Below, one piece after another: positions 1 through 64,000 of a stretch of 64,000 bases of DNA. Position numbers and translations under genes: made by a program. Under the pieces are notes generated by a model. The model did no database searches. It worked only from the letters and a program-made list of their open reading frames with translations, and was not told the origin of the DNA. Positions within the stretch are counted from its first letter, which is position 1. Every line of letters starts with the position of its first letter. Source of the stretch: Escherichia phage NJ01; the sequence record NC_018835.1; one strand, written 5' to 3'.

Positions 1-156
1 GCGGTCAGTTTTCGTTGGGCCATTCTATTTATTACGGTATCCGCAACTAAAGCCTTACATGCGGTTGGCTGATTCCCTGCCTCATAATAAATAGTCAATG
101 TCAACATTAGCTGGGCCGTTGTTATCAGAACTTGCTACCTCCTGTTTTACGGGCAT

Positions 157-182
157 AAAAAAGCCCCAGCCGTAGCCGGGGC
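157..182 (-). terminator. putative rho-independent terminator (minus strand)
   Basis: Hairpin GCCCCAGCCGTAGCCGGGGC (163-182) preceded on + strand by AAAAAA, i.e. hairpin then U-run on minus-strand transcript. Confidence 0.35.
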
Positions 183-349
183 AAAACCTGAAAGCAACAC
201 ATGACCGTTGCTATAAATACACTCGCAAATGCACTTACAGCAACGCAAAAAGCCGCTCAAAGGCGGCTATGCGGAAGCTTCAAATGGGGAGAGGGCGCGA
301 CGCCTACAGAAAGAGCGTCATAGTACTAAAAGAGGGGACTATATTCCTA

Positions 350-793
350 CTACTTAACCCTTGCCTCTTTGATGGGGTCAATGTATTTCTCAACTCCCCA
401 TTTGTGTTTACTGTCTGCGTAGAAAACATCAGGCGCACACTGACTTGTCTTAGGAAACGCTTGAGGGTCTTTCGTGCTACCCTTAAATTTCTGTTTACCA
501 CGGGTGCGACCATTACAGAAGATTTCTAATTTCTTCTCCTCTTCTGTTTTAGCTCCCCCGCTCTTTAACAAAGAACGTTTATGATCGGCTAACAATAACG
601 CATCAGCACGATGGACGCGATGGCCTACACGTTTTGCCACACTAGAAGGGATATAGGATTCAGCTTCAGCTTTTGCAGCACGACGTTTTAAACTGCGCTT
701 ACTGACGTGATTGGTTGCCTTTGGCTTCTCTTTCTCCAGTTCAGAGATAGAAAAACAACGCCCGCCTTTCATGCTGATTTTTGATTTAGCCAT
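350..793 (-). CDS. hypothetical basic protein (147 aa)
   Basis: ORF track; Lys/Arg-rich; no recognisable motif. Confidence 0.4.
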   Translation of the reverse strand: MAKSKISMKGGRCFSISELEKEKPKATNHVSKRSLKRRAAKAEAESYIPSSVAKRVGHRVHRADALLLADHKRSLLKSGGAKTEEEKKLEIFCNGRTRGKQKFKGSTKDPQAFPKTSQCAPDVFYADSKHKWGVEKYIDPIKEARVK

Positions 794-862
794 TGTCTTA
801 TTCCTTTTAGTGATAAGTTATATCGGGCAAGCCCATCAAGGCGACGGGCTTGAACAAATAAC

Positions 863-1072
863 TTAATCAAGTAAACTAAACGACTTCCAACTGCGTAGAA
901 GGATTGTACCATCATCCATAGTTACGCATAATTTTAGCAGTGTTTTGTTGGTACTGCTCACCGTTGTAATTTGTCCGGTTGTACATTTACCCTTATTACT
1001 GTAAAGATATATAACACGACGGCCTAACAAACGAGATGGCGCTTTCTTAAACTCTGAAATATTAGTGATCAT
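863..1072 (-). CDS. hypothetical protein
   Basis: ORF track; start abuts upstream ORF stop. Confidence 0.3.
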   Translation of the reverse strand: MITNISEFKKAPSRLLGRRVIYLYSNKGKCTTGQITTVSSTNKTLLKLCVTMDDGTILLRSWKSFSLLD

Positions 1073-1293
1073 AATGCTTGATACCTTTGAATATGTTCAA
1101 TACGGGTGGATTGAGCAAATGACGCTTTAACCGCCATCTTTCTAACTTCTTCCTTACGTTGGTTAGTGTGCACAGTATCCCAATGATTGTTATCACGTTG
1201 GCGCTGTAATATCTTACTACATTTGCGATGGTTTCCCGTGCTGCGATGTTTCTCACAAATAGGACACTTGCCAAAATTATTACTGAATATCAT
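1069..1293 (-). CDS. small Cys/His-rich protein (possible zinc finger / HNH-like)
   Basis: CPICEKH...GNHRKC...HWDTVH pattern; weak. Confidence 0.3.
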   Translation of the reverse strand: MIFSNNFGKCPICEKHRSTGNHRKCSKILQRQRDNNHWDTVHTNQRKEEVRKMAVKASFAQSTRIEHIQRYQAL

Positions 1294-1517
1294 TTTCTCA
1301 ATCCCATCTTTCTTAAGACACGGCCTAGCGTTGTTTCTTGCGTGATAATATAGCTGATCGCCTCACGTTCCAACGTTTCAATTTTCATTGGTGACGGATA
1401 CCATTCACCGGTAAGCATACATTTACATTCAATGCCATACTTTTTAGATAGGCGGTAATGTTGACCGTTGACAAGATTCCGATAAATCGTGGTATGCGTA
1501 ATTAACATGATCGTCAC
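1290..1517 (-). CDS. hypothetical protein
   Basis: ORF track; overlapping start/stop chain with neighbours. Confidence 0.3.
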   Translation of the reverse strand: MTIMLITHTTIYRNLVNGQHYRLSKKYGIECKCMLTGEWYPSPMKIETLEREAISYIITQETTLGRVLRKMGLRK

Positions 1518-1560
1518 CTTTGATTATATTCTTTGATTAATGCACTGAATCAATACACTG

Positions 1561-1596
1561 ATAAAAGAAAAGGCGCTACCCGTTAAGATAGCGCCT
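1561..1596 (-). terminator. rho-independent terminator (minus strand) after 302-aa gene
   Basis: Hairpin AGGCGCTA...TAGCGCCT (1571-1596) with A-run 1561-1570 on + strand (U-run on minus transcript), 24 nt past the stop at 1620. Confidence 0.5.
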
Positions 1597-1619
1597 CATG
1601 TTTATTAGAATTGTCTTAC

Positions 1620-2528
1620 TTATGCTGCCTGACGTGCCGCCATAATCTCAGCTGCCTTGCGCAATACTTCTTCCTCTTCTTCTTTCGCAGCTTGTTCGGT
1701 ACGGGTAGCAACCGTTGAAGAGATACGACCGCGCAGACTTTCTAACTTCTCCTGAATAGCCGCAATAGTCTTTTCCATTTCATCAGCGTATGAATCGAGT
1801 GATTCTAATTCCTTGCTTGATGCGTTCATCAGATAATCGTCTGAGATCGCTACAGTTGAAGCCGTGACTTTCTTGATGAGTGAATCAAAGGACTTTTTAA
1901 CTTTCCCCACGTCTTCACTTAAGGCGATAGTGTTGTCACTGGTAGCGCCATTGCGCTCATCAGCCAATAATTTGGCTTCAATACGGATTGCATTCAATCG
2001 TTCGACCAAAGCGTAAACATCTTGGTTAAAATCTTCCTTGTTTTTCGCCGGGATTTGCAGATGTGCCGCCACGTTGTCATTGCAACCCTTGTAGAAGTTA
2101 GGGTTATCGACTTCAATTTCACGGCCTAAAGCAAAGTTTTCGAAAGCATTTGACCAGCGAGCGCGGTTTTGTTCCATTTTGGCCTTAATTTGCGCTTCTT
2201 TCGCATCTTCTTTCGCTTTCGCTTCACCTTCCAGATTAATCCACTTTTTACGACCGTTTGCCGCATCAGTGTTAAACTTGATGGGAGTTAAGAAAGTAAT
2301 TGCAGTGGCGATCACATCCATATCGCGGAAACGTTCAGTTAACAGAAAATCGACTGCCGACTGCAATACGTCCAGCTTTTTACCGTTACTGCGGAAGTGC
2401 TGCAAGTGCCCTAACAGAAAATTAGAAACATCCTGTTTAATCGCCGCGTTATTGCTGCGGATATTGTTAGCCAGTGCGTTAAAGCCAGATTCTTTTACCA
2501 GATTGAAAATTTTAGCCATGATATTCAC
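1620..2528 (-). CDS. hypothetical protein (302 aa), coiled-coil/acidic C-terminus
   Basis: Long ORF, terminator immediately downstream; no recognisable catalytic motif. Confidence 0.55.
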   Translation of the reverse strand: MNIMAKIFNLVKESGFNALANNIRSNNAAIKQDVSNFLLGHLQHFRSNGKKLDVLQSAVDFLLTERFRDMDVIATAITFLTPIKFNTDAANGRKKWINLEGEAKAKEDAKEAQIKAKMEQNRARWSNAFENFALGREIEVDNPNFYKGCNDNVAAHLQIPAKNKEDFNQDVYALVERLNAIRIEAKLLADERNGATSDNTIALSEDVGKVKKSFDSLIKKVTASTVAISDDYLMNASSKELESLDSYADEMEKTIAAIQEKLESLRGRISSTVATRTEQAAKEEEEEVLRKAAEIMAARQAA

Positions 2529-3750
2529 CTTTCAATTGTAAGGGCACTATTGCCCCCGCTCGCTATGAGCCTTTTAAGCCATTATTGACTTATCAATATC
2601 CACTCAATGTTAAGTAAATATTGATAAGCGGAGCGGTCTTATCAGGAGTTAACCTTGCCGCCCCCTTATCCGTGATGTTTCATCTGGTATCTTTAATTAG
2701 TCGCTATAAACGAAGCCGACCTGATAGCGATGATAAATCATCACAATAAGGCAAGTGTGTCCGACACTATTTAATTACATTGCTGTAACCGTCGGCAATA
2801 TCGTTTATTATACTTTCGCTCTCGCCTATCCTTTTATATCAGCTCTCAATCGCTAGTCATCGCCCACTATGGGATACTATTGCGAAAGAGTCACTAACCG
2901 CCTAATATTCCGGCGTTTTATATCTTTCGGCAAGTTTACTACATAAACCGACTATGTACTTTCATCATAAGACGAATCTCAAGCCGTTCGCATCGTAAAC
3001 GTTCACACTAAACCTTATTGTTAAATAGCAATTTGCTACCCTTTAACCACCCCCCGCCGCTCTCAATTGAGCGTTAATTCGTCGGACTTGTCTGCCCTGA
3101 TTAGTTTCTTTCACTGTAGCACCGTGTTAGCGATGGCCGCCGCTACCCTTAACCGTGGGCGATTAGTTTAAGCCGTTGCGTGTACTCAATGAATCCGCTT
3201 ATCAGTGGTGACGTTTCCAGTTAAGGGATTGTAAAACTGTTTACCCTGATGGTTTAGGGAGTTTTACGCCGTTTTATCTGGTATGCTTTCCGATGGTTAT
3301 TATCTTCCAGCATATTCAACCGATATATGGGGACGTTTAAATTATTAAAGAGCGGTAAATCTGTCAGCGTGCTTTCTCACGCTACGCAACTGTAAGCCGT
3401 TGTTTCGCTTTTCACTTAAGCGGTGATTTGCCTAGTGAGTACGCTCATTATGGACCATGATGTTTTCGCTGTCAACCGCTTTTTTAATCTTTTTCGTCGT
3501 TCCCGCTATTGGGAGGATATATCAATCAGCTTTATTTGATTGAAGATCAAGCGATGAGGCTAAAATCATGATTCACATTGTTAAAGAGCGGTTACTACAT
3601 TCACAGCTTAACACATCGTGTTAGCTTGTCAAACTCTTTTTATCATCTTCTTTTATTCTTTTCCCTTATCTCGCGTGAATCTATGCGAAAGGGCAAGATG
3701 ATAAATTTTTAAAGAGCGGGGATGTTTCACGTCATCGCTGACTTATGCTT

Positions 3751-3779
3751 ACTATATATCAGGCTGTTTTCGGTGTCTA
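3751..3779 (-). promoter_or_regulatory. sigma70-like promoter (minus strand)
   Basis: Minus strand reads TAGACA-17 nt-TATAGT (-35 at 3779-3774, -10 at 3756-3751). Confidence 0.4.
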
Positions 3780-3971
3780 TACTCTTTTTAAGAATATTTT
3801 CACTTTCTAGCCTGATTTTTAAAGAGCGTTTAAAACTGTATGGCTCCCATAACACCATTTGATAATCAGTTAACCTATGACTATTCAGGGGCATGGTATC
3901 CGGCTGCCTCCGTCTGACTTGCTTCACTCACTAGGGAGTTACTTGAGCGGTCATCTTGTCTTTCTAAGCTC

Positions 3972-3999
3972 ATTATAGGTTAGGCTTTCCAGCTGTCAA
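3972..3999 (-). promoter_or_regulatory. near-consensus sigma70 promoter (minus strand)
   Basis: Minus strand reads TTGACA-16 nt-TATAAT (-35 at 3999-3994, -10 at 3977-3972); A/T-rich UP-like region upstream. Confidence 0.5.
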
Positions 4000-4264
4000 A
4001 TACTTTTTCAAGTATTTTTCACTTTCCAGCCTGATTTTTAAAGAGCGCGCGGCGTATGTTTTACATCGTACCCGATGAAAATCAGTATACGCCAGCTTTC
4101 AGGAAGTGCAATAGGGTAAAGCAAATTATTTTAAACTTTTTCACTATAGGAAGGTAAAAGAGCGGGCGCACGTGATACAACACAGAAAACGGCTTGTAAA
4201 GCGATATTTAGCGGCCTAAAACGCACCACAGCGAGCTAAAAGGGAGTAAGGAATACAATCACCT

Positions 4265-4295
4265 TAGAAAAGAAAAAAGCCTCATGGCGAGGCTT
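4265..4295 (-). terminator. rho-independent terminator (minus strand)
   Basis: Hairpin AAGCCTC-ATGGC-GAGGCTT with A-run on + strand (U-run on minus transcript), downstream of gene ending at 4371. Confidence 0.45.
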
Positions 4296-4370
4296 TCAGG
4301 AGGTTTTAAAGCATTAGATAGATTGTGACCATAGGAATGACCACGGCACAATAAAGGAGAAAGATTAAGC

Positions 4371-4736
4371 CTATGGATTTACACATTGACCATTACCGGA
4401 CTCAATTTCATTCATGGACTCATCAAAGAGCGTCAACGATGAGCGCATCAAGTGATTGACCGTGATTTGTTTACCAGTGATTTCATTTACCAGTAAAATA
4501 GTTTTACTATCTGATTGCACATGATCAAAATCATTTACATGCAAAATAATAACTTTAGGTGACTTTTTACCGGTTTCATAGTTTTCTATAAGGTAGGTAC
4601 ATTGCAAGCCGTCAACCGTAGCAGGGGAAAACGTTGCAGCCTTAACGCTACCCATAGCCGATAACAGCACACCTAACAGAAGAATGACCAGAAAAAAGCC
4701 TACAACCGTTTTAACGACGAATCTAATAAACCACAT
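4371..4736 (-). CDS. membrane-anchored or secreted protein (121 aa)
   Basis: N-terminal hydrophobic segment VVGFFLVILLLGVLLSAMG. Confidence 0.5.
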   Translation of the reverse strand: MWFIRFVVKTVVGFFLVILLLGVLLSAMGSVKAATFSPATVDGLQCTYLIENYETGKKSPKVIILHVNDFDHVQSDSKTILLVNEITGKQITVNHLMRSSLTLFDESMNEIESGNGQCVNP

Positions 4737-4929
4737 AGCAATAAACCTCTTTAATTAGTTTAAGAATATCGAAAGCGGCAACAATCAATAAATAGTTTAA
4801 AGAAACGAAGCCAATGACAAACAAAAACAGAAAGAACACAACCGGACACCTAAAAAACGTAAGAATAAAGCATATCAGCGACGAATAACGCCACTGTAAC
4901 AACGAATAAGCAACGCAAAAAATAATCAT
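4723..4929 (-). CDS. small hydrophobic membrane protein (68 aa)
   Basis: Two predicted hydrophobic helices. Confidence 0.4.
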   Translation of the reverse strand: MIIFCVAYSLLQWRYSSLICFILTFFRCPVVFFLFLFVIGFVSLNYLLIVAAFDILKLIKEVYCYVVY

Positions 4930-4941
4930 GAATCATTTTTA

Positions 4942-5193
4942 TCACCATTTTGGCAGATCGCAATCCAGAAGACCAGCAAGCGACAAACCACCGTCAATGT
5001 AAATTGATCGGAAGTCATCGCGATTTATATCAATGCGCACCAATTGAAGCCATTTTTTTGCCTCGTTAAAACTCATGGAACAAAAGGCAACGGTAGGCAC
5101 TGTAACCTGACCATCTCGCATATTAAATAGAATGACGGTATCACCAATAAAACAAGAAAAGCCGTTGGATAATTTAACTTCTTTGATAGCCAT
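4942..5193 (-). CDS. hypothetical protein (83 aa)
   Basis: ORF track; compact spacing with neighbours. Confidence 0.45.
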   Translation of the reverse strand: MAIKEVKLSNGFSCFIGDTVILFNMRDGQVTVPTVAFCSMSFNEAKKWLQLVRIDINRDDFRSIYIDGGLSLAGLLDCDLPKW

Positions 5194-5219
5194 GTTTTAC
5201 ACTCCTGAAAATTGGTTAT

Positions 5220-5711
5220 TTACTTACTGGCCTTGATGCAGTTGGCTAGATTGACATGAACGGTATAAACAGCGTTATCCGCATTATTGTAAACCGTGGT
5301 GGCAATCATCGACTGATTAACCGGGCCATAACTGACCAGATTCGTGACAGCTTTCGCATGGCTGTAACGTTGTACAGTGCCATACGTCACCATATCCGCA
5401 TCGTTATCAGTACGCTTGAGAACTAGATCACTGTTAGGCTGATTGTCTAGTGTTTTGGTACTAACGACCAGACCATCACGGGAAACGTTACTAAATTTAA
5501 CCTTTAAAACGACCTGATTGGTGTCACTATCAGCACCATTGCAAATCATCCAACCTTTATTGATGGAACTAACGAAGACACTAGCCGCATCAGTTGCAGG
5601 AGCAGGACTAGCAACAGCCTTATCAGGAAAGGAAGTTACCAGCGCACTAACACCGATCGCGGCGACTAGTGCATAACTTGCCAGATTAATCATCTGCATT
5701 GGTTTAATCAT
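5220..5711 (-). CDS. secreted protein with signal peptide (163 aa)
   Basis: N-terminal signal-like MINLASYALVAAIGVSALV, two Cys; fimbrial/Ig-like flavour, unassigned. Confidence 0.5.
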   Translation of the reverse strand: MIKPMQMINLASYALVAAIGVSALVTSFPDKAVASPAPATDAASVFVSSINKGWMICNGADSDTNQVVLKVKFSNVSRDGLVVSTKTLDNQPNSDLVLKRTDNDADMVTYGTVQRYSHAKAVTNLVSYGPVNQSMIATTVYNNADNAVYTVHVNLANCIKASK

Positions 5712-6688
5712 TTGTGAAGCCTCTTTGATATGTATCAGATAAGGATATAATAGGACACGCTTTCTTACATTGCAACCATCTTTCTAACTTTCTTTCTTTC
5801 TACTAAAAGTAGCGCCATTAAACTTACTAGTCCTATCTTTCGGGCTTAACTTGCTATCAGCGAACGACTCGACTACTTCACAAACGATCAGAACAAGTAA
5901 AGGAAACACCACAACCATGACCATCATTATTAAGATTATCATTTCTATTACTCCAATCACTCAATCAATAGGCTTCAATTTACTACTACTTAACAAGGAA
6001 GACAAGCGACCACGGGTAAACTGTTTCTACTATATAGGACGGGGCATACAACAACCGCATAACAGACCACGGGGAAACATAGCAAGATAATGCGGTAATA
6101 ATATACCACTTAAATAATTGTATAACTCAAACATCAAAAACCGTTCGTACTACGTACTCACGCACGCTGAAAAAGAAAGGAATAAACATCAATAAAAACA
6201 ATCATTCTTAAAAGAATTATTAAAAGAAATATAATCATCCACTTAATTAATACATACATCATTATTGCACTCATAACAATCACTATTGAAACTATTTACA
6301 TTCAAACTATGGGGAGCTGCGACTGTTACATGACGGTACGACGCTTTCGCTGTCGGTATTATATCGCCTTAAACTATTGGTACAGTGAAGACTAGCCTTT
6401 CTCCTACTCTTTAAAGGGGAACTAAATAAACGGGTAGGTAATGAATAGGATGGTATACACGGGGAAAGAATAACGGGGAGTAGGCACGGGGAAAGGTTGG
6501 AACGTTGATAGGGATGTAAAGGCATTGCCAATAACCATTTTTTATTTGAGGACTCCCCCTTTTTAGGAAACACGCTGCGAGCGCCTAGCCCCACTCGGTC
6601 AAATCAGAATTTTAAACAGATATATACATCTTTATTTTTTATAAATCTGTATTTTAAACTCTTATATATAAGCTTAAGAGAGGACTTA

Positions 6689-6850
6689 ATGAATCTAATT
6701 AAAGTATTTAGACGGATGAAGTGTAAGCACAATTACTATCCTCTTCGTAAAGCTTACGGGGATGAAAGAATACATGGTCTCTACCTATCAACATGGGGGT
6801 GTAAGGAATGTGGTAAGTTGAGATTCAGTACATGGGTGGATAGGCCTTAA
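6689..6850 (+). CDS. small zinc-ribbon-like protein (53 aa), below ORF-track size cutoff
   Basis: ATG at 6689 preceded by AGAGAGGA; translation MNLIKVFRRMKCKHNYYPLRKAYGDERIHGLYLSTWGCKECGKLRFSTWVDRP. Confidence 0.35.
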   Translation: MNLIKVFRRMKCKHNYYPLRKAYGDERIHGLYLSTWGCKECGKLRFSTWVDRP

Positions 6851-6854
6851 CGTG

Positions 6855-6950
6855 ACATGGCCTTTATGAGAGTGCCCTTTACTTCAGAGTACACGGGTTG
6901 TTGGTATGAGGGTGCCTTTACGGGTTGGTCTTATGATGTGCCCTTTATAC
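6855..6950. repeat. three to four direct repeats of TATGAG(A/G)GTGCC(C)TTTA(C/T)-like unit
   Basis: Copies at 6865-6882, 6905-6921, 6932-6948 plus a partial copy near 6856. Confidence 0.5.
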
Positions 6951-7069
6951 TTTTATTCAGAGGATAAGAATATGAAGTTTTTAAAAGAACTACACTCCTT
7001 GATTTATAAGGACATAGTGTACTCAGTATCCCGCAATGCATGGTTCTACCAAAAAGGTGGCAACGGTGA

Positions 7070-7360
7070 ATGGGTAGATTAAATCTTACTCAGAGGAGAA
7101 GAATTATGAATTTAGTATTAGACTTTTTATCAGAGTTGGTGCCTCGGTTCAGAACGGAGACATACGCTTTCGTAGTCAACAGTGACTCTGAAGATGGGAT
7201 GGAAGCTACGTGCTTAGGGCGTCTTGTTGACTTGGATGATGAAACAGATTTCGATATTACAATTGATGTGAGTAGCTTAGGTTGGCTCTTCTTCAGAGCA
7301 TTCCGCACTTACAAAGTAGAAACGTATAAAGATTATAGCAAGGGAGATAAAGATGAGTGA
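7070..7360 (+). CDS. hypothetical protein (96 aa)
   Basis: ORF track; first gene of rightward block. Confidence 0.4.
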   Translation: MGRLNLTQRRRIMNLVLDFLSELVPRFRTETYAFVVNSDSEDGMEATCLGRLVDLDDETDFDITIDVSSLGWLFFRAFRTYKVETYKDYSKGDKDE

Positions 7361-7982
7361 TTTAATCGCACGTAACATGGAAGGTGTTTATGGAGGTAGT
7401 TTCCCTGCTGGATCTCCTTTCCACATTAAAGCAATGGACATGGTTGATTACAATTCACAGCTGTGTCGCTCTGGTTGTAGCTTACAACATTTAGAAACTA
7501 TGGGAAATATCTCAGGCTTAGCTGTACAAGATTTATATAGTGGAAGTATTCTTAAACCAAATATTACGGAGAACAAAAACATGTTAGATTTGATTCATAC
7601 TACTCGCCCTAATTCTAAAACTAAATCAGCACCATCTACTCTGGAAGTAGTTGAATACGAATCTACTAAACATGATCATCTCCCTGACTATGCTCGTGCA
7701 ATGATTGAGATGATTGAAGAAGCTGAATATGAAATGCTCCATGATTACATTACCTCCAAAGATGAATGGCATCGTGATGTTCGAATCGAAGAAGATGGTA
7801 CAGAAACAATTACGTGGATTCACAAGAGTGAGTTAGTAGACGACGCACTGCGAGACTACGAAAAATTTTTGGTCGACGGCTCTATTCTTTTAGAGGAAGA
7901 GAAGGGTGTAGAACTTCCGTGGGAGGGTGAGACAATTGCTTTAGGTAAGATGTTTAACCTGTCCGTTGGTGATTGTAAGTAA
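7353..7982 (+). CDS. hypothetical protein (209 aa)
   Basis: ORF track; followed by terminator hairpin. Confidence 0.5.
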   Translation: MSDLIARNMEGVYGGSFPAGSPFHIKAMDMVDYNSQLCRSGCSLQHLETMGNISGLAVQDLYSGSILKPNITENKNMLDLIHTTRPNSKTKSAPSTLEVVEYESTKHDHLPDYARAMIEMIEEAEYEMLHDYITSKDEWHRDVRIEEDGTETITWIHKSELVDDALRDYEKFLVDGSILLEEEKGVELPWEGETIALGKMFNLSVGDCK

Positions 7983-7987
7983 TGTTT

Positions 7988-8008
7988 GCCTCCCTTGGGA
8001 GGCTTTTT
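7988..8008 (+). terminator. rho-independent terminator
   Basis: GCCTCCC-TT-GGGAGGC followed by TTTTT. Confidence 0.5.
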
Positions 8009-8038
8009 GTGTTGTTGATAATGTAGAAGGAGTATAAA

Positions 8039-8512
8039 ATGTTTGGAGAAAACGGAGAACTCACACCTGCACAGGTAGCTGAGATTACAGGAAGATTACC
8101 CGGAGTAACGGAAGAACTTGAAGGCCGTGGTATGAACCCAAGCAATGGGAAGTTTCAAAAGGGAAATAAATTCGGACGACCCAGAGGTAGTAGAGGTAAA
8201 CTGACACAATTAATGTTGGACCGTGTTGCTGCAAGTCATTTGTCTCCTGATGAAGTGTTAATTCAAATTTACGAAGATCCTAATATTCCACCTGATCTTA
8301 GATTCAAGGCTGCATCAAAAGTTGCAGATCTGGTATATCCTAAGGCGGCCTCTGTTGAAGTTAAGATTGAGGAAGAGAATGTAATCAACGAAGAATCATT
8401 GAATGCACAAATCAAGGACTTCTTGACTGGAGCACTTGGTATCGATGTTATGCCTCCAGAAGAAGACAACTCTGAGGACGCTGAAAAGGGGGAGGAAGCG
8501 GACGAGAGTTAA
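8039..8512 (+). CDS. putative terminase small subunit
   Basis: Position immediately upstream of large terminase; acidic C-terminus; no direct motif. Confidence 0.4.
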   Translation: MFGENGELTPAQVAEITGRLPGVTEELEGRGMNPSNGKFQKGNKFGRPRGSRGKLTQLMLDRVAASHLSPDEVLIQIYEDPNIPPDLRFKAASKVADLVYPKAASVEVKIEEENVINEESLNAQIKDFLTGALGIDVMPPEEDNSEDAEKGEEADES

Positions 8513-8630
8513 TTAAAGGAAGCTGTATGGATGCTGGATTTTAAGTTAACCAGATATGCAGCGAATAAGAGAGGGGGGAGGTTCTTTGACGAAGGGACTT
8601 TCCCTTTTCTATTTTTAAACTGGAGGAAGT

Positions 8631-10172
8631 ATGTCATTAGATAAACAAATTTATGAAGCTCTAACTGGTAACAACCTTAGTGTGGATGAAAAGAAAGCAC
8701 TATTGAATATGTTGAAAGAGCGTGACCAATGGAGGAAGTATAATAGGATTTTGTCTTTCAAGGCGTATGACTTCCAAAAGAAATTTTATGCAGCAGGATT
8801 GAAGCATCGCTTTAGATTCTTGTGTGCAGCGAACCGTGTTGGTAAATCTTACAGCGAGGCATACGAGTTTGCTTGTCATGTCACAGGTCGATACCCAACT
8901 TGGTGGACAGGATATAAATTTAAAAGACCTATCTTAGCATGGGCAGTTGGTATTACAGGGGATTCCACAAGGAAAGTATTGCAAAAGGAATTGTTTGGTA
9001 CACCTATCGGAAAGGATACAAATTTATTAGGGACAGGTGTCATTCCTCGTGATGCTATCGTCATTGATACGATAGAACGAGATGGTAACAAACTTCAAAT
9101 CGTACAAATCAAACATCAAAATGAGAGAGGAGAGTTTGACGGTTTAAGTACATTAGAATTCCGTTCAACCCAACAGGGTGAACACACATTGATGGGTGCA
9201 ACAGTTGACTACATTTGGTTAGACGAAGAAGATCCATACGAGTCTATGGCTATATTCGCACAGTGCGTCACACGTACACTCACAACTAAAGGTCTAGTTA
9301 CAATTACAGCTACACCAGAGAACGGTTTAACTGAACTGGTAGATAAATTTATGAAAGGCGAAGGGGATGAGAGCACAGGTTCTCTCTATTTCCAGAACGC
9401 TTCTTGGTGGGATGCTCATGCAGACCTAGGTGGGCATATCACTGACCAAGATATAAAAGATATGACTGAAGGTATTCCAGCGTGGCAATTAGAGATGCGT
9501 TCAAAAGGTATGCCATTGTTAGGAAGTGGTTTGATATATGATGTATCGGATGACACAATTAAATGTGAACCATTCGAAATTCCTGATACGTGGAAACGTG
9601 TCTGTGCAATTGATATTGGTATTGATCACCCAACTGCTGCTGTTTGGACAGCTTACGACGCAAACACGGATACTATCTATGTTTACGACTCATATAAAGA
9701 AGGTGGCTTTACTCCAGTGTATCATGCTCCAGCTATTAATGGTCGTGGTCAGTGGATTCCTGTCATCCTACCGCATGATGCGGACAATACTGAGAAAGGT
9801 AGTGGTTCATCTGTTGCTCAATTCTATAAGAATGCAGGAGTTAACGTACAGAGTGAGACCTTCTACAACAAAATTGGAATGGATGGTAAAAAGAACTTCT
9901 TTGTAGAACCGGGAATCACAGATATCCGAGAAAGAATGATGAGTGGACGCTTTAAAGTCTTTAACACAGCCGCTAACGCTAAGCTATTCGAAGAGAAAGC
10001 TAGATATCACCGTAAGGTTGGTAAGATTATTAAAGAACATGATGACTTAATGGATGCAATGCGCTATTCAGCGTGTTCTGTTACACATCGTGGTCGCTCT
10101 AAGCATGATGTTAGCTACGGAAGTGCTTCTTTGTATGAGGCAAACGTAAGCAGATGGAATCAGAGCTACTAA
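8631..10172 (+). CDS. terminase large subunit
   Basis: Walker A-like CAANRVGKS, acidic WLDEED motif, size and position upstream of portal. Confidence 0.75.
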   Translation: MSLDKQIYEALTGNNLSVDEKKALLNMLKERDQWRKYNRILSFKAYDFQKKFYAAGLKHRFRFLCAANRVGKSYSEAYEFACHVTGRYPTWWTGYKFKRPILAWAVGITGDSTRKVLQKELFGTPIGKDTNLLGTGVIPRDAIVIDTIERDGNKLQIVQIKHQNERGEFDGLSTLEFRSTQQGEHTLMGATVDYIWLDEEDPYESMAIFAQCVTRTLTTKGLVTITATPENGLTELVDKFMKGEGDESTGSLYFQNASWWDAHADLGGHITDQDIKDMTEGIPAWQLEMRSKGMPLLGSGLIYDVSDDTIKCEPFEIPDTWKRVCAIDIGIDHPTAAVWTAYDANTDTIYVYDSYKEGGFTPVYHAPAINGRGQWIPVILPHDADNTEKGSGSSVAQFYKNAGVNVQSETFYNKIGMDGKKNFFVEPGITDIRERMMSGRFKVFNTAANAKLFEEKARYHRKVGKIIKEHDDLMDAMRYSACSVTHRGRSKHDVSYGSASLYEANVSRWNQSY

Positions 10173-10177
10173 AGTAA

Positions 10178-10206
10178 GGGGAGGTTTGTCCTCCCTTCTT
10201 TTATTT
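10178..10206 (+). terminator. terminator-like hairpin
   Basis: GGGAGG-TTTGT-CCTCCC followed by TTCTTTTATTT. Confidence 0.45.
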
Positions 10207-10232
10207 AAGCTATCAACCGAGGGAGAGAATAG

Positions 10233-12476
10233 ATGGCTAAGCAAAAATATAGTGAAGAGGTGTTGGACGAGTTACGTGTTGACCTTCAACGTCGTTTTAA
10301 TTACGCTCAAGGCTACGTAGACACAGCTGTTAAGGGCTATGCTCGTGAAGCTTGGGAATATTTCTATGGTAACTTACCTGCACCAGTAACTGCTGGCAGC
10401 TCTAGTTGGGTAGATCGTACTGTTTGGGAATCTGTTAACGGTACACTGCAAGATATTATTAACGTATTCTGTTCTGGTGATGAAGCAGTTACTTTTGTAG
10501 CTGACAACCAACAGGACTCTGATGCTGCTGATGTAGCAACTAAATTAGTTAACCAAATTCTTCTGCGTGATAATCCGGGATACAATATTATCTCCTCTGC
10601 TGCACAAGAATGTCTGGTTACTCGTAACTCTTTTATCAAATACTATTGGGATGAGCACACTTCTACTCAAACTGAAGAAGCTGAAGGTGTACCACCGGAA
10701 GCATTGGCTGCATATGTTCAGGGATTAGAAGCTGGTGGACTCAAGAATCTGGAAATCTTCACTGAAGAAAACGAAGATGGTACAGTTGATGTTAAAGTTA
10801 CTTACGAACAAACTGTTAAACGTGTGAAAGTTGAATATGTTCCTTCAGAGCAAATCTTTGTTGATGAACATGCTACCTCTTTTGCAGATGCACAATACTT
10901 CTGTCATCGTGTACGTCGTTCTAAAGAAGATCTGGTTGCTATGGGCTTCCCTAAAGATGAGATTGAAGCATTCAACGACTGGACAGACACGATGGATACC
11001 ACTCAATCTACAGTTGCTTGGTCTCGTACTGACTGGCGTCAGGACATTGATGCTGACATTGGTACAGATACTGAAGATATCGCTACTATGGTTTGGGTTT
11101 ATGAGCACTACATCCGTACTGGTGTTCTAGATAAGAATAAAGAATCTAAACTCTATCAGGTTATTCAAGCTGGTGAGCATATCCTTCACACTGAAGAAGT
11201 AACTCACATTCCGTTTGTAACCTTCTGTCCGTATCCGATTCCGGGTTCCTTCTACGGTCAATCAGTCTATGACATTACGAAAGATATTCAGGATTTACGT
11301 ACCGCGTTAGTTCGTGGTTATATTGATAACGTCAACAATGCTAACTATGGTCGATACAAAGCTCTTGTTGGTGCATACGATCGTCGCTCTCTGCTTGATA
11401 ACCGTCCCGGTGGAGTGGTTGAAATGGAACGTCAGGACGCTATTGATCTGTTCCCATACCATAACCTACCTCAAGGTATTGACGGCCTCCTAGGCATGTC
11501 TGAGGAGCTTAAAGAGACACGTACCGGTGTAACTAAACTTGGCATGGGTATCAACCCTGATGTGTTTAAGAATGATAACGCTTATGCAACCGTAGGATTG
11601 ATGATGAATGCTGCACAGAACCGTCTCCGTATGGTATGTCGTAACATTGCTCACAATGGTATGGTTGAATTGATGCGTGGTATTTACAGCCTTATCAGAG
11701 AAAACGGTGAAGTTCCTATTGAGGTACAAACCCCTCGTGGTATGGTTCAGGTTAACCCGAAACAATTACCAGCTCGTCATAATCTTCAAGTTGTTGTAGC
11801 CATCTCTCCTAATGAGAAAGCAGAACGTGCACAGAAACTGATTAGCTTGAAACAGCTGATTGCAGCAGATGCACAGTTAGCACCTCTCTTCGGTTTGGAG
11901 CAAGACCGTTACATGACTGCACAGATCTTTGAGTTGATGGGTATTAAGGACACTCATAAATACTTACTGCCTCTGGAACAGTATCAGCCTCCTGAGCCGT
12001 CTCCGATGGAAATCCTCCAGCTTGAGATGACTAAAGCACAGGTTGAGAACGTACAGGCTTCTTCTCAGAAGATGATTGCTGATGCATTCGACCAGCGTGA
12101 ACGTACTACATTCGAACAGCAGAAAGCTGCGGATGAATTAAGTCTGCGTCAGGAAGAGTTGCAGTTCAAGCAAGAAAATGCAGCAGATGCTATGACTCTG
12201 GAAAACCGTAAAGAAGATAACAATGCAACTCTGGAACAAGCTAAGCACAAGTTAGCTCTTATGCAACAGCAGGTCCGTCAGTATGAGTCTGTACTGAAAG
12301 AATTGCAGATGGTTATGGAACATCAGGTTGACCAAGAGAAGATTGTTCAGCAAACTCGTGTTCAGGATAAAACTTTGGAACTCCAGAAGAAAGAAGCAAA
12401 TGTAACTAAGAAAGAGCAACAAGCTTCTCTCAAAGATTCACGGATTCCAGGCAAACGTCTTGGAAGTAAAAAGTAA
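10233..12476 (+). CDS. portal protein (747 aa) with coiled-coil C-terminal extension
   Basis: Size and position between terminase and scaffold/capsid. Confidence 0.65.
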   Translation: MAKQKYSEEVLDELRVDLQRRFNYAQGYVDTAVKGYAREAWEYFYGNLPAPVTAGSSSWVDRTVWESVNGTLQDIINVFCSGDEAVTFVADNQQDSDAADVATKLVNQILLRDNPGYNIISSAAQECLVTRNSFIKYYWDEHTSTQTEEAEGVPPEALAAYVQGLEAGGLKNLEIFTEENEDGTVDVKVTYEQTVKRVKVEYVPSEQIFVDEHATSFADAQYFCHRVRRSKEDLVAMGFPKDEIEAFNDWTDTMDTTQSTVAWSRTDWRQDIDADIGTDTEDIATMVWVYEHYIRTGVLDKNKESKLYQVIQAGEHILHTEEVTHIPFVTFCPYPIPGSFYGQSVYDITKDIQDLRTALVRGYIDNVNNANYGRYKALVGAYDRRSLLDNRPGGVVEMERQDAIDLFPYHNLPQGIDGLLGMSEELKETRTGVTKLGMGINPDVFKNDNAYATVGLMMNAAQNRLRMVCRNIAHNGMVELMRGIYSLIRENGEVPIEVQTPRGMVQVNPKQLPARHNLQVVVAISPNEKAERAQKLISLKQLIAADAQLAPLFGLEQDRYMTAQIFELMGIKDTHKYLLPLEQYQPPEPSPMEILQLEMTKAQVENVQASSQKMIADAFDQRERTTFEQQKAADELSLRQEELQFKQENAADAMTLENRKEDNNATLEQAKHKLALMQQQVRQYESVLKELQMVMEHQVDQEKIVQQTRVQDKTLELQKKEANVTKKEQQASLKDSRIPGKRLGSKK

Positions 12477-12485
12477 GGACGTCGA

Positions 12486-12722
12486 ATGAACATTAGGCAT
12501 CAATTCAATAAAGAGCACGCCGCCGCTTTGGCGGCTCTCAATCTTAACGGCAGTCTTGACGCAGCATTAGAGGCATTGAAAGAAAGACTCATGACAGAGA
12601 TAGTTCAAACTGAACCTCATGAGAATAAGAAACGCGAAGATTGTTATCAAAAGTATAAAATGGTGGGTAGCTTAAAAGAGGTCATAAAAGCTGCTATCAA
12701 TAGTGCAGGAGATGTTTCATAA
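12486..12722 (+). CDS. hypothetical protein (78 aa)
   Basis: ORF track. Confidence 0.4.
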   Translation: MNIRHQFNKEHAAALAALNLNGSLDAALEALKERLMTEIVQTEPHENKKREDCYQKYKMVGSLKEVIKAAINSAGDVS

Positions 12723-13807
12723 TGCCACAAGATAATTATATTGACCCGAACGATTTTAAATCTTTCCTCCAACTGGATGACCTGAAAGGCTCTTTTAAAG
12801 AAGAGCTTGGTCGATTAGAATCTGAACAAGAACCAGAAGTGGACATTGACGACGAGTTCCCGGAAGATACCGGTGACAACTTCGACTTTGATACCGACCT
12901 TCTCGGTGAAAGCGATGAGCTTAAGTTCGAAGATGAAGATGGTTGGGAAGATCATGATGAGGAAGGCGAAGTCGAAGAAGATGGGGATGACTCTGACGAA
13001 GGTGATGAAAACACTGAAGCAGAAGAGGAAGACTCAAGCGATGCAGGATATGAAGATGATTCTGCTGACGGTGATGGTGAAGTCTTTGATGTAGACTACG
13101 AAACCGTTATCACCCTTCCTGATGGACGTGAGATGACTATTGAAGAACTCTCCAATGGCTATCTTACTGGTGCTGACATGACTGAACGAGAATCAACTCT
13201 TCAGCGTCACATGGAAGCATTTGAGGAACGTGTAGTAGGTTTGAAGGATGTATTAGAATTAGCGTCTTTAGAAGCAGACCGAGTAATTGAAGATTACAAC
13301 GGATTTGATTGGGACAAGCTTGCAGTAGAAGATCCTCAAGCATATGTTGAAAACAAACGTTTCCTAGAGAAGTACACAGCTCGTCGTAACCAGCTTGAAC
13401 AGGCTCAGATGCGTGTTAAGCAGGAAGCAGCAGCTAAAGAACAGGAAGCTTTCCAAGCCAAAAGTGTTGAGTGCGTTAATATTCTGAAACGTGAGATTCC
13501 AAATTGGGATGAAAACTTATATCAAAACTTAATGCAATATGCAATTGACTTAGGTGCTACTGAAGAAGAAGTATTGAAGGAAAACCGTCCGTCTATTTTC
13601 CTAGCTCTCCATAAAGCATACCAATTTGATAAAGGTAAGCAGCAGGTGATGGCTAAGATTAAACGTCCCGGTGCTCCACGCAAGGTTGTGAAGTCTGATG
13701 CTGCAAAGTCTCGTACTTCCAATAAGCCAGACAACGCTAAGGTTGCCAAGGCATTCGCAGAGGGTCGCGTTAGTCACGAAGACGCATTCAAATTCCTCGT
13801 AGATTAA
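12722..13807 (+). CDS. scaffolding protein
   Basis: Highly acidic N-terminal half (D/E runs), coiled-coil, position before capsid. Confidence 0.55.
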   Translation: MPQDNYIDPNDFKSFLQLDDLKGSFKEELGRLESEQEPEVDIDDEFPEDTGDNFDFDTDLLGESDELKFEDEDGWEDHDEEGEVEEDGDDSDEGDENTEAEEEDSSDAGYEDDSADGDGEVFDVDYETVITLPDGREMTIEELSNGYLTGADMTERESTLQRHMEAFEERVVGLKDVLELASLEADRVIEDYNGFDWDKLAVEDPQAYVENKRFLEKYTARRNQLEQAQMRVKQEAAAKEQEAFQAKSVECVNILKREIPNWDENLYQNLMQYAIDLGATEEEVLKENRPSIFLALHKAYQFDKGKQQVMAKIKRPGAPRKVVKSDAAKSRTSNKPDNAKVAKAFAEGRVSHEDAFKFLVD

Positions 13808-13848
13808 TCGACAAATTAATTATTTAATAGTATAGGAGCTAACATAAC

Positions 13849-14910
13849 ATGGCTAATCCAACTTTATTTGTATCGTATGACCAGAATGGTAAAAAACTTT
13901 CTTTTGCTAACTGGATTTCTGTTCTGTCCCCTCAGGATACTCCGTTCGTATCTATGACCGGTAAAGAGTCTATCAACCAGACTATCTTTAGCTGGCAGAC
14001 CGATGCACTGGCAAGCGTTGATGGTAATAACGCACACGTCGAAGGTTCTCGTGCTGAAGACGGCGAAATGAAACCGACTGTTATCAAGTCTAACGTTACT
14101 CAGATTCTGCGTAAGGTTGTTCGTGTTTCTGACACTGCTAACACCACCGCTAACTACGGTCGTGGTCGTGAACTGATGTATCAGCTGGAGAAGAAAGGTA
14201 AAGAGATCAAGCGTGACCTCGAGAAAATCCTTCTGTCCGGTCAGGCTCGTACCGACGTTCTGGCTGACCAGTATCTGACTAACTCCGCAGCTGATCCGAC
14301 TCAGATTGGTAAGAACGACACCCATGCAGCTCGTAAGACTGGTGCATTCCAGTTCCTGTGTGCTCACGGCGGTCTGACTGGTGGCGTTGTTGACAAAACC
14401 AAGAATGGTCCTGCTGACCCAGATACCGGTGCTGTAACTGTTAAAGTTGCACAGAACGCTTCTAACCCGGCTACTAACATCGGTTTTGATGAAGCAGATA
14501 TCTTTGATATGACTCTGCAACTTTACACCGCTGGTTCTGAAGCAGATATCATCATGATTAACCCGGCTCATGCTAAGATCTTCGCTGGTCTGCAAGAAAA
14601 CACTCAGGGTTCACGTAAGCGTATCTTTGAGAACACCAAGCAGTTCATCTACGAAGTTAACAGCATCACTGACCCGCTGGGCCAGAGCTACAAAATCATC
14701 GTTAACCGTTGGATGCCTACCGATGCAGTTTACTTCTTCCGTAGCGCTGACTGGACCCAGATGGTTCTGCGTGCTCCGAAACGTACCGAACTGGCAAAAG
14801 ATGGTTCTTACGAAAAATGGATGATTGAGATGGAAGTTGGTCTGCGTCACCGCAACCCGTATGCTTCCGGTGTTCTGTTCACTGCTGCGGGAAAGGCAGT
14901 GGCGGCGTAA
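13849..14910 (+). CDS. major capsid protein (353 aa)
   Basis: Position after scaffold, size; slippery site and out-of-frame Ig-like extension at 3' end. Confidence 0.7.
   Translation: MANPTLFVSYDQNGKKLSFANWISVLSPQDTPFVSMTGKESINQTIFSWQTDALASVDGNNAHVEGSRAEDGEMKPTVIKSNVTQILRKVVRVSDTANTTANYGRGRELMYQLEKKGKEIKRDLEKILLSGQARTDVLADQYLTNSAADPTQIGKNDTHAARKTGAFQFLCAHGGLTGGVVDKTKNGPADPDTGAVTVKVAQNASNPATNIGFDEADIFDMTLQLYTAGSEADIIMINPAHAKIFAGLQENTQGSRKRIFENTKQFIYEVNSITDPLGQSYKIIVNRWMPTDAVYFFRSADWTQMVLRAPKRTELAKDGSYEKWMIEMEVGLRHRNPYASGVLFTAAGKAVAA
14889..14895 (+). promoter_or_regulatory. candidate -1 programmed ribosomal frameshift slippery heptamer G_GGA_AAG
   Basis: GGGAAAG in X_XXY_YYZ register of capsid frame, 13 nt before capsid stop; -1 frame open to 15437. 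Confidence 0.55.
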
Positions 14911-15437
14911 CAGTAGATACCATAACTGTTAGTCCTTCGTCGGTTGCAAGCCTTCCGACGGGGGCTACTCAGCAGTTTACAGCTACAGCACAAATGAGTG
15001 ATAGCTCCACATCAACAACTGGATTTGTTTGGTCCGTTGAGGGTGGTGGGGCTATTTCTGTTTCTGGACTGTACACTGCACCGAGTGCGTCGCAAGAAAC
15101 CCCGATCACAGTGAAAGCTACTAAAGGTGGTAAATCCGGTACATCTACAATCTCAGCTATTGCTGACCCTGAACCTACAATTGTAAGTCGTGGTCCTATT
15201 GCTGGTAAAGTCGGTGGTTCTACTACTGCCTTCTCTACAATGTTTACTGTAACCAATTCTGCTGGTAGTGATTATGATTTTGTTGTAACCCCTACTGAAG
15301 CAGGTACTGTCAGTGCAGCTGGTCTTTTGACTCTTGCTGATGCTGCTACTGGTACAGTCTCTGTTGCAGCTACACACAAGACTAAACCTCTTGTAACAGC
15401 CACTTGTGAATTCACAGGTGTTACCCCCAAAGCCTAA
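14895..15437 (+). CDS. capsid C-terminal extension with two Ig-like (BIG2-type) domains, reached by -1 frameshift
   Basis: -1 frame reads GSGGVTVDTITVSPSSVASLPTGATQQFTATAQ... through ORF 14994..15437; Thr/Ser/Val-rich beta-sandwich-like sequence. Confidence 0.55.
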   Translation, partial: GSGGVTVDTITVSPSSVASLPTGATQQFTATAQMSDSSTSTTGFVWSVEGGGAISVSGLYTAPSASQETPITVKATKGGKSGTSTISAIADPEPTIVSRGPIAGKVGGSTTAFSTMFTVTNSAGSDYDFVVTPTEAGTVSAAGLLTLADAATGTVSVAATHKTKPLVTATCEFTGVTPKA

Positions 15438-15442
15438 AACTA

Positions 15443-15470
15443 AAGCTGCCTTCGGGTGGCTTTTCTTGTT
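15443..15470 (+). terminator. terminator hairpin with UUCG tetraloop
   Basis: AAGCTGCC-TTCG-GGTGGCTT followed by TTCTTGTTTT. Confidence 0.45.
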
Positions 15471-15494
15471 TTAAGACCTATACAAGCTAGTGTG

Positions 15495-15503
15495 TAATGT
15501 ATA
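15495..15503 (+). promoter_or_regulatory. TAATGTATA promoter-like element
   Basis: Exact TAATGTATA 33 nt upstream of ATG at 15537, RBS AAGGAGGA between. Confidence 0.45.
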
Positions 15504-15536
15504 TTCTTTGTCTACATATAACAAGGAGGACAACCT

Positions 15537-16289
15537 ATGGCGATGCCAGAAGTGCAAAACCCGATTAACACGTATGGCTGGCTTAAGAAAGCTGTTGCCT
15601 TGTGGGCCGATCGAGACGATGATGAATTTGTTAATCAAATTCCAAACTTTATTAACTTTGCAGAGAAAGAGATTTATCGTAACTTACGTATCCCTCCTCT
15701 GGAAAAAGAAGTGTATTTAGATATTAAAGATGGAGTAGCTTACATTCCTCCTGATTACTTAGAAGCTCAATGGATGATGAGAGCCAAAGATGGTACAATC
15801 TTCCAAGTAACATCTCCTGAAGAGATTAGCTATCGTAGACAGCATGGAACAATTAACCCATCTCATTGGAATAACCAACCTGTTAACTTTGCTCGTTTCG
15901 GTAGTCGTTTCATTTTCTACCCTAGTATTGAAGCAGATACTCCTGTTTATCCTGATGATGGAAGTCCTTTGATTCCAGCAGAAAACTCAGTAATTCTCAG
16001 TTATTATGCAGACCCACCGGAATTCCATGAAGATGCAGATACCAGTGCTATTCTTACTATTGCACCAGAACTTCTTCTGTATTTCACTCTACGTCACGCT
16101 TGCTTATTTGTTCAAGATGATAATGGAGTTCAGAAATGGTCTGCATTAGGAAAAGCTATCCTTGATGAAATGGTAGAACAGAATAAGAAACAAGAGTACT
16201 CAGGTTCACCTATCGCAATTCCGAATAACATGACTCGACTTCAGAGCAGCTTGCCTGACATTTATGGTATTCGTACTTCTCGTGTATAA
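15537..16289 (+). CDS. virion structural protein (250 aa), possible head-tail adaptor
   Basis: Position after capsid; no motif recognised. Confidence 0.4.
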   Translation: MAMPEVQNPINTYGWLKKAVALWADRDDDEFVNQIPNFINFAEKEIYRNLRIPPLEKEVYLDIKDGVAYIPPDYLEAQWMMRAKDGTIFQVTSPEEISYRRQHGTINPSHWNNQPVNFARFGSRFIFYPSIEADTPVYPDDGSPLIPAENSVILSYYADPPEFHEDADTSAILTIAPELLLYFTLRHACLFVQDDNGVQKWSALGKAILDEMVEQNKKQEYSGSPIAIPNNMTRLQSSLPDIYGIRTSRV

Positions 16290-16298
16290 GGAGATAAT

Positions 16299-18857
16299 AT
16301 GATCGTTTATAATAACCAAGCACCTGATGCAGTGAATAACGTTGGGCAGTTTGGTGCTACTGAAGGCTCTATCGGAGCTTACAAGCAAGCAGCAGAATAC
16401 GCAGCTGACTCCAAATATTGGGCACTGCTAGCGGAATCTAAGTTTGGTACAATTGATGACTTGATCGCTGAAGTAGAACGTCTGTATCAACAAGGTGTTC
16501 TGATGAAGCAGGATATTGAAGATCTTAAACAAGATTTTAAAGATCAAGATGCTCGTCTTATGACCTTGATTGCCCAGACTAACGCAGCTGTTTCTGATGC
16601 GAATAACGCTGTTGCTTTAATCAATCAGAAACTTATTGAAGTCCAGAATCAGCTTGACGTTCTGTTAGGAATGTCCGTTGATGTAACCACACTTCCTCCG
16701 GGAACTCCGGCTACTGGTTCTTTTAATCCTAACACTGGTGTAATCTCTCTAGGTATCCCAGAAGGCGAACCCGGAAAGGATGGTTCTGTTAAGGATTTAG
16801 ACACAGCTCCTACTGGTGTTCCAGAGCTAGGTGATTTAGGTTTCTATGTTGACAAAGATGACAATACCGTCCACAAAACTACTCTAGATAACATTGCTAA
16901 CTTAATCCCATCTGTTCGTTCTGTCTCTATTAACGGCGGTCCAGCTCTTGATGGAGAGGTTGCTCTAATACTTAACAAAGAGACGGTAGGTTTAGGAAAT
17001 GTTCTGAACGTCGCTCAGTACAGTCGTCAAGAGATTAATGACAAATTTGACAAGACTACCAAGACATACCAATCAAAAGCAGAAGCTGATGCTGATGCTC
17101 AGTATCGTCAAGTAGGTGAGAAAGTTTTAGTTTGGGAAGCTACTAAGTATGAATTCTATACTGTTGCTGCTAACAAAACACTGACTCCTGTTAAAACTGA
17201 AGGTAGAATTCTTACCGTTAACTCTCGCTCTCCAGACTCAAGCGGTAATATCGATATCACGATTCCAACAGGTAACCCGTCTTTGTATCTTGGTGAAATG
17301 GTAATGTTCCCTTACGACCCATCTAAGAATATCTCCTACCCAGGAGTTCTTCCTGCTGATGGTCGTCTGGTATCAAAAGAATCTGCTCTCGACTTAGGCC
17401 CATCTCTTGTCAGTGGTCAGCTTCCTGTAGTCTCTGAAACTGAATGGCAAGCAGGGTCTAAACAATATTTCTCATGGGGTAAGCTAGCAGATGGGATTAC
17501 TGATGCGGATTCTACTAATTTCATCAATATTCGACTTCCTGATTGGACTGGAGGGGAGGCAATAAGAGCACCAGATTCTGATAAAGATTCTCAATACAAT
17601 GGGTCTGTACAGGCTCAGAAACCTTATGTTGTCACGGTAAATAACCAAGCTCCTGATGAGATTACAGGGAACGTAACCCTCTCCAGATCTATCTTGGGAG
17701 CAGCTTCTTCTGGTGCAAACTCTGATATAACATCCCTGACAGGACTCACTACAGCTCTCTCTATCGCTCAAGGTGGTACAGGAGGGAAAACTCCATCTGA
17801 AGCTAGGGCAAACCTAAATCTTGAAAGATTTCAACAAGACAACTCGCAGACTTTGATATATTCTCCTGATTATGCCCGTCGTGTTTATGTTGACAACACT
17901 GGTGGTTCTTGGGGGTGCCAGAACGTAACAGATGGCGGTTTTATTGCTCTTGGTATTCCTCAAGGGGGTACAGGGGCTAAGGATGCTGCTGGTGCACGAA
18001 GTAATCTCGGTTTGGGTTCAGTGTCCACACTAAACAATATACCCGTAGCTAATGGAGGTACTGGAGCAACTACTGCTGCTGGTGCTCGTTCCAACTTAGG
18101 TCTTGGGAGTGTTTCTACTCTGGATAATGTACCTATTGCTAATGGTGGGACAGGGGCAGCTGATGCTGCTGGTGCAAGGTTTAATATTGGAGCACTAAGC
18201 AGCACCCCAGCAAATACAGGTGTTGGTGGTACTGGTAATCGCGTCCAACATGCATCCGGGAATGGCCTGTTTACTTTAGACATGTTTAACTGCTACTGGT
18301 ATATGCAGCCAGAGGATACTAACTTCTGGGTTGCCCACAGTGTATCATATGCAGGATCTGGTGGCGAAGCCTCTGGATACGGTCGTATAACTTACGCAAT
18401 AAAGATTGCAGATGGAACAACAAAATATGTCCATTGTCTTACAAACAAAAATACTATTACCGATGTAAGCGGTTTTATCAAAGCGGCATCTCCGGTAGTT
18501 AATATTTACGCCAACGGTCGATATGAGACGAACGATGAATCTGAGGGGGTCAATGTCATTCGGCAAGGTGTCGGTGAGTATTTGATTACCGGTTGCCTCG
18601 GCTTAAACGCAGATGCAAAATGGGGAGGTATCGACGGCGGCTTTGAAATCCCTATTGACCGCAACAAACAGCCTAGGGTTTGGCTTGATTATGAGGTTAA
18701 AGAAGATGGTTCTATTTTAGTCAAGACCTATCACAGAACCCATTCAACATCCCCAGTTTTTGCTAGAAACGAGTTGGAAGGTTTTTCTGACGGTGACCCA
18801 ATCGATATCCCTGCTGATGCTTTCATATCAGTTCGTGTTGAAATGCCTTCTAAATGA
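16299..18857 (+). CDS. tail fiber protein (852 aa) with internal tandem repeats
   Basis: Three tandem GGTGAxxAAGARSNLGLGSVSTLxNxPxANGGTG units; long fibrous Gly/Thr/Ser-rich composition. Confidence 0.6.
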   Translation: MIVYNNQAPDAVNNVGQFGATEGSIGAYKQAAEYAADSKYWALLAESKFGTIDDLIAEVERLYQQGVLMKQDIEDLKQDFKDQDARLMTLIAQTNAAVSDANNAVALINQKLIEVQNQLDVLLGMSVDVTTLPPGTPATGSFNPNTGVISLGIPEGEPGKDGSVKDLDTAPTGVPELGDLGFYVDKDDNTVHKTTLDNIANLIPSVRSVSINGGPALDGEVALILNKETVGLGNVLNVAQYSRQEINDKFDKTTKTYQSKAEADADAQYRQVGEKVLVWEATKYEFYTVAANKTLTPVKTEGRILTVNSRSPDSSGNIDITIPTGNPSLYLGEMVMFPYDPSKNISYPGVLPADGRLVSKESALDLGPSLVSGQLPVVSETEWQAGSKQYFSWGKLADGITDADSTNFINIRLPDWTGGEAIRAPDSDKDSQYNGSVQAQKPYVVTVNNQAPDEITGNVTLSRSILGAASSGANSDITSLTGLTTALSIAQGGTGGKTPSEARANLNLERFQQDNSQTLIYSPDYARRVYVDNTGGSWGCQNVTDGGFIALGIPQGGTGAKDAAGARSNLGLGSVSTLNNIPVANGGTGATTAAGARSNLGLGSVSTLDNVPIANGGTGAADAAGARFNIGALSSTPANTGVGGTGNRVQHASGNGLFTLDMFNCYWYMQPEDTNFWVAHSVSYAGSGGEASGYGRITYAIKIADGTTKYVHCLTNKNTITDVSGFIKAASPVVNIYANGRYETNDESEGVNVIRQGVGEYLITGCLGLNADAKWGGIDGGFEIPIDRNKQPRVWLDYEVKEDGSILVKTYHRTHSTSPVFARNELEGFSDGDPIDIPADAFISVRVEMPSK
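17950..18200 (+). repeat. about 60-nt tandem repeats inside tail fiber gene
   Basis: Three near-identical units encoding ANGGTGAxxAAGARSNLGLGSVSTL. Confidence 0.6.
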
Positions 18858-18866
18858 AACAAGAAT

Positions 18867-18885
18867 GCTCCCTTCGGGGAGCTTT
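18867..18885 (+). terminator. UUCG-tetraloop hairpin (weak terminator or RNA stabiliser)
   Basis: GCTCCC-TTCG-GGGAGC then TTT; RBS follows immediately. Confidence 0.35.
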
Positions 18886-18897
18886 AAGGAGAAATAA

Positions 18898-21075
18898 ATG
18901 TCTAGAGAATTAATGCCCAAATCTGGTATAATGATGCCTCATGTAGTAGTAACCAGAGATGCGGCTGTTGTTGGTGTTTCTACGGTAGATGGTCAGGCAG
19001 GAGCTGTGAATCTGACTGATAAATATTTACAGAAAACTGACGCAGCTGCTACATACCAGACTAAAGTGGAAGGAGCATCTAAAGATTTTGTACTGGATTC
19101 GATTCAACCTATTATGTCTGGTGCTTTATTCAGAGCAGACCCTTGGGTTGTTAACGACACCCCTCTCCGTTCTACCGGAGCTAACGGTGTAGAGTCAGTG
19201 GATATGATGAAGGTTACTCCTGATAACTCAATTAAGATTGGCAGTTATGCTTCTTCTGTTCAAGGAGTAGAGATTCATTCTGCTGGTCGTCTTCAAGTAG
19301 TAGACCAGAACGACTCTGGTGTAGAAACTAAATATCCAGTATATTCTAAACGCTATCGTCCTGAGATTGAGGATCTGCCTTTCGCTGCAATTGGTTCTTA
19401 TGTCAAAGATTCAAAGGGCCGTACTATTGGTGTAAACCGTACCGGTATCAACTCTGATATCAAACAACTCACCCAAAAGGTCACTTTTACCCAACCTGTT
19501 ACTGTAGCAGATGCTGTAGGCGATTATGATGCAGTGACACTGAGACAGCTTCGTAATAGTGGTGGTGGTTCTGGTGGTCCTACTATGAGTGGTATCTCCA
19601 ACTTTGGTATTGGTGATTTCCATCTTCGTGATAGTCGTGCTTTCATCCCTGCATTCGAAGTTGTATCAGATGGTCAGCTACTGAATCGTGCTGATTACCC
19701 TGATCTTTGGGCTTATGCCCAGTTGTTAACCCCTATCACAGATGCTGCTTGGTTGGCTGATGCACAGCAACGAGGTAAATATTCAACTGGTGATGGTTCT
19801 ACTACCTTCCGTGTTCCTGATAGGAATGGTGTTCAGAGTGGCTCTCTGAAAGAACTCTTTGCTCGTGGTGATGGTGGTAATAGTAGTAATAATGGAATGG
19901 CTTATGATGCGGCACTTCCTAACATCGTAGGTTACACTGCCCACACTCTTTTAACTGCTGCGAGTAATCAAGGACAGGTTGCTACCGATGGAGCTTTTAC
20001 CTCTACAACCTCAACCTCAGGTGTTTGGCCTTTGTCTGGCGGTGGCGGTCTTTATACCAACATTCAGCTTAACGCTAACAACAGTGATGCTACTTATGGT
20101 CGCTACGGAATCACAGCGAATGCTATCCCTCGTAACTTCATTGGTGTTTGGACTATCCGTGCTCATGGTGGTTTTGTAGCAGCTAACACTTCTTGGTCTG
20201 TTATTAACAGTGATGCTTCAGAACAACCTTCAGGTACTCCTATTACTGGTGGATTGGTTTCTTCTAAGTATGTAGTTGGAGGTGTGGATAAGTATCGGTC
20301 TTCTATCCAGTTGATAGGGTCTAATGAAGTTGATTTATCAACTAGAATTACGACTATAAATGATAGATATTCCATCGGGGCTGCAACTTGGGATTTTAAG
20401 TTAGATGGTAAACTTGTTTTTAATAAAAGTTTAAATCCTACCGGAACAGGATACTCCCCTGCTAACACCTACGTAACTCTTGCTAATACTTGGCTGACTT
20501 CTCCCTATAGTGGATACGTTGGTTTTGTTGGTGGCGGTGTTGGAGTTTCTAACGGAGGTTGGAGAAACTTCATCTCTTTAGGGTCTTTGATTTTCCCTGA
20601 TTCAGCCCACCCTACTGCTATTATCTCTCAAGTGTATGATTACGATATGGCGACCGGGAACCAGCCTAATGGGGACATTGTTCGGAATACATCGTTCAAT
20701 GCTGAGAGCTATGATATCACTTTCGGGAACAACAGTGGGACTACTAATTACATCTTCAGTAAATCTCCAGTCTCTGACGAGCGTCTAAAACATAGCATCA
20801 AAGAGGAGGGGACAGCCACAGCTCTTTCTAACCTAAACAAGATGGAGTATAAAACCTTTATCTATAATTATGATGAGAAAGCAACTGTAAGGCGTGGATT
20901 TATTGCCCAGCAACTTGAAGCTATTGACCCTCAATATGTTAGGAAGTATAAAACCTTCAAAGGTACTGATACTCTAGCTTTAGATGAGAATGTGTTGCTT
21001 TTAGATGCAATTGCTGCTATCCAAGAGCTTTCTAAAAAGGTTGAGGCTTTAGAAGCAAAACTAGCAGAGAAGTAA
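18898..21075 (+). CDS. tail fiber / tailspike with C-terminal S74-like intramolecular chaperone domain
   Basis: C-terminal SDERLKHSIKEE...coiled-coil ending LEAKLAEK resembles self-cleaving chaperone domains of endosialidase and L-shaped tail fibers. Confidence 0.55.
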   Translation: MSRELMPKSGIMMPHVVVTRDAAVVGVSTVDGQAGAVNLTDKYLQKTDAAATYQTKVEGASKDFVLDSIQPIMSGALFRADPWVVNDTPLRSTGANGVESVDMMKVTPDNSIKIGSYASSVQGVEIHSAGRLQVVDQNDSGVETKYPVYSKRYRPEIEDLPFAAIGSYVKDSKGRTIGVNRTGINSDIKQLTQKVTFTQPVTVADAVGDYDAVTLRQLRNSGGGSGGPTMSGISNFGIGDFHLRDSRAFIPAFEVVSDGQLLNRADYPDLWAYAQLLTPITDAAWLADAQQRGKYSTGDGSTTFRVPDRNGVQSGSLKELFARGDGGNSSNNGMAYDAALPNIVGYTAHTLLTAASNQGQVATDGAFTSTTSTSGVWPLSGGGGLYTNIQLNANNSDATYGRYGITANAIPRNFIGVWTIRAHGGFVAANTSWSVINSDASEQPSGTPITGGLVSSKYVVGGVDKYRSSIQLIGSNEVDLSTRITTINDRYSIGAATWDFKLDGKLVFNKSLNPTGTGYSPANTYVTLANTWLTSPYSGYVGFVGGGVGVSNGGWRNFISLGSLIFPDSAHPTAIISQVYDYDMATGNQPNGDIVRNTSFNAESYDITFGNNSGTTNYIFSKSPVSDERLKHSIKEEGTATALSNLNKMEYKTFIYNYDEKATVRRGFIAQQLEAIDPQYVRKYKTFKGTDTLALDENVLLLDAIAAIQELSKKVEALEAKLAEK

Positions 21076-21079
21076 GATA

Positions 21080-21097
21080 AGCCCCTTCGGGGGCTTT
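21080..21097 (+). terminator. UUCG-tetraloop hairpin
   Basis: AGCCCC-TTCG-GGGGCT then TT. Confidence 0.3.
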
Positions 21098-21167
21098 AGT
21101 AGTAAGTACCCTTAGTAAGTAATGAAACTAATATATCCCAAGAGGTTAATATATAGGAGACACTCAA

Positions 21168-21386
21168 ATGAAAATGATGAAACAAGCTGCATACGGTTTA
21201 ATCTGTTTAGGTGCAGGTGTTGTGGTGTCAACCGCAGTTCCTGTAAGCGCAGTTCATCCATTAGTAACTGTCCCTGCTCCAGTAGAGAAGCTTAGCTCTC
21301 AATGTAAGCAGAGAACAATTCAAAATAACCTAGTTGTTATTTGTCCTGATGCTGAATCTAACGCTCTGAGAAAGATACTACCTTAA
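21168..21386 (+). CDS. small membrane/secreted protein (72 aa), possible holin
   Basis: N-terminal hydrophobic segment AAYGLICLGAGVVVSTAVPVSAV; immediately upstream of lysozyme. Confidence 0.35.
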   Translation: MKMMKQAAYGLICLGAGVVVSTAVPVSAVHPLVTVPAPVEKLSSQCKQRTIQNNLVVICPDAESNALRKILP

Positions 21387-21414
21387 TTTAAAGGGACCAC
21401 AAAGGAGGTTAGAA

Positions 21415-21906
21415 ATGGATAACGCCGCATTGCCACCTGTACAACTAAACTTAAGCCCAGCTGGAATGGAATTCATCATGAAGCATGAGGGTATGAGAAC
21501 CAAGGCTTATAAAGATTCCGCAGGTATCTGGACTATATGTGTAGGGGCTACGCGCGATATGAATGGTTATCCGGTTAGACAAGGATTAACGTATTCTATA
21601 GAGGATTGTCTAGCTCTGCTAGATAGAGACACACAAGACTCTGTTCGTGCTACTCAGAAGAACATAAAGGTTCCTTTACTAGTTCATGAGTTTGATGCAC
21701 TCACTTCTTTCAACTTCAATGTTGGCAGTGGTGCTTTGAGAACATCTAAGTTAAGGAAGGTTATCAATGGAGAAGTGAAAGGGGATGTTTATTCCGAATT
21801 TCTTCGTTGGGATAAAATAACGGTCAGGGGAGAAAAGCAGAGAAGTCAGGGTCTTCATAACAGAAGGGTTGCAGAAGCTGATCTTTACACTGAAGGTAAA
21901 TATTAA
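21415..21906 (+). CDS. lysozyme (GH24, T4-lysozyme-like muramidase)
   Basis: HEGMRTKAYKDSAGIWTICVGAT matches the catalytic-Glu / xAYxDxxGxxTIGxG signature. Confidence 0.75.
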   Translation: MDNAALPPVQLNLSPAGMEFIMKHEGMRTKAYKDSAGIWTICVGATRDMNGYPVRQGLTYSIEDCLALLDRDTQDSVRATQKNIKVPLLVHEFDALTSFNFNVGSGALRTSKLRKVINGEVKGDVYSEFLRWDKITVRGEKQRSQGLHNRRVAEADLYTEGKY

Positions 21907-21918
21907 TGGAGGTGCCTT

Positions 21919-22722
21919 TTGGCTATCGAAACTAATGCGGTAGTTATTACCGACTTAAACCCACTCTATCCTAGAGACAGGGATTACATCTACGAAGGGG
22001 CGGCTCAAATCCGCCTCATTAAACAAACACTACAGAATACATTCCCCAATGTTACAGAACCAGTTGATATAGATTCTGATACCTTTAAGATTATGTCAGA
22101 GAAGCTCAAGTTTACTGGCGATGCAATGGATGTTGGTGGTCTGATGATTAAGAACGTCACTCCGGGGACTGGTGACAGGGATGTTGTTACTAAAGGTCAG
22201 ATGGAAGCGTTCATGAAGAACTGGATGGAGAATAAGCTCTATCGAATTGGCTCTTACTATATCACTGAAGAAGATATTAACCCCGGTGACTCGATCTCCC
22301 TAGGGTTTGGTTCTTGGGCTAAAGTTACTGGTGTTATCATGGGTACTGGTGTTGTAAACCCTGATGGCTCTGTTCCTAATGCTCAGAGGGTTGAGTTCCA
22401 AGCAGGTGGTACTGGTGGTCGTGTCTTCAATACTATTCGTACAGAGAACGTACCTTTGATGACAGTTAATGGCTCCAGCTTCTCCTTATCCAGCAACACC
22501 CATAGTCACAACATGGTGTTTGGTCGTGGAGATGCTAGTGGTCATAACAGCTCGCCTAACTGGTACAGTCCGGGTGGTGGTTACAGTCAGAGAACAGAGA
22601 ATGATACACACTCTCATACAATCTCTGGTAGTGTGAGTCTTGGTCGTGATGACATTTCTCGTCAACCTATCAACACTTTGCCACCATTCAGATCGGCTCA
22701 CATTTGGAGACGTATTAGCTAA
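21919..22722 (+). CDS. tail fiber / receptor-binding-like protein (267 aa)
   Basis: Gly/Ser-rich C-terminus with HSH repeats (NTHSHNMVF, NDTHSHTIS); position among tail genes. Confidence 0.4.
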   Translation: MAIETNAVVITDLNPLYPRDRDYIYEGAAQIRLIKQTLQNTFPNVTEPVDIDSDTFKIMSEKLKFTGDAMDVGGLMIKNVTPGTGDRDVVTKGQMEAFMKNWMENKLYRIGSYYITEEDINPGDSISLGFGSWAKVTGVIMGTGVVNPDGSVPNAQRVEFQAGGTGGRVFNTIRTENVPLMTVNGSSFSLSSNTHSHNMVFGRGDASGHNSSPNWYSPGGGYSQRTENDTHSHTISGSVSLGRDDISRQPINTLPPFRSAHIWRRIS

Positions 22723-22731
22723 GGAGGAATT

Positions 22732-25700
22732 ATGGCGCTGTATCCAATAAAGTCACTAGGTGCTGTAGGCGTTATCGCTGATCAGGCTCCGACAGACTTA
22801 GCTCCTAATGCTTTCACTAATGCTATAAATGCTCGATTTGTTGAGCAGAGAGTATTTAAGACGGGGGGCAATGCCCCTCTTTCTTATGTAGATGAAGATA
22901 AGGATTTAACCCCTCTGTCTTTCGTTTCTATGCCTTTCGATTATTATAGCGCAGGTAATAGCTTTCTTGTTGTAGGTACGGATAAGAAGTTATATAAACT
23001 GACAGATGAAAGCTTGACTGACATTAGCCGTAAGGTTGCTACAGTCACTAAAAAGGCTTCTGCCTCAATTAAGATTTATCCAGTTGTTTCTCAGATTGTT
23101 CCAAAAGAATCAACTATTTCAATGAACTTCAATCAGACTAAGAATCTAGAAGTTTCTCTTCTTCCTGCTGATGCTAACAATACCGACCTTGTTTGGGAGG
23201 TTAGTAATTCATCTTATGGAAGTATTACAGTAGACCCTAGTGATTCTAAACTTGCTACTCTAACATCTTTTGAGAGAGAGGGTAATCTTGTAGTAACTAT
23301 CTCTACTGCTGATGATTCTGTAGTGGCTCAGATTGCTGTTAACATTATAGATGGTGATTCGGGAATCTTCTTGAGTCAAGACACTGTTACTATCCGTAAA
23401 GGAGGGACTACCACTCTTACAGCTGTTACTGGTAAAACTCCTGTAACTTGGTCCAGCAGCAATGCTTCTATTGTATCTGTAACCCCTAATGCTAATTCCC
23501 TAACTGCTGTTATTACTGCTAATGGTGAGGGCAATGTAACAATCACTGCTGATAACGGAACGAAAACTGCTTCTTGTGAGGTTGTTTCCATACCTCAGAT
23601 TGACAGTATCACCTTAAGTCAGTCAGATGTGATAGTTAGTAGAGGTTCTCAATACATTTTAACTGCTACCCTTTCTCCTGCTAACGCCCCTAATCAAAAC
23701 ATTACTTGGACTTCTTCTAATCCAAATATTGCAACAGTATCAGGGACCAGTACACAAGGGACGGTCAACGCCCTACTCGCTGGCTTTACTGAGATTACGG
23801 CTACCACTGAAGAAGGTAACAGAGTTGCTGTCTGTACTGTACGAGTAGACTTAGCTGGAAGGGCGATGAGAACAAGTGCTATGGCATTTGCTGCACCTGC
23901 ATCAGAACCAATTGAATCACAAGAGGAAGAAGTAGTAACTCCTCCTGAAAGTGAAGAGATGGTTTATTTTGCTGAGCCTACGTCTGGTATTGATACGTCA
24001 GGGATGTACGAAGGTAACAGCTTCTATGACTATTCTAACGTAAATGATATTGAAGGTTTTGCAAGAGCTTCTTTGTTCGCAACTCCTTTGTCATCCGTAA
24101 CCTTAGATGTTGTCAGCGCTTCTCTCGATGTTGGTGAGGAAATAGTTATCACAGCTACAGCTTCCCCAGAAGGTGATTATTCTTATCAGTGGTCTGTTGA
24201 TAAGACTGGTTATGTTTCTACAACTTCAGTTACTGGTAAATCTATCAAACTGGTTGCTCTTCGTAAAGGAGAGATTAATGTAACATGTACTGTCAGCCAA
24301 ATGACTCAGAAGGATTACGACGCTTTTGATGACTACCCTTGGTATCACGCTGTTATCTCTAACTGTGCAGTTGCTACAACTCACTATGAAACTCCTCAGG
24401 TAAAAGAATTCGAATCAGAATACTTTGTAGACCTTCCGGGATGGGGTGAGCAAACAGTTGTTGATAATGATGGAAACCCTTCAGTCAAGAAGTTTAACTG
24501 GAAATGTGAAAGAGTAAGATCTTTTAACAACCGTCTTTTTGCTCTGAATATGAGAGAGGCTAATGCTTCTGGTGTTACCACTAACTACCCACTTCGTCTT
24601 CGTTGGTCTAACTTTGCCAATGAGAACAAAGCTCCTACACTGTGGGATGACTTTGCCTACGATCGGGTTGTGTCTTCGGACTTGGCTTCTAACATCGTAG
24701 GACAGACTCAGGCTTTAGAAAATGGATATGCTGGTTACATTGACCTAGCGGACTCTAACGGCAGCTTAATTGATATCTTACCTCTTAAAGATTACTTGTT
24801 CGTTTATACAGAGTTTGAAACGTATATTGGTTCTCCGACTAATAACACATACCAACCTCTGATGTTCAAGAAACTCTTTAATGACTCTGGTATCCTTGCT
24901 CCTGAGTGTGTGGTTGAAGTAGAAGGTAGCCACTTCGTAGTTACTCAGAACGATGTAATCCTACACAATGGTGCAACCAAGAAGTCAATTGCATCTAACC
25001 GTGTTAAGAACATGCTGATTAATGAGGTGTGTCTGGTTAACCCTCTAGCAACTCGAGTACACTTGCATCAGGATAAGAAAGAAGTTTGGGTTCTCTATGT
25101 AGGTCCGGGAGAGCCGAAAGAAAGCTTCGCTTGCACTAAAGCTGCTGTATGGAACTACGAGTTTGATACTTGGTCTTTCCGTACTATCCCTTATGCTCAG
25201 TGTATCGGTCTGGTTGATCCTCCTGTTCTAGAGAGAGGTCCAATCTGGTCTGACTTCCAAGAGATCACTTGGGATGACCCATCTATCAAAGAACTCGTTT
25301 GGAGAAAGGATGCAACAAACTTTAGACAGAGGGTTACGATAGTAGGTTCGTTCTTGAGGGGATTCTACCAAGTGGATGTAGGTGCTCTTGATTATTTCTA
25401 TGACAGGTTAAATGATGTTGTTATAGAGAAGCCTCTGGAGATGAGGTTGGAGAGAACTGGTCTAGATTTTGATAATGTGACAAATGAGTGGAATCAGAAG
25501 CATATTAACAGATTCCGTCCTCAGACAACCGGCTCAGGCACTTATACCTTTGAAGCTGGAGGTAGTCAATTCTCAAATGAATATGGACACCCACACACAT
25601 CTAAGACTTATACAATCGGTGTTGACAGGCATGTCTCGGTGAGACTGAACCATCCATACCTTTTCTATAATGTTATAGATAATGATGTTAACAGTAATGC

Positions 25701-25749
25701 TGCTATCAATGGGTTAACGATAGAGTTTGCTGTTGGCGGACGGAGATAA
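22732..25749 (+). CDS. tail protein (1005 aa) with four tandem BIG2-like Ig domains
   Basis: Repeated about 80-aa units of BIG2 type (e.g. TLTAVTGKTPVTWSSSNASIVSV, ILTATLSPANAPNQNITWTSSNPNIATV). Confidence 0.5.
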   Translation: MALYPIKSLGAVGVIADQAPTDLAPNAFTNAINARFVEQRVFKTGGNAPLSYVDEDKDLTPLSFVSMPFDYYSAGNSFLVVGTDKKLYKLTDESLTDISRKVATVTKKASASIKIYPVVSQIVPKESTISMNFNQTKNLEVSLLPADANNTDLVWEVSNSSYGSITVDPSDSKLATLTSFEREGNLVVTISTADDSVVAQIAVNIIDGDSGIFLSQDTVTIRKGGTTTLTAVTGKTPVTWSSSNASIVSVTPNANSLTAVITANGEGNVTITADNGTKTASCEVVSIPQIDSITLSQSDVIVSRGSQYILTATLSPANAPNQNITWTSSNPNIATVSGTSTQGTVNALLAGFTEITATTEEGNRVAVCTVRVDLAGRAMRTSAMAFAAPASEPIESQEEEVVTPPESEEMVYFAEPTSGIDTSGMYEGNSFYDYSNVNDIEGFARASLFATPLSSVTLDVVSASLDVGEEIVITATASPEGDYSYQWSVDKTGYVSTTSVTGKSIKLVALRKGEINVTCTVSQMTQKDYDAFDDYPWYHAVISNCAVATTHYETPQVKEFESEYFVDLPGWGEQTVVDNDGNPSVKKFNWKCERVRSFNNRLFALNMREANASGVTTNYPLRLRWSNFANENKAPTLWDDFAYDRVVSSDLASNIVGQTQALENGYAGYIDLADSNGSLIDILPLKDYLFVYTEFETYIGSPTNNTYQPLMFKKLFNDSGILAPECVVEVEGSHFVVTQNDVILHNGATKKSIASNRVKNMLINEVCLVNPLATRVHLHQDKKEVWVLYVGPGEPKESFACTKAAVWNYEFDTWSFRTIPYAQCIGLVDPPVLERGPIWSDFQEITWDDPSIKELVWRKDATNFRQRVTIVGSFLRGFYQVDVGALDYFYDRLNDVVIEKPLEMRLERTGLDFDNVTNEWNQKHINRFRPQTTGSGTYTFEAGGSQFSNEYGHPHTSKTYTIGVDRHVSVRLNHPYLFYNVIDNDVNSNAAINGLTIEFAVGGRR

Positions 25750-25754
25750 CAACA

Positions 25755-25782
25755 AGGGGCTTCGTGCCCCTTTTATTGTTTT
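25755..25782 (+). terminator. rho-independent terminator
   Basis: GGGGC-TTCGT-GCCCC followed by TTTTATTGTTTT. Confidence 0.5.
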
Positions 25783-25792
25783 GGAGGAACTT

Positions 25793-26761
25793 ATGGGTGC
25801 AGGTGGTTTTCGTAAGAACACTGGTCGTAATAACACCACACTCCCGTACAACGTTGGGTTTCTCAATAATGTACAGGACACAGAAACATATAACGTAGCC
25901 GTATATGACGAGCTACAGAAAGTCAGTACAGCTACTAACCAAATGTTCCAAGCTATTGATGAGATTCACGATGAGATTGATGTTCGTATCAAAGCTCTTC
26001 ATGCGATGAATCTACAATTTGATGAGCTTGAGAACAGAATTACCACAGAGATTGAAACAGCTATCGCAGATATTATAACACAGATGGGGAATCTCTCCAC
26101 TGAAGATATTTGGGATAATTCTGTTCAACCTCCTGTAAAATTAGAAAGCACTGTATCTGGCTTTAAGACAAGTATTGAAGGTAACACAACTAAGATTCAA
26201 ACGGTAGAAGGGATTGTTAACGACCAAGGTCAAGAGATTGCTTTAGTTCAGACAGAGATTCAAAATATCAATGGAAGCCTCTCTCAGTATATGAAGCTTT
26301 CTGAGTATGAAGCTACTTGGGGTGTTAACTCTACGGTCAACGGAAGATACGCTGGGGTCAAGTTAACTAACAACGGAACAAACAGTCAATTCCAAGTAAC
26401 AGCTAACAAGTTTATTGTTGGTGATGGCAGCTCTGGTAATACCCCTTTTGTATTTGAAGGCGGAAGAGCTAGGATGGAATTCGCTGACATAAAGAACGTC
26501 AACATCACAACAGCTCAGATTGCCAACGCTAGAATTCAATGGGCACAGATTGATAACGTATCTATCTCCAATGCTCAAATTCAGAACTTATCAGCGGATA
26601 AAATCACTGCTGGTTCTATGTGGGGTTCTAACTGGAGACTTACTGTTGGGGGTGACTTTGTTATGGGTGGCACAGGTGGTTCTCAGTTGTGGATGAATGG
26701 TAATAGAATAGATTTTTATGATGGGAGTGGAACTCTTCGCATAAGAATAGGGAGTTGGTAA
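25793..26761 (+). CDS. tail-associated protein with coiled-coil region (start moved to ATG at 25793)
   Basis: Track ORF starts 25727 inside terminator; ATG at 25793 has GGAGGA RBS. Confidence 0.45.
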   Translation: MGAGGFRKNTGRNNTTLPYNVGFLNNVQDTETYNVAVYDELQKVSTATNQMFQAIDEIHDEIDVRIKALHAMNLQFDELENRITTEIETAIADIITQMGNLSTEDIWDNSVQPPVKLESTVSGFKTSIEGNTTKIQTVEGIVNDQGQEIALVQTEIQNINGSLSQYMKLSEYEATWGVNSTVNGRYAGVKLTNNGTNSQFQVTANKFIVGDGSSGNTPFVFEGGRARMEFADIKNVNITTAQIANARIQWAQIDNVSISNAQIQNLSADKITAGSMWGSNWRLTVGGDFVMGGTGGSQLWMNGNRIDFYDGSGTLRIRIGSW

Positions 26762-26762
26762 T

Positions 26763-27797
26763 ATGGCGTATGGAATATGGACAAGACCGGTCGGTCCGGG
26801 GCCAGCAGCACCTGCTGATATTTACATTGACAGTGGTAGCACATTCCCTCAGTTAAGAAACAGGGTCAGTGGTAATTTTTCTTTTAATGGTAACACATGT
26901 GATCTACCTATAAGCGGTTGGGATGGAAGTGGTCAGATAGTTGTAGTCCCAACAGGGTCTGTTGTTTGGGAGAGATACATACCTCCTAATGTAACATCTG
27001 ATGTGTATTGGCTAACGGATATATCTGTTATTAATAACTCAACCTTCAGAGTTACTATGGATTATAATGTAAACGGTTGGGTATTTGATATGGCTTTTAA
27101 TGTATATCAAATATGGCCTAGAGCTAACAGGAACTATGGAATCACATTCTCCAACTCTGCTGACTATTTCTCAATCTCTGATTCTGGAGTTGTTGGTCAA
27201 TGTATTTGGGCTTGGGAGGGTGACATAAATGGTGCTCTTCAAATACCAGATATTGGTGGTTTTGATATGAGCCGAGCAACTGTCTACGCGAATTGGAGTA
27301 ACGGCGGAGCAGGTCTGCTATACAACCCATCCAATAGGGTTGTTTATGTGTACCAGAACAGGTCTCATGATAATGGTAACACAAACCAAACAGGGTACAT
27401 TGGTGGTGTTAGGATTGCCGTCTTCTGTGATGGTTCGGGAGTACCAACCCACAATGGAGGTTTAAATATCTTTTCTCCAAATGGGTCTCAGTGTGTTTTT
27501 TCTACATATAGAACCCCTTTTAGTGTTGAGGGGTTTATGCCTATGAGTGGTGGTAACACATCTTTGGCCTATCCAATGATACCTCTATCTTATGGTGCTG
27601 GAGCAATAAGAGGTAAGGCTAGTGGTTGGTATTTTCAACACACAAGATCTCACATGATGAATGGCTCTTCTTTTGGTACAGGTTTCGGAAGGATGATTTA
27701 CTCTTGGAGTAGTCAATATGATTTAGGAGGGGGTGGTGCCCTCGGGTTAAGTATTCCAATATTAGATGCTAGAAAGATATTCAGGAGTATACAATAA
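26763..27797 (+). CDS. tail/structural protein (344 aa)
   Basis: ORF track; Gly/Asn/Ser-rich. Confidence 0.45.
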   Translation: MAYGIWTRPVGPGPAAPADIYIDSGSTFPQLRNRVSGNFSFNGNTCDLPISGWDGSGQIVVVPTGSVVWERYIPPNVTSDVYWLTDISVINNSTFRVTMDYNVNGWVFDMAFNVYQIWPRANRNYGITFSNSADYFSISDSGVVGQCIWAWEGDINGALQIPDIGGFDMSRATVYANWSNGGAGLLYNPSNRVVYVYQNRSHDNGNTNQTGYIGGVRIAVFCDGSGVPTHNGGLNIFSPNGSQCVFSTYRTPFSVEGFMPMSGGNTSLAYPMIPLSYGAGAIRGKASGWYFQHTRSHMMNGSSFGTGFGRMIYSWSSQYDLGGGGALGLSIPILDARKIFRSIQ

Positions 27798-27806
27798 GGA
27801 GATATT

Positions 27807-28589
27807 ATGGCAATTAGAATGGGTATCGAAGAACTAGACCCAATGGTACAGCAAGCTTCAAAGAAGTATGGGATTCCTGCTGCTTTGATTCATGCTGTAA
27901 TCCAAAGAGAGTCTAGTGGACGTCCTAAAGTAGCCTCTGGAACTGGTCCTGTAGGTCTAATGCAGATCAGTAAAGGGTTGGCTAAAGACTATGGATACAA
28001 ACTAGAAGATAGACTGGACCCAGCAAAGAATATTGACATGGGTGCTCGTTATATCAGAGATAACTTAAAAGCTTTTAATGGTGATATTAAGAAAGCAATG
28101 GTTGGTTACTCTGAAGGGACAGGGGGTGCTAGGCAGATGTTTGCTGGTAAGAAAGGGTTTACCCCTCAGGCTCTAGACTCAATGAACAATAAACATTTTC
28201 TTCCTTTTTACGGTGATGCAGCTTCTCAGATTGCTAACCCAATTGGGGCTTTACAAGCTGTTCAACCAGCCAATCAGTTTAATCCTGACCTGTTAGATAG
28301 AGAGAAGGCTGCACAAGCTCCCACTCAGGCAGAGATTGCTGCTTCTAAGACGGGTGCTTTAGGTGGTAATCCGGTAGAGTTTTACTCTGATGAAGTACAG
28401 GAGGGTGAAGACCAGAAGCCTCAACAGAACTTTGGTAATGCAGTATTAGGAGTAGCTGCTATGCTTGCTGGTAAACCTCCTACTTCTCAAACAGTTCAGA
28501 GGGCAAGTGCACCTCATGCAGCAGGTTCTCAGTACAGTCCACAAACACAAGCAGTGCTTAGACGTTTGGCTAGCATTGGTGTTAAGTAA
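27807..28589 (+). CDS. lytic transglycosylase (SLT domain), probably virion-associated
   Basis: IQRESSGRP...GLMQIS SLT catalytic motif. Confidence 0.65.
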   Translation: MAIRMGIEELDPMVQQASKKYGIPAALIHAVIQRESSGRPKVASGTGPVGLMQISKGLAKDYGYKLEDRLDPAKNIDMGARYIRDNLKAFNGDIKKAMVGYSEGTGGARQMFAGKKGFTPQALDSMNNKHFLPFYGDAASQIANPIGALQAVQPANQFNPDLLDREKAAQAPTQAEIAASKTGALGGNPVEFYSDEVQEGEDQKPQQNFGNAVLGVAAMLAGKPPTSQTVQRASAPHAAGSQYSPQTQAVLRRLASIGVK

Positions 28590-28608
28590 TAGTCATTAAG
28601 GAGGACTT

Positions 28609-29661
28609 ATGTCTTTATTTGGAAAATCAGCTTCTAGCAAAACCACAGTGGCTCCTTCCTCTCAGGTTGATGCCCTGCTGAAGCAGATTGTTGCTAATGC
28701 TCAGAATATGCAGAACAACGATCAGGGATTTATTTCCCAACAGCTGGCTGGGTTTAATGGCAACCAACAAGGTGCTCTGAATAACTTAGCAGCTTCTACA
28801 ACTCAAAAACAATTGGCTGATATGTACACACCTCGTACACAGCAAGGTTTGGACCAACTGAACTCTCTTGCCAAACAGTATCAGAATATTGTTAATGGTG
28901 GCGGTTTAACTGCTGATGGTGTTAACAACTTTAGTAAAGGATTAAATAGCTCAGCTCTTGCTCAGGCTACTAGCAAAGCAGCTTCTAATGTTTCTCTTGG
29001 CAATGGCTCTGATTCAGGCTCTCTCCGTAGGGCTGCGGCTCAAGGGGCGGCTTTGAATGGTGCTAATACAAATCTATCTCGTACCATCAATGGTAAGAAC
29101 ATGGGAATCAGTGCTCTTCAACAAGACCAGAACTTCCAGAGAGGTTTGCTTGGTGCTCAGTCTGGTTTAGCTGGACAGAATCTCAATCTTGGTGCTCAAG
29201 GTGTTCAGGCAACTCAGCAAGCTATCCAGAATCAACTTATGGCTGGTAATCTACAACAGCAACAAGCTCAAGCTCAAGCAGATATCAATTGGCAAAACGC
29301 TATTGGTTCTCAGCAGTATGGATGGAATCAGCTTAACAACCAGCTTAATGTATTAAACAGTGTAAGCCCGATGGCTGGATACACAATTAAGAATGCTGCT
29401 CCGGGAGTTAATACTGGACAACAGCTCCTAGGTGCTGGTATCACTGGCTTGGGTATTGCAGGTCGTTTGGGTGCTTTCTCTCCTAACCAACAGACCCAGA
29501 ATGCTTGGAGTTCCTATAACAACTCAGGTGGGCAGTCTGGTATGGCTGGTCCTATGATTGGAGGTTCTAATCTTTCTCAACAGAAAGGTCAGTCTAACTG
29601 GTTATCCACAACGGGTAATAATATCTTAGGCGGTGTCTTAGGGGCATTCGGAGCAAACTAA
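28609..29661 (+). CDS. Q/N/G-rich low-complexity internal virion protein
   Basis: Gln/Asn/Gly/Ser-rich; paralog of next gene (shared MxLFGxxxSKTT N-terminus). Confidence 0.45.
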   Translation: MSLFGKSASSKTTVAPSSQVDALLKQIVANAQNMQNNDQGFISQQLAGFNGNQQGALNNLAASTTQKQLADMYTPRTQQGLDQLNSLAKQYQNIVNGGGLTADGVNNFSKGLNSSALAQATSKAASNVSLGNGSDSGSLRRAAAQGAALNGANTNLSRTINGKNMGISALQQDQNFQRGLLGAQSGLAGQNLNLGAQGVQATQQAIQNQLMAGNLQQQQAQAQADINWQNAIGSQQYGWNQLNNQLNVLNSVSPMAGYTIKNAAPGVNTGQQLLGAGITGLGIAGRLGAFSPNQQTQNAWSSYNNSGGQSGMAGPMIGGSNLSQQKGQSNWLSTTGNNILGGVLGAFGAN

Positions 29662-29673
29662 AGGAGATTTGAT

Positions 29674-30642
29674 ATGGCTTTATTTGGAGGAGGGAATAGT
29701 AAAACTACTTCCCAAATGATTCGCCCTGAATACATTCAACAGTATATTGACCAGCTTAACCAGCAGATTGGTAATACTAGTTCAGGGGATTATGTTTATC
29801 GTGACAATGTAGGGTTTAATAACAACCAGACAGAAGCTCTTAACAACTTGGCACAATCTGGTGCTCTAGGGACTCTCTCACAACAATACATGGATGCAGC
29901 AGGCCAAGGGTTGGGTTATCTAGATAATGCCTATAAAGGCTACCAGAGCCTTTCTGGACAAGGTGGGGTTACTGGAGAACAGATTGGTGCTCTTGCTGGT
30001 CAATTGTATGATGACGATGCTGTGCAAGCAGCTATTACAGCTAATAACGAACAAGTTCAACAGAACCTAGCACGTAATGCTTTGCCTCAGTTAGCTCAAC
30101 AGTATGCTGGTCAGCAGGGTTCAGGTGCTCGTATGGCTAAATCTTTCGCTCAAGGCGATGCTCTGAATCAGATGCAAGGACAAGCAACAGATATTACCAA
30201 TAGCGCCTATAACTCAGCTATTAGTCAAGCTGAAAGCATCCTCTCTGGTAATAGGCAGAATCAGGCAGCTGCTCTCTCAGGTCTTTCTACTATCGGTTCT
30301 AATCTTTCTAACTTAGGCCAGCAAGGTGCTAATTTGTCTCAACAGCAAATGATGAATCAATGGAATGCAGGGTTGCAGCAACAACAGCAACAACAGAATG
30401 AATATGATAATGCCTACCAGAATGCTCAGAACGCAGCTAATTGGGGATGGCAAGATATCAACAACCAACTCGGTGCAGCAGGTGTACTTAACGGCGCTCT
30501 CGGACAAACTACAACTACTAAAACATCTGGTGGGGGTGGTGGCTTCTTAGGTGGAGCTATGAGTGGTGCAGCAGCTGGTTCTTCTTTTGGTCCTTGGGGT
30601 GCTTTGGCTGGAGGGGTGATTGGCGGGATGGCTAGTTCTTAA
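29674..30642 (+). CDS. Q/N/G-rich low-complexity internal virion protein (paralog)
   Basis: polyQ stretch QQQQQQQ, Gly-rich C-terminus. Confidence 0.45.
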   Translation: MALFGGGNSKTTSQMIRPEYIQQYIDQLNQQIGNTSSGDYVYRDNVGFNNNQTEALNNLAQSGALGTLSQQYMDAAGQGLGYLDNAYKGYQSLSGQGGVTGEQIGALAGQLYDDDAVQAAITANNEQVQQNLARNALPQLAQQYAGQQGSGARMAKSFAQGDALNQMQGQATDITNSAYNSAISQAESILSGNRQNQAAALSGLSTIGSNLSNLGQQGANLSQQQMMNQWNAGLQQQQQQQNEYDNAYQNAQNAANWGWQDINNQLGAAGVLNGALGQTTTTKTSGGGGGFLGGAMSGAAAGSSFGPWGALAGGVIGGMASS

Positions 30643-30655
30643 TTAGGAGATAAAT

Positions 30656-32305
30656 ATGCAACAGACAACTTATGCTCAGGTCAGAAGTCGCGACCCGAGA
30701 AATACTTTCTATGGTGTTAATCCGGGAGCGGCTTCGGCCTCTCCTTATATGGCTAGACCTATTCAGACATCAGATGTTTCTATGTACCAACGTCCTGCTG
30801 TACCTGCTGGACTTTCCCGTCTTGTAGGTCAAACTTCAGTAGATTATCAGAACATGCTGAACCCTGTTCAGAGTAATGGACTCCCTTCTGATATTCCTAA
30901 TGACGTACAACCTCAAGCACAACAAGCTGTAACTCTTCCTGAGCCTAACAATCAGGAAACTGTGCAAGATGCCGGACCTTCTCCTTCTTCTATTCCTCAG
31001 GAATCAGAACCTCTTCCGGTAACACCTCCCACTAAACCGCTAGAAGCTGGTCCTATGGAGTTTACTCCTTCTCAGGTGGAACAGGCACAAGGTGTGGTTA
31101 ACACTCTTGCTCAAGGACAAGACACTGGTGATGGTATGGCTGCTGCTACTCGTGCTAAAGATCAGGAACGTGTTAACAATGACATCATGCAGGTTGCTAA
31201 AGCTAAAGACCCTTCAGAAGCTTGGAATAAACTACAGAAAGAACCTTTCTATCAGAACTCTAGTTTCTATACAGGTTTGATGGGTGTAGGTCTCTCTATC
31301 ATGTCAGGTAAGTCTCCTATCGAAGCGTTCCAGATTGGTCAAGGAATGGCTAATCAAGATGAGACTAAGAAGCAACTAGAAGCTAACCGTGATGCATTGG
31401 TTGAACAGGGTTTCTCTCAAGACTCAATTGCAGCTGCTATAGCTCAGGGTGATCCTTCTCTTCTGAAGATGAAAGCTAAAGACCCTCTTCAACAGGAAGC
31501 TCTGTATGCTGCTCGTGAAGAACGTCAGAATGCTGAGTGGGATAGACGTCAACAGATTCAAGAACAGACTATGCGTGAGCGTGCTGATGAGACTCGACGT
31601 GCCGCTGAAGAAAGAGCTAACATGAACTTTGAACGTCAGAAAGAGTTGATCGGCTTCCGTGATAAGGTTAAGGCTGAACGTGCTGAACAAGCTGCTCAGA
31701 GTTTTAACTTTAACCCGAAAGAAGTTCGTCTTGCTCAGAACACCGCTGAAGGTACAGTTGCTAAGCAGTGGGCTGAGAAGGGTGGTCTGTTTAATCAGTC
31801 CAACAAAGACTTGGATTTGGCTGACAAAGCAGTTAAAGATAAAGATTACCAGACAGCTCGTTCTGCTTACATGCAGGCTATTATGAACTCTGCAAGGGCT
31901 GAAATTGGTGCTACTCGCTCTCTTACCGAAGAAGACTTGGGACATTTTGCAGAAGACCCATCGGTCTTTATCCGTGTAGGTAACAAGTTTGCTCTGAAGT
32001 CAGGATGGCGTCCTACTGACTCTGCTCTTTCTTATGCTCGTAAGCAGGCCAATGTTGGTCACACCTCTGCGATGAAAGGTGTTGCTGATGCTAAGAGAGC
32101 TACTATCGAAGCATATATTGGTTCTGGTATGGACAAGAAAAGAGCTACTGCATTGGTTAACCGTGCAATTCCTTCTGGTGGTTTCTATGACCCTCTCGGT
32201 GTTTTCTCTGAGCAAGCAGAAGAGTCAGTTGGTGGTGCAGCAACCAATCCTAAACTGAATGGTGCTCTATCGGCTGTTGAAGACACTAGCTGGTTCACTG
32301 AGTAA
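30656..32305 (+). CDS. internal virion protein with hydrophobic segment (549 aa)
   Basis: Pro/Gln-rich N-terminus, hydrophobic FYTGLMGVGLSIMSG, coiled-coil. Confidence 0.45.
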   Translation: MQQTTYAQVRSRDPRNTFYGVNPGAASASPYMARPIQTSDVSMYQRPAVPAGLSRLVGQTSVDYQNMLNPVQSNGLPSDIPNDVQPQAQQAVTLPEPNNQETVQDAGPSPSSIPQESEPLPVTPPTKPLEAGPMEFTPSQVEQAQGVVNTLAQGQDTGDGMAAATRAKDQERVNNDIMQVAKAKDPSEAWNKLQKEPFYQNSSFYTGLMGVGLSIMSGKSPIEAFQIGQGMANQDETKKQLEANRDALVEQGFSQDSIAAAIAQGDPSLLKMKAKDPLQQEALYAAREERQNAEWDRRQQIQEQTMRERADETRRAAEERANMNFERQKELIGFRDKVKAERAEQAAQSFNFNPKEVRLAQNTAEGTVAKQWAEKGGLFNQSNKDLDLADKAVKDKDYQTARSAYMQAIMNSARAEIGATRSLTEEDLGHFAEDPSVFIRVGNKFALKSGWRPTDSALSYARKQANVGHTSAMKGVADAKRATIEAYIGSGMDKKRATALVNRAIPSGGFYDPLGVFSEQAEESVGGAATNPKLNGALSAVEDTSWFTE

Positions 32306-32325
32306 TACCTAAGTCCTGCCTTCTA

Positions 32326-32334
32326 TAATGTATA
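32326..32334 (+). promoter_or_regulatory. TAATGTATA promoter-like element
   Basis: Exact TAATGTATA 37 nt upstream of ATG at 32372. Confidence 0.45.
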
Positions 32335-32371
32335 TAGGGGGTAGGACATTTTATTTATAAAAGGAGACGTT

Positions 32372-35300
32372 ATGGCTAACATTAAACCGTGGGAAGAAGC
32401 TTCCAAAGCTCCTGCGTATCTGAATGCCTCTCCGGAGCGTCAAGCTCAAATGAGAGAACAATATAAGGCAGCAGGTGGCTCTATTCCTGAGGAACAACCA
32501 GTAGCACAACCACAACAAGAAGAACGTGGTGCTGTAGGTGAGTTTGCTCAAGGTGTGTCAAATGCTCTTCAGTCCGGCAGTGCTAATATCTCTGCTAACC
32601 TTTCTAGAGGTATTGGTGGTTTAGTTGAGATTGGTGAAGACCTAGTTGGAGCACAAACCGGCTATGGTAAACGTATGCAAGAGAACGCCCAGAACCTTCT
32701 TAAAGATCGTATGGATAAGATTGAGGATGGGATTGGTAAAACTGCTGGTCAGTATGCTGGAGTGGTTGCTGACATTGGTTTGACAGTTGCTAACCCGTTA
32801 GCTGCCGCTGCTATCATCGCAGGTCGTGAGACAGGTCGTGCATATGCAGACCAAACCCCTAAAGAGGGAGAAGACAAATCCGTTCTGGATGCAGCTCTTG
32901 TTGGTGGTGCTAACTATGCAGCTCAGAGAATTCTTCCGGGTGCTGTTGGTACAGCTGAATCCGCACTTGGTCGTATCGGTCAGAACGTTGCTAGTAACGC
33001 AGTGGCTGGTGCTAAGGGTGGTGCTATTGTTGGTGCTGCTGAAGCTCAGAACAAACATGGTGACGATAACAACCTAGCCAAGACATTAGAAGGTGTTATA
33101 GAAGAAGGGGCTATGGGTGCTGCATTTGGTGGTGCAGTTGGTGGTGTTCATGGTTTGATTAGTCGTCCAGATTCTGCTGTCTTTAAGAATACTCCAGAGT
33201 ATGCAAAGACTGACATTGCTGCTGATGATGAATTAATTCGTAGTGCTAAGAACGTTGATGAACTGAAAGAAGCCTACTCTAAAGCTGATACTGCTAACGC
33301 TGCTTCTGCTCTTAATCTTCTGGATGAGAATGGATTCCGTATCACGGACGCTGTTGCTGTGGATTCTCCTGCTGCTCAGCGTATTCTTAATACAGACCAA
33401 GCTCGTGCTGAGAAAGCTGCTTCTGCTCAGAAAGAGCATTCTAACATTCCGGGCCTTAATCCTTTGGCTTCTCCTGCTAAAGTTCGTGGTAAAGCATTCG
33501 CTGATAATGAACACAATCAGAAGCAAGCTGTCGCTATGAAAGATGCAATGGCTGACTACACCAAGGATAACACGAAAGCTCTTACAGATGTTCTAGATAA
33601 CCTAGACCGTGAATTAACTTCTCTTAGAGCATCTGGACACTTCACCGGTAGTCCACTTGACGTTAAGAATCGCACACAAGCTGACCGTGATTTCATTGAT
33701 GCTTACAAGACTTTCTACAACGAGGCGAATCGATTCAAAGCTCGTGATGGTGAAGACTTTAATAACTTTGTAGAGAAAGCTGCTGAGCTACAGAAGATGG
33801 CTGATAACGTTTCTCCAGAGATGAAGAAAGCTATTGGCGGGTTGAAGAAACTGAAAGGTATGCCTGAAGGTTTTAATCCCATTCAAGATGCCTACACTCT
33901 GAACAATACAGCTAAATTCATGAGCAACCAAGACCGTGGTTGGACTTCCCTGACTGATGATGGCTTCCGTGAGACTTCTTCTCCTAGTCTGGTTATGAAC
34001 ACCCTTGGTGCTGCTAAGTATGCTATAAACCGCTTCTCTTCTCAGCGTGCTCGCTCTCAACGTGTTAAGCAACAAGAGGCTAACAGTGAAGCTATCCGCT
34101 CTCTGGCTCGTGGTGATTTGGAAGTTGCTCGTGCTAAATCTACTGCTGATGAAGCTCGTGCTAAAATGGAAGAAGAACCAGTTGTTGATGACATTAAATT
34201 CAAGACGCAAAATGACGTAGAAACCGAACCGGTTCGGGAGCCTTCTTCTAGTACTGTGACGGAAGAAAATCTTCCTTCTTCTGCTCCTCAAGAATCTCCT
34301 CTTACAGCTCGTGATTTAGTTGCGCAAAGACGTGCTATCCGTCAGGCTGAACAGCGTCGTGCTGAAGAAGAGGCAGCTGCTGCTCAAGAAGCTCCGGTTG
34401 AACAGGCTCCACAGGCTGAACCACTCCCTGCTCGTAATCCTTTAGAGGAACGTCGTGCAATGGAACAGCAACGTGCTCAAGAAGAGGCCGCACAGGCTCC
34501 AGAACCAACCGTAGAGGAACCAACAGCCAAAGCTGAGCCATTACCTGCTCGTGCTCCTAAAGCTCCTGAGGAAGCTGTACAGGACGTTAAACCGGAAAGC
34601 GGTATAGAGTACCTAGCTGCTATGTCAAGTACTGCTCGTCAAGTTGCTAGAGATCGTGCAACACGTTTTGCTAAATCCTTATACTCTAAGGCTGCTAAGG
34701 CTAAAGCTACTGCTGAAAACTTCTTAGCTTACAAAGGCGACCCTTTGGAGTTGATGCGTCGTATTCGTCGGGAAGATAATGCTATCAACACTGAACGTCA
34801 TGAAGAGATGGCTCGTAATCAGTTAGCTTCTCAGCAAGGTATTGCTACTGCTAAGAACAACACTGTACGAACTAATTTTGCTGAATGGGTTAAGGAACGT
34901 GGTCTGCCAGAAGACATTGCTACTAAGGCATTACGTGCTGAAGAGAAAGGTTTAGGTGGGAACGTGACTAACTTAGATAGTCTGAAACGTCGTGCTGAGA
35001 GATTGTATCAGAAGCAGCGTGAGGATGAGTTTGATAGGCTGTACCAAGAAGCTCTGGAAGAGAACAAAGCTTTCGATAAGAAGGATGCTCCTAAATTGGT
35101 TGACCAGAAGAAAGAGCTTCAGTCTGAGATTGATACTTTGATTGATTCAGAACCTTTACGTCCTGCTCAGAAAGATGCTATGCGCAAGCTGATGAATGAT
35201 TATGTAGATGGGAAGTTTAAATCTTCAGAGAAGGCTGGTAGAGAAGAGGCTTTGGAAGTTGGTCAGATGAAGGATGTTTGGGATGGGTTTATTAACACCT

Positions 35301-36793
35301 ATAACAGAGAAGTGAATGCCTTCAACAAAGCTAACAAGAACTCTCAATACGAAGCTGCTGCTAAACACTTGCAGGCTCGTGAAGAACGTCTTGCTACTCT
35401 GAGAAATAAAGCTCAGGCTCGTTCAGATGCTAAAGCTGCTGTTGAAAATGAACGTAAAACTCTAGAGGCTATTGCAGCTCAGAAGAGTGAGATTGAGAAG
35501 ATGATGGAAGGTTTACCTAAGCCTGTTCGTGAAGCTCAGGAATCTCGTACATTGAAACAGTTGGCTGCTCACCATGATAAGAACTCTCCAGTTCCTCCAG
35601 AGAAGTTCCGTAGTTACATTGAACGTATCCATAACGCCGAGTCAGATTACCTTGACCGTCAGCGTCGTTTAACTGATGCAGAGGAAGATGCTCGTCAGGC
35701 TAAGTGGAATAAGATGTATGAGCAAGCGGAAGAGATGGACCGTAAATTTGATATAGACAAAAGAGTTAAACGCAGTGAAGAGCTTAAAGCGGCTCAGAAG
35801 CGTGAGAATGATCTCATGGCAGTACAACGTCAACGTGACGACATTCATCGTCGCCTGATGCATACTTTGGAAGATAAAGGCATATCTAAAGAGGATGCTG
35901 AAGCATTTGCTGGTTCCTACATGGATAACCGTTATGCACTTCTTGATAAGCCTATGACTCCTACTGAACATCAGAATGCTCGTTCTCGTATCGAAGCTGA
36001 TGTTGAGAAGTTTGCTAAGAAGTACGAATCAATGACCCCTATCGAGAAAGAGATTGTTAAGATTACTGGAGATACTGAAGGTAAGCTTGATAACTTGGAT
36101 GCGGATACTAGGAAGGCTGTTGAGGAGGCTCAGAAGGTTGACTCTGATATTAAGAAACTGCAAGAGGAAGAGTTGGAGATGGAGAAGATTCGTTCTGCTC
36201 TGCCTGACGATGAAAAATCTCAAGCAAATTCTGATATCTTGGAAAGTATCAAACAGCAGGAAGAAGTCTTTGCTGATAAAGTAGAGAAAGCTTTCTTAAG
36301 CGGGAAGAGCTTGGATGAGTTGGCTAGTGTGGCTGAAGTTTTAGACAGGGTTCATGGTGCAGACAAGGCTGGTAACAACCGTCGCTTTGTACGTGCATTG
36401 CAGACTGCTGCTGAAAACAAGAAGAAGTATGGTGATAATCCGGTAGCTTGGTTTAGTGCTGATGATTATTCTGCTATTGCTAAACTTGGTGCTTCTTCCG
36501 CAGGTGGTAACAAATCTAGAGCACTGGAGAAGATCTTTGGTTCTACAGCTGAACAAGCTAAGAGTAAGTTGCTTGGTAGGGATGATGTAGCGAAGATGAG
36601 ACGTGTAATTGAAGAGAACCCTGATGTTAAGATTCCTTCTTACAAGACAACGAATCGTACTGAGTACTTGCAGTTCTTGGAGAAGTTTAATGACGAAGGG
36701 AAGCCGAAGATTAAACGTGGCTCATTGTCAGAGAAGCTTGAACGCAGTAAGCGTCAATCGAGACTCCGTGTAAGAGTTCGACCTAAGGAGTGA
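32372..36793 (+). CDS. large internal virion / ejection protein (1473 aa), coiled-coil rich
   Basis: Very long charged alpha-helical ORF at end of structural module; not clearly a tape measure. Confidence 0.55.
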   Translation: MANIKPWEEASKAPAYLNASPERQAQMREQYKAAGGSIPEEQPVAQPQQEERGAVGEFAQGVSNALQSGSANISANLSRGIGGLVEIGEDLVGAQTGYGKRMQENAQNLLKDRMDKIEDGIGKTAGQYAGVVADIGLTVANPLAAAAIIAGRETGRAYADQTPKEGEDKSVLDAALVGGANYAAQRILPGAVGTAESALGRIGQNVASNAVAGAKGGAIVGAAEAQNKHGDDNNLAKTLEGVIEEGAMGAAFGGAVGGVHGLISRPDSAVFKNTPEYAKTDIAADDELIRSAKNVDELKEAYSKADTANAASALNLLDENGFRITDAVAVDSPAAQRILNTDQARAEKAASAQKEHSNIPGLNPLASPAKVRGKAFADNEHNQKQAVAMKDAMADYTKDNTKALTDVLDNLDRELTSLRASGHFTGSPLDVKNRTQADRDFIDAYKTFYNEANRFKARDGEDFNNFVEKAAELQKMADNVSPEMKKAIGGLKKLKGMPEGFNPIQDAYTLNNTAKFMSNQDRGWTSLTDDGFRETSSPSLVMNTLGAAKYAINRFSSQRARSQRVKQQEANSEAIRSLARGDLEVARAKSTADEARAKMEEEPVVDDIKFKTQNDVETEPVREPSSSTVTEENLPSSAPQESPLTARDLVAQRRAIRQAEQRRAEEEAAAAQEAPVEQAPQAEPLPARNPLEERRAMEQQRAQEEAAQAPEPTVEEPTAKAEPLPARAPKAPEEAVQDVKPESGIEYLAAMSSTARQVARDRATRFAKSLYSKAAKAKATAENFLAYKGDPLELMRRIRREDNAINTERHEEMARNQLASQQGIATAKNNTVRTNFAEWVKERGLPEDIATKALRAEEKGLGGNVTNLDSLKRRAERLYQKQREDEFDRLYQEALEENKAFDKKDAPKLVDQKKELQSEIDTLIDSEPLRPAQKDAMRKLMNDYVDGKFKSSEKAGREEALEVGQMKDVWDGFINTYNREVNAFNKANKNSQYEAAAKHLQAREERLATLRNKAQARSDAKAAVENERKTLEAIAAQKSEIEKMMEGLPKPVREAQESRTLKQLAAHHDKNSPVPPEKFRSYIERIHNAESDYLDRQRRLTDAEEDARQAKWNKMYEQAEEMDRKFDIDKRVKRSEELKAAQKRENDLMAVQRQRDDIHRRLMHTLEDKGISKEDAEAFAGSYMDNRYALLDKPMTPTEHQNARSRIEADVEKFAKKYESMTPIEKEIVKITGDTEGKLDNLDADTRKAVEEAQKVDSDIKKLQEEELEMEKIRSALPDDEKSQANSDILESIKQQEEVFADKVEKAFLSGKSLDELASVAEVLDRVHGADKAGNNRRFVRALQTAAENKKKYGDNPVAWFSADDYSAIAKLGASSAGGNKSRALEKIFGSTAEQAKSKLLGRDDVAKMRRVIEENPDVKIPSYKTTNRTEYLQFLEKFNDEGKPKIKRGSLSEKLERSKRQSRLRVRVRPKE

Positions 36794-36794
36794 T

Positions 36795-36838
36795 AAAAGA
36801 AAAGCCCCAACCGAAAGGAAGGGGCTTTATTTATTTCT
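36795..36838. terminator. bidirectional terminator at convergence of structural and replication modules
   Basis: AAAGCCCC-12 nt loop-GGGGCTTT flanked by A-run upstream and TTATTTATTT downstream. Confidence 0.55.
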
Positions 36839-37242
36839 AGATTTTCTTGTAAGTGATAGTTCCTTCTTTAACAGCTTTATCATAAGCCGCTTTGAACTTT
36901 TTCATCATATCAATTTTGCTCTGTTTTATCTTTTCAAAAACCATCAAATTCGTCATACATCCCAATTCTCTTCAGAAGTCTGGATGTTCATCTTCAAAGC
37001 ATCCTGAGATGCCTCCGTAGAACCAATCTGATTTACTGCCAAGAATAACAACTCCTTCATTCATACACCCTCCTAGATTGTGTTTATAAAATTAGTAAGT
37101 TTCTCTTCGCTTTCATCAAAAGCTTTTCCAGCTGCTTCCATCTCCCAAGTTTCGGCATTGTCAATAAAGCTCTGAGCTTCTAATAGATCGTGGATTAAGT
37201 CGAAGAGTTTATTTTTATCTGCTTGTGTGATCATGTCAGTTC

Positions 37243-37611
37243 CTAGATTAAATCGTAATACTGAATAATGTCAGAGAGTTTGAACTCTCGAATCTCATCT
37301 TTCTCTACATCTATCGCTGTCATAATCCAACAAGGTTTGCCACCGTTATGAAAACGGGAGCTAGCAACGGAGGTTCGGAGTGGAATAACGGACCGGTCAG
37401 CAATCTCGCCTCTCCAATTGCGATAGCGAAAGCGAAGCACTTGTTGCGTAGATTTTTGATCATCACTCATTTCCTTTTTTGAATTGTTTTCTTGCATCAT
37501 TCTCTTCTTTTGTTTTAATCTTATGACAAGGGTCTTTACACAGAACCTGAAAACCTTCTTTTTCACATAGAGCACGAGAGATGATTTCATCCCAAGTTGC
37601 TTCATGGTCAA
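37243..37611 (-). CDS. hypothetical protein (start uncertain)
   Basis: ORF track; overlaps 3' part of next ORF in another frame. Confidence 0.3.
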   Translation of the reverse strand: MTMKQLGMKSSLVLYVKKKVFRFCVKTLVIRLKQKKRMMQENNSKKEMSDDQKSTQQVLRFRYRNWRGEIADRSVIPLRTSVASSRFHNGGKPCWIMTAIDVEKDEIREFKLSDIIQYYDLI

Positions 37612-37864
37612 GAGGGACTATAGGCTCTATGTGGTCAATAGCCATATCCTTTACAGGGTGGTCAGAACCACACATGGCACACTTAAAGTGCATTGCCAGT
37701 CTTCCTGTCTTTGGATTAATTTTCTGCTCTGTCTTGGCGTCTGCTAGTGCATCGAACATAGGCTTCCACTTTCTAGTCAGAGAACGAATCCCTGACTTGA
37801 TGAAAGAATTGTAACGAGCTTCAGTCCACATTCCAGAGCATCTAGTCTTCTCAGCCTTCGCCAT
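37463..37864 (-). CDS. HNH-type endonuclease-like zinc-finger protein
   Basis: KCAMCG...IDHIEPI...LCKDPCH resembles CxxC...DHIxP...CxxCH HNH signature. Confidence 0.45.
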   Translation of the reverse strand: MAKAEKTRCSGMWTEARYNSFIKSGIRSLTRKWKPMFDALADAKTEQKINPKTGRLAMHFKCAMCGSDHPVKDMAIDHIEPIVPLDHEATWDEIISRALCEKEGFQVLCKDPCHKIKTKEENDARKQFKKGNE

Positions 37865-38042
37865 AACCTACACTCATATCATCTTCTTCCCATACACGTT
37901 TATCCACTCGATGTGATACTTTTTCACGCTTTTCTTTAATATAGCGATTGCCTAATTCATGACTATATTTAATACGCTGCTCTTTTCGAGATTCGCGATT
38001 GGAGGAGTTTTCATCATATGAACGATAGTCAAATTTACCCAT
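37851..38042 (-). CDS. hypothetical protein (start moved to internal Met)
   Basis: Track ORF 37851..38150 overlaps flap-endonuclease gene; internal start avoids overlap. Confidence 0.3.
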   Translation of the reverse strand: MGKFDYRSYDENSSNRESRKEQRIKYSHELGNRYIKEKREKVSHRVDKRVWEEDDMSVGYGEG

Positions 38043-38052
38043 TATAATATCC

Positions 38053-38874
38053 TTATTCCCAAGTTTTTTCGAGCCACGACCAATCAAATAGGTCTTCCGG
38101 AGTCTGACCAACAAAGAGCAGCCGAGCATTCTCAAGCATCTTCTCTTCATCTTCAGTATCGAACTTCTTATAATATTCCATTCGTACTATATGATACATG
38201 GTCCACTTGTCTGTAACACCAGCCAATAACTTAGCTGCTGCTTTCTTCCCTATTCCTTGACGTCGAAGCTGAAGCTTACCGCCCCACATAACTTCTTTAC
38301 GTTCTCCACATCCGGGGATATTATCTGTACCATCTCCAACCAACATCTGATAGAAGAAGTTTTGCCATGAAACTAAATCAGATACATAGTGAGGAGGGAC
38401 TTCTTTCTGTCTTTCTCCACAAGCCCAACGGTAGTGCCATCCGGGAGTTATCAACAAATCCTTGTCTCTAGTACAGATGATAGTGTTCTTATCCCTACGT
38501 TGCCTTTCAGCTAGTGCATCATCAGCCTCTCTCCCAAATACATCTATATATTCATACTTACCTTTAATGTAATCACCAACGTTCTGCCAGTGAAAAGGTC
38601 TTTCTCCGGGAGGTCTGTTTGCTTTGTAGTCTTGCTGCTTAGCAACATCAAAACGGAAGTTACCGCCTTCGCTGAAGTAGAACACAACCTTACTGCAACC
38701 TGAGCGAGCAATGATAGTATCTATCTTGTACTGAAGTCGTTCAATCATGAAATTGTAATCAACTGGAACACGTCCTGTGTCAAGAAAGGGATGCTCCTGA
38801 GTAAGAGCACCCACTTCATATCGAAGAACGTCAGCATCCACTATAGCTACTTCAGGGAGCTTAACGTCTTCCAT
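38053..38874 (-). CDS. 5'-3' exonuclease / flap endonuclease (PIN-like)
   Basis: VDADVL, EADDALA, TRDKDLL, GDGTDNIPG acidic clusters typical of T5/T7 5' nucleases. Confidence 0.7.
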   Translation of the reverse strand: MEDVKLPEVAIVDADVLRYEVGALTQEHPFLDTGRVPVDYNFMIERLQYKIDTIIARSGCSKVVFYFSEGGNFRFDVAKQQDYKANRPPGERPFHWQNVGDYIKGKYEYIDVFGREADDALAERQRRDKNTIICTRDKDLLITPGWHYRWACGERQKEVPPHYVSDLVSWQNFFYQMLVGDGTDNIPGCGERKEVMWGGKLQLRRQGIGKKAAAKLLAGVTDKWTMYHIVRMEYYKKFDTEDEEKMLENARLLFVGQTPEDLFDWSWLEKTWE

Positions 38875-38875
38875 A

Positions 38876-39402
38876 TTATTCTCCTAACAGCTTACGAATT
38901 TCACTACGGAAATTATCATACTCTTCAGGGTATTCAAACCCGCATTCGAGAAGAGCATAATGAACAACCTTCAGCAAATCCTGAACCTTATTCTTATCTT
39001 TGTGTCGATAAGCGTATTTGATCATATTGGTTTGTTGGAAGTTCAACTGAGGGTTTGCATGATAAAATTCAACAGGCTGAATGATTTTAGATTCAGGGTT
39101 ATAGTGTGCACCACCAACCATAGTGTCTAAAGCTGGACTCCTTTTGCTGGTTTGTTCAGTTGTAGCTTTAAAGCTGACTACAGGAACAGAGGAATAAATT
39201 GGATACTCTTCACCTACTGGCGGCTTTACCATCAACTTTTTCATTGCAAATCGAATTTCTGTATCAGAGGAACATGAAGAGATTTCTTCAACAGATTTAC
39301 GATAACTGTCAATAACTGCACGTAGCATGGAGACTGTCTTAGTCTTCTCTTTTAACTTCTCTGTTAATACAATAACTTCTGCTCTTTTGGATTCAAACTC
39401 GG

Positions 39403-39412
<10 letters not shown>
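38876..39412 (-). CDS. DUF3310-like phage protein
   Basis: GGAHYNPESKIIQPVEFY...NMIKYAYRHKDKNKVQDLLKVVHYALL recalled as DUF3310 pattern. Confidence 0.4.
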
Positions 39413-40696
<1,284 letters not shown>

Positions 40697-40944
40697 AATG
40701 CATCTCTTTATAAATGGTTTCCGTGTTCTTCTTCCAGCTAGATAAACCGGTAAGAACTCTCTGAGCAACTTCATCAGCTGCCTTACTTCTTTCAATCTCT
40801 AACTCTTGTTGATGTTTCTCTTTGTCTAGATTACTGCTGTCTGTTTGATATTCGTTAAACTTCATACCACCAAAGAATACAAGAGCTGAGAAAACGATAA
40901 ACCCTAAGTTATCACTTAACGTGTTTTGCATGTTGTCTCCAACG

Positions 40945-40966
40945 AAAAAAGCCACCCGAAGGTGGC
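40945..40966 (-). terminator. rho-independent terminator (minus strand)
   Basis: Minus strand GCCACC-TTCG-GGTGGC followed by TTTTTT. Confidence 0.5.
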
Positions 40967-40988
40967 TAAGCTATAACAAGGAGAGTTA

Positions 40989-41735
40989 TTAGAATGGGCT
41001 ATCGTTGTCGTCTTCGTAAGTAGAAGCAGGCTCTCTATCAATCGTAGGGATTGAAGGAGTAGCTTCTTTCTGTTCTGTCTCAGAAGCACGAGTAATTTCA
41101 CGACCAGCCAGAGGCATGTTCTTAGCGTCATTAGCTTGAGTAAGCAGGTTGCGCTGGAACGGGAACATCAGTTGATAGGATGCTACGTTCTCATCGGTTT
41201 CAGCATACGGTTCGAAGAATACCAGAGGACTACGAGCTTCACCAACTGCTGCACGATATTTGGTTGGGATTGGAGAAATGGTTTTGATGGAGTTTTTAAC
41301 TTCACCAGCTTTATTAGTGTAAGAGTTAACCAGAATGTTGACAGGCTGACCTAACAGTACATCCTTAAACCAAGACAGATCACCTTTCAGTGCTTGAATG
41401 CTTGGGTCAATCATCTTGCAGAGATCAAGGATACCAGAGTTCTTAGCTCGTGGGTTTACATCATAGCTCTTGAACTGGCAAGCAGGACGTGGTTCTAATG
41501 CCTTACCATCGGAATCTTTACCAGTAGCATCAACACCAATCAGCTCGAAAGCCAAATCCATACGGAAAGCTGGATTCTTAGGAGTTACTGCTTTGGTCTT
41601 CGGGTCAATCCAAGGGTCACGATTGTGAACACCCAAACCTACTACACGAACAATACGTGCTTCGTACTCGCCATCAGGGATAATGTCGTAGTTGGATTTA
41701 CGAGAAGAAGTTGCGATAGTTGGAATCATAGACAT
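40989..41735 (-). CDS. putative single-stranded DNA-binding protein
   Basis: Acidic C-terminal tail ending EDDNDSPF (SSB/gp2.5-like tail with terminal Phe); first gene after large intergenic region. Confidence 0.45.
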   Translation of the reverse strand: MSMIPTIATSSRKSNYDIIPDGEYEARIVRVVGLGVHNRDPWIDPKTKAVTPKNPAFRMDLAFELIGVDATGKDSDGKALEPRPACQFKSYDVNPRAKNSGILDLCKMIDPSIQALKGDLSWFKDVLLGQPVNILVNSYTNKAGEVKNSIKTISPIPTKYRAAVGEARSPLVFFEPYAETDENVASYQLMFPFQRNLLTQANDAKNMPLAGREITRASETEQKEATPSIPTIDREPASTYEDDNDSPF

Positions 41736-41794
41736 ATTTTAATTTCCTTATTTAATTTGAAAGATTGTTGCTCTCTTTGAGCGGTTATGTATAA

Positions 41795-41803
41795 TATACA
41801 TTA
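41795..41803 (-). promoter_or_regulatory. TAATGTATA promoter-like element (minus strand)
   Basis: + strand TATACATTA; 59 nt upstream of SSB-like start; overlaps a TATAAT hexamer. Confidence 0.4.
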
Positions 41804-41866
41804 CGCTTATACCGATAAGAGTGCTATATAATATAAGTATCTTTGGTAGTAGATATAACACATTAG

Positions 41867-41875
41867 TAATGTATA
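41867..41875 (+). promoter_or_regulatory. TAATGTATA element on + strand, divergent from 41795-41803
   Basis: Exact TAATGTATA; no + strand ORF downstream. Confidence 0.3.
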
Positions 41876-41971
41876 TATTGTATAGCTGATAAAGTTATTG
41901 CAGGCTTGTATATTGGGCAATTCACAGAATCCCTTGCAAGTACCGAAGGGCAGGAGCCACCTGCGAGATAA

Positions 41972-42037
41972 AAATAGAGAATTAAGGAATCCTTGATTTA
42001 GGTTGTAGGGACTCCTAGGGACTTTGATTCTCTATTT
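41972..42037. repeat. 11-bp perfect inverted repeat AAATAGAGAAT / ATTCTCTATTT with 44-nt spacer
   Basis: Arms 41972-41982 and 42027-42037; spacer has secondary near-palindrome GGAATCC. Confidence 0.55.
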
Positions 42038-42151
42038 AAAAGAATATTAATTACTTACTACCTAAATAATTAACTAACTTACTTAAACCAAATTCAAGAA
42101 TAATAGATAAAAAGATTATTCCTAAGAAAGCTAAAAAGTAAAGTATATAAG

Positions 42152-42316
42152 TTACCATTCAAGTAAACCTTTAAAGTTAGATTGTTCTACTATTCGCTGA
42201 TAACGAAGATTAGAATCAGCTTGTTTCTTTAACATCTCATTATATTGGTCTCTGATAGAGTCTTTATAAACTACAGGTTCTTTAAATAATGAGATCTTGT
42301 TCTTTTCTTCTTTCAT
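42152..42316 (-). CDS. hypothetical small protein (start uncertain)
   Basis: Track ORF 42152..42400 overlaps phosphoesterase; internal Met used. Confidence 0.3.
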   Translation of the reverse strand: MKEEKNKISLFKEPVVYKDSIRDQYNEMLKKQADSNLRYQRIVEQSNFKGLLEW

Positions 42317-42785
42317 CGAAAACCTTCCTAATCTCTTGCAGAGAAACAGCTTTATAGTTAATTTGCTCCATTGATGTACAGAAATATCTCCAATCATCAA
42401 TTACATGATTATGTGTATGAGCATAAATATTAAACTTCCCTCTCATTTCATCAGTGTGAATAGGAATGTGAGTTATCCAAAACTCTTTATACTTATAATC
42501 ACCAGAGATTCTACGAAAGACTTTCATCATATCAGGGAGAAGTTCTAACCTATCATGGTTTCCTAAGACCAGATGCTTCTCTCCTTTCACTTCAGCGATA
42601 ATATCAAGGGCATACTTTTCAAATACCCAATCACCAGTAAAGAAGATTTTATCACGTTTGGTTACGTGGTCAAAAGCAGCCAGAATTGCTTTGTCATGTT
42701 CTTCGATGTTTTTAAATTGCTTACGAAAACTACAGATGTTGCGATGGCCTAAGTGACCATCTCCTGCAAAATAAACTTCAGCCAT
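42282..42785 (-). CDS. metallophosphoesterase (calcineurin-like phosphatase)
   Basis: GDGHLG, TGDWV, LGNHD, HTHNH motifs. Confidence 0.65.
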   Translation of the reverse strand: MAEVYFAGDGHLGHRNICSFRKQFKNIEEHDKAILAAFDHVTKRDKIFFTGDWVFEKYALDIIAEVKGEKHLVLGNHDRLELLPDMMKVFRRISGDYKYKEFWITHIPIHTDEMRGKFNIYAHTHNHVIDDWRYFCTSMEQINYKAVSLQEIRKVFDERRKEQDLII

Positions 42786-42794
42786 AAAGACCTC

Positions 42795-43277
42795 TTAAAT
42801 AGTTAATTTGTGATCTTCCTCCGCTCTGTTTCTAACAGAGACGGCTTCCTCTAGGGTTGAGAAAGTTCCTAGGTATTTAGTTTTACCCTTAATGTGGATA
42901 TTGGCTATGTACTTCCCTCTTGAATTGAGGTATACACCCTTAGCCCCTGATGTGTTGTTAGAGTTCAAACCCTTGTTCCAAGAGTTATTCTCGTTGTTAA
43001 CTTCTCTAAGGTTGCCTATGGAATCATTGGAAGGGTTTCGATCAATGTGATCTATTTGATCTTTAGGTAAAACGCCATTAGCAAAATACCAAATAACGTG
43101 GTATCTGTAAATGGCTCTTCCTTTCAATCGAATAAGCACTCTTCCATCCTTTTTTAAAGTTCCTGCCTCATCACCCCGCCTGCATTTTGTTCCGTTGTGA
43201 ATTCTCCAGAACACTTTCCCAGATGATAAATCACAAACAAAGAACTCATCCAGAAGATCTTCTATCATATCATGCAA
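42795..43277 (-). CDS. HNH homing endonuclease with AP2-type DNA-binding domain
   Basis: IDHIDRNPSNDSIGNLREV (HNH) plus GVYLNSRGKYIANIHIKGKTKYLGTFSTLEEA (AP2-like). Confidence 0.6.
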   Translation of the reverse strand: MHDMIEDLLDEFFVCDLSSGKVFWRIHNGTKCRRGDEAGTLKKDGRVLIRLKGRAIYRYHVIWYFANGVLPKDQIDHIDRNPSNDSIGNLREVNNENNSWNKGLNSNNTSGAKGVYLNSRGKYIANIHIKGKTKYLGTFSTLEEAVSVRNRAEEDHKLTI

Positions 43278-43486
43278 CCATCACAAGTAAGGTCTCCAAG
43301 AAGGGACAGTGATAACAAACGAGACTGCTCATCACTATACAGTTGATCAATCTCTTCTTTAAGTTTTGCCAATTCCATAAAGTTAATAAGCTGTCCATGT
43401 TCGAGACAGTCTGTTTTCAATACGAATAAAACATCAGCGTCTGTTGAATCTTCACTTGAATATTTATCAATGTATTCCATTTTCAC
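43265..43486 (-). CDS. hypothetical protein
   Basis: ORF track. Confidence 0.3.
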   Translation of the reverse strand: MKMEYIDKYSSEDSTDADVLFVLKTDCLEHGQLINFMELAKLKEEIDQLYSDEQSRLLSLSLLGDLTCDGCMI

Positions 43487-43635
43487 CCCTATCTATTATG
43501 ACCAAGACTTAGCTGTTACTTCAACATACGTTTTAACTTCACCTTTCAACACCTCCTGAGAAGCGTTTGCACTCTCTTCAGAGTGATGTACAACGGTGAT
43601 CTCTTTCTTTCCAATCTTATAAGTGTGAATCCAAA

Positions 43636-43854
43636 TCATGATACTTCCTTAATATCAATTAGTTCATAGCTACATCCTGCATCTTTGCAAGATTGCTCCA
43701 ATTTCTGTGTTGCCTCTATTGGGTTTTCGCCATCAACTACCTCTTTTTTACAAGAGGCTACTACGTTATAGGCATCAGTCCAAAATCTACTTTTATACTC
43801 AATTAGATAATATTTCATCGAGATGTTGTCCTCCCCCAATCTTTTACGTAGCAT
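43636..43854 (-). CDS. hypothetical protein
   Basis: ORF track. Confidence 0.3.
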   Translation of the reverse strand: MLRKRLGEDNISMKYYLIEYKSRFWTDAYNVVASCKKEVVDGENPIEATQKLEQSCKDAGCSYELIDIKEVS

Positions 43855-43990
43855 CGACCGTTAACCCACTTTGTCTCTGATTTAAACTCTTGAGACAGCC
43901 TCACTTCACAGTCTTCTCTACTGGCATCCCCTCCGATATCAATCAGATACAGGAATAGAGCTATACCTAAAGTCCAAAGGATTATCTTCT

Positions 43991-44389
43991 TCATCGAATC
44001 ACCAGAGGCTCTTCAGAGTACACAGGAGCGGCTATTTCTACAGGAGGTGCTGCCCTAAGGTCATTAAGTCTTACACCCTTCAGCATCCCGTCTAGGTGAT
44101 CTTTCTTAGGGATTCCAACAGGGAAGTCGTCAATCCAAATATCTACAAAGAAACCTAGCTGACGACATACATCATCCTTCTGAACACCATTGCAAAAGAT
44201 GATAGGAATCTGCAAACACTCTGCATCAATCTTAATGTCGTGATTATCGTACCCATTAGGCTCTGCAAAGCGATAAGTTACAAAACGTACATCATAACCT
44301 TTGGCTTGCATTAATGCCACCACAGAGCGCCACAGCTTCTTATCTGAGGTGTAAGTATCATCGTAATCTAAACCAATATTCATATCCAA
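43991..44389 (-). CDS. HAD-like phosphatase / 5'(3')-deoxyribonucleotidase-like
   Basis: N-terminal GLDYDDT (DxDxT) and C-terminal WIDDFP. Confidence 0.4.
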   Translation of the reverse strand: MDMNIGLDYDDTYTSDKKLWRSVVALMQAKGYDVRFVTYRFAEPNGYDNHDIKIDAECLQIPIIFCNGVQKDDVCRQLGFFVDIWIDDFPVGIPKKDHLDGMLKGVRLNDLRAAPPVEIAAPVYSEEPLVIR

Positions 44390-44401
44390 ATCCTTTAGAC
44401 A

Positions 44402-44423
44402 AGAAAAGCCGCCCTAAGGCAGC
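44402..44423 (-). terminator. rho-independent terminator (minus strand)
   Basis: Minus strand GCTGCC-TTAG-GGCGGC (one G-U) followed by TTTTCTT. Confidence 0.4.
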
Positions 44424-44430
44424 TCTTTAT

Positions 44431-44607
44431 TTAGTCGGTCACTTTAGCTTCAAGTGCTTCATTTTCGATACTCAAGTCAATCACTACACCAGTAAGCTCA
44501 ACAACTGCTTGGCGAAGGGCATCTTTACCCATAGAGTGTACTTGAGTTAGGAAGAAAGCTTTACCTTCTTCGGTGGACAGGGTTTCTTTTAATTCAGAAG
44601 CAGTCAT
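44431..44607 (-). CDS. small protein (58 aa), below ORF-track size cutoff
   Basis: ATG at 44607 with AAGGAA RBS; translation MTASELKETLSTEEGKAFFLTQVHSMGKDALRQAVVELTGVVIDLSIENEALEAKVTD; terminator follows. Confidence 0.35.
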   Translation of the reverse strand: MTASELKETLSTEEGKAFFLTQVHSMGKDALRQAVVELTGVVIDLSIENEALEAKVTD

Positions 44608-44616
44608 TGATATTCC

Positions 44617-44811
44617 TTATGTTATGTTATAAATTCGCATGATTGTACCGCCATTGGCTTCAATAGCAGCAACCATTTGGTTTCGTTCTTCATCTGTGTA
44701 AACTAACACACTTCTAAACTCACCAGTTGCATCAGTATAAAGGATGTTGTATTTCGGAGGCGGCTTACGGTAGATACCTTCCATCATTCTTTCTCCTCTC
44801 GTTCTTTCCAC
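44617..44811 (-). CDS. hypothetical protein
   Basis: ORF track. Confidence 0.35.
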   Translation of the reverse strand: MERTRGERMMEGIYRKPPPKYNILYTDATGEFRSVLVYTDEERNQMVAAIEANGGTIMRIYNIT

Positions 44812-44967
44812 AGTTCAGCAAGTTCTAAATAAAACTCAGCTTCATCAGGACGTCCTTGTTCATTACAGATGGCGCTCTGACGATAACACCAATCCGATGG
44901 CATCTCTTCCACTTCAATCTCCTTGTTACGAACCAATCAATAAGAATAGTTCATTCGTCTTATTTAT

Positions 44968-45159
44968 TCACTCTACCAATGCAGGTACTTCTATCCTTTT
45001 AACTGTGAATGTCTTGTTTGGAAACTTTCGAACTAGCTCTGCTGCTTTGGTTATTGCTAAGTTCTCTGTCTCAAAGATACACAGTTGACCATTTAATGCT
45101 ACGAGAGTGGAGCCACCGCTGAAGACGGCCCAAGATTCATAATAACCTTTAACACTCAT
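44968..45159 (-). CDS. hypothetical protein
   Basis: ORF track. Confidence 0.35.
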   Translation of the reverse strand: MSVKGYYESWAVFSGGSTLVALNGQLCIFETENLAITKAAELVRKFPNKTFTVKRIEVPALVE

Positions 45160-45167
45160 ATTTTACC

Positions 45168-47012
45168 TTAGTGTGTATGCATCCAGTTAAGTCCAATCTG
45201 ACAATCAGATGCCAGAGGACATTCCATGTTCAAATACTCACCAGCTTTCTTAACGCAAAGCTCAGTGTGCTCTTTGAGTTTCTGTACATCATTACGATTC
45301 ACTGAGAACTGGCCCTCATCGTGCATGTCAATTACCTTCGCACAGCGAACTCCATCTTTCTCAATCCACTTGTTAAGGAACATCATAGCATATTTCATAA
45401 CAACAGCACCAGCGCATTGCAGGAGTGTGTTAAGAGCTTTATGAACCATAACCTTACCAGTGGCATCTCGTCTCATTGTAATCTTACGACCATCAACACC
45501 AATCAAGTATCCTTGAGCAGCTTTCTCTGTCATACGATCAATGAGGATTGCAATACATGGGTTCTCTGCCAAGAATCGTGCTCGCATCACTGAACCTTCG
45601 TCAGCCCCACCACCTACAATTGAACCGAGCTTAGCGTCACCAGCACCATAGTTGAATGCGTAGATAAACGTCTTAGCGTTGTCACGAGTAGGAAGACCAG
45701 CAAGTTTCTGGTTGTGGGAGTGAATATCACCTTCAAGGAGGATATCACGATACATAATAGCAGAAGCTAAACCACGCTCTGCCAGAGCTTTCTTAGCTGG
45801 ATTGTTCTCTTCAATTGCTTCAGCAAGCATATCCCTACACTCTTTAATGAGGTAGTGTGCAAGCATACGCAATTCTAATCCAGAACCATCATACCCTAAG
45901 AATACTTCTTTACCAGCGGGTATGTAATATTTGTAAGCACCTACAGGTTTATCTTTCTTCCCCGGCTTACCTTTCTCGTAAATTACGTTAGTACCTTTTC
46001 GTATATAACAACCATCAGGAACAACGTTAGTAATAACGAAAGGACGAGAGTGATCACCATCTGAGTTACAGTCAGACTCAAACAAACCGCGACACTCATG
46101 ACCAAACAAACCACGGGAGGGAATATTAACCACGATACGATGTTTGAATCGAAAAGTCGGCGTAGCACAGCTGTTAGCTTCTGCCGAAAGTTTACCATCT
46201 TCGCGTTCCTTTGCTATGAGTCCACTGATAAGACCTAGCCTGTGAGCCGCTACAACGCGTCTCTTAAGCAAACTTCCGACACTCCCTAGCTCACCCCCTA
46301 ACCCTTCTTCAAGAGTCTCCTCGAGGTTTGTAGGAGCTGTAGGCCACTTGTTTGAGGTAGCTAGTGCTATCTTAATCTCATCAAAAGTGATAGGTCTACG
46401 TCGGTTAGGATTTAAACCTAAACCAAATACATAAGCCTTCATGTAGTTCTTAGTTTTAAACCTAAAATGCTTCTCTAAGAACTTCCTAATATCAGCGTCA
46501 ACCATCTCGGCTGTCTGCTTCTGTTTAGCATTACCTCTCATCCAAGCTGAATACCACGCTTGGTATGTTCCATACTTTCGCATATCTTTCTTGATTTCAA
46601 AAGTATTCCAAGGTTTCTTTGATACGTTAAACTCTGGAGGAAGAAAACCCTCATCCATAAGGGCTTCTTTAACTCGTGCATCTTTCGATGGGTCAAAGTC
46701 CACGTATTCAACACAGGTGAATGCTCCACCAATGTCTTCTCTCTTAAGACCAACTCTATCACAATAGGCTTGAGGCCACTTCTGTAAAGCTCCAGACTTC
46801 TTAAATGGCTTCATATAAGTAGAGCCATCTAATCTCATCTTAGGTAAGAGAGGAATCAGTTCTTTGTCAATATTAACAATAATCTCTTTAAGGAGGTGAA
46901 CATACCACCGAGCATTTCTTCGGTTGAAACTCACTCCGTGCTTCGCTTGCTTAGAGATTATATCAGCGACAGTCATCTCTGTCAAAAATGGGAGAGCGTC
47001 CGGGTTGCTCAC
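45168..47012 (-). CDS. DNA polymerase, family A (T7 gp5-like), polymerase domain only
   Basis: Motif A YDGSGLELRMLAHY, motif B RDNAKTFIYAFNYGAG, motif C VIDMHDEGQF; no exonuclease motifs in this ORF. Confidence 0.85.
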   Translation of the reverse strand: MSNPDALPFLTEMTVADIISKQAKHGVSFNRRNARWYVHLLKEIIVNIDKELIPLLPKMRLDGSTYMKPFKKSGALQKWPQAYCDRVGLKREDIGGAFTCVEYVDFDPSKDARVKEALMDEGFLPPEFNVSKKPWNTFEIKKDMRKYGTYQAWYSAWMRGNAKQKQTAEMVDADIRKFLEKHFRFKTKNYMKAYVFGLGLNPNRRRPITFDEIKIALATSNKWPTAPTNLEETLEEGLGGELGSVGSLLKRRVVAAHRLGLISGLIAKEREDGKLSAEANSCATPTFRFKHRIVVNIPSRGLFGHECRGLFESDCNSDGDHSRPFVITNVVPDGCYIRKGTNVIYEKGKPGKKDKPVGAYKYYIPAGKEVFLGYDGSGLELRMLAHYLIKECRDMLAEAIEENNPAKKALAERGLASAIMYRDILLEGDIHSHNQKLAGLPTRDNAKTFIYAFNYGAGDAKLGSIVGGGADEGSVMRARFLAENPCIAILIDRMTEKAAQGYLIGVDGRKITMRRDATGKVMVHKALNTLLQCAGAVVMKYAMMFLNKWIEKDGVRCAKVIDMHDEGQFSVNRNDVQKLKEHTELCVKKAGEYLNMECPLASDCQIGLNWMHTH

Positions 47013-47028
47013 TTTATACTCCTTTAAA

Positions 47029-47451
47029 TTATTGGTAAATCAAATCCGTAAATGCTTGATTGTCTTCTATCACATCTAACACGGTAGCTTCATAACTGTA
47101 AGCCCTAACCGCCCCGTTAACAACTATCCGAGGAGTAGGTGGAGGTGGTGCATGGTTAGCCCTAGCTTCACGAGGTTGCTCTCGTACTAGATGAGCCACA
47201 ACCCTTTGGTTGGCGACCTCTTCTCTTTCTCGGATAGCTCTCTGGATGTAAGCCAACTTCATACCCCAAGCTTCTTCAAACTCTTGAGGGTGCTTATCAC
47301 TGATAACCACATACTGACGTTCAGGGATACCAGAGCGAATCTCTGATAATAGCTCATGGAACAAATCCAGTTCATGTTCAGTGAGATTCATTTCGATATC
47401 ATCCCACTTGAGAACTAAGAAACGGTTTTGGTGTCTAGCTGGTAATGGCAT
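47029..47451 (-). CDS. hypothetical protein (140 aa)
   Basis: ORF track. Confidence 0.4.
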   Translation of the reverse strand: MPLPARHQNRFLVLKWDDIEMNLTEHELDLFHELLSEIRSGIPERQYVVISDKHPQEFEEAWGMKLAYIQRAIREREEVANQRVVAHLVREQPREARANHAPPPPTPRIVVNGAVRAYSYEATVLDVIEDNQAFTDLIYQ

Positions 47452-47614
47452 TCTACTCCACCTCTACTCTAACGTAAGTTCTCTCGCCAACATCATCTTT
47501 CCAGACCCATGCCTTGGCATCTTCTTCAGACTTAAAAGCTTTCACAACGCTGTATCCACCTTCCCATTCATCACCGAACCAGCGCTGTCCTACGTAAACA
47601 TATTCTTTCATTAT

Positions 47615-47890
47615 TTAACCTTTTGGGAATGGCATTAAAGATTCCATAGCAGATTTAATTTCGCTATTGATTCGAGCATCTCGATAAGAGATAAACTTAC
47701 CTTTGCTATCTCGTAACATCACATGGGTTCTAGCTGTTACGTGGGGAAGTAATGTAATACTAGTTGGGATAGTGTCAATCCCTACAGAAAATTTGTCAAT
47801 AGTCTTGCTTTCACTTAACAGATAAGACCAAGTTTGCTTCGGATGGTTAGGGTATGTGTCTCGAATTTGAACCATAGCTAACTTATTCAT
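47615..47890 (-). CDS. small protein, member of tandem paralog pair
   Basis: Shares GKFISY...E...PFPKG with next gene. Confidence 0.45.
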   Translation of the reverse strand: MNKLAMVQIRDTYPNHPKQTWSYLLSESKTIDKFSVGIDTIPTSITLLPHVTARTHVMLRDSKGKFISYRDARINSEIKSAMESLMPFPKG

Positions 47891-47891
47891 A

Positions 47892-48143
47892 TTAAACTCC
47901 TTTAGGGAATGGGATGAGGTTTTCTACTGCAACACGGAACTCTTTCTCTACGTTTTTATTCTTATAAGAAATGAATTTACCATCAGCCCCACGGAGGATT
48001 ACGTTAGTACGAGCTGTTTTTGGGTTATGACCAATCTGGTTTGCAATAATATTAGCAATGCCGTGGTTATTGGTAAATTTCCATTTAACCATACGATTGT
48101 TAGACATTACATCAATGATATTTACAGATTTTACAATAGACAT
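47892..48143 (-). CDS. small protein, member of tandem paralog pair
   Basis: LRGADGKFISYKNKNVEKEFRVAVENLIPFPKGV vs LRDSKGKFISYRDARINSEIKSAMESLMPFPKG. Confidence 0.45.
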   Translation of the reverse strand: MSIVKSVNIIDVMSNNRMVKWKFTNNHGIANIIANQIGHNPKTARTNVILRGADGKFISYKNKNVEKEFRVAVENLIPFPKGV

Positions 48144-48177
48144 ATTTATTACCTAAGAAGTTTAATTTGGTTTATAT

Positions 48178-48206
48178 AAAAGAAAAGGCCACCCATTTGG
48201 GTAGCC
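48178..48206 (-). terminator. rho-independent terminator (minus strand)
   Basis: Minus strand GGCTACCC-AAAT-GGGTGGCC followed by TTTTCTTTT. Confidence 0.45.
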
Positions 48207-48211
48207 TTATA

Positions 48212-48529
48212 TTACGATGAGCTTAAAGCTCCTTTTCGTGCTCCAGCCGCTTTTCCAGCTCGATCACCACTTTTGCCGCCGTTTGAACGGTTTGAGCTGA
48301 CTGATTCAACACGTAAGTTGCTTGACGCATTAGAGCCTCCAGACTTGACAGCTCGTTTGTGTCCAACATCTTTACCTCTGACAGCAGCTTTTCCATCGCG
48401 CTTTTCAACGATGCGACGTGCACGGTGGCGCTGAGCATCTCCGCTCTTGCTACCAATTCCCGTTTCACCACGGGCAATTGCGGTACGTCTTTCTTGTGCA
48501 TAATCTCTCTTTCCTACATGGTCTGCCAT
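48212..48529 (-). CDS. basic low-complexity protein (105 aa)
   Basis: ATG at 48529 with AAGGAG RBS at 6-nt spacing; TAATGTATA element 37 nt upstream. Confidence 0.45.
   Translation of the reverse strand: MADHVGKRDYAQERRTAIARGETGIGSKSGDAQRHRARRIVEKRDGKAAVRGKDVGHKRAVKSGGSNASSNLRVESVSSNRSNGGKSGDRAGKAAGARKGALSSS
48223..48501 (-). CDS. alternative-frame ORF (92 aa, helical) fully inside 48212..48529
   Basis: Own ATG with AGGAAAG upstream; which frame is expressed is unresolved. Confidence 0.3.
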   Translation of the reverse strand: MHKKDVPQLPVVKRELVARAEMLSATVHVASLKSAMEKLLSEVKMLDTNELSSLEALMRQATYVLNQSAQTVQTAAKVVIELEKRLEHEKEL

Positions 48530-48565
48530 TTAGAACTCCTTAATATATCAGTATACACTAAGGAG

Positions 48566-48574
48566 TATACATTA
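48566..48574 (-). promoter_or_regulatory. TAATGTATA promoter-like element (minus strand)
   Basis: + strand TATACATTA between PhoH stop and next gene start. Confidence 0.45.
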
Positions 48575-48585
48575 TAAGTTACTGT

Positions 48586-49323
48586 TTAAGCTTTCTTTTC
48601 CATTGCTTTAACAATCGCCTTACAGAAACCAGAACGAACAATGTCATCTGATTCCCCATCTACTATCTCAGCGAACTCATACAGATCATGTTCATCAATA
48701 AAGTTAGTAGCCCAAGTAAGACCACTCTCACGACCACGCATATCATGCTGGTTAGTATCACCCATGCAGAACAGCTGAGAGGTCTCTCCCAATCGAGTCA
48801 TGATTGAGAAGGCTTCATCTTTAGTGGTGTTCTGGAACTCATCTACGATAACAATAGCATCATTGAAAGAACGACCACGGAGATACTCCAGAGGTACGAA
48901 CTCAATATTACTGTTACCGAGCTGGCATTCATAGAACCCTTTACCATATCGCTGAGTAATAACATCAATGATAGGCATCAAATATGGTTCAAACTTCTCA
49001 CGCATCCCTCCCGGAAGCAACCCAAGAGAATTACCCATGCCGACCGAAGGGCGACTCAAGATAATCTTCTGAATCTTACCACTCTTCAGTGCATCGATAA
49101 CCGTGGAAGTGATTACAAAGGTCTTACCACAGCCCGCAGGAGCGTCTGTGAACACAACTTGTTTAGTCTTGATAGCATTGAGCAGTTCAGACTGGAACTG
49201 GTTCTGAGGGACTACAGGCTTTGCTAAAACCACCTCTTCAAACTCGCGCTTACCCTTACGAGTGACAAGTGCTTCCCGACGAAGGTCTTTCCGTGATTCT
49301 TTCCGTGATTGACGACGACTCAT
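48586..49323 (-). CDS. phoH: PhoH-like ATPase
   Basis: Walker A TDAPAGCGKTFV, Walker B-like IVIVDEFQN. Confidence 0.75.
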   Translation of the reverse strand: MSRRQSRKESRKDLRREALVTRKGKREFEEVVLAKPVVPQNQFQSELLNAIKTKQVVFTDAPAGCGKTFVITSTVIDALKSGKIQKIILSRPSVGMGNSLGLLPGGMREKFEPYLMPIIDVITQRYGKGFYECQLGNSNIEFVPLEYLRGRSFNDAIVIVDEFQNTTKDEAFSIMTRLGETSQLFCMGDTNQHDMRGRESGLTWATNFIDEHDLYEFAEIVDGESDDIVRSGFCKAIVKAMEKKA

Positions 49324-49532
49324 TTACGCTCTCCAATTTCTTCGTAATGACATTCAGTAGTTAAACAATCTTTACAGATTGCTGTATAAACCCTGACGTT
49401 AGTAAATCGTTTGTTCTTCCCTTTGGTTGGAGAGCCTTTGGCAAGCTCTCTGATAACCTTGTTACTTAAATGAAGGTTTGTCCCTTCACATCTAGAGCAC
49501 TTCACCACAATGTCCATTCGGTAAGAGACCAC
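49320..49532 (-). CDS. zinc-ribbon protein (70 aa)
   Basis: CSRCEG...CKDCLTTEC paired CxxC. Confidence 0.4.
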   Translation of the reverse strand: MVSYRMDIVVKCSRCEGTNLHLSNKVIRELAKGSPTKGKNKRFTNVRVYTAICKDCLTTECHYEEIGERK

Positions 49533-49702
49533 AGAGAGTCACCTATGTGGGCATTGTCATTCCTGATGAGGTCTTTGATTTTATCAACATCAGTTAAGTG
49601 AGTCACATTCAAAATATCCTCAACATCTGGGGCATATTTAAATATGGCAACAATACTGTTGTGATCTTCAGCATATCTTTCTAGAACATAAACTACGCTC
49701 AT
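49502..49702 (-). CDS. hypothetical protein
   Basis: ORF track. Confidence 0.35.
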   Translation of the reverse strand: MSVVYVLERYAEDHNSIVAIFKYAPDVEDILNVTHLTDVDKIKDLIRNDNAHIGDSLWSLTEWTLW

Positions 49703-50022
49703 GCGAAGTTAACCTCTTTATGAAGTCTGTAAACAGCTGTCGCCATACAAGCAACAGCTTCGTTATGTGGGAGATGCATCCCTGTAGAACCATCCCAATC
49801 TTTGAACTCATTGTCAAAGACTCCGGTAGGCTCTGGATACAAGGCTTGCAACTCAACCAAATCGTTAGCAACTTGTTGCCATTTATCATCAGACCAGATA
49901 GGGTCATCCAACCAGTAATACAAATAGGAATGGATGATCAATTGCCTTCTGTGCCGATTAATTACTTCAGCGGGACTTATCTCACTTCCATTTGAAGTCC
50001 TAAATGTATTACTGTCAATCAT
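49699..50022 (-). CDS. small protein resembling NAD-dependent DNA ligase N-terminal (Ia) domain
   Basis: HSYLYYWLDDPIWSDDKWQQVANDLVELQALYPE vs LigA [29 protein letters not shown]. Confidence 0.35.
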   Translation of the reverse strand: MIDSNTFRTSNGSEISPAEVINRHRRQLIIHSYLYYWLDDPIWSDDKWQQVANDLVELQALYPEPTGVFDNEFKDWDGSTGMHLPHNEAVACMATAVYRLHKEVNFA

Positions 50023-50267
50023 TTCACAACCTTAAATTTGAATGTTGTTGGGTGATAATAATGCAACCTGTTAATGGTGTGCTTTGTTTCAAGATATATC
50101 CTACAAGAGTGACACATCACATGATTCAGACCAGTTACAGGATTAGGTTTAAAGTTGGCGATAGGCTTCTCTTTCTTACAGAAGCTACAGACTTTCTTTT
50201 CCATCTTTTCTCCAGTGGTCAACGAACTGCTGAAACACTTTACGGTCAAATGTGAAATTACGAGCAA
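50019..50267 (-). CDS. small zinc-finger protein (start uncertain)
   Basis: CSFCKK...CHSC motif; probable start at internal MEKKV. Confidence 0.35.
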   Translation of the reverse strand: MLVISHLTVKCFSSSLTTGEKMEKKVCSFCKKEKPIANFKPNPVTGLNHVMCHSCRIYLETKHTINRLHYYHPTTFKFKVVK

Positions 50268-50418
50268 TTCCGCATTCTCTAAAAGTGGCAGGCATATAAT
50301 CTACATCACCTTCAGATGTATGACCATAGACTTGAATAAGCTTCTTAATCTTATCCTTCTCTCTTCGAGGAAGCATTCTAAATGCCTCCTGAATATCTGT
50401 AATATGTTTTATCTTCAT
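50185..50418 (-). CDS. hypothetical protein
   Basis: ORF track. Confidence 0.35.
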   Translation of the reverse strand: MKIKHITDIQEAFRMLPRREKDKIKKLIQVYGHTSEGDVDYMPATFRECGIARNFTFDRKVFQQFVDHWRKDGKESL

Positions 50419-50564
50419 CAGAAATTCCTGCTAATCCTCTGAGTTGTGGGAACAGCAATATTCACATACTCCACAACAAGGGCAAATTTCTACACTTGGG
50501 TCATATGCATCATCAACTGTCATCCCACACTTGGTGCAGAACACATCATCATCTTCTTCCAATA

Positions 50565-51221
50565 TTAACTCTCCAAAGTTTTCTTCAGAGCTGCCCACGA
50601 GATTGGGTAGAGTTTAGCCATCTCTTCATCCAGAGATTGAGCAAACACTCGAACTTCATACTGAGCATGGGAGGATAGTCGCTGACGACACAACTCAAAC
50701 CAGCCATACAAAGAACCAGTCCACACCCACTCAGTGATCATTCCCTGAGGAAGAACAAATCGGGCTTGTTCTGGTGCAACGAATTCAATCAACTTGTCAT
50801 ATGCTGCTAGAGAAGCTTCATATGCATCGTTAATCAACATTAATGCTTCAGCTCGTTCTCCATCGATGAGTTGAACCCCTGAACCTGCATGGAGGTCCGA
50901 AGGTCTCGCAAAAATCTCTTTAGGGATGAAGACTTCAACTGCTCCATCTTTATACCGCCGGGACATTTCGTTCCACGAGAATCCAACCTGATGCTTGCCC
51001 AACTGTCTCGCAATTGCGATAGGTGCTTTGCATCGGAAACTGACTTGTGGGTGTCGGAATGGAGTAACATGCTTCTCTCTTGCGAGGAAGTTGATGAGAC
51101 GTTCATCACGTTCATTTAAATCACCTTCACGGGTTACGCCAAAGGAAACTCGAGCTGCGTTTACTACGCTACGATCACTTCCCATAGCTTCGATTAATGT
51201 TGCTTGTAATTGTTCATTCAT
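50565..51221 (-). CDS. thyX: flavin-dependent thymidylate synthase (ThyX)
   Basis: ARQLGKHQVGFSWNEMSRRY matches the ThyX RHR-x7-S-x-NE-x-S-x-RY signature. Confidence 0.7.
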   Translation of the reverse strand: MNEQLQATLIEAMGSDRSVVNAARVSFGVTREGDLNERDERLINFLAREKHVTPFRHPQVSFRCKAPIAIARQLGKHQVGFSWNEMSRRYKDGAVEVFIPKEIFARPSDLHAGSGVQLIDGERAEALMLINDAYEASLAAYDKLIEFVAPEQARFVLPQGMITEWVWTGSLYGWFELCRQRLSSHAQYEVRVFAQSLDEEMAKLYPISWAALKKTLES

Positions 51222-51236
51222 CCGTGAATTTCCTTA

Positions 51237-51446
51237 TTAATATTCTTTTACATAATAAACCACTAAGGTTCCCATCTCTGACAATGTTGATTTATGTAAG
51301 CTTACTTTACTATAAATCTTTGGGGCCATCTTAAGAGCCTTCTTAAAACGGCGAGCATCTTTACGAGTAGCAAAGTGCTCTGTAACAGGTATAGCCGGGT
51401 CTTGGTAGAGGTAATATACCACCGTCCAATATTTTTTCATAATCAA
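51237..51446 (-). CDS. small protein, member of four-copy paralog family
   Basis: Shares TRKDARRFKK core and C-terminal Tyr with 53300..53915 trio. Confidence 0.45.
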   Translation of the reverse strand: MIMKKYWTVVYYLYQDPAIPVTEHFATRKDARRFKKALKMAPKIYSKVSLHKSTLSEMGTLVVYYVKEY

Positions 51447-51715
51447 ACACCTAGGGCAGTAGTTAAGAATGCTTTCAGGTTTGCTTCGGTCTGCATACCA
51501 GAGAGACTATAGTGTGCACCACTATTACGGTCAGGTACAACGAAAGCAGGGATGCTTCTTACACCATACTTAACAGCTTGTTCACGACCATCACCTTCAA
51601 GGATGTTAATCTCTTCTACTTCTACATCGAACTCCTTAACAACCTTCTCAAAGGTAGGAGCCATTGCTTTACATGGAGCACACTGATCACTATAAAACTT
51701 AATCACTTTAGACAT
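51443..51715 (-). CDS. thioredoxin-family protein (start moved to ATG at 51715)
   Basis: CAPC active site (FYSDQCAPCK), cis-Pro region RSIPAF. Confidence 0.65.
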   Translation of the reverse strand: MSKVIKFYSDQCAPCKAMAPTFEKVVKEFDVEVEEINILEGDGREQAVKYGVRSIPAFVVPDRNSGAHYSLSGMQTEANLKAFLTTALGV

Positions 51716-51716
51716 T

Positions 51717-51893
51717 CTATTCCTTGTTAATAAACAGGTTGATATGACGTTGGGTAGCAGGAACAACAATAAAAGATTTATACTGACCTTTTGCTAAGTC
51801 ATGAGCAATCTTCTTTGTCTGACCAAGACCCATCACACAGCCACTAACAATAATGGCGTGTGCTTGCAACTCTTCAGGGAGTTTTAGTTTCAT
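51717..51893 (-). CDS. small protein (58 aa), below ORF-track size cutoff
   Basis: ATG at 51893 with AAGGAA upstream; stop overlaps thioredoxin start (TAGAATG). Confidence 0.3.
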   Translation of the reverse strand: MKLKLPEELQAHAIIVSGCVMGLGQTKKIAHDLAKGQYKSFIVVPATQRHINLFINKE

Positions 51894-51905
51894 TCTTCAG
51901 GTTCC

Positions 51906-52091
51906 TTACAGCATAGCAAGAATGATAATAAGAGGTAATGTTATAGCGAAATTAATAAGAACAGCGCTGCCTAGCTTGATAGCTTTAACATCCTCTTCTG
52001 ATGGGTTTTCTTTAATTGCTAAATTTCGAGCTTTATATATAACAGTACCAATTATTAACGACCACACGGCCCACACAATCAGTGAAATCAT
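51906..52091 (-). CDS. small two-TM membrane protein
   Basis: MISLIVWAVWSLIIGTVIY...INFAITLPLIIILAML. Confidence 0.45.
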   Translation of the reverse strand: MISLIVWAVWSLIIGTVIYKARNLAIKENPSEEDVKAIKLGSAVLINFAITLPLIIILAML

Positions 52092-52100
52092 ATCAAACCC

Positions 52101-52280
52101 TTATGCAGTCAGGAGGTGAAGCAGGAATGGGATAACAACAGCTACGACAACCATGATGGTTGATGCTGTTTGAATCTCACCTTTCTTGTCAGGGGTTTCT
52201 TCAATAAGCTTGCCAGAAGCCCAATAGATACCACCACCAATAAAGACAGCCCAAATACCCCATACGATTGCTGATAACAT
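52101..52280 (-). CDS. small two-TM membrane protein, paralog of 51906..52091
   Basis: Translation MLSAIVWGIWAVFIGGGIYWASGKLIEETPDKKGEIQTASTIMVVVAVVIPFLLHLLTA; track ORF 52142..52396 is another frame. Confidence 0.45.
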   Translation of the reverse strand: MLSAIVWGIWAVFIGGGIYWASGKLIEETPDKKGEIQTASTIMVVVAVVIPFLLHLLTA

Positions 52281-52341
52281 ATATCTATATCCTTATAAAT
52301 AAGTTCGCCCCACCTCGGGTTAGGAGACAGGGCGGAGGTTT

Positions 52342-52953
52342 TTAGTAAGACACATCGCCACTTGAGTGGGACATGTTGCTCTTGACGAAGTAGCAATACT
52401 TGCCAAGACCTTCATTAATTTCTTGAAGCATACTCTGATCAACTGGATAAGTGGCTAAATCACCATCAAACTCATCCATCTTCTCAATAATACACATCAA
52501 GGTCATGCACATATCAGAGAGCATACCGTCCATATCTAGGTCAGCATTACCCTCTGAGAACCAAGCATGGGAGAGATAATTGGCTGCTGTGGCGTCCACT
52601 TTAACACAGTGGTAACGCATACGTTCAGCAATACGATCTCCTACTTGTCGTGCGTAATCTTCCAGCTCATCAAACATACCATGAACACCCTGAAATCCTG
52701 CACCAGAGACGTTCCAATGGTAGTTTTTAGCTTTGATATGCAAGAGTTCCATGTTAGCTTGTAAGCAGCTCAGGATGTGTTCTAGGCTGTTTCCACTAAT
52801 CATACCCTGCATTGTTTCAAGGCGAGAGATTGAAAGCTCGGACCGATCTAACATATTGTATTCGACACGACCAATCTCGGGTAAGTCAAAGACATTCTTA
52901 TGCATTTGGGTTTTCTCCATCAAGTTCAACTGAGTTAGCAACATTACGTGCAA
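52342..52953 (-). CDS. Dps / ferritin-like protein (start uncertain)
   Basis: HIKAKNYHWNVSGAGFQGVHGMFDELEDYARQVGDRIAERM matches Dps ferroxidase helix pair. Confidence 0.6.
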   Translation of the reverse strand: MHVMLLTQLNLMEKTQMHKNVFDLPEIGRVEYNMLDRSELSISRLETMQGMISGNSLEHILSCLQANMELLHIKAKNYHWNVSGAGFQGVHGMFDELEDYARQVGDRIAERMRYHCVKVDATAANYLSHAWFSEGNADLDMDGMLSDMCMTLMCIIEKMDEFDGDLATYPVDQSMLQEINEGLGKYCYFVKSNMSHSSGDVSY

Positions 52954-53227
52954 TATTATCCATTACCTGCTGGGTAATTACGATGCAGTTCTGCGGGTCT
53001 ACTGACTTAGAACGCCCCATTTCAGGGTCATACACCTTAACTCGCTTAGCAGTTGAACCTGTAACCTGAAGAACCTTCAACAGATATCCCTGATTACCAA
53101 TAGACCAAGCAACAACATCACGATTCTTGATAAAGCGACCAAGCATATCACGATGATAAAACTGTTGCATCACCTTGGATTTTGTAATCTCTTCAGTGGG
53201 CGGGGCCACTTTACTCAAATCTAACAT
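52898..53227 (-). CDS. hypothetical protein (109 aa)
   Basis: ORF track; overlaps annotated Dps start. Confidence 0.4.
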   Translation of the reverse strand: MLDLSKVAPPTEEITKSKVMQQFYHRDMLGRFIKNRDVVAWSIGNQGYLLKVLQVTGSTAKRVKVYDPEMGRSKSVDPQNCIVITQQVMDNIARNVANSVELDGENPNA

Positions 53228-53266
53228 AACTCTCTCCTGTAAAATACAAATTCTTATTGTACTCTA

Positions 53267-53275
53267 TATACATTT
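53267..53275 (-). promoter_or_regulatory. variant AAATGTATA element (minus strand)
   Basis: + strand TATACATTT, 40 nt upstream of gene start at 53227. Confidence 0.3.
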
Positions 53276-53299
53276 GAGAGTTACCATATCTACTACCAA

Positions 53300-53509
53300 T
53301 CAGTAATAAATTACTTTAGACATAAAAGAACCCGAGTTAGGGTCTTCGTACCAGCGATGTATATCAGCGCTTTTTACTATTGTGCCCAGAGTCTTCAACT
53401 GTTTCTTAGCAATACGAGCCTCTTTGCGAGTGTCAAACAATTTGATGCTATCTTTTCTCGTGTGTTGATCAAGATCCCAAACAACACGAATCGCCCACAT
53501 CTTTTTCAT
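53300..53509 (-). CDS. small protein, paralog family member
   Basis: W.IRV...TRKEARIAKKQLK...Y-COOH pattern. Confidence 0.5.
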   Translation of the reverse strand: MKKMWAIRVVWDLDQHTRKDSIKLFDTRKEARIAKKQLKTLGTIVKSADIHRWYEDPNSGSFMSKVIYY

Positions 53510-53718
53510 TAGTAATGTACCTTTCCGCTGATATAAACACGACCAGAAGAATACTCCTTGGCCTTATGGATACTGATACTATTGACCACGTCACCAGTAA
53601 GCATAGTCTTTTTAAAATCTCGAGCCTGTTGACGAGTAGGAAGTGCAGTCATAGTCATACCACCTGATGCCCACTTAATCTTTGCTAACCAAAACTGTCT
53701 CATAGTGATTGGTCTCAT
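53509..53718 (-). CDS. small protein, paralog family member
   Basis: TRQQARDFKK core, C-terminal HY; start/stop overlap with neighbours. Confidence 0.5.
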   Translation of the reverse strand: MRPITMRQFWLAKIKWASGGMTMTALPTRQQARDFKKTMLTGDVVNSISIHKAKEYSSGRVYISGKVHY

Positions 53719-53915
53719 TAATAATAAACCTTGCTGTTGGCAAAAAGAGCACCTTCGTTATTCACAATAGCTTTTCCTATTGTAACCTTATTGAGTCTAA
53801 AAGTAGACTTGTATTGGTTTTTGACCCTACGGGCGTGTTCTCGAGTATTAACAAAATCTACAGCTACTAACTCTCCAGTCGTGTTATCATGTACACGAAC
53901 AATCCACTTTTTCAT
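53718..53915 (-). CDS. small protein, paralog family member
   Basis: TREHARRVKNQYK core, C-terminal YY. Confidence 0.5.
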   Translation of the reverse strand: MKKWIVRVHDNTTGELVAVDFVNTREHARRVKNQYKSTFRLNKVTIGKAIVNNEGALFANSKVYY

Positions 53916-54118
53916 TTTACTAAACCCTTCATAAAGTTATAAAGATCATTAGAGGCTTTACCCCATTCAAGGTGCTTCTTATCCATATAGCTCTTACATG
54001 CTTCTTTACTACTTTCGACGCATATATCAAATTGATGACATGCTCGACCAAATGTCATAGCTTTTAATTGAACCTCGGTAGTCAAACCTTTCAGTTCTTG
54101 GAACTCTTCTTCAGTCAT
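53912..54118 (-). CDS. hypothetical protein (68 aa)
   Basis: ORF track. Confidence 0.4.
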   Translation of the reverse strand: MTEEEFQELKGLTTEVQLKAMTFGRACHQFDICVESSKEACKSYMDKKHLEWGKASNDLYNFMKGLVK

Positions 54119-54652
54119 TTACACACCCTTAGATGCAACAACACCTTCAGAGTTATTATAACGACCCTTCACTGCATAGGAATGTTCCCCTGCATGAGAG
54201 TGCTCAAACATCACCATCTGACCAACACGCATACCAGCACGAACTCGTAAGCTATGATGCTTGGTTACGTTGTGGAATTCAAACGTCAGCTTACTGCTAT
54301 TAAATCCAGCATCAGCCCATCCAGCATGTAGGTGGTTCAAACCACAACGAGCCATAGATGAACGAAGAACAAACAGGCTTGAGATATTATCTGGAAGATT
54401 AAACTCCTCCATGGAGTGAGCCAAGAAGAACTGACCCGGAGTGATAACCAAACCCTCTTCAGGAATCTTTACTTCCTTCCACTGAAGATTTTCTTTCGCA
54501 TCAATATCAACGATGCCATCAGCCTGTTCTTCAACAAGGATAGTATCACCAATACGGATATCCACACTAGCAGCGTTAACATACTTATGCTCCGCATCCA
54601 GATAGCCATTGTCAATTACATCGTGCAGTTCAACACTTCCTAGTAAACTCAT
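54119..54652 (-). CDS. dcd: dCTP deaminase (dUTPase superfamily)
   Basis: LRSSMARCGLNHLHAGWADAGFNS matches the dcd SSxARxGL...GxxDxGF motif. Confidence 0.7.
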   Translation of the reverse strand: MSLLGSVELHDVIDNGYLDAEHKYVNAASVDIRIGDTILVEEQADGIVDIDAKENLQWKEVKIPEEGLVITPGQFFLAHSMEEFNLPDNISSLFVLRSSMARCGLNHLHAGWADAGFNSSKLTFEFHNVTKHHSLRVRAGMRVGQMVMFEHSHAGEHSYAVKGRYNNSEGVVASKGV

Positions 54653-54661
54653 TCTTATTCC

Positions 54662-56017
54662 TTAGTTATTTGTTTCCATGTCAAAAGAGATTCCACGACC
54701 CGCTTCATCGGCAAACCGAACTGTACGGGTTTGAGGCTGCAATACTTCAGGGTTATCAGCAACAAAGCGATCAGCGAGACTGCGGCTGACGGTCTCAGCT
54801 AATTCACCATGAGAAGGGATATTAAGATCGGCGAGATTATCAACCACATCTTGGGCCACGTCTTCATCAGTCCATACAGCCCTAACAGGTGCGTTGAAAC
54901 TCTGACCAGAGAACTGGTGACGGCTAACAGTCAAACCATTTGATTGACCATTAGAACGTCTAGACAACCACTGCTCAAATGAATCGCCAGTAACACCAAG
55001 AGCTTCTTCAAAAGATGTTCTACGAGTAGAGCTTAGATTTCGTGCTTCGTTTGCTCGACGTCTTGCAGGGGCTACAAACACCCCTTCAACTGCATTGTGC
55101 CGATTAGGTTCATCTTCTCGACCAAGGAGATCTCCTCCTGTATTAGTTGTTAAGTTTGTTAACCCTTCAGACCAATACGCATGAATTCGGCTAGAGCCAT
55201 GAAGACTTGACATTAACTGAATCTCTTCGTAAGGTATACCAAAGAATAGACTCATGTCTCGGTCAACACAATACGAGGGACTTGTCGTATCCTCAACATA
55301 AGTAACCTGACCCCGTTCATCGACCAGATGATTAATCGGTTGAGGTGTAGGGAGGTATCGAGAGTGGGCCATATATTGATATGCAACAGATGGAGCTGAG
55401 AATCTTAACACTTGTGAATTAGGCCACTTTTTGTGAACGTATCTGATTTCACGACTAGAAACAACCACAGGGCAAGGAGCGGTCATAGCTAAATATCCAT
55501 GAGGAGTCATGAATAGGTTGTCAAGAGTCATCGCACCACGGCACATCATAGGAAAATTATCCAATACCTCTTCAATAGAAGTAGGATAATTAAACATGAA
55601 TTGAATGCGGGTTCCATTCCACTGAAACTCAATAATATCAGTGAATGTTAATTGAGAACCCCCAGCATATGATTCGTTTGTAGCTTCAGCAAGAAGGGAT
55701 GCATACTCGATATCTTGTGATTCAAGCCACTCTTTCACATTGCTTTCAATCTCTCGTCCAAGAGCTTGCCAATGATCAACTGTAGTGAAAGTATTTTGAG
55801 TCCCTGGCGTCTGTCCTCTGACAACGAAGATATCAATATCGTGAGGTGCTATGTTATTAAGCACGGCATCACGAACAGCCCCACCAGTAATGATAGGGCA
55901 AATGCCGTCTGGAATCAAGTTGTTGTTAATCAACTGTTCAATGAAGTGACGACCAACAGTGATATCAGGTTGTTGAGCAACCTTATCTTCAATTTGGTTA
56001 ATCGGGATAACAATCAT
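54662..56017 (-). CDS. Pol-beta-superfamily nucleotidyltransferase with CCA-adding-enzyme-like head domain
   Basis: ITGGAVRDAVL...PHDIDIF (GGxVRD ... DxD) near N-terminus after start at 56017 (MIVIPINQ); long C-terminal region without recognised motifs. Confidence 0.5.
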   Translation of the reverse strand: MIVIPINQIEDKVAQQPDITVGRHFIEQLINNNLIPDGICPIITGGAVRDAVLNNIAPHDIDIFVVRGQTPGTQNTFTTVDHWQALGREIESNVKEWLESQDIEYASLLAEATNESYAGGSQLTFTDIIEFQWNGTRIQFMFNYPTSIEEVLDNFPMMCRGAMTLDNLFMTPHGYLAMTAPCPVVVSSREIRYVHKKWPNSQVLRFSAPSVAYQYMAHSRYLPTPQPINHLVDERGQVTYVEDTTSPSYCVDRDMSLFFGIPYEEIQLMSSLHGSSRIHAYWSEGLTNLTTNTGGDLLGREDEPNRHNAVEGVFVAPARRRANEARNLSSTRRTSFEEALGVTGDSFEQWLSRRSNGQSNGLTVSRHQFSGQSFNAPVRAVWTDEDVAQDVVDNLADLNIPSHGELAETVSRSLADRFVADNPEVLQPQTRTVRFADEAGRGISFDMETNN

Positions 56018-56018
56018 T

Positions 56019-56573
56019 TTACATTTTCCAATATAATGAAGGTGGGTCGTAAGGGTCAAATCCCGTGAGTTCACACAAGTATTTATAAACCTTAACGGTT
56101 AAGTTAACGTCCTGTTCACAGTAAGTAAACATATCTTCAGTGAAAGCATCCCATGCTTCCTCTTGCTCACCGTAGTCTCCTTTAAGTTCCTCTAAGAACT
56201 CACCCCATTGCTTCAAACCATGACCTCTTGGGCCATGTCTAGGGTCACCTTTCGGATACTCAGGACTGTCACCAATACGGTCAGGTTTAAGATATCGACT
56301 AAGACACAAGGTGTCGAAGACGTTAAAACGATAGTCGATCAGATTGGGATACATCTTCTTCAGAGCACAAAGGTCGAAGTCAATAATATTATGACCTACG
56401 AGCACATCAGCTTCTGTAAGTTTACGAATCCCATCTTCAATTTGGTGAGGCCGATAGCCCCACCTTTCACCAGTTTCAACATCGAAGATGTAAATACACC
56501 ACACTTTAGTTATGTCATCGTACAGTGCATTACTCTCGATATCAAATGCAAACACTTTCTTTTTCTTTACCAC
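56019..56573 (-). CDS. 3'-5' proofreading exonuclease, T7 gp5 N-terminal-domain-like, as a separate gene
   Basis: Exo I FDIESNAL, Exo II HNIIDFD, Exo III YCEQDV; collinear with T7 DNAP N-terminus ([15 protein letters not shown]). Confidence 0.8.

Positions 56574-64000: not shown

Follow-up and report, generated by a model that had tools for sequence, protein, structure and literature searches.

The boxA element of ribosomal RNA operon leaders is bound by NusB/S10 and has the gamma-proteobacterial consensus GYTCTTTAANA; Nus factors at rRNA promote RNA folding, and other non-rRNA targets of boxA are known (Baniulyte et al. 2017, PMC5725501). In 2020 boxA was found to shield long untranslated CRISPR-array transcripts from Rho (PMC7665894). 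Among the phages closest to the one studied here, three sigma70 promoters were placed between CDS120 and CDS121 of SU10, "like phage phiEco32", with a terminator downstream of CDS121 (PMC4281155), and the antitermination strategy of the related phage 7-11 was said in the paper on that phage to remain "to be defined". The molecular biology of the Gordonclarkvirinae was described as poorly studied by the BASEL authors (PMC11990801).

The window analysed here is a 64,000-nucleotide stretch of Escherichia phage NJ01 (NC_018835.1), which is a circularly permuted Kuravirus (phiEco32-like) genome. A spacer of 1851 nt (2520-4370) separates the homologues of phi32_124 and phi32_125; it is slightly longer than given in the preliminary description, the flanking gene starting at ATG 2519 and not at GTG 2528. 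The gap is present in all relatives, and in phiEco32 it measures 1944 bp between phi32_124 and phi32_125 (72787-74730 of 77554). We consider it likely that early transcription of the phage is controlled mainly from this stretch, which would function in the manner of a bacterial rRNA operon leader, host polymerase modified by Nus factors crossing, and perhaps helping to fold, a long untranslated early RNA before it reaches the early operon. Towards its two ends the spacer has the following features:

4275-4297, minus strand: intrinsic terminator ending the upstream (phi32_125-128-like) operon, a 10-bp stem (GAAAGCCTCGCCATGAGGCTTTT) followed by a T-run
2517-2533, minus strand: start codon (ATG) and ribosome-binding site (AAAGGTG) of the gene that opens the early operon, the phi32_124 homologue, by sequence reading

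A terminator is annotated at the place matching 4275-4297 in the SU10 and SU7 records. The ATG of the phi32_124 homologue is kept in 16 of 19 relatives, those in which the alignment anchor fell on the start codon, the other three having offset anchors. This homologue belongs to phrog_13018, to which no function is assigned, and searches of Pfam and PHROGs with seven flanking proteins gave only matches of unknown function. The "terminase" and "polymerase" labels of the flanking proteins of 121 and 83 aa are PHROG names and look unreliable. A tRNA/tmRNA scan of the whole window found none. The earlier idea that the spacer might be a genome-end region was not borne out: the last 513 bp of phiEco32 align to 6039-6586 of the window, which puts the right end at about 6586, roughly 2.2 kb away. 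The ends of phiEco32 and SU10 carry a 193-bp direct terminal repeat, and the spacer does not coincide with such an end.

The spacer contains a repeated motif that reads GCTCTTTAANA on the transcribed (minus) strand. Its core, TAAAGAGCG, occurs six times in the 64 kb against 0.38 expected, a number reached in none of 100 shuffles; five of the exact matches lie at 3346-4047 on one strand and the remaining one at 559-567, on the opposite strand and inside a gene. Perfect matches to GYTCTTTAANA number seven in the window against 0.5 expected, and five of them fall within 700 bp at 3343-4046, all on the minus strand. The six copies first counted in the spacer are thus five exact ones and a sixth (GTAAAAGAGCGG) with two mismatches:

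4154-4165, minus strand: degenerate boxA-like copy, CCGCTCTTTTAC, departing from the boxA consensus at two positions
4036-4046, minus strand: boxA, GCTCTTTAAAA, perfect consensus match, about +31 from the predicted P1 start
3817-3827, minus strand: boxA, GCTCTTTAAAA, consensus match, about +138 from the predicted P2 start
3707-3717, minus strand: boxA, GCTCTTTAAAAATTTATCA, consensus match, about +27 from the predicted P3 start
3579-3589, minus strand: boxA, GCTCTTTAACA, consensus match, about +10 from the predicted P4 start
3343-3353, minus strand: last boxA, GCTCTTTAATA, consensus match, about +87 from the predicted P5 start

The copy at 4154-4165 is not conserved in phiEco32 or SU10 and is probably decayed or non-functional. 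The relatives were compared in a set of 20 phages from three genera, the window's own sequence included, out of about 96 available genomes. Across 2.5 kb from each of these phages, boxA was found 82 times in the sense orientation and never in the antisense orientation, and all relatives maintain three to five copies. The copy at 3579-3589 is kept in 20 of 20 phages at roughly -1060 to -1070 relative to the gene start, and the last boxA is fixed at about -830 in all 20; the block AGATTTACCGCTCTTTAA.AATTTAAAC around the latter is invariant save for the 'N' position of the consensus. A boxA follows every predicted promoter by 10-140 nt from the start, these starts being predicted and not mapped; its position at about +10 from P4 is unusually near the start. 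By consensus identity, strand bias, position and conservation, the repeated motif is boxA. Binding of NusB-S10 to the phage copies is expected by analogy with the known sites. In rrn operons the antitermination/chaperone complex comprises NusA, NusB, NusE, NusG, SuhB and S4.

The resemblance extends beyond the consensus. The copy at 3707-3717 matches the E. coli rrnB boxA region at 18 of the 19 positions of GCTCTTTAACAATTTATCA (rrnB leader, TGCTCTTTAACAATTTATCA; window, CGCTCTTTAAAAATTTATCA; SU7 copy, CGCTCTTTAACAATTTATCG), and when the phage units are aligned with the leaders of rrnB P2 and T7 A3, GCTCTTTAA.AAT does not vary. As in rrnB, tandem strong sigma70 promoters with A/T-rich upstream tracts precede near-identical boxA elements tens to about 150 nt past the starts (in rrnB about +32 from the P2 start and +150 from the P1 start, by sequence reading), one phage copy extending the match into ATTTATCA; a predicted hairpin lies upstream of boxA, and a long, untranslated and highly structured RNA with long-range closing helices follows downstream. 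Unlike rrnB, in which two promoters share one boxA, the phage has three to five promoter/boxA units, and its RNA is not rRNA, with neither Rfam nor 5,426 E. coli genomes giving a match; it runs straight into a protein-coding operon, and no boxC-like GU-rich block was recognised in the spacer.

It had first been proposed that the motif is a DNA site, either bound by a shared regulator or serving as an extended UP or activator element for the next promoter. In two homologous units of 45 nt, 37-38 nt separate the end of the motif from the -35 box downstream of it, a place where an activator site could fit, and A-rich tracts lie between the motif and the -35 box. These units (3784-3828 and 4003-4047, 84% identical) agree with the earlier observation that two copies are embedded in a longer repeat. 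However, the next -35 box is 37, 38, 74 or 104 nt away, and no promoter at all follows the last copy. The spacing of about 45 bp between repeat and promoter noted before therefore holds for the two promoters in the 45-nt units and not for the others. UP elements lie at about -40 to -60, and the motif, at 37-104 nt upstream of the -35 box and containing GAGCG, does not qualify as one; the UP-like A-rich tracts adjoin the -35 boxes and are separate from it. Moreover, the motif is asymmetric and of a single orientation in the 20 phages, it matches the consensus of an RNA element base for base on the transcribed strand, with the 3707 copy extending into the rrnB flank, and the element comes after, not before, the early promoters T7 A3 and that of MR4. 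A role as a regulator-binding or UP-like site is thus very unlikely, and we read the motif as an element acting in the RNA.

Five leftward promoters of the sigma70 type, three of them near-consensus, were predicted from consensus matches:

4084-4111, minus strand: P1, weak sigma70-like promoter, TTGCAC-16-TATACT, 8/12 by eye and below the scan threshold
3972-3999, minus strand: P2, consensus sigma70 promoter, TTGACA-16-TATAAT, 12/12
3751-3779, minus strand: P3, sigma70 promoter, TAGACA-17-TATAGT, 10/12
3605-3632, minus strand: P4, putative promoter by sequence match, TTGACA-16-TAAGCT, with a consensus -35 but a poor -10 in NJ01
3447-3475, minus strand: P5, last predicted promoter, TTGACA-17-CATAAT, 11/12

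The preliminary description had named P2 and P3 as strong leftward promoters, and both hold up at 12/12 and 10/12 on the minus strand. The 22 nt upstream of P2 are 82% A+T, and an UP-like A-rich tract, GAAAAATACTTGAAAAAGTAT, precedes this promoter; P1 also has an AT-rich tract upstream and is conserved in several relatives. The -35 box of P3 is TTGACA in relatives, and the place of P4 is occupied in several of them by TTGACA-16-TAGAAT (11/12). P5 is kept universally, at about -950 from the gene start in 20 of 20 phages. Promoter-like sites scoring at least 9/12 are not more frequent than chance would give (13 versus 14.4), and the three best minus-strand sites all lie within the spacer. Three of the predicted promoters correspond to sites in Table S2 of the SU10 paper (PMC4281155): 73996 is P3, with a single difference in the second position of the -35 box (TTGACA in SU10, TAGACA in NJ01), 73668 is identical to P4, and 73511 is P5 with four mismatches in the spacer between the boxes. 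The proposal of an early promoter cluster is supported by this agreement, and the cluster itself is already predicted in the literature and not new. No transcriptome paper on kuraviruses was found in the literature searched.

The T7 early region, with A1, A2 and A3 upstream of gene 0.3, offers a parallel, being a row of strong host-type early promoters near the genome end of a virulent podovirus. The A1 promoter sequence resembles P2, and T7 carries one perfect boxA (GCTCTTTAACA, 813-823), 63 nt past the A3 start. In contrast to NJ01, T7 has this single boxA and a leader of only about 100 nt before gene 0.3, without a large structured RNA, and its promoters lie less than 0.8 kb from the end, against an estimated 2.4-3.1 kb inside in NJ01. 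No perfect boxA was found in the right-hand 10 kb of phage 7-11.

From these elements the following course of early transcription may be proposed. Host sigma70 RNA polymerase would start leftward at the array of five promoters, three near-consensus, helped by A-rich UP-like tracts, and boxA, the complement of the plus-strand motif, would emerge in the nascent RNA 10-140 nt past each start. By analogy with rrn leaders, lambda nut sites and the leaders of CRISPR arrays, the boxA RNA would bind NusB-S10 and, with NusA, NusG and SuhB, give rise to a processive, Rho-resistant polymerase. Such a complex might tether the 5' end of the RNA to the polymerase and assist co-transcriptional folding. On its way into the early operon, the modified polymerase would then cross 0.9-1.6 kb of untranslated sequence, first the small structured RNA cassettes, which are exchangeable, and then the conserved multi-domain RNA of about 830 nt. 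Antitermination or chaperoning at the NJ01 copies is suggested by the systems named and stays an argument from analogy.

Other loci share parts of this arrangement. At CRISPR arrays and other non-rRNA boxA loci, boxA likewise comes after a promoter and ahead of an untranslated RNA of unusual length, where it keeps the polymerase going; each of these host loci has one boxA, whereas NJ01 is a virulent phage with repeated boxA, and its boxA precedes a structured RNA and not repeats and spacers. Lambda-type nut sites (boxA, boxB and N) are also phage-borne and lie just after early promoters, in early transcripts. The lambda boxA is the weaker CGCTCTTA, unlike the full rrn-type consensus in NJ01, and no N-like protein or N-type boxB was identified in NJ01. 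Hairpins in NJ01 lie upstream of boxA, as in rrn, and those of lambda downstream:

3365-3423, minus strand: two boxB-like hairpins upstream of the last boxA, recognised by covariation or by resemblance to rrnB

The hairpin at 3365-3384, just upstream of the last boxA, has seven pairs, three with compensatory changes, and the one at 3406-3423 (CCGCTTAAGTGAAAAGCG) aligns with the rrnB boxB CCGCTGAGAAAAAGCGAAGCGG. From this resemblance, a boxB role of the two may be suggested.

The upstream half of the spacer is a mosaic of exchangeable cassettes, each combining a promoter, a small RNA and boxA. One of these cassettes in NJ01 could be delimited:

3830-3965, minus strand: structured cassette RNA of about 135 nt between P2 and the next boxA, found in a subset of kuraviruses only

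This RNA is 72-75% identical to DNA of Pseudomonas phage MR4 and Citrobacter phage CVT22, and the MR4 copy is likewise followed by boxA (GCTCTTTAACAATCTGG). A consensus fold of five sequences has 28 pairs, 14 of them compensatory. In phiEco32, SU10 and most other relatives, the cassette query matched only over its last 30 nt or so, at the boxA end. At one place between shared flanking units, the alternatives are the MR4/CVT22-type RNA, a different RNA of about 140 nt, an RNA of about 250 nt, an insertion of about 200 nt closed by an inverted repeat, or a gene of 66 aa; the last is carried by one cassette of SU7 and PAS59 as an ORF with a ribosome-binding site. When IMG/VR, GTDB genomes and JGI metagenomes were scanned for the cassette pattern, the matches were CVT22 itself, chance hits within coding sequence and one metagenome contig (L037), a doubtful partial relative.

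The mosaic, with different inserts between equal flanking units and one cassette common to unrelated phages, might indicate that the promoter-boxA units are mainly recombination handles for swapping cassettes, like the promoter/stem-loop cassettes of T4-type phages, regulation being secondary. This would leave unexplained why boxA is exact and of fixed orientation, and it would not account for the invariant last promoter/boxA unit or for the 830-nt RNA, neither being mosaic among relatives. We regard it as unlikely as the main role. The two roles are compatible, in that functional repeats can double as crossover points.

Downstream of the last boxA, the early transcript is predicted to fold into one large structure:

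2520-3342, minus strand: large structured non-coding leader RNA of about 823 nt, from a consensus fold
3341-3042 (approximate), minus strand: Domain I of the leader RNA, followed by a hairpin at 3041-3023
3021-2743 (approximate), minus strand: Domain II of the leader RNA, with a series of 3' hairpins after it at 2742-2541

In the consensus fold, 39 helices comprise 232 pairs, 71 of which show a compensatory change, and 99.1% of the alignment cells are paired, figures somewhat inflated by predicting and scoring the fold on one alignment; none of 500 shuffles reached the observed values, and slid controls gave 6-11 compensatory pairs. Column-shuffle z-scores ranged from -2.8 to -11, and the single-sequence z-score was -5.6. 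Since G.U cells far outnumber A.C cells (477 versus 11) and the z-scores are stronger on the sense strand, the strand of the leader is fixed. The RBS/ATG region at 2517-2533 is unpaired in the consensus fold. Identity of the leader to the window across relatives is 74-97% (84-97% without PAS59 and TH42), equal to that of the neighbouring gene and far above the third codon positions of that gene (75-86%). Together with the cassette RNA of about 135 nt, which also shows compensatory changes, this makes the case for non-coding RNAs stronger than when they were first proposed.

The large RNA was found only in the Gordonclarkvirinae. No Rfam family reached its gathering threshold in the window and none had E<=10 in 2300-4600, the models not matched including GOLLD, ROOL, OLE, HEARO, group I/II introns, RNase P, tmRNA, 6S and rRNA; the best matches were noise (E 0.36-0.55, 20-22 bits against gathering scores of 57-100). 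The leader had no BLAST match among 5,426 E. coli genomes, and an nhmmer profile of it run against the right end of 7-11, MR4, CVT22, T7 and rrnB recovered only the rrnB boxA, at E 0.59. A pattern scan of IMG/VR with a conserved block of the large RNA found only four kuravirus contigs, the same as those from a protein-anchored search. Like the phage and prophage RNAs GOLLD and ROOL and like OLE and raiA, the NJ01 RNA is several hundred nt long with a multi-domain covarying fold, and shares with this group a phage association. It differs from them in its lack of an Rfam match, its restriction to Gordonclarkvirinae and its place in a 5' leader behind boxA. The hairpin loops of the leader show no diagnostic repeated motif.

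Could the conservation instead be that of coding sequence? Automatic annotation gives 8-11 tiny CDSs here in some records (pEC-N1203-2Af.1, CHD5UKE1), and the SU7/PAS59 cassette does carry its 66-aa ORF. The spacer had been described as having no ORF of 60 aa or more. This stands as far as credible genes are concerned, but one GTG ORF of 66 aa is present at 3727-3927 on the minus strand. It overlaps a promoter, a boxA and the structured RNA cassette, and the stretch in which it lies is missing from most relatives; therefore it is not a gene. Its translation has no evident resemblance to that of the 66-aa gene of SU7 and PAS59, and it was rejected as a homologue. Within the 830 nt, the ORFs intact in most phages are only 15-23 codons long, with GTG or TTG starts and without a Shine-Dalgarno sequence; no ORF with an ATG and a ribosome-binding site is conserved there across the 20 phages, against the earlier suggestion of tiny proteins. 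Substitutions are paired across helices and not codon-spaced, and the curated records (phiEco32, SU10, BASEL phages) annotate nothing in the spacer. We therefore attach almost no weight to the idea of several very small proteins encoded in the region.

Direct repeats and strong promoters in a long non-coding region, together with a structured transcript that is conserved, would also suit a replication origin, the repeats serving as iterons and the transcript as a pre-primer or activator, as with ColE1 RNA II and the transcription-activated T7 and lambda origins. However, the repeats are short and irregularly spaced (110, 128, 219 and 236 bp) with no adjoining AT-rich unwinding block, the cumulative GC-skew minimum lies at about 6000-6600, at the genome ends and divergent transcription and outside the spacer, and the asymmetry of G.U over A.C shows selection on an RNA fold. 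An origin at this place is highly improbable.

Across 2400-3300, G exceeds C on the transcript strand, which is therefore a poor Rho substrate, so that antitermination as such is maybe not needed; assistance in folding may be the real role of boxA here. The large RNA itself may be "only" a structured 5' UTR. A bolder idea, which we put forward as a tentative possibility, is that it belongs to a class of phage non-coding RNA not described before, large and multi-domain, which would be produced abundantly at an early stage by a dedicated rRNA-style system of UP-type promoters, boxB-like hairpins and boxA, and would act in trans, for example as a scaffold, as a decoy for host RNA-binding or defence proteins, or as a catalyst; the small RNA cassettes would then be a horizontally traded toolkit of early RNAs on one boxA expression module.

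The array might also work as a decoy for the Nus factors themselves, its boxA copies soaking up NusB/S10/SuhB early in infection, starving the host rRNA operons and aiding shut-off, a role compatible with that of an rRNA-like leader. Several boxA copies stand behind near-consensus promoters, and their number is kept in all relatives although one per transcript should suffice; shut-off of host transcription by phiEco32, reportedly described by Pavlova in 2012, would fit as well. On the other side, the known shut-off factor is gp79 (PMC12276001), and each of the tandem promoters needs its own downstream boxA, so the copy number is already explained without a decoy. We think such a decoy role quite unlikely.

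In the literature searched, no earlier mention was found of either the boxA reading or the large RNA, with Savalia 2008 and Pavlova 2012 lying outside that search, and nothing relevant in the literature searched linked boxA or antitermination to phiEco32-like phages or to T7. Gordonclarkvirinae are common coliphages and are used in therapy cocktails, and they gain a testable regulatory model. If it is true, Nus factors acting at boxA, a host mechanism already known and easy to test, would account for their fixed 2-kb "gene desert". The model may also answer how host polymerase passes long untranslated or terminator-containing early regions, a question left open for phage 7-11. The new large structured RNA, with its strong comparative support for the fold, is suited to structural and functional work, and for phage engineering the spacer should be treated as not dispensable and unsuitable as a neutral insertion site. 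Control by boxA would, if the model is true, extend past rRNA, lambdoid phages and CRISPR arrays to virulent phages; T7, MR4 and CVT22 also carry the element.

Sequence search matched the spacer, together with its flanks, at 80-95% identity to about 96 podoviruses of Escherichia and Shigella that belong to the phiEco32 group (Gordonclarkvirinae: Kuravirus, Suseptimavirus and Nieuwekanaalvirus). The gene-free stretch extends over 2520-4370; the equivalent gap in phiEco32 is 1944 bp with no annotation inside, and curated records, among them SU10 and the BASEL phages, likewise show no annotation here. A single mechanical ORF of 66 aa with a GTG start (3727-3927) was found, so the preliminary statement that no ORF of 60 aa or more is present was inexact; however, this ORF was judged not to be a gene, since it overlaps a promoter, a boxA and a structured cassette RNA, and its stretch is missing in most relatives. 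The features of the region are as follows.

1620-2519, minus strand: phi32_124 homologue, one border of the spacer
4371-4736, minus strand: phi32_125 homologue, the other border
4297-4275: terminator of the upstream operon, the equivalent of the SU10 terminator
4111-4084, minus strand: predicted promoter P1, TTGCAC-16-TATACT, weak, added to the scan results
3999-3972, minus strand: predicted promoter P2, TTGACA-16-TATAAT, 12/12 in the consensus scan
3779-3751, minus strand: predicted promoter P3, TAGACA-17-TATAGT, 10/12
3632-3605, minus strand: predicted promoter P4, TTGACA-16-TAAGCT, added to the scan results
3475-3447, minus strand: predicted promoter P5, TTGACA-17-CATAAT, 11/12
3342-2520, minus strand: leader RNA of about 823 nt, bounded by the last boxA and by the first early gene's ribosome-binding site and ATG

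The consensus scan thus bore out the leftward sigma70 promoters described earlier. The early promoter cluster proposed with them is right but already in the literature: the SU10 genome paper places three sigma70 promoters in this spacer, "like phage phiEco32", and a terminator after the upstream operon (PMC4281155). The sequences in its Table S2 match P3, P4 and P5 (PMC4281155); P4 agrees fully, P3 has a single difference, at the second base of its -35 box, and P5 has four mismatches, all in the spacer between the hexamers. P2, the strongest of the spacer promoters, also resembles promoter A1 of phage T7 outside the hexamers (3955-4035, minus strand, against T7 432-512), with the common pattern AAAAAG(A)GTATTGAC...AAAG(C/T)CTAACCTATA, which hints that the early promoters of the two podovirus groups have a common origin or have converged.

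The repeated motif has the core TAAAGAGCG, found six times in 64 kb (0.38 expected), with five of the six occurrences inside the spacer on the same strand. Of the six local copies first reported, five are therefore exact and the sixth is degenerate; the longer homologous unit said to hold two of them was recovered as a 45-nt unit with 84% identity. As all local genes and promoters run leftward, the motif is to be read on the minus strand, where it is CCGCTCTTTAA(A/C/T)AAT. For boxA, an RNA element to which NusB-S10 binds, the consensus derived in gamma-proteobacteria reads GYTCTTTAANA (Baniulyte et al. 2017, PMC5725501). Seven perfect matches to it were found in the window (0.5 expected), and five of them, confined to the minus strand at 3343-4046, correspond to the motif copies; the remaining pair (560-570, plus strand, and 10028-10038, minus strand) lie outside the spacer and are probably due to chance, being antisense to local genes. 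The copy at 3707-3717 is CGCTCTTTAAAAATTTATCA, its SU7 orthologue CGCTCTTTAACAATTTATCG and the E. coli rrnB boxA region, which a boxB hairpin precedes, TGCTCTTTAACAATTTATCA; when the phage units were aligned four-way with the leaders of rrnB P2 and T7 A3, GCTCTTTAA.AAT did not vary. In the 2.5 kb upstream of the phi32_124 homologue in 20 phages of three genera, boxA consensus matches numbered 82 in sense and 0 in antisense orientation, with the last promoter at about -950 and the last boxA at about -830 throughout.

The preliminary description had suggested a shared regulator or UP-like element. Such a DNA-binding site is rejected because the motif occurs in a single orientation, lies 37, 38, 74 or 104 nt from the next -35 box with none after the last copy, and is exactly identical to an RNA element; A-rich UP-like tracts do adjoin the -35 boxes, with sequences distinct from the motif. 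An iteron origin would also contain repeats, but their spacing here is irregular and the skew minimum is not in the spacer. Judged from its sequence, the motif is boxA and not a promoter-associated DNA element. No paper tying boxA or Nus factors to phiEco32-like phages was found, with incomplete coverage of the primary phiEco32 literature.

The leader is 74-97% identical to the window among the 20 phages (84-97% without PAS59 and TH42), about as conserved as the adjoining protein gene overall and well above the third codon positions of that gene (75-86%). RNAalifold on the 20-sequence alignment (A2) gave 232 pairs, of which 71 retain pairing via two-sided changes. Scored on the same alignment used for its prediction, the fold has 99.1% of 4639 cells paired versus 93.7% in shuffles, and 71 compensatory pairs versus 32, with 0 of 500 shuffles reaching either value; sliding the partners by 1-3 columns left 6-11 such pairs. 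G.U cells outnumber A.C cells by 477 to 11, indicating selection for the fold in the minus-strand RNA. Column-shuffle z-scores were -2.8 to -11 in sense and weaker in antisense, and the single-sequence fold was -246 kcal/mol (z -5.6) versus -210 (z -3.3) for the complement. A chance origin is unlikely in view of the strand asymmetry and of both controls, with shuffled columns and with slid partners. The predicted fold comprises two large closed domains (about 3341-3042 and 3021-2743) with long-range closing helices, then a series of hairpins, and leaves the ribosome-binding site unpaired. Profile and pattern searches found the leader only in the phiEco32 group; no Rfam family matches it, and nothing similar was found in E. 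coli genomes. Of the earlier suggestions of tiny proteins or non-coding RNAs, only the second holds: the leaders of the 20 phages have no conserved ORF that combines an ATG start with a Shine-Dalgarno sequence, the best-preserved ORFs having 15-23 codons with GTG or TTG starts, and a spacer encoding small proteins is rejected. Our working guess is that the leader is a processed, abundant early RNA that doubles as the early operon's 5′ leader.

The upstream half of the spacer is mosaic. The distant relatives SU7, Bas86, TH43 and PAS59 have only positions 2529-3742 in common with the window, and between the upstream terminator and the conserved part the inserts vary by phage, each after a promoter and before a boxA; those of phiEco32 and SU10 lie past the first spacer promoter and ahead of the conserved part.

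About 135-nt RNA: this window, pEC-N1203-2Af.1, IMEP8, 172-1, LAMP and others
About 140 nt, RNA-like, unrelated to the 135-nt RNA: phiEco32, SU10, EP335
About 200 nt, RNA-like, closed by the inverted repeat GATTTGTC...GACAAATC: phiEco32, SU10, EP335
About 250 nt: an IMG/VR contig
A genuine gene of 66 aa that has a ribosome-binding site: SU7 (3829-4029), PAS59

The cassette of this window (about 3830-3965, minus strand) is 72-75% identical to early-region DNA of Pseudomonas phage MR4 (Autographiviridae, Gajwadongvirus; about 1764-1895) and Citrobacter phage CVT22 (Zobellviridae, Citrovirus; about 2470-2600), and in MR4 GCTCTTTAACAATCTGG again comes next. A consensus fold of the cassette, from five sequences only, comprises 28 pairs, of which 14 are compensatory, and three hairpins show compensatory changes. 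Three phage groups unrelated to one another (a subset of Kuravirus, Gajwadongvirus MR4 and Citrovirus CVT22) carry this structured RNA of about 115-135 nt immediately behind an early promoter; it matches no Rfam family, and further database scans gave no more convincing homologues. Promoter-boxA units acting as recombination handles would account for the mosaic upstream half and are compatible with the boxA reading, but leave the exact boxA unexplained. The original observation was essentially right; the surprise is a conserved structured RNA of about 0.83 kb and exchangeable small-RNA cassettes using an rRNA-style promoter/boxA module.

The nearest working analogue is the E. coli rrn operon leader, although the spacer is not a member of that family, as its product is not rRNA. 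From the predicted starts boxA lies at about +31 (P1), +138 (P2), +27 (P3), +10 (P4) and +87 (P5); in the rrnB sequence it lies at about +150 from P1 and +32 from P2. Phage T7 provides a precedent, checked in sequence: a perfect boxA, GACGCTCTTTAACAATCTGG, at 813-823, downstream of the host-type promoters A1-A3, 63 nt past the A3 start and ahead of gene 0.3, but with a leader of about 100 nt and one boxA copy. The early regions of MR4 and CVT22 have two and one sense boxA copies, respectively, and promoter-proximal boxA may be widespread among virulent phages. For phage 7-11, related to the phiEco32 group, the antitermination strategy was left open by its authors.

Our data comprise consensus-level leftward promoters (predicted, and partly in the literature), an exact, oriented and conserved boxA, no coding capacity and a conserved RNA fold. 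In established systems boxA is the target of NusB-S10, which acts with NusA, NusG and SuhB to modify the elongating polymerase. From this knowledge of Nus factors, nascent RNA from the host-type leftward promoters would carry boxA and recruit these factors, and the modified polymerase would resist Rho and assist folding of the untranslated RNA. Rho resistance on untranslated RNA is known for CRISPR arrays (PMC7665894), and promotion of correct co-transcriptional folding is now deemed the main role at rRNA (PMC5725501). The transcript contains more G than C and is heavily structured, so for the leader we consider a role in folding and processivity no less likely than Rho protection; the latter may be of greater weight for the cassettes and where the polymerase enters the early operon. 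A boxA array serving as a Nus-factor decoy is possible, and compatible with this explanation.

The suggestion of a genome-end region was not upheld. Linear phiEco32 DNA has its right end aligned at about 6586, which implies that the assembly is circularly permuted and that the spacer is internal, about 2.2 kb from the end. Window positions of about 6039-6586 are 77% identical to the final 513 bp of phiEco32, including its 193-bp terminal repeat; at this place cumulative GC skew also reaches its minimum and gene direction changes from leftward to rightward, and the physical ends should be here. The 121-aa (4371-4736) and 83-aa (4942-5193) proteins, both on the minus strand, are labelled "terminase" and "polymerase" in many records, after the PHROG names phrog_13168 and phrog_14176; given their size and no Pfam domain above threshold, these labels are doubtful and look like propagated misannotation. 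Bas92, of the short-genome clade (67.7 kb), is without the phi32_125-128-like genes beside the spacer, and in their place, upstream of the spacer terminator, has tandem copies of a T-rich repeat of about 27 nt, CAGCGTTTCTTTTATTCTTTTCTTTTT.

Follow-up and report, generated by a model that had tools for sequence, protein, structure and literature searches.

A probable genome-end junction with a collapsed direct terminal repeat and conserved one-strand sequence boxes in Escherichia phage NJ01

The two genome ends very probably meet within the assembled sequence

The 64,000-nucleotide stretch of the Escherichia phage NJ01 record (NC_018835.1) analysed here, referred to as the window, carries near position 6,400 what is very likely the junction at which the assembler joined both physical ends of a linear genome. 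The order at this junction would begin with right-end DNA, made up of a minus-strand gene for a 52-residue membrane protein and roughly 450 bp of non-coding sequence that contains three conserved blocks. A 193-bp direct terminal repeat (DTR), collapsed to a single copy, would come next, and then the left-end leader, the same arrangement as would occur in replicative concatemers. Around the junction lie three clusters of a short box on one strand. The account that best explains the region as a whole, a genome-end junction with boxes that mark it, is in our judgement rather probable.

The closest DNA matches to the window are all coliphages of the Kuravirus group, and its large terminase gene has the same length and the same offset as that of phiEco32. 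Judged by these comparisons, the window represents a Kuravirus (phiEco32-like) genome in circularly permuted form. The relatives compared were annotated phage records; a protein-anchored IMG/VR search gave two loci.

The features of the repeat, and of the leader that follows it, are:

6394–6586, plus strand: collapsed single copy of the 193-bp DTR, assigned by homology to mapped DTRs
6519–6566, unstranded: most conserved DTR core in the alignment, AAGGCATTGCCAATAACC-T6-A..TGAGGACTCCCCCTTTTT
6585–6590, plus strand: right DTR boundary, CT↓AGCC (arrow, boundary), found by sequence comparison to be a hexamer identical to that at the left boundary
6587–6688, plus strand: left-end leader before the first rightward gene, from alignment

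The first 193 nt of phiEco32 are the same as its last 193 nt (193/193), and they align to 6394–6586 of the window with 90.3% identity over all 193 of 193 positions. Identity to the window repeat is 97.9% in PE006, 90.2% in YF01 and 88.7% in Paul, and phiEco32, SU10, Paul and YF01 together span 88.7–90.3%. When the DTR alone was used as the query, 64 of 91 matching records covered at least 80% of it, and many began at query position 1 and matched at both of their own ends. Position 1 of the record coincides with position 1 of the query in WFI101126, phiEco32, SU10, YF01, Paul and IMEP8, while the YF01 record, in which the repeat is annotated, ends exactly at window position 6586.

The ends of several of these phages have been mapped. 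Those of phiEco32 are reported to have been located by restriction mapping, primer walking and subcloning, the ends of Paul were determined by PhageTerm, and those of YF01 were read from full-length nanopore reads. A reading of the sequence alone had offered a replication origin, a packaging site or a genome terminus for this region, and the full-length homology of 6394–6586 to a mapped 193-bp DTR, with matching boundaries, bears out the terminus. From this homology, the ends of the NJ01 genome itself very probably lie at 6394 and 6586. Because 6394–6586 matches the mapped repeat, 5943–6393 is, on the same comparison, non-coding DNA of the right end and 6587–6688 the leader of the left end. 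As terminase cuts at the concatemer junction in DTR phages, we infer that the junction also serves as the packaging site.

The two boundaries share a hexamer, CT↓AGCC, which is found at 6392–6397 on the left and again at 6585–6590. A hexamer equal to the one 193 bp downstream occurs at only 19 of 63,801 positions in the window, and the chance of such a coincidence is about 3 × 10⁻⁴. The boundary variants in relatives are CTAGGC, CTAGGT, CTGGCC and TATAGCC. Within the core, ATGAGGACTCCCCCTTT is invariant across three genera, and the core (repeat positions about 126–172) corresponds to the "highly conserved region ~130-170" of the YF01 paper.

The setting is also that of the known repeats, with the last leftward early gene on one side and, on the other, rightward genes that run toward the terminase. 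In sequence, boundaries, position and core there is no essential difference from the DTR of phiEco32, SU10, Paul and YF01 (Kuravirus, Gordonclarkvirinae), except that the window holds one copy only, owing to the permuted assembly; in assembled contigs a DTR ends up as one internal copy. The virion DNA is thus expected to exceed the assembly by 193 bp, with 6394 as its first position and 6586 as its last. A corrected genome would begin at window position 6394 and close with a second copy of 6394–6586, and ORF calls that cross the junction, such as 6307–6594, are best removed. Correct ends are needed for the rebooting or engineering of kuraviruses, which are now isolated for use in therapy. The terminus is already known for phiEco32-like phages and none of these results overturns current understanding, but the comparative detail of the boxes is apparently undescribed. 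In the accessible text of published accounts of the phiEco32-like group, neither the box arrays nor the shared boundary hexamer is mentioned.

The right end carries a small gene and conserved non-coding blocks

The features assigned to the right end are:

5784–5942, minus strand: small gene for a 52-aa protein (MIILIMMVMVVVFPLLVLIVCEVVESFADSKLSPKDRTSKFNGATFSRKKES), from conservation and a PHROG match
6047–6119, unstranded: conserved non-coding block a, mean pairwise identity 0.87 against 0.43–0.67 in the adjoining spacers
6101–6300, plus strand: G-poor, AT-rich stretch with conserved block b (6166–6190) between variable A/T-rich spacers, from composition and alignment
6238–6316, unstranded: conserved non-coding block c, mean pairwise identity 0.91, minimum 0.84
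6317–6393, unstranded: variable spacer up to the left DTR boundary, mean identity 0.49, many indels

The whole segment had been described from its sequence as non-coding. That description needs one correction, as 5784–5942 on the minus strand is a conserved membrane-protein gene. The predicted 52-aa product has a hydrophobic N-terminal helix and a charged tail and matches PHROG 7482 (E 1.8e-17); a GGAG lies 9 nt ahead of the ATG. The reading frame is retained, with conservative substitutions, in 172-1, MN05, PE006, PGN6866, pEC-N1203, O18-011, Bas93 and Bas94, and the gene is annotated as a CDS in MN05, O18-011, VTCCBPA_211 and Bas93/94. The window has the "172-1 type" of right-end flank, a short 163-aa gene followed by the 52-aa gene, whereas the phiEco32 type has the 290-aa gp128 in place of these two.

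Block a includes a box (A3, described below), an inverted repeat (6043–6060/6090–6107) and the first CCACTTAAATAAT (6106–6118). The inverted repeat around box A3 (6043–6107) does fold, but it is absent from EP335 and TH43 and was rejected as an element. Block c includes the second CCACTTAATTAAT (6239–6251) and terminates in AAACTATGGGG. Both copies of CCACTTAA(A/T)TAAT co-vary by genus, reading CCAATCNAAT in EP335 and CCAGTCNAAT in TH43 and Bas86. The sequence at 6208–6235 falls within a 12-bp duplication specific to the window.

The frame across the junction is spurious

A single listed frame spans the repeat:

6307–6594, minus strand: spurious ORF of 95 aa with a GTG start and no PHROG or Pfam match

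The suspicion that this ORF is spurious, raised in the sequence-only reading, was confirmed. The frame starts in the unique DNA of the left end and stops in that of the right end, and it is therefore continuous only where the two ends have been joined. Its end points vary among relatives, and Bas90 and ShigP1 show 1-nt indels.

It is highly improbable that a gene product is encoded across 5960–6600, whether a structured small RNA or a protein, the latter from this ORF or from small ORFs on the minus strand. A minus-strand frame is indeed open over most of the DTR in many relatives; this is because the strand is rich in C and T. No PHROG or Pfam match was found for a product of this interval, and the frame in which block b is read differs from phage to phage. 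Regarding RNA, a whole-window Rfam scan and a tRNA/tmRNA scan returned nothing, and single-strand folding of the DTR (both strands) and of the minus strand of 5960–6393 was no better than that of shuffled sequences; folding z-scores were +1.2, +1.9 and -0.3. A GGGGAGT/ACTCCCC pairing was considered as a terminator or small RNA and rejected, as RNAalifold on 21 DTRs from three genera gave a consensus structure of -1.5 kcal/mol with 0 compensatory pairs. Neither an Rfam match nor a covarying structure, either of which would mark a structured non-coding RNA, was thus found here.

One-strand boxes surround both boundaries

The boxes fall into three clusters on the plus strand, all assigned from motif positions. 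Three boxes precede the DTR at intervals of about 28 bp, the DTR itself holds four, and two or more follow it:

6008–6078, plus strand: cluster A in right-end unique DNA, ACGGGT at 6012, ACGGGG at 6039 and ACGGGG at 6069
6430–6496, plus strand: cluster B inside the DTR, ACGGGT at 6430 and ACGGGG at 6459, 6473 and 6486
6851–6972, plus strand: cluster C in the first left-end intergenic region, ACGGGT at 6893 and 6920

The recurring motif that first drew attention to the region, CACGGGGAAA, has three exact copies in the window, at 6068, 6458 and 6485, all on the plus strand, and the related motifs reported nearby were likewise found, GACGGGGCAT at 6038 and ACGGGGAG at 6473. ACGGGGA occurs five times over both strands of the window (2.43 expected), each time on the plus strand at 6069–6762, so that the exact copies of CACGGGGAAA and ACGGGGA all lie within 6068–6762. 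For the core ACGGG, 10 of the 31 plus-strand copies fall within 6012–6920 and none occurs there on the minus strand; a Poisson estimate puts the probability of this clustering between about 5e-11 and 1e-12, and correction for 70 windows gives 3.5e-9.

The boxes of cluster A are spaced by 27 and 30 bp. Counted from the DTR start, the cluster sits at about -350/-320/-290 in each of the 17 Kuravirus relatives in which the right-end flank was read, with two to four boxes 20–31 bp apart, mostly 27–30, and two only in Bas93/94. The DNA around the first two A boxes cannot be aligned between the window type and the phiEco32 type of flank, and still their number and spacing are kept. Cluster B has spacings of 29, 14 and 13 bp and is found at DTR positions +36/+65/+79/+92 in 16 of 18 Kuravirus relatives, Paul and YF01 included; in Bas93/94 the last two boxes are at +81/+93. 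The boxes of cluster C are interleaved with GCC(C)TTTA boxes at about 6862, 6876, 6914 and 6940.

This layout is kept in the 18 Kuravirus relatives and in a second genus. EP335, which is about 67% identical, retains ACGGG boxes in the clusters that were read (A and B), with five boxes in B. TH43, Bas86 and EK010, which form a third group, have A(C/T)GGGT in cluster B at spacings of 29 and 28, followed in TH43 and Bas86 by a fourth box after another 15 bp, and ATGGGT in cluster C, where one ACGGGT is left in EK010. The change to ATGGGT in these three phages is matched across the clusters read (B and C in all three, A in TH43 and Bas86) while the spacing is conserved. Such lockstep change is what one would predict if a single co-evolving phage protein read the sites, and we consider it likely from these comparisons that the boxes are functional protein sites. 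Within Kuravirus the entire left half of the DTR is conserved, so that comparison within the genus does not set the boxes apart from their spacers; the argument is therefore drawn from the cross-genus comparison and from cluster A.

Composition and the possibility of a replication origin

The plus strand had been described as strikingly G-poor, especially at 6100–6300, and this proved correct. The stretch 6100–6300 contains A94 C38 G14 T55, and 6101–6300 is the lowest-G 200-bp window of the 64 kb, with 7% G against a mean of 20.9% (sd 4.1). At a larger scale, 5761–6310 is the lowest-G 550-bp window (11.3% G). The accompanying description as A/C-rich also holds: A+C is high in 5750–6300, at 61%, but the maximum of the window, 64.5%, lies near 4611, inside genes. 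We attribute the G-poverty to the minus-strand gene together with the A/T-rich, strand-asymmetric spacers between the conserved blocks. Fine-scale GC skew is -0.62 at 6200–6299 and positive from about 6300.

These features, with the boxes, raise the question of a replication origin, in which the ACGGG boxes would be iteron-like initiator sites, the A/T-rich DNA at 6100–6300 the unwinding element, and the DTR a mere neighbour. As in iteron-type origins, direct repeats of a single orientation adjoin an A/T-rich stretch: among the 200-bp stretches of the window, 6101–6300 ranks second in AT content, and of the three most AT-rich 100-bp stretches two, 6181–6280 and 6611–6710, flank the DTR. The non-coding blocks are strongly conserved, including the twice-present CCACTTAA(A/T)TAAT that co-varies by genus, and the GC skew turns at the region. 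The turn at about 6300, however, falls where leftward genes give way to rightward genes and would simply be the point at which leftward and rightward transcription diverge; owing to this coincidence it is by itself no indicator of an origin and carries no independent weight. The helical phasing of classical iterons is about 11 or 22 bp, whereas the boxes are spaced by 13–15 and 27–30 bp in all genera. No initiator gene was recognised adjacent to the region, the neighbouring proteins matching only families of unknown function. The repeats are, moreover, spread over the DTR and both genome ends, an arrangement that fits a junction signal better, and the parallel in T7 is with its ends and not with its primary origin. 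On balance we regard an origin as unlikely.

The boxes as a candidate packaging and end-recognition signal

The preferred reading, that of a marked junction, has its closest counterpart in T7. Used as a control, T7 has the box CCTAAAG on one strand, with three copies inside its 160-bp DTR, at least eight just inside the left end and two, with variants, before the right repeat. The window shares this layout, with short one-strand boxes both within the DTR and in the unique DNA on either side of it. The sequences themselves are not similar (CCTAAAG versus ACGGG(G/T)), and the likeness is one of functional analogy only, not of membership. The T7 concatemer likewise holds one repeat copy, the second being synthesised at packaging. 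A difference is that T7 has its own RNA polymerase, with promoters phiOL and phiOR near the ends, whereas Kuravirus uses the host polymerase with a phage sigma factor. To our knowledge the role of the T7 CCTAAAG boxes is not firmly established, and the window offers a second system in which to ask what box arrays do.

The lambda cosB R sites, the P1 pac hexamers and the SPP1 pac boxes are terminase recognition sites composed of repeated sub-sites. In these phages and in PaP3-type phages, as in the window, short repeats flank the cleavage points, with clusters A, B and C surrounding the boundaries 6393/6394 and 6586/6587. Those phages have cohesive ends or headful cuts and not exact direct terminal repeats. 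We know of no terminase footprint that the spacings of 13–15 and 27–30 bp would fit.

By analogy with these systems, the A(C/T)GGG(G/T) boxes would be the targets of a DNA-binding protein, encoded by the phage, which marks the concatemer junction. The bound protein would let terminase nick at both CT↓AGCC boundaries, after which the repeat would be duplicated by strand-displacement synthesis and packaging would begin, as in the T7 model. We name terminase or a packaging factor only tentatively as the protein that reads the boxes, the terminase small subunit being the most probable candidate. The terminase genes lie 1.4–2 kb downstream of the box region, the gene before the large terminase has been reported to be similar to the PaP3 small terminase, and small-terminase rings have been modelled as reading repeated sub-sites. 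The assignment of this gene, at 8039–8512, as small terminase was not reproduced: a phmmer search against the PDB gave nothing relevant; a single-sequence AlphaFold model reached a pLDDT of 59, and Foldseek returned only chance globin matches, none at E <= 0.001.

The A(C/T)GGG(G/T) boxes may, with the GCC(C)TTTA boxes and the two CCACTTAA(A/T)TAAT elements, constitute a packaging and end-processing signal that a phage protein reads, with a genus code of ACGGGG (Kuravirus, Nieuwekanaalvirus) versus ATGGGT (Suseptimavirus-type) and a cut at CT↓AG(C/G)(C/T) at each repeat boundary, although we hold this fuller proposal to be somewhat doubtful. The number, strand and spacing of the boxes are kept across genera, they change in lockstep in every cluster read, and the same hexamer stands at both cut sites; the pattern thus names specific elements that can be mutated as candidates for the packaging or end-recognition signal in the phiEco32-like group.

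Possible transcription signals at the two ends

A promoter-like sequence lies at the leftward side of the region:

5747–5775, minus strand: predicted sigma-70-like promoter, TTGCAA-17 nt-TATTAT, from a consensus scan

It is directly upstream of the last leftward gene (5220–5711) and is kept in 172-1, MN05, PE006, PGN6866, pEC-N1203 and O18-011. An early promoter has been predicted upstream of the last gene of SU10, in a similar placing, and from its sequence and position we infer that 5747–5775 acts as a promoter.

The conserved blocks as a whole might then be early or middle promoters with a terminator or insulator, and the boxes the operators of a phage regulator, but we think this improbable, more so than an origin. 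Early genes do begin at this end, and the sequence at 5775–5747 is promoter-like. Within the DTR, TAATGAATA at 6439, for which several relatives have TAATGTATT, differs at one position from the consensus of the gp36 sigma factor, and GGGGAGT...ACTCCCC followed by a T-run resembles a terminator. The consensus scan for sigma-70 promoters, however, gave four sites against 4.0 expected, its sole plus-strand site being 6208–6235. With up to one mismatch there are 22 gp36 motifs against 20 expected, so the match at 6439 is not evidence by itself. The GGGGAGT arm is absent in the group of EK010, TH43 and Bas86 while ACTCCCCCTTTTT is invariant, and RNAalifold found no covariation. In phiEco32 and SU10, the promoters that have been mapped or predicted are at other places.

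In the left-end leader, a conserved promoter-like block, CACTCGGTCAAATCAGAATTTTAAAC..TATATA, is present twice, at 6601–6626 and 6643–6668. The sigma-70 consensus scan did not list this block; the SU10 authors propose that the homologous stretch, directly after the DTR, is a potential sigma-70 promoter.

Identity of the junction and its terminal repeat

A 1-kb query around the finding matched 95 phage records, all of them phiEco32-group Escherichia or Shigella phages, with 172-1 (87.8%), MN05 and PE006 closest; the phiEco32 record is classified as Gordonclarkvirinae, Kuravirus. The gene layout agrees with this identity, as ORFs run leftward until 5711 and rightward from 6689, and the large terminase (513 aa, 8631-10172, with Terminase_6N and Terminase_6C domains) equals phiEco32 gene 7 in length, at a constant offset of ~6391-6393 bp.

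In the phiEco32 record the first 193 nt are identical to the last 193 nt; according to the literature, restriction profiles, subcloning and primer walking served to determine this repeat. Position 1 of phiEco32 aligns to 6394, and the whole repeat to 6394-6586. A search with 6394-6586 gave 91 matching records, 64 of them at 80% coverage or more. In the records of phiEco32, SU10, WFI101126, YF01, Paul and IMEP8 the first nucleotide coincides with query position 1. Of these records, all but that of Paul match at two places, corresponding to both ends; the Paul record declares its right-end copy as not duplicated. A direct terminal repeat is annotated in the records of YF01 (from full-length nanopore reads) and Paul (by PhageTerm), and the end of the YF01 record aligns exactly to 6586. 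Similar repeats of 192-193 bp have been reported by similarity in 30 phages, and permuted contigs from assemblers often have just one copy of the repeat, placed internally. From the homology to known repeats and the record ends, the window is read as follows.

Genome ends in the window, assigned by homology
Up to 6393: right-end unique DNA
6394-6586: 193-bp direct terminal repeat, collapsed to one copy
From 6587: left-end unique DNA

The sequence-only reading had proposed a replication origin, a packaging site or a genome terminus here. The full-length homology of 6394-6586 to known repeats upholds the last of these, and the segment is very probably the terminus of the NJ01 genome. Both the repeat and its location are known from existing descriptions of the phiEco32 group, to which the window contributes a further case.

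Both boundaries of the repeat have the hexamer CT|AGCC (6392-6397 and 6585-6590). A hexamer is common to positions 193 bp apart at only 19 of 63,801 positions. Variants among relatives are CTAGGC, CTAGGT, CTGGCC and TATAGCC. The repeat starts with AGCCTTTC, and its most conserved part, AAGGCATTGCC...TGAGGACTCCCCCTTTTT (6519-6566), ending in 17 nt that do not vary between three genera, agrees with the published 'conserved region ~130-170'. In EK010, TH43 and Bas86, relatives outside Kuravirus, the repeat would be ~249 bp, from -210 to +38 of GAGGACTCCCCC, an estimate for this Suseptimavirus-type group that presupposes the same CT|AGCC and CT|AGGT boundaries. The repeat reported, with caution, for SU7 is shorter (53 bp).

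Composition and coding content

The plus strand of 5750-6650 had been described as G-poor, especially at 6100-6300, and this is borne out: there are 14 G in the 201 bases of 6100-6300, across the 64 kb no 200-bp window has less G than 6101-6300 (7% vs 20.9 ± 4.1%), and 5761-6310 is the lowest-G 550-bp window. The A+C content is high (61%) but is not the window maximum. Two of the three AT-richest 100-bp windows flank the repeat (6181-6280 and 6611-6710). Local GC skew reaches a minimum of -0.62 at 6200-6299 and is positive from ~6300; this turn is confounded with gene direction. The description of the segment as non-coding holds only outside 5784-5942, where a minus-strand gene for a conserved protein accounts for the local G-poverty of the plus strand.

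Features left of the repeat
5784-5942, minus strand: gene for a 52-aa membrane protein, N-terminal helix hydrophobic, tail charged; GGAG 9 nt before the ATG
5775-5747, minus strand: promoter-like TTGCAA-17-TATTAT, conserved, between the 52-aa gene and the next gene

Eight relatives, among them the more distant Bas93 and Bas94, have the 52-aa protein with conservative substitutions; it matches PHROG 7482 (E 1.8e-17) and is annotated in several records. The promoter-like site has a position comparable to that of an early promoter that has been predicted in SU10 ahead of the last gene. Phages of phiEco32 type are without the 52-aa gene and carry the 290-aa gp128. The 163-aa product of 5220-5711 (minus strand) matches two families: PHROG 21410, its own, and, over residues 130-290 of that family, the gp128-type PHROG 36409. 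The right-end gene exists as short and long forms, the short form being accompanied by the 52-aa membrane-protein gene.

The sequence-only reading doubted the ORF at 6307-6594, and rightly. It has no family match in PHROG or Pfam, its stop varies in place among relatives, and there are 1-nt indels in Bas90 and ShigP1; we reject it as spurious. The ORF starts in left-end DNA, spans the entire repeat and stops in right-end DNA, so that it exists only across joined ends. What keeps its frame open is the C/T-rich composition of the repeat's minus strand. The other small ORFs of 5960-6393 were also rejected, their frames differing between phages. That the region acts through a protein or RNA product is very improbable, with no Rfam, tRNA, PHROG or Pfam matches, no covariation and variable frames.

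Further to the right, many records, like PHROG 12176, label the 209-aa product of 7353-7982 'ABC transporter'. As it has no Pfam match, the name, here and in relatives, looks like a propagated misannotation.

Arrays of short boxes

The recurring motif noticed earlier, CACGGGGAAA, occurs exactly three times in the window (6068, 6458 and 6485). ACGGGGA has five copies, all on the plus strand within 6069-6762, against 2.4 expected for the whole window, and 10 of the 31 plus-strand copies of ACGGG fall in 6012-6920, with none on the minus strand there (Poisson P 5e-11 to 1e-12; 3.5e-9 corrected for 70 windows). These counts, together with the composition, make the observation real and far beyond chance. 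The boxes, ACGGG(G/T), form three clusters.

Box clusters, all on the plus strand
6012, 6039, 6069: cluster A, about -350, -320 and -290 from the repeat start
6430, 6459, 6473, 6486: cluster B, at +36, +65, +79 and +92 of the repeat
6893, 6920: cluster C, in the first left-end intergenic region

One extra ACGGG lies inside the first rightward gene (6756). The same three plus-strand clusters are present in the window and in 18 Kuravirus relatives, with no minus-strand ACGGG in the flanks scanned; cluster A has two to four boxes spaced mostly 27-30 bp apart, and cluster C a spacing of 26-28 or about 45 bp. The cluster C boxes are interspersed with GCC(C)TT(T/A)A boxes (~6862, 6876, 6914 and 6940) in 6851-6972; relatives differ in box copy number there, with about 7 at most.

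Around the first two cluster A boxes the DNA of window type and phiEco32 type is not alignable, yet box spacing is kept. EP335 (Nieuwekanaalvirus, ~67% identical) retains five boxes within the repeat and another four upstream of it. In TH43, Bas86 and EK010 (the last classified as Suseptimavirus), DNA matches the window only over the right end of the repeat and the leader; the boxes are A(C/T)GGGT in every cluster read, with strand and spacing unchanged (~28-30 bp upstream; 29, 28 and 15 bp in the repeat), and in the 6851-6972 region ACGGGT becomes ATGGGT in step with the terminal-repeat boxes. Boxes kept without alignable surroundings, kept in EP335 and changed in step in these three phages are probably themselves under selection, and we consider it likely that they are functional. 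A single co-evolving phage protein that recognises every cluster would be expected to produce such in-step change across separated clusters.

The right-end non-coding DNA was aligned for 17 phages, and mean pairwise identity was calculated per region.

Conserved right-end blocks
6047-6119: block a, identity 0.87
6166-6190: block b, identity 0.88
6238-6316: block c, identity 0.91
Spacers between and around the blocks: identity 0.43-0.67

Two of these blocks hold the only copies in the window of CCACTTAA(A/T)TAAT (6106-6118 and 6239-6251, 133 bp apart). The two copies vary jointly from genus to genus: EP335 has CCAATCNAAT for both, TH43 and Bas86 have CCAGTCNAAT, and this joint change suggests a second phage-specific recognition element.

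Packaging, replication or transcription

In T7, examined as a control, three CCTAAAG boxes lie inside the 160-bp repeat, with at least eight more beyond the left repeat and two, besides variants, ahead of the right one, and all share one strand; the end architecture is the same as in the window, whereas the sequences are unrelated. Phages with direct terminal repeats generally have one repeat copy in the concatemer, where terminase cuts at specific sites, the second copy being made at packaging. On our reading the region would be the concatemer junction with its cis-acting signals. The packaging machinery, and within it most probably the small terminase, would bind at the boxes, while cutting would occur at the CT|AG motif common to both boundaries. 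We assign the boxes a terminase or packaging role tentatively, at somewhat below an even chance. The gene before the large terminase has been reported to resemble the PaP3 small terminase, for which a model has been put forward in which it reads repeated sub-sites and may bring several DNA segments into synapsis; we did not reproduce the assignment, with no relevant PDB sequence match by phmmer and no Foldseek match at E <= 0.001 (model pLDDT 59).

A replication origin would fit repeats of one orientation adjoining the AT-rich, G-poor 6100-6300, but is unlikely given the confounded skew turn, a box spacing that is not helically phased and no evident initiator gene. The segment is a known kind of feature that offers a testable starting point for work on the packaging signal. 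The box arrays, their in-step change, the CCACTTAA(A/T)TAAT pair and the boundary hexamer are unmentioned in the papers on the group covered here, which are later than the primary phiEco32 descriptions.

Early transcription begins at this genome end, and promoter-like sites are present; these are, however, at chance frequency, and terminator-like pairing is not conserved, which makes a transcription control region improbable. Within the repeat, TAATGAATA (6439-6447, plus strand) differs at one position from the consensus for promoters of gp36, the phage sigma factor; the corresponding place holds TAATGTATT in six relatives, and EP335, TH43 and Bas86 have TATAATGTA(T/A)G just downstream of cluster A on the plus strand. 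Such near-matches, which occur at chance rate, could reflect transcription directed outward or across the junction, comparable to that from T7 phiOR. In the left-end DNA a conserved promoter-like block, AAATC(A/T)G(A/T)ATTTTAAAC..TATATA, is duplicated with 42-bp spacing (6601-6626 and 6643-6668); there are two copies in the window, 172-1, MN05, EC.W8-1 and O18-011, and one in phiEco32-type phages.

Elsewhere in the window, the gp36 consensus TAATGTATA has three exact and two one-mismatch copies, on both strands, in 41785-41884 and 42021-42570. This cluster adjoins the other extreme AT-rich, G-poor stretch (42031-42230: GC 23.5%, G 12%) and is probably a middle-promoter region.

Follow-up and report, generated by a model that had tools for sequence, protein, structure and literature searches.

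Five copies of a short two-part repeat, all on the same strand, are clustered in a stretch of about 115 bp (6836–6948) close to the physical left end of a phiEco32-like genome, a clustering far beyond chance, and the motif is essentially unique to this locus and the direct terminal repeat (DTR). The array was analysed in a 64,000-nucleotide stretch of Escherichia phage NJ01 (NC_018835.1), referred to here as the window, together with related phages. Sequence comparison leads us to propose, tentatively and with a little less than even confidence, that the array consists of DNA-level protein-binding sites for recognition of the concatemer junction or for packaging, and that the putative small terminase subunit (TerS) is their likeliest reader.

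Repeat units and the specificity of the motif

Three of the units were recorded in the initial annotation and are exactly where it placed them (6865–6882, TATGAGAGTGCCCTTTAC; 6905–6921, TATGAGGGTGCCTTTAC; 6932–6948, TATGATGTGCCCTTTAT). The clustering it described is borne out and its count is not: what it called a partial copy is a full unit at 6852–6867, and a fifth unit lies at 6836–6851 (Table 1). Spacings between the five units are irregular (16, 15, 39 and 27 nt). Unit 1 overlaps the last codons and the TAA stop codon (6848–6850) of the zinc-ribbon gene, and a unit is found at the end of this gene in most of the 16 close relatives. The segment 6893–6919 is duplicated at 6920–6946 as a 27-nt pair. 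A TCAGNG/ACGGGT linker trails the tandem block in the relatives as it does in the window, and Unit 5 is the best-conserved unit, being found in all 17 genomes.

Table 1. Features around the left-end array, in window coordinates; bit scores are from the position weight matrix (PWM).
Feature	Position	Strand	Remarks
ACGGGK copies at right genome end (left of DTR)	6012, 6039, 6069	+	span 6012–6074
DTR, 193 bp	6394–6586	+	end-to-end alignment with DTRs of phiEco32, SU10 and Paul
ACGGGK copies in DTR	6430, 6459, 6473, 6486	+	
Inverted weaker unit copy ATTGGCAATGCCTTTACA	6515–6532	-	within DTR; 10.7 bits
DTR core TGAGGACTCCCCCTTTTTA	6547–6565	+	resembles a unit with an expanded T run
AT-rich promoter-like segment	6587–6688		right of DTR
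Gene 1, 53-aa zinc-ribbon-like protein (C12, H14, C38, C41)	6689–6850	+	PHROG 7696, unknown function
ACGGGK copy	6756	+	
Unit 1 GTGGATAGGCCTTAAC	6836–6851	+	18.9 bits
Unit 2 GTGACATGGCCTTTAT	6852–6867	+	23.0 bits, top score in window
Unit 3 ATGAGAGTGCCCTTTAC	6866–6882	+	CCC variant, spacer one base longer
Linker TTCAGAGTACACGGGT	6883–6898	+	TCAGNG element, then ACGGGT copy
ACGGGK copies in array	6893, 6920	+	
Unit 4 ATGAGGGTGCCTTTAC	6906–6921	+	21.0 bits; ACGGGT at 6920–6925 next
Unit 5 ATGATGTGCCCTTTAT	6933–6948	+	21.3 bits; adjoins ribosome-binding region TTATTCAGAGGA of next small ORF
36-aa ORF	6972–7082		
phi32_4 homologue	7106–7360		
phi32_5 homologue	7353–7982		
Terminator hairpin and T run	7988–8003	+	
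gp36-type late promoter TAATGTAGA	8019–8027	+	matches SU10 Table S2
phi32_6 homologue (gp6), putative small terminase subunit	8039–8512	+	directly upstream of TerL in every relative
TerL	8631–10172		

Across 17 genomes, 72 distinct CCTTWA-centred units define a 16-base two-part consensus, RTGA-N4-S-CC(C)TTWA-Y, in which the RTGA and SCCTTWAY blocks stand at fixed spacing and the 4-nt spacer is weakly conserved. Tandem Repeats Finder makes no call at the array in the window region or in phiEco32, since the units are too degenerate and their spacing too irregular. A gapless consensus search recovered only two copies, with 0.37 expected by chance, and missed the third of three because it has a 1-nt deletion; regular expressions and a scoring matrix were used for the units after this. 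The pattern KGCC(C)TTTAY has four matches in the array and two elsewhere on both strands of the 64 kb, and TGA.{4,6}CCTT[AT]A has four in the array as against two other plus-strand and two minus-strand matches.

With a PWM built from the relatives only, the window and its near-twin 172-1 being left out, four window sites score 18.9–23.0 bits, all within 6835–6949; Unit 3 gives no match because its extra C moves the spacing by one base. The best site outside the array on either strand of the 64 kb reaches 11.0 bits, which is the level of the Markov-shuffle background. A genome-wide motif search had been suggested when the repeats were first noticed, and it sets four array sites, at 19–23 bits, apart from everything else in the 64 kb, at 11 bits or less. 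The complete 77,554-bp phiEco32 genome, scanned with a matrix built without phiEco32, has six sites that reach 18 bits or more, and all of them fall at 402–674. These are followed by an inverted copy in each DTR (TATGGGAATGCCTTTACC, 15.6 bits, the top non-array site genome-wide), and the remaining sites score 13 bits or less.

Position of the array relative to the genome end

The window region matches Escherichia phage 172-1 most closely and phiEco32-like podoviruses at 91–95% identity, and the window is a circularly permuted phiEco32-like genome (Kuravirus, Gordonclarkvirinae) with the DTR represented once. The virion DNA has its physical left end at 6394, as judged by aligning 6340–6700 to the true left termini of phiEco32, SU10 and Paul. 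Terminal repeats of this kind have been reported by experiment or from reads (PMC4281155, PMC9965538), and the Paul sequence record also lists one. The array is thus 450–555 bp in from the left terminus of a DTR genome, a location that changes its most likely function, and 250–360 bp from the DTR edge at 6586, with the TerS-like and TerL genes on the same side of the junction.

Sequences related to the units are also present within the DTR. The inverted copy in the window is the counterpart of the phiEco32 site scored above, and its GCCTTTAC half is unchanged across the four aligned DTRs. The DTR core (..TGAGGACTCCCCCTTTT..) is kept in all relatives, the distant loci included, and the SU10 DTR contains CCCTTTTTTA-10 nt-CCCTTTTTTA (PMC4281155). 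A second family, ACGGG[GT], clusters on the plus strand only across the concatemer junction, in the right-end flank, the DTR and the array; 10 of the 21 plus-strand sites in the window fall within 909 bp (6012–6920). The same pattern is seen in phiEco32, and locus L025 has about 10 copies at 1457–2082.

The repeats had been described as lying just upstream of the rightward gene block, which does not hold in a regulatory sense: the array is inside a short left-end transcription unit, made up of homologues of phiEco32 genes 1–5, that ends at the terminator hairpin, and the late rightward block begins from the gp36-type promoter 1.1 kb downstream of the array. SU10 Table S2 gives the same late promoter at 1480 and, upstream of CDS1, only 'a potential sigma-70 promoter' (PMC4281155). 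A promoter scan found no sigma-70 consensus promoter in or adjoining the array. The gp36 motif AATGTA (tAATGTATAtA) is centred at -11.5 of the mapped starts of genes 6, 13, 26, 40, 58 and 68, none of them at the array (PMC12276001, PMC8948821). Some phiEco32 units contain TAATGTGA, which resembles TAATGTATA, but none of the five window units contains AATGTA, and matches to TAATGTATA are found elsewhere in the window, for example at 8019 and 15495.

These observations bear on the main rival to a packaging role, an operator or activator array through which a phage or host regulator, covering the units, would control either the left-end genes or the TerS/late operon. The two-part motif with fixed spacing is typical of sequence-specific protein sites, so that this part of the regulator-site proposal in the initial annotation stands, and it would suit a regulator as well as a terminase. 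A promoter could not be detected in or beside the array, of either the sigma-70 consensus or the gp36 AATGTA type; the late promoter is far away and past a terminator, and no regulator gene could be recognised nearby. We consider regulation by such an array unlikely but worth serious attention, in part from the distant relatives described below.

The other proposal made at the outset, that the repeats are iteron-type elements, fares worse. An initiator-bound origin or end-replication element near the left end would be expected to have clustered direct repeats in one orientation, as plasmid and phage iterons do and as the array does, and there is an AT-rich segment at 6600–6680. DnaA-box-like repeats are also present in the same non-coding region of distant relatives, such as TTATCCACA three times in GAP52. 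Unlike the regular 11- or 22-bp phasing of iterons, however, spacings in the array and its relatives are irregular and out of helical phase (14–16, 25–27 and 37–40 nt); no DnaA box is found near the junction in the window, no adjacent unwinding element has the arrangement expected of an origin, and no Rep or initiator gene or family is recognised among the neighbouring proteins. The replication module is of the T7 type, with a primase-helicase and a DNA polymerase, and T7-type origins are transcription-dependent rather than iteron-dependent. An iteron function is therefore the least probable of the explanations considered here.

Conservation in close relatives

Lack of conservation in related phages had been named beforehand as one thing that would refute the proposal, and it is clearly not what is seen. 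The array is found at the same position, between the zinc-ribbon gene and the phi32_4 homologue, in 16 of 16 relatives, and related units are present in two phage families. The 17 genomes have 3–7 units each, with three in SkaterBoy and up to seven in Paul and SU10, and small ORFs between the units have been gained and lost among the relatives. Core spacings of 14–16 nt, which correspond to tandem units, are the dominant class (42 instances), followed by 25–27 nt (16) and 37–40 nt (8), with one instance each of 34 and 49 nt. The five spacings of 57–58 nt have the palindrome GTCATC-N3-GATGAC inserted, and the six of 94 or 182 nt have a small ORF inserted. The classes 14–16, 25–27 and 37–40 nt could be multiples of about 13 nt, although this is suggestive only, as the genomes are related and the counts are not independent.

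A coding explanation (ORFs 6857–6967 and 6906–7082, and phi32_1 as annotated) was rejected, every frame being broken among the relatives. No reading frame is conserved because copy number changes in units of 14–16 nt and because each unit contains TGA; ORFs called across the repeats, phi32_1 as annotated included, are therefore artefacts. Resemblances of the repeats to the 16S rRNA 3' end and to the nick consensus of LUZ24-like phages (TACT/RTGMC) were unsupported and were dropped. The array is not annotated in the GenBank records examined for this phage group and is not mentioned in the papers on SU10, YF01 and Privateer or in either of the 7-11 papers, a set that stops short of the founding phiEco32 descriptions (Savalia 2008, Pavlova 2012).

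The variability of the locus raises the question of whether the units are a functionless relic, produced by repeated tandem duplication and by recombination, illegitimate or homologous, at a hot spot for ORF cassettes, with the first unit being a duplicated 3' end of gene 1. Such an origin would account for the small ORFs between unit blocks in the relatives (phi32_2, a 26-aa hydrophobic mini-ORF and the 36-aa ORF at 6972–7082), for flanking duplications such as that of 6953–6971 and 7086–7104, and for the range in copy number from 3 to 7, SkaterBoy resembling a repeat-mediated deletion. It would not be expected to keep the CCTTWA and RTGA blocks invariant while the spacer and linkers drift, to survive in two phage families with only about 49% identity between their TerS-like proteins, or to retain units in three reading frames of one ORF, and we regard it as improbable.

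Distant relatives and the TerS-like gene

The phi32_6 homologue, which is named TerS from an HHpred search (PMC9965538), gave only a sub-threshold Pfam match to DUF5681 (14 bits) and no match in a PDB sequence search, and PHROGs did not confirm it as a small terminase either. A Foldseek search with its AlphaFold model (pLDDT 70) placed the PaP3 TerS at rank 14, with E = 2.7. Its identity as the small terminase is thus putative, from synteny with TerL and the HHpred statement in PMC9965538.

Using this protein we retrieved more distant loci from Grimontviridae (7-11, GAP52 and Privateer), PJNS034 and uncultured contigs. In 9 of the 10, the TerS-like gene is preceded by one to four related units, none more than 260 nt from its start; L027 has perhaps only one or two. 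Loci with TerS-like identity of 62% or less have ATGA-N4-SSCAT(C) arrays (e.g. ATGACCTCCCAT, ATGACATGGCAT and ATGAGGTGGCAT), which have the left half in common with the window units, even to the spacer variants. Those at 69% or more (L028–L030, 69–77%) have CCTTWA-type units, and have them in two places, after the DTR core and 50–100 nt upstream of the TerS-like gene. Overall phylogeny, we note, explains just as well why unit type follows TerS-like similarity. The first cluster of L028 is inside a 269-aa gp5-like ORF that shows homology to the phi32_5 homologue over residues 93–235 (E = 1e-13), and the units there fall in three reading frames, indicating a constraint on nucleic acid and not on peptide.

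In several distant relatives, TCAGTGTA/TCAGAGTA elements are interleaved with the units, and it is these loci that favour an operator or activator array. In 7-11, GAP52, Privateer, PJNS034 and L026 the units are 30–250 bp upstream of the first late gene with TCAGTGTA(A) interleaved, and one TCAGTGTA(A) element falls on the GTAAtg half of the late-promoter motif of 7-11 (PMC8948821). The palindrome GTCATC-N3-GATGAC that is formed from the ATGAC half-site in close relatives would also suggest a dimeric binder. The arrangement of units and promoter is nevertheless variable: units are upstream of the published late-promoter motif position before gene 1 in 7-11 (PMC8948821), in L028 they are downstream of an AATGTA element, and in both L028 and L029 units lie within ORFs. 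In addition, the zinc-ribbon gene 1 is missing from L028, and yet the CCTTWA units are present.

The units might instead act in RNA, either bound by an RNA-binding protein or as boxA-like or processing signals that govern how the small genes downstream are translated, how stable their mRNA is or whether antitermination occurs. Every unit is in the sense orientation for rightward transcripts, the last one always adjoins a ribosome-binding region, and UGCCCUUUA is one base off the rrn boxA core GCUCUUUA. Against this, the array has zero Rfam matches at E up to 1 and no excess of structure when its folding is compared with shuffles (z = -0.37 sense, +0.79 antisense), its spacing and the number of its units are free to vary, the highest-scoring copy outside the array is inverted and in the DTR, and the CUUUA part becomes CAU in distant relatives. 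Moreover, the 7-11 array is upstream of the published late-promoter motif, and no rightward promoter is known further upstream (PMC8948821). We regard a role in RNA as improbable.

A possible role in packaging

That the units are a binding array at the level of DNA is argued by their exclusivity to the locus, their constant orientation, the two-part motif with fixed spacing, the copy in the DTR core and the association with a TerS-like gene in two families. We infer that protein binds the array, that TerS is the binder and the phi32_6 homologue a small terminase, and that packaging starts at the left end. Late in infection the genome would be present as head-to-tail concatemers joined through the 193-bp DTR. 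An oligomeric small terminase might recognise several of the same-orientation RTGA-N4-SCC(C)TTWAY units 250–360 bp inside the DTR, and may also use the related half-site and T-run units in the DTR core. The units would then nucleate terminase on the side of the junction with the terminase genes, the large subunit would cut at the DTR, and packaging would run rightward.

We keep this packaging proposal tentative because TerS was identified by synteny and HHpred and because the array is 250 bp from the DTR edge and does not abut it. The array does not adjoin the cut site, and a gene lies between it and the DTR edge, which counts against packaging. The same is true of copy number, which goes down to three in SkaterBoy and perhaps to one or two in L027, implying that many copies are dispensable.

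The closest parallel is with the short-repeat arrays of T7. In the T7 sequence, CCTAAAG arrays with a 12–14 nt period are found inside and beside the terminal repeat, and those beside it are the SRL and SRR of Dunn and Studier 1983. As in T7, the window has a genome type with a short DTR that is packaged from concatemers, and in both there are many same-orientation cores of about 7 bp with a 12–16 nt period in the first few hundred bp and related copies in the terminal repeat, which in the window are one weak inverted copy and T-run variants. To our knowledge the function of the T7 short-repeat arrays is unproven. The cores are unrelated (CCTAAAG versus RTGA-N4-SCCTTWAY), which makes the T7 arrays an analogue and not a homologue. 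They also abut the repeat on both sides, whereas the main motif in the window is on the left-end side only, 250 bp off, and parted from the DTR by the promoter-like segment and a gene. It is the different ACGGGK family that spans both sides and the DTR in the window. A further difference is that T7 has its own RNA polymerase and phiEco32/SU10-type phages do not (PMC4281155).

In lambda cosB (R1–R3, the sites for gpNu1), SPP1 pacL/pacR and P1 pac, TerS has repeated sites close to its own gene or inside it. The array resembles these in having several short sites just inside the terminase-gene end, upstream of or within what is here a putative small terminase gene; the repeats are 250–360 bp from the DTR edge in the window and close to the TerS-like gene in 9 of the 10 distant loci. 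There is also one inverted copy, as R3 is inverted relative to R2 in lambda and the DTR copy is inverted here. Unlike in those systems, the distance between sites and cut is here in the hundreds of bp and not in the tens, no IHF site was identified, and the ends are blunt DTRs where cosB and pac systems have cohesive or headful-permuted ends.

A broader proposal, which we find possible but somewhat less likely than not, is that the RTGA-N4-SCC... units are the packaging signal (the cosB/pacB equivalent) of the SU10/phiEco32-type terminase and that, in Gordonclarkvirinae, Grimontviridae and uncultured relatives alike, they are shared and co-evolve with the small-terminase-like protein. If so, they would be the first defined recognition element of short-DTR packaging without a phage RNA polymerase and, by analogy, would offer for the terminal short-repeat arrays of T7, long unexplained, a function that can be tested. 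How the terminases of short-DTR phages choose the junction is poorly understood, T7 included, and no packaging signal has been defined for the phiEco32/SU10 group, which serves in phage therapy and as a model of transcription. The array presents a 115-bp target for binding assays, for packaging and transduction assays and for phage engineering, including the construction of minimal packageable cosmids and the sparing of the array when payloads are introduced into the popular 'moron' region. If the units are a regulator site instead, the array would point to a regulator common to two phage families.

Other features of the left-end region and its relatives

The optional insertion of 18–19 nt in the array, which turns the ATGAC half of a unit into the perfect palindrome GTCATC-N3-GATGAC, is carried by L006 (PE006), L007 (ES17), L008 (SGF2), L010, L011, L014 and L016. 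Its 3-nt centre differs by phage (TTT, AAA, AGG or AGA), and the TTT and AAA forms look like inversions of the element.

Tiny ORF cassettes have a hot spot in the same region, and ahead of each stands a duplicated ribosome-binding segment, TTAYTCAGAGGAGAAGAATTATG. The sites are 6953–6971 and 7086–7104 in the window, 489–629 in L001, and after gene 1 in L003, L005, L006, L008, L010 and L014. The cassette is the 36-aa ORF in the window, phi32_2 in phiEco32 and ES17, and the 26-aa hydrophobic mini-ORF MEIIFWLVIVFCLFICFSIARCIKYD in others. To the left of the array, a promoter-like AT-rich segment (AAATCAGAATTTTAAAC..TATATA) is present as a 42-bp tandem duplication, at 6601–6626 and 6643–6668, that is missing from phiEco32, SU10 and Paul and could supply two tandem early promoters.

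Several deposited records call ORFs across the repeats, so that the array flags annotation errors. In phiEco32 (L001) the zinc-ribbon ORF is 253–417, in the frame annotated in SU10 and ES17; the GenBank CDS phi32_1 (296–496) is in another frame, crosses the repeats and is probably a misannotation. The Paul CDS at 104–415 begins within the DTR and appears over-extended. Several records, and PHROG 12176 as well, tag the phi32_5 homologue as an 'ABC transporter / oligopeptide-binding protein', a label that has no Pfam support and looks like a propagated annotation.

In T7 (L017), a single GGTGCCCTTTATGA at 883–897, just upstream of gene 0.3, is identical to an array unit, which is probably coincidental. 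Among the Grimontviridae-type phages, DnaA-box-like repeats are found in the long non-coding region upstream of the TerS-like gene: at 462–474, 554–566 and 621–633 in L022 (GAP52), at 907–963 in L021 (7-11), and at 798 and 998 in L024; none are present at the junction in Kuravirus. At 2528–3372 of the uncultured relative L025, an inserted gene with a faint HNH_3 match lies directly before the TerS-like gene and overlaps it, and two ORFs (Terminase_6N and Terminase_6C) stand in place of one TerL, an arrangement that points to an insertion of homing-endonuclease or intron type in the packaging module.

Follow-up and report, generated by a model that had tools for sequence, protein, structure and literature searches.

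A −1 frameshift in the last codons of the major capsid gene has been published for phiEco32 and Paul, for SU10 (PMC4281155), for YF01 as a Kuravirus (PMC9965538) and for the Proteus phage Privateer (PMC7881722), and the RefSeq note on phage Paul annotates the frameshift and cites PMID 18294652 for phiEco32. In these phiEco32-like phages (phiEco32 gp11/12, Paul gp009, YF01 gp8, SU10 CDS9/10 and Proteus Privateer), the heptamer GGGAAAG lies at the end of a capsid gene of the SU10_MCP family, and a shift in the −1 direction appends an Ig-like extension. Two capsid products have been reported for relatives (PMC7881722, PMC4281155 and the annotation of Paul), a point that is disputed for SU10 (PMC9509320, PMC9965538). 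The DNA analysed here, i.e. the whole stretch of 64 000 nucleotides (hereafter the window), is 99.8 % identical to Escherichia phage 172-1 (Kuravirus kv1721) and belongs to a member of this group. Its locus shares the heptamer and its position, the −1 direction and the Ig-like extension with these phages. While the frameshift is annotated in Paul, it is not in the record of 172-1, where the capsid gene is labelled 'major head protein'. The frameshift site at the end of the Kuravirus capsid gene is real, ordinary and already described, and the 172-1 annotation simply lacks it.

Several better known systems resemble the locus in part. The slippery heptamer G_GGA_AAG and the −1 direction are those of the lambda G/GT shift, and the heptamer is identical to that of lambda, as the initial annotation had stated; in Escherichia coli, the lambda shift has an efficiency of a few per cent (PMC9965538 quotes ~3.5 %). 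However, the lambda products are non-structural tail chaperones whose extension is not Ig-like and which bear no sequence relationship to the capsid protein in the window, where the shift would extend a virion shell protein. A parallel had also been drawn with 10A/10B of T7, and it stands as far as T3 and T7 are podophages whose major capsid gene undergoes a −1 shift close to its 3' end and so yields a minor longer subunit; the capsid family and the slip site are different, and it is the T3 10B extension that is Ig-like, whereas that of T7 is not (PMC5009743). The phi29 capsid protein gp8 (PDB 6qvk, 8f2n) likewise forms a prolate head and carries a C-terminal BIG2 domain matching the first Ig-like module of the window, but this domain is fused in frame and present on every subunit without frameshifting. 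Finally, the locus follows a general pattern of mobile Ig-like domains at the C-termini of virion proteins, often attached by −1 or +1 frameshifting (Fraser et al. 2006; Lactobacillus phage A2, Listeria phages A118 and A500; PMC5009743), although those phages and their capsid families are unrelated to the one studied here.

The features of the locus are listed in Table 1. The product of the capsid ORF matches the Pfam family SU10_MCP with an E value of 7e-77 and 259 bits (gathering cut-off 24.1). The heptamer reads as G_GGA_AAG because a zero-frame codon has its third base at position 14889, and it is separated from the capsid stop codon TAA (14908-14910) by 12 nt, which bears out the earlier claim of a slippery sequence in X_XXY_YYZ register shortly before the capsid stop. 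As a plain string, GGGAAAG is present at chance level (nine copies on both strands of the window versus about eight expected), but this is the only copy in register when the ORFs of 100 aa or more on either strand are considered. The −1 frame is open from position 14829 to the stop codon at 15435-15437, i.e. for 182 codons from the heptamer, in agreement with the roughly 180 codons claimed before. By comparison, these ORFs contain 48 X_XXY_YYZ heptamers in register, which served as a chance control; their median open length in the −1 frame was 8.5 codons and the second-best 32.

Table 1. Features at the end of the capsid transcription unit, with positions in the window
Feature	Position	Strand	Basis
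Major capsid protein gene, zero frame	13849-14910	+	ORF list; Pfam PF17236 SU10_MCP; 353 aa, 38.8 kDa
Predicted hairpin of 7 bp whose loop contains the heptamer	14880-14901	+	Folding; putative element
Slippery heptamer GGGAAAG (G_GGA_AAG in X_XXY_YYZ register)	14889-14895	+	Computed register
−1 extension read after the slip	14895-15437	+	180 codons plus stop; third-position substitution bias upstream of ATG 14994
Hairpin H1 (UAACAGU-N10-ACUGUUA), begins at the capsid stop codon	14908-14931	+	Folding
Ig-like domain 1 (Big_2)	14913-15152	+	Pfam PF02368 match; AlphaFold2 strands at extension residues 7-86
Hairpin H2, 10 pairs, adjoins H1	14932-14965	+	Consensus fold of the alignment and pair counts
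ATG, RefSeq start of 'Ig domain containing protein'; probably no real start	14994-14996	+	No Shine-Dalgarno sequence; codon not conserved
Ig-like domain 2 (diverged module of Big_2-like type that is repeated in relatives)	15177-15425	+	AlphaFold2, Foldseek
Intrinsic terminator: 9-bp stem, UUCG loop, T-rich tail	15442-15473	+	Stem-loop 15442-15463, tail TCTTGTTTTA

Taken together, ribosomes very probably undergo a programmed −1 frameshift in the last codons of the 172-1 major capsid gene, which gives rise to a minor long capsid protein with two Ig-like domains. The −1 reading of the initial annotation gains support, since the sequence-level predictions of a programmed −1 shift as to site, frame, conservation and coding constraint hold and the same event has been published for close relatives. 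Our evidence consists of the site and its register, the open frame, the conservation of these features, the constraint on the −1 frame as coding sequence, the modelled fold of the extension and the absence of a separate start; the existence of two capsid species is taken from the literature on relatives. Most ribosomes would read GGA-AAG and four more codons and stop at TAA 14908, giving the 353-aa capsid protein. A minority would slip back by one base, with the Gly and Lys tRNAs on G_GGA_AAG probably re-pairing to GGG-AAA, and would read on from GGC at 14895 for 180 codons up to TAA 15435. The predicted long isoform comprises capsid residues 1-349 plus the extension (529 aa, 56.0 kDa) and would end in two Ig-like domains of Big_2 type in tandem, preceded by a short linker of Gly and Ser. 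The predicted junction, FTAAGK followed by GSGGVTVDTITV, is the same as the one proposed before; a trypsin site falls exactly on it (between AAGK and GSGG), and the sequence across it reads FTAAGKGSGGVTVD. Another predicted peptide, GSGGVTVDTITVSPSSVASLPTGATQQFTATAQ, is encoded in 14895-14993, upstream of ATG 14994. We expect the long form to co-assemble into 172-1 virions as a minor subunit and to expose its Ig-like domains on the outer face of the prolate head, where they would probably bind weakly to carbohydrates or to cell surfaces.

In the extension, the first module matches Big_2 (PF02368) over extension residues 9-81 (nt 14913-15131) with 28.3 bits against a gathering cut-off of 22.8, and resembles the phi29 capsid BIG2 domain by phmmer (E 0.0017) and Foldseek (32 % identity, 100 columns). 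Using AlphaFold2, the 180-aa extension was modelled as two all-beta domains with a mean pLDDT of 96, the second of which is a beta-sandwich at about residues 95-177 with pLDDT above 95. The best Foldseek match of the extension in the PDB was Leptospira LigA (E 3.8e-11), with whose tandem Big domains both modules align. The second module had no match to any Pfam family at E up to 1 and shows a weak similarity to the first (31 % over 58 aa, E 0.002); going by the model, it is Ig-like by fold rather than by a PF02368 match. The two BIG2-like modules claimed before are confirmed as Ig-like, the first by Pfam and both by AlphaFold2 and Foldseek. Modules of the second type occur in four copies in Paul. 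The 172-1 extension belongs to the Paul/TH34 sequence type and is about 67 % identical to the phiEco32 type. In addition, 172-1 differs from the group by a 3-nt insertion right after the heptamer, so that its linker is GSGG and not GGG.

In the RefSeq and GenBank records, the Ig-like ORF is annotated as a separate gene (ORF29 in RefSeq), which would produce a free protein of 147 aa and about 15 kDa from ATG 14994, acting as a capsid decoration or elsewhere, with the heptamer being a coincidence; similarly, the SU10 structure paper regards gp10 as a minor capsid protein in its own right that may be bound weakly (PMC9509320). We consider this highly improbable for 172-1. The only in-frame start codons of the −1 ORF are ATG 14994 and GTG 15111. 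There is no Shine-Dalgarno sequence in the 20 nt upstream of the former, whose position is occupied by AAA or AAG (Lys) in phiEco32-type genomes, and the annotated starts of this ORF represent three different choices in three phages. Moreover, the Big_2 domain begins at 14913, 27 codons before ATG 14994, so that initiation at this ATG would truncate the domain; no conserved start with a ribosome-binding site, as expected of a decoration gene, was found upstream of the complete Ig domain. Of the variable alignment columns in 14911-14985, 5, 3 and 14 fall on −1 frame codon positions 1, 2 and 3, respectively; judged from this pattern, the stretch between the capsid stop and ATG 14994 is evolving as coding sequence in the −1 frame. 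An independent start for the Ig-like ORF was rejected on the grounds of the missing Shine-Dalgarno sequence, the unconserved codon, the truncated domain and this upstream coding constraint. The conservation of the heptamer and of the frame relation far beyond chance argues in the same direction. As for transcription, no sigma-70-like site that could act as an internal promoter between the capsid stop and the Ig-like ORF was present on the + strand in 13600-15700; the TAATGTATA promoter motif was absent from 13849-15437, and a literature search for it gave unrelated papers only. The same long protein could in principle arise if RNA polymerase slipped during transcription, which requires runs of about 7-9 identical bases to be productive. 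With homopolymer runs of only G3 and A3, and with a motif whose register permits tRNA re-pairing in every lineage, we regard such an origin as extremely improbable.

A further question is whether the frameshift, even if real, matters to the phage, i.e. whether the long isoform might be a by-product that is dispensable or not incorporated, with an extension that is perhaps being lost in laboratory-adapted stocks as in SU10. The case for this comes from SU10, which propagates with a broken extension ORF and a uniform capsid, and from Vibrio phage Vp_R1, which has no extension at all. In SU10, the structural reference for the genus Kuravirus, the −1 ORF is broken after 13 codons, the head shows no extra density by cryo-EM and no larger band was seen (PMC9509320; PMC9965538). 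The SU10 sequence, as deposited, shows a perfect palindrome of 25 nt within 8400-8440. Mass spectrometry had identified 'gp9+10' in this phage (PMC4281155), but by our own reckoning the reported peptide coverage (78.1 % of 352 aa, i.e. 275 aa, versus 50.29 % of about 528 aa, i.e. 266 aa) can be explained by gp9 peptides alone. SU10 is a natural knock-out of the long isoform, and therefore its uniform capsid should not be generalized to the genus. In 172-1, on the other hand, the 180-codon ORF is intact, under purifying selection and encodes a confidently modelled fold, and the arrangement is kept across several phage genera. In addition, lineages without the shift possess a long capsid paralogue with an in-frame Big_2 domain instead, which argues that the long isoform is selected for in nature. 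A dispensable by-product is therefore improbable, and the programmed frameshift yielding a displayed minor subunit remains the preferred reading.

This conservation extends well beyond the closest relatives. GGGAAAG is invariant in the 15 distinct sequences of the Kuravirus group that were compared, and in the genomes and metagenome contigs of this group that were examined it lies in register 9-12 nt before the capsid stop, followed by −1 ORFs of about 180-547 codons, with SU10 as the exception. In capsid homologues at 30-65 % identity, a −1 ORF likewise starts from an in-register X_XXA_AAR site, here located 0-3 nt before the stop, i.e. G_GGA_AAG-TAA in Proteus P59, G_GUA_AAG in Aeromonas LAh_9 and soil contigs, A_GUA_AAG in Serratia KSP100, and A_AAA_AAG, C_CCA_AAA and C_CCA_AAG at three other loci (L014, L042 and L040, respectively). 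All of these ORFs encode Ig-type domains except that of L014, where the extension has 44 codons, and the Ig families behind the slip site differ among relatives (Big_2, I-set). A −1 ORF of 120 codons after the stop in capsid homologues L055-L061 (~30 % identity) was rejected as a frameshift product; it is the next gene, since there is no slippery site and the encoded protein is unrelated. More speculatively, and with odds that we consider rather low, the capsid C-terminus of this family may be an ancient and conserved recoding 'dock' built on an A_AAR lysine slip, with a varying first half (GGG, GGU, AGU, AAA, CCC), behind which Ig families have been swapped and which some lineages have replaced by a duplication of the capsid gene, with one short copy and one long in-frame copy; in Kuravirus, the conserved hairpins H1 and H2 could be an unusually spaced stimulator.

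While the 172-1 site leaves the current understanding of frameshifting unchanged, it has consequences for annotation. In RefSeq and GenBank, 172-1 and many Kuraviruses from phage-therapy work are entered with a truncated 'Ig domain containing protein', and a joined capsid CDS like that of Paul is due. The surfaces of therapeutic candidates from this genus probably display a variable number of Ig-like domains, i.e. two in 172-1 and up to six in Paul, and these may affect adsorption to mucus or cell envelopes.

Regarding possible stimulatory elements, no structure was found at the canonical distance of 5-9 nt downstream of the heptamer, with H1 beginning at 12 nt (9 nt in phiEco32) and H2 at 36 nt. 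H1 is AU-rich, and all seven of its pairs are invariant in 10 distinct sequences, so that there is no evidence from covariation. In H2, 100 % of cells are paired and two pairs show compensatory changes, in a set comprising three haplotypes only. The folding z score of the sequence downstream of the heptamer was −0.57 for 50 nt and −2.4 for 80 nt. No Shine-Dalgarno-like sequence was seen upstream of the heptamer, and the window encodes no tRNA that might modulate the slip. A stem equivalent to the putative hairpin with the heptamer in its loop, which had been noted earlier for SU10 (PMC4281155), is possible in all Kuravirus sequences that were folded.

The UUCG-loop hairpin previously noticed after the extension ORF scores as an intrinsic terminator. 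The terminator of the capsid transcription unit thus comes after the extension and not after the capsid stop, and SU10, Paul and 4E8 have an annotated terminator at the corresponding position, whereas relatives without an extension carry a terminator-like hairpin directly 3' of the capsid stop.

It is highly probable that the major capsid gene of Escherichia phage 172-1 is extended by a -1 frameshift, the mechanism proposed in the initial annotation. The slippery GGGAAAG lies just before the capsid stop codon, as described there, and is in the G_GGA_AAG register because 14889 is a third codon position; TAA 14908 starts 12 nt past the end of the heptamer. Likewise, the -1 frame proved to be open to 15437, i.e. 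for 182 codons from the heptamer, and the UUCG-loop hairpin noted 3' of the extension ORF is terminator-like: its loop is TTCG, and a T-rich tail follows. The heptamer alone occurs at chance level, with nine GGGAAAG on both strands of the window vs roughly eight expected. As a chance control, we took every X_XXY_YYZ heptamer of the window that lies in register within an ORF of 100 aa or more, both strands included (n=48): the open -1 length has a median of 8.5 codons and a second-longest value of 32, vs 182 at the capsid site, which is also the only in-register GGGAAAG in these ORFs.

Coordinates of the capsid region of the window and of the compared phage and contig loci
Feature	Position	Remark
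Major capsid ORF	13849-14910	ORF list
SU10_MCP	13849-14907	Pfam
Hairpin with heptamer in loop	14880-14901	Predicted fold, 7 bp
GGGAAAG heptamer	14889-14895	G_GGA_AAG register
Open -1 frame	14829-15437	Stop 15435-15437
H1	14908-14931	Predicted, UAACAGU-N10-ACUGUUA; begins at stop codon, 12 nt past heptamer
H2	14932-14965	Predicted, ten pairs; starts 36 nt from heptamer
Terminator-like hairpin	15442-15463	3' of extension ORF
SU10_adaptor	15537-16286	Pfam
TAATGTATA copies	15495-15503, 27098, 32326, 41795(-), 41867, 48566(-)	
Slip site, Proteus phage P59 (Privateervirus)		G_GGA_AAG, TAA directly after
Slip site, Aeromonas phage LAh_9 and several 82-97 kb soil or IMG/VR contigs		G_GUA_AAG
Slip site, Serratia phage KSP100		A_GUA_AAG
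Slip site, L009-L012, L019, L037, L038, L043	3912 or 3412	
Slip site, L021	3286	
Slip site, L016	3948	
Slip site, L014	3921	A_AAA_AAG
Slip site, L042	3538	C_CCA_AAA
Slip site, L040	4522	C_CCA_AAG, second capsid paralogue
Extension-length variation, L015 (Paul)	4041-5681	Kuravirus
Extension-length variation, L023 (Bas86), L026, L027, L030-L032		Kuravirus
Capsid paralogues, L017	1982-2920 and 3001-4794	Tandem
Capsid paralogues, L020	3001-3945 and 4020-6356	Tandem
Capsid paralogues, L039, L013/L041, L014		Tandem; three copies in L014

The site is real and the feature already known, i.e. the finding is a correct rediscovery, because the phage Paul record, the Privateer paper and a 2023 survey already describe the frameshift. 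The joined CDS of the Paul RefSeq record carries the note 'Frameshift at GGGAAAG; Frameshift in PhiEco32 major capsid protein product as well (PMID: 18294652)', while Privateer shows two capsid bands, the minor form having been detected by mass spectrometry (PMC7881722). The survey of Kuravirus-like phages lists 172-1 in the group and reports both the heptamer and the -1 extension in 'YF01 and other group phages', only SU10 having lost it (PMC9965538). Frameshift-appended Ig-like domains are a general theme (reviewed in PMC5009743); the precedent of T7 10A/10B invoked earlier holds only in part, since the extension is Ig-like in T3 but not in T7 10B (PMC5009743).

In a megablast search of GenBank phages with window 13800-15540, Escherichia phage 172-1 (KP308307 / NC_028903; Gordonclarkvirinae, Kuravirus) matched from end to end at 99.8% identity, and ~90 other phiEco32-like coliphages matched at 87-99%. 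The 172-1 record gives the gene order scaffolding protein, major head protein (ORF28), 'Ig domain containing protein' (ORF29) and virion structural protein, i.e. the adaptor. Its RefSeq version begins the Ig ORF at the internal ATG, with no frameshift (window 14994-15437 = NC_028903 18070-18513); the phiEco32, SU7 and 4E8 records use a GTG 30 nt past the heptamer, and the SU10 record yet another start. In GenBank, three phages have been annotated with three different starts, and only the Paul record, among the group records compared, has a joined capsid CDS. A corrected annotation of 172-1 is a useful output, as are several comparative side observations, and many group records likewise need mending.

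Independent expression of the Ig-like ORF would have to begin at ATG 14994 or GTG 15111, the only start codons in the -1 frame, and no Shine-Dalgarno sequence was found ahead of ATG 14994 in the preceding agtttacagctacagcacaa. Nor can this ATG be a conserved start, because the phiEco32 type has AAA/AAG (…AEKSD…) at the matching codon, and a protein begun there would miss the first 27 Big_2 residues, since the Pfam match starts at 14913. From the capsid stop to the ATG (14911-14985; 25 alignment columns per codon position), variable columns number 5, 3 and 14 at -1-frame codon positions 1, 2 and 3, a third-position excess that is the signature expected of translated sequence. For the frameshift reading, we compared 15 distinct Kuravirus-group sequences from IMG/VR contigs, metagenome contigs and GenBank records (phiEco32, SU10, ShigP1, ECBP2, KBNP1711, Paul, SU7, Bas86, 101114UKE3, 4E8, Ptacy1479 and TH34): all 15 keep GGGAAAG in register, 9-12 nt ahead of the capsid stop. 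Past the heptamer, the GenBank genomes have -1 ORFs of 180, 181, 219, 266, 461 or 547 codons; in metagenome contigs the range is about 180-546.

The predicted fusion joins capsid residues 1-349 to 180 residues (529 aa, 56.0 kDa; short form 353 aa, 38.8 kDa), with the junction …FTAAGK-GSGGVTVDTITV…. A database search found only 32 extension homologues, all phage or metagenome ORFs with assorted internal starts. The AlphaFold2 model built on their alignment (mean pLDDT 96) has two all-beta domains, modules 1 and 2; in the PDB its top Foldseek match is Leptospira LigA, whose tandem Big domains align with both modules (E 3.8e-11). Foldseek further matches the extension, at 32% identity, to the BIG2 domain at the C-terminus of the phi29 capsid protein, which a sequence search finds as well (6qvk). 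Of the two BIG2-like modules claimed originally, both are thus Ig-like, but only module 1 is demonstrably Big_2; module 2 gave no Pfam match and is weakly similar to module 1. The variation in Kuravirus extension length, from ~180 to 547 codons, arises through tandem copies of module 2, of which Paul has four, followed by a different C-terminal region.

A stimulatory RNA structure at the site is possible. The hairpin with the heptamer in its loop, already pointed out for SU10 in 2014 (PMC4281155), has an equivalent stem in all Kuravirus sequences folded; it cannot exist with the ribosome on the heptamer. Of two predicted hairpins 3' of the heptamer, H1 lies 9 nt past it in the phiEco32 type, with 7/7 pairs invariant; the ten pairs of H2 form in 10/10 distinct sequences, which represent only three haplotypes, and the two-sided changes at two pairs (G-C to U-A, G-C to U-G) come from these three haplotypes only and are partly non-synonymous. 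The 50 nt past the heptamer fold no better than shuffles (z -0.57), and the 80-nt fold has a z of -2.4. In distant relatives, hairpins start 6 nt (L009-L011, Proteus P59) or 20 nt (KSP100) past the site, each weak alone.

Distant capsid homologues show the same architecture with differing slip sites, all in register and 0-3 nt ahead of the stop. Their -1 ORFs are Ig-type with varied Pfam families, i.e. Big_2 twice, I-set alone, or I-set and Big_2 (the L042 and L040 extensions being called Ig-like by sequence only), with the exception of the 44-codon extension of L014, which had no Pfam match. What these sites have in common is a lysine codon pair, A_AAR, and in E. coli no other A-site motif is as prone to slip. 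At two variant sites the P-site codon is GUA, which re-pairs poorly and makes them non-canonical; this suggests that the conserved core is the A_AAG lysine slip. The 94-aa extension of the second capsid paralogue of L040 (4522-4803) is a clear homologue of 172-1 module 2 (GPITGKVGGSTTAFTTMFTVT…ATHETQ…) on a capsid only about 30% identical to that of 172-1, which implies that the module has passed from one distant capsid gene to another with the frameshift arrangement kept.

In SU10, a 1-nt insertion brings the -1 ORF to a stop after 13 codons, matching a capsid that is uniform by cryo-EM (PMC9509320). At 2606-2630 of the SU10 locus (L003), homologous to window 14908-14931, three clustered changes relative to its nearest relatives, 4E8 and phiEco32, convert the quasi-palindrome at the capsid stop (7-bp arms, 10-nt loop) to a perfect palindrome of 25 nt, its arms 12 nt long, and insert the base that ends the ORF. 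The pattern is what a template-switch 'quasipalindrome correction' would leave, so the change is probably a genuine mutation, with SU10 a natural knock-out for the long capsid isoform. Mass spectrometry of SU10 lists an 'alternative' head protein, 'gp9+10, 55.4 kDa, 50.29% coverage, 22 peptides' (PMC4281155, Table 2), gp9 being the capsid protein and gp10 the Ig-like ORF. From these data we computed about 266 covered residues for 'gp9+10' vs about 275 for gp9 alone (78.1% of 352); since the former are no more than the latter, we infer that the entry needs no Ig-domain peptide and by itself shows none, which would bring it into line with the cryo-EM and SDS-PAGE results obtained later.

Other relatives lack the frameshift. 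In Vibrio phage Vp_R1, the capsid stop is directly followed by a terminator-like hairpin, and Salmonella phages pSal-SNUABM-01 and PKM.Hi.22.6 and contig L039 carry tandem short (312-314 aa) and long (585-778 aa) capsid genes, with an in-frame C-terminal Big_2 region in the long paralogue of the two Salmonella phages (checked by Pfam). In these and other relatives with such a pair in place of the frameshift, the short paralogue is followed by a terminator-like hairpin; one 125-kb contig has three consecutive paralogues. A short-plus-long capsid pair is thus reached by different genetic routes in different lineages, which argues that the long isoform is selected for.

The window also holds six copies of TAATGTATA vs 0.69 expected. 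It resembles the promoter element used by the phage sigma factor of phiEco32, although a literature search gave no confirmation of this; one copy lies 3' of the capsid terminator, ahead of the adaptor gene.

Follow-up and report, generated by a model that had tools for sequence, protein, structure and literature searches.

Does the nine-nucleotide element TAATGTATA, which recurs ahead of genes on both strands of a phage genome encoding its own sigma factor, mark promoters read by that factor, and if so, are they of a known kind? The question was raised by an earlier note on 64,000 nucleotides of Escherichia phage NJ01 (NC_018835.1), the whole of which we call the window. The note stated that middle and late promoters served by gp36, the sigma factor of phage phiEco32, carry the consensus tAATGTAtA, and suggested that the present phage belongs to the same lineage and uses the same scheme.

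Genome and lineage

Judged from alignments, the stretch is a Kuravirus phage, i.e. a phiEco32-like coliphage. About 58 of the 64 kb align to phiEco32 (NC_010324), with identity mostly of 91-97% (range 78-97%), and gene order is collinear along the whole-stretch alignment, which places the phage in the genus Kuravirus (Gordonclarkvirinae). Some 100-135 GenBank phage records match the sampled 6-kb and 25-kb stretches; most are Escherichia phages of the phiEco32 group, and the nearest are Kuravirus phages. GenBank matches and collinearity, together with syntenic promoters and near-identical sigma and gp79 proteins, bear out the proposed kinship. The two genomes also differ: sequences flanking the promoters diverge by a few percent, and phiEco32 genes 37 (deleted) and 59 are absent here; as gene 59 is missing, P58 comes directly after the PhoH-like gene. 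The 64-kb window contains no tRNA genes, and its GC skew tracks gene orientation and is uninformative on the origin.

Frequency and placement of the element

A motif scan found exact copies of TAATGTATA just where the earlier note had put them, at 15495-15503 (+), 32326-32334 (+), 41795-41803 (-) and 48566-48574 (-), as well as the variant AAATGTATA at 53267-53275 (-). Distances to the start codons measure 33, 37, 59, 36 and 39 nt, respectively, in agreement with the 33-59 nt given before. Three further sites had been missed: exact copies at 27098-27106 (+) and 41867-41875 (+), and the variant TAATGTAGA at 8019-8027 (+).

In AT-rich DNA, so short a word might simply turn up repeatedly by chance, without any function. 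With one mismatch permitted, the count indeed equals expectation (22 matches versus 20.1), and one exact copy, at 27098-27106 (+), is intragenic: it lies inside the gp21-orthologue gene (26763-27797), spells codons N-V-Y, and has no phiEco32 counterpart. This copy is probably a chance occurrence. However, the exact 9-mer is found six times in the 64-kb window versus 0.69 expected, and none of 100 shuffles produced six or more copies. The 8-mer AATGTATA is seen seven times versus 2.5 expected, a count reached in 2 of 100 shuffles. The lack of enrichment at one mismatch means that the signal belongs to the exact motif only. Moreover, seven of the eight matches to AATGTA[TG]A fall in non-coding DNA, which makes up only about 8% of the window; this is the figure after correction by the phiEco32 annotation (a crude ORF map gave 5/8 intergenic), two 37-codon ORFs over 41795 and 41867 being taken as spurious because that annotation lacks them. 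The sites are correctly oriented and kept across three genera despite diverging flanks, and in phiEco32 these elements have been mapped as promoters by experiment (PMC4331800, PMC8948821). Chance thus retains next to no probability as a general account, and for the six syntenic sites it is effectively refuted.

Counterparts of the six phiEco32 promoters

In phiEco32, the promoters P6, P13, P26, P40, P58 and P68 were mapped experimentally by Pavlova et al. 2012 (cited in PMC8948821, PMC4331800 and PMC12276001). PMC4331800, PMC4281155 and PMC8948821 give these six middle and late promoters of the gp36 holoenzyme one consensus, tAATGTAtA, with gp36-dependent transcription starting 6-8 bp downstream of it, so the motif named in the earlier note was correct. 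By synteny, the five sites of the earlier note are the counterparts of P13, P26, P40, P58 and P68, and a sixth, at 8019, is that of P6. Each lies upstream of, and is oriented with, the orthologue of phiEco32 gene 6, 13, 26, 40, 58 or 68, and all six have either the exact 9-mer or a published variant of it.

Three sites are of the late class and read the + strand. The P6 counterpart, TAATGTAGA at 8019-8027, taken as -15 to -7, has a predicted start at about 8034, which leaves only some 5 nt to the ATG of the gp6 orthologue (8039-8512), and an intrinsic terminator (7988-8003) just upstream. Its 9-mer is identical to that of phiEco32 P6, listed as TAATGTAgA (PMC8948821), and is conserved in alignments with SU10 and ECBP2; of the other phages, the three with a clean alignment here all have TAATGTAGA, and the KBNP1711 alignment contains an extra base. 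P13 (TAATGTATA at 15495-15503; predicted start ~15510) precedes a gene for a virion structural protein (15537-16289) followed by tail genes; its upstream box AAGACCTA occupies 15473-15480 (-37 to -30), behind a terminator at 15442-15463. P26 (TAATGTATA at 32326-32334; predicted start ~32341; gene 32372-36793) has at 32304-32311 (-37 to -30) the box AATACCTA, where phiEco32 has AAGACCTA; a 15-bp terminator-like hairpin (32313-32347), with a T-run behind it, has the ATGTA core as its 5-nt loop.

The remaining three, of the middle class, read the - strand. P40 (TAATGTATA at 41795-41803; predicted start ~41788) serves the gene at 40989-41735 (-) and, further along the same transcription unit, the sigma gene. 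P58 (TAATGTATA at 48566-48574; predicted start ~48559) precedes the gene at 48212-48529 (-), with the DNA polymerase gene (45168-47012) downstream. P68 (53267-53298) combines AAATGTATA at 53267-53275 with the box TGGTAGTAGATA at 53287-53298, its predicted start being at about 53260 and its gene at 52898-53227 (-).

The 9-mers equal those of phiEco32 variant for variant, including G at position 8 of P6 and the initial A of P68, and the two phages share the genes downstream of the promoters and the upstream box of P68. Wherever they could be aligned, in Kuravirus, Suseptimavirus and Nieuwekanaalvirus, the P13, P26, P40, P58 and P68 cores are unchanged, with flanks only 75-97% identical. The same six-promoter layout has been predicted for NJ01, ECBP2, KBNP1711, SU10 and 172-1 (Lavysh et al. 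2022, Table S3). Hence the promoter class is already known, and its conservation across the phiEco32 subgroup has been reported previously.

In the 2025 cryo-EM structure of phiEco32 P68, gp36 reads AATGTA at -14 to -9 (PMC12276001). The P68 box TGGTAGTAGATA supplies G-37 and A-34, bases contacted by the gp36 C-terminal domain. By a rule taken from this one structure and applied to the other sites post hoc, each of the seven non-coding sites shows a purine at -37 as well as A at -34; the intragenic copy at 27098 has G at -34.

The phage sigma factor and gp79

Protein comparison leads to the same scheme. The 214-aa product of 39792-40436 (-) is the gp36 orthologue, identical to PDB 9m7y chain F at 213 of 214 positions and different from it only by K28R. 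None of the published DNA-contact and clamp-contact residues of gp36 is missing: E79, H80, Y83, R84, W90, S91, S94, N95, Y186 and R187 are all kept. The 82-aa gp79 orthologue (59443-59691, -) matches chain G at 82 of 82 positions; in phiEco32, this protein dislodges region 4 of the host sigma and makes the binding of gp36 to RNA polymerase more stable (PMC12276001). Synteny, matching 9-mers and the identity of these two proteins support the proposal that the phage works as phiEco32 does. The cryo-EM structure also revealed the two-domain architecture of gp36 (PMC12276001). The label ECF-like survives only in part: the protein is a sigma factor with two domains, but scores below curated ECF/sigma-70 model thresholds (TIGR02937, 23 bits versus a cut-off of 42.9; Pfam Sigma70_r2, 19.1 versus 24), and no region 4 model matches it. 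ECF-type promoters are bipartite, with -35 and -10 elements of the form AAC ... CGT; the sites here lack a common -35 hexamer and carry just one A/T-rich -10-like element.

Could the elements instead be host sigma-70 promoters, or dual sigma-70/gp36 ones, so that the phage sigma would not define them? In the SU10 annotation, -35 and -10 elements of a sigma-70 promoter are marked in the P68 region, and the authors suggest that both holoenzymes may read middle genes (PMC4281155); the upstream box also contains TTGGTA, similar to TTGACA. However, positions -12 to -7 from the mapped start read TGTATA, which departs from a sigma-70 -10 hexamer in lacking A at position 2 and T at position 6, and TTGGTA is found 21 rather than 17 bp upstream of TGTATA. 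At P13 and P26, a consensus scan detects no site of the sigma-70 type. Furthermore, gp36 itself makes base-specific contacts in the structure, and transcription by sigma-70 is shut off by gp79 (PMC12276001). We regard a sigma-70 or dual reading as highly improbable. The recurring elements almost certainly represent the -10-like core shared by the middle and late promoters of this phiEco32-type (Kuravirus) coliphage.

One difference concerns the sigma gene itself. In phiEco32 and SU10 a dedicated sigma-70 promoter, TGGACA-18-TATAAT, stands upstream of it, whereas this genome has none directly upstream of the gene because the gene 37 segment is deleted. The first gp36 synthesis should therefore rely on another upstream promoter.

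Since the two proteins are 99.5-100% identical and the promoter cores the same, we infer the course of events known from phiEco32. Early genes would be transcribed by the host sigma-70 RNA polymerase, after which the phage would make gp79 and gp36, a minimal sigma factor made up of a sigma-2-like and a sigma-4-like domain. Host sigma region 4 would be evicted from the polymerase by gp79, with the gp36 C-terminal domain becoming stabilised. The gp36 holoenzyme would then read A-14, A-13, T-12 and G-11 of AATGTA, melt DNA from -11, touch the purine at -37 and A at -34, and start transcription about 7 nt past the 9-mer. P6, P13 and P26 would drive virion, tail and lysis genes on the + strand, and P40, P58 and P68 replication and nucleotide-metabolism genes on the - strand. 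Lying upstream of the sigma gene, P40 would give positive feedback.

A seventh, antisense copy

The exact copy at 41867-41875 (+) belongs to a promoter-like site, which we call AS (41844-41875, +): the box TGGTAGTAGATA, an 11-nt variable spacer and TAATGTATA, with a predicted start at A41882. AS points away from P40 and is antisense to all neighbouring genes. It does not appear in the promoter lists of PMC4331800, PMC8948821 and PMC4281155, and Lavysh et al. 2022, Table S3, with six promoters per genome, omits this antisense copy, although it is present in every genome examined here. All 15 phages compared, from three genera, have the box and an 11-nt core, TAATGTATATA, without any change, with the spacer varying freely; at the sequence level, this is the footprint of a two-part promoter. 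Within the 64 kb, TGGTAGTAGATA occurs only twice, at P68 and AS, both times at the same distance from AATGTATA. A role of the box as a general factor-binding site was rejected, since it is present only at these two sites. An IMG/VR scan with the sigma protein gave 3 loci only, and one with the two-part promoter pattern returned no more than the same few genomes; a metagenome scan brought in two further relatives and one unrelated GC-rich chance match.

Downstream of AS there is no gene on the + strand. A small protein was considered and rejected: the only ORFs have 21 and 32 codons and TTG starts, and both fall in a module that is replaced in ECBP2 and MN05. What follows AS is a non-coding block (41880-42040, +) more conserved than the adjacent gene. 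It opens with a covarying stem-loop (41880-41901) that begins at the predicted AS start, one position showing three pair types; owing to G-U pairs, this stem-loop folds better as the + strand (525 versus 456 of 540 cells). Next comes a middle module that varies and includes a small hairpin (41950-41964), then an invariant long hairpin (41973-42036). On the - strand the long hairpin is followed by UUUUUAU, which makes it a terminator there, ahead of P40. The block contains no known RNA family: no Rfam 15 model reached its gathering score anywhere in the window, matches in the block region stayed at chance level (E above 1), and a search over 41700-42200 gave nothing at E up to 5. The genome has no second copy of the block.

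These data bear on whether AS works as a promoter at all. It may be a by-product of P68 duplication. Alternatively, AS may be part of some element that acts as DNA within the gene 40/41 spacer, for instance a site bound by a protein, an upstream element serving P40 or the - strand terminator region. The absence of AS from published lists and of a downstream gene fits such a reading, as does the long hairpin, a canonical terminator on the - strand only; the downstream block is mostly invariant and so yields no covariation evidence either way. On the other hand, the box and core are kept in all 15 phages around a free spacer, apart from AS the box is found, with equal spacing, only at P68, a proven promoter, and the covarying stem-loop begins at the predicted start. 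We give the non-promoter reading a substantial chance, somewhat short of even. We tentatively put forward, as possible rather than probable, a seventh gp36-type promoter common to Kuravirus and its sister genera: a twin of P68 that would read antisense into the gene 40/41 spacer and make a structured non-coding transcript of about 160 nt, with the covarying stem-loop at its 5' end.

Were such a transcript made, what could it do? The block is followed by an AT-rich stretch. Phages T7 and T4 have transcription-primed replication origins, and the arrangement of the putative AS promoter, an ultra-conserved structured block and an AT-rich stretch resembles their layout. By this analogy the AS transcript could prime or activate DNA replication; other possible roles are that of a regulatory RNA and that of an insulator keeping read-through out of the P40 unit. 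We found no literature on a replication origin or an antisense transcript in phiEco32.

Discussion

The motif finding is correct but ordinary, as the promoter class was mapped in 2012 and its structure solved in 2025. Its value lies in annotation: six transcription units, the sigma factor and its co-activator can now be labelled in this genome. The only new lead is AS, the seventh copy, which faces a very conserved non-coding stretch. If it fires, an unannotated non-coding transcript, and possibly a replication origin, would be added to a well-studied model of host-transcription takeover.

Two other phage systems invite comparison. Salmonella phage 7-11, with late promoters served by the sigma factor gp47, is similar in genome layout, in having a phage sigma and in the genome positions of its promoters (PMC8948821). 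However, its consensus is bipartite, GTAAtg-(16)-aCTA, its sigma is only about 15% identical, and it is without a gp79 homologue, a middle class and host shut-off (PMC8948821); the same authors report no tAATGTAtA matches in 7-11 or GAP52. The second comparison, with sigma appropriation by AsiA and MotA of T4, was drawn in PMC12276001. In both T4 and phiEco32-type phages, one small phage protein puts host sigma region 4 out of action, and new middle-gene promoter specificity comes from a second phage protein. T4, however, keeps and remodels host sigma-70, whereas here a separate phage sigma takes its place.

Motif frequency and phage lineage

The recurrence of the motif is confirmed. Exact TAATGTATA occurs six times on the two strands of the window, compared with a mean of 0.69 and a maximum of three in dinucleotide-preserving shuffles, and the 8-mer AATGTATA occurs seven times against 2.5 expected. 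Matches with one mismatch to TAATGTATA show no enrichment (22 versus 20.1 expected), so it is the exact element, and not AT-richness, that accounts for the signal. Our search recovered all four exact copies listed in the earlier note, at 15495 (+), 32326 (+), 41795 (−) and 48566 (−), together with the variant AAATGTATA at 53267 (−), and the claimed spacings to the next start codon (33, 37, 59, 36 and 39 nt) were reproduced. Two further exact copies lie at 27098 (+) and 41867 (+).

The suspected relation to the phiEco32 lineage is borne out on the scale of the genome. Megablast searches with 6-kb and 25-kb stretches returned about 100–135 GenBank phage records, mostly Escherichia phages of the phiEco32 group. 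phiEco32 itself (NC_010324), the type member of the genus Kuravirus in the subfamily Gordonclarkvirinae, is collinear with the window over about 58 of 64 kb, at an identity of mostly 91–97% (range 78–97%). Two Kuravirus isolates, RSB02 and RSB04, are described in PMC12803456, which also presents RNA-seq from E. coli NC101 sampled 10 min post-infection with phage (BioProject PRJNA1225266). Position 1 of phiEco32 corresponds to approximately 6394 in the window, which thus spans the place where the physical genome ends of phiEco32 lie; since the window reads through this position, the record is circularly permuted relative to phiEco32. The junction (~6039–6583) is the least conserved aligned block, with about 78% identity.

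Counterparts of the phiEco32 promoters

The consensus tAATGTAtA, given in the earlier note for the phiEco32 sigma factor gp36, agrees with three publications. In PMC4331800, TAATGTATA is the "experimentally determined consensus", and tAATGTAtA is placed upstream of phiEco32 genes 6, 13, 26, 40, 58 and 68. According to PMC4281155, the phage sigma recognises three middle and three late promoters, with starts 6–8 nt downstream of the motif, and the same six promoters are listed for SU10. PMC8948821 concurs on these middle and late promoters; its supplementary table gives TAATGTAgA for P6, TAATGTATA for P13, P26, P40 and P58, and aAATGTATA for P68.

When we extracted the regions upstream of these six phiEco32 genes and aligned them to the window, promoters and window sites paired one-to-one. 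The five sites noticed earlier turned out to be the counterparts of P13 (15495, +), P26 (32326, +), P40 (41795, −) and P58 (48566, −), all with TAATGTATA, and of P68 (53267, −), with AAATGTATA. The sixth, P6 (8019–8027, +), has the sequence TAATGTAGA and was missing from that list. In an alignment of phiEco32, SU10, ECBP2, SU7, EP335 and KBNP1711, representing three genera, none of the aligned P13, P26, P40, P58 and P68 sites has a changed core, with flanks 75–97% identical. P6 is TAATGTAGA in phiEco32, SU10 and ECBP2, and the KBNP1711 alignment has one extra base. The interpretation of the sites as phiEco32-type phage-sigma promoters is supported. The absence of phiEco32 gene 59 (48575–48592) puts P58 right behind the PhoH-like gene's stop codon, a placement shared with SU10.

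Promoter architecture

In PMC12276001, RNA polymerase bound to gp36, its co-activator gp79 and promoter P68 is resolved at 3.4 Å. AATGTA is centred on −11.5 in this structure, with A-14, A-13, T-12 and G-11 read by the gp36 N-terminal domain. The C-terminal domain makes contact with G-37 and with the T that faces A-34, bases whose mutation eliminates transcription; gp79 displaces region 4 of the host sigma factor and has a stabilising effect on gp36. Setting the 9-mer to −15 to −7 according to this numbering yields a promoter anatomy inferred from sequence. Transcription is predicted to start at about 8034 (P6), 15510 (P13), 32341 (P26), 41788 (P40), 48559 (P58) and 53260 (P68). Position −34 is an A in all seven non-coding sites, and position −37 is always a purine in them, namely G at P6, at P68 and in the antisense copy (a promoter-like site at 41844–41875, +), and A at P13, P26, P40 and P58. 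P13 and P26 have in common AAKACCTA at −37 to −30 (15473–15480 and 32304–32311, both +), with an identical 14-nt spacer in each. The other genera retain this box and the middle promoters lack it; it could serve as an upstream element specific to the late class.

Terminator hairpins lie upstream of P6 (7988–8003) and P13 (15442–15463). At P26, a terminator-like hairpin with a 15-bp stem (32313–32347, +) has the ATGTA core as its 5-nt loop; a T-run comes after it, and its arms covary in SU7 and ECBP2. The predicted P26 start falls inside the 3′ arm, so that P26 transcripts would not contain the hairpin, while transcripts from upstream could stop there. At P6, only 11 nt separate the end of the motif from the ATG of the gp6 orthologue (8019–8041, +), with a Shine-Dalgarno AGGAG at −6 to −2. 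P6 transcripts would consequently be nearly leaderless for this gene; they probably serve the downstream terminase and head genes. The P40 9-mer makes up one side of an almost perfect 19-nt palindrome (41785–41803; TTATGTATA-A-TATACATTA), kept in relatives, so that the opposite strand carries a copy of the motif with one mismatch, pointing towards the P40 9-mer.

Sigma factor and co-activator

The ORF at 39792–40436 (−) matches gp36 in PDB 9m7y at 213 of 214 residues, the sole change being K28R, and all DNA-, clamp- and flap-tip-helix-contact residues named in PMC12276001 are kept. Likewise, the ORF at 59443–59691 (−) is identical to gp79 (82/82). The earlier description of the former as an ECF-like sigma factor holds for its being a sigma and for its architecture, but not for family membership. 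It scored 23 bits against TIGR02937 (cut-off 42.9) and 19.1 against Pfam region 2 (cut-off 24), and the profile search detected no region 4. Profile comparison places it in the sigma-70/ECF superfamily only below threshold, and "ECF-like" therefore denotes architecture. At the junction upstream of the sigma gene (~40432–40447, −), phiEco32 gene 37 (macro/Appr-1-p domain) is absent and the sigma ORF directly adjoins the ORF upstream of it; the previously described sigma-70 promoter of the sigma gene, TGGACA-18-TATAAT, is lost along with gene 37.

Two additional exact copies

The copy at 27098 (+) lies within the gene for the gp21 orthologue and has G instead of A at −34. It has no phiEco32 counterpart and, among the loci examined, recurs only in KBNP1711, in the same gene allele; it is probably a chance occurrence.

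The antisense copy (9-mer at 41867–41875, +) is a different case. It lies 72 bp from P40, in the opposite direction, within the 315-bp spacer between the gene 40 and gene 41 orthologues, and all genes around it are on the opposite strand. The upstream box TGGTAGTAGATA is as far from the core as it is in P68, and this 12-mer is found nowhere else in the window. In an alignment of 15 phages from three genera, TGGTAGTAGATA and TAATGTATATA are invariant, with free variation in the 11-nt spacer; box and core are invariant even in MN05, although its P40-side sequence has been replaced. The copy does not appear in the promoter lists of PMC4331800, PMC8948821 and PMC4281155, but may have been tested in the 2012 mapping study.

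Its predicted start, A41882, has the same GTA context as in P68, and a stem-loop (41880–41901) begins there. The stem-loop covaries, with one pair seen as C-G, U-A or A-U, one changing from U-A to G-C and one from G-C to G-U. Owing to G-U pairs, the predicted structure fits the + strand better, holding in 525 of 540 cells compared with 456 on the − strand. The next 150 nt are 86–98% invariant in five phages of three genera, versus 44–88% in the adjacent protein-coding gene; ECBP2 and MN05 have a different, longer middle module in this conserved block (41880–42040, +). A long hairpin (41973–42036) has UUUUUAU behind it on the − strand, where it should therefore at minimum terminate transcripts that reach P40 from upstream; on the + strand it has only UUU. 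We found no conserved + strand ORF downstream of the antisense copy, no Rfam family matching the block and no second copy of it in the genome. The antisense copy may act as a gp36 promoter and give rise to a functional transcript, although this is less likely than not.

The neighbouring gene 41 orthologue (42051–42158, −) is a 35-codon ORF in an AT-rich stretch, encoding a very hydrophobic peptide (MVTYILYFLAFLGIIFLSIILEFGL...); Paul, NC-B, TH34 and Bas86 have a different sequence in its place.

Relation to known promoters

What remains new is the P68-like copy in antisense orientation, together with the ultra-conserved non-coding block that it faces, and these are a lead, not a result. The promoter class itself is known: its conservation across the subgroup has been published, and in a phage whose sigma factor differs by a single residue it has been characterised to the level of atomic contacts.
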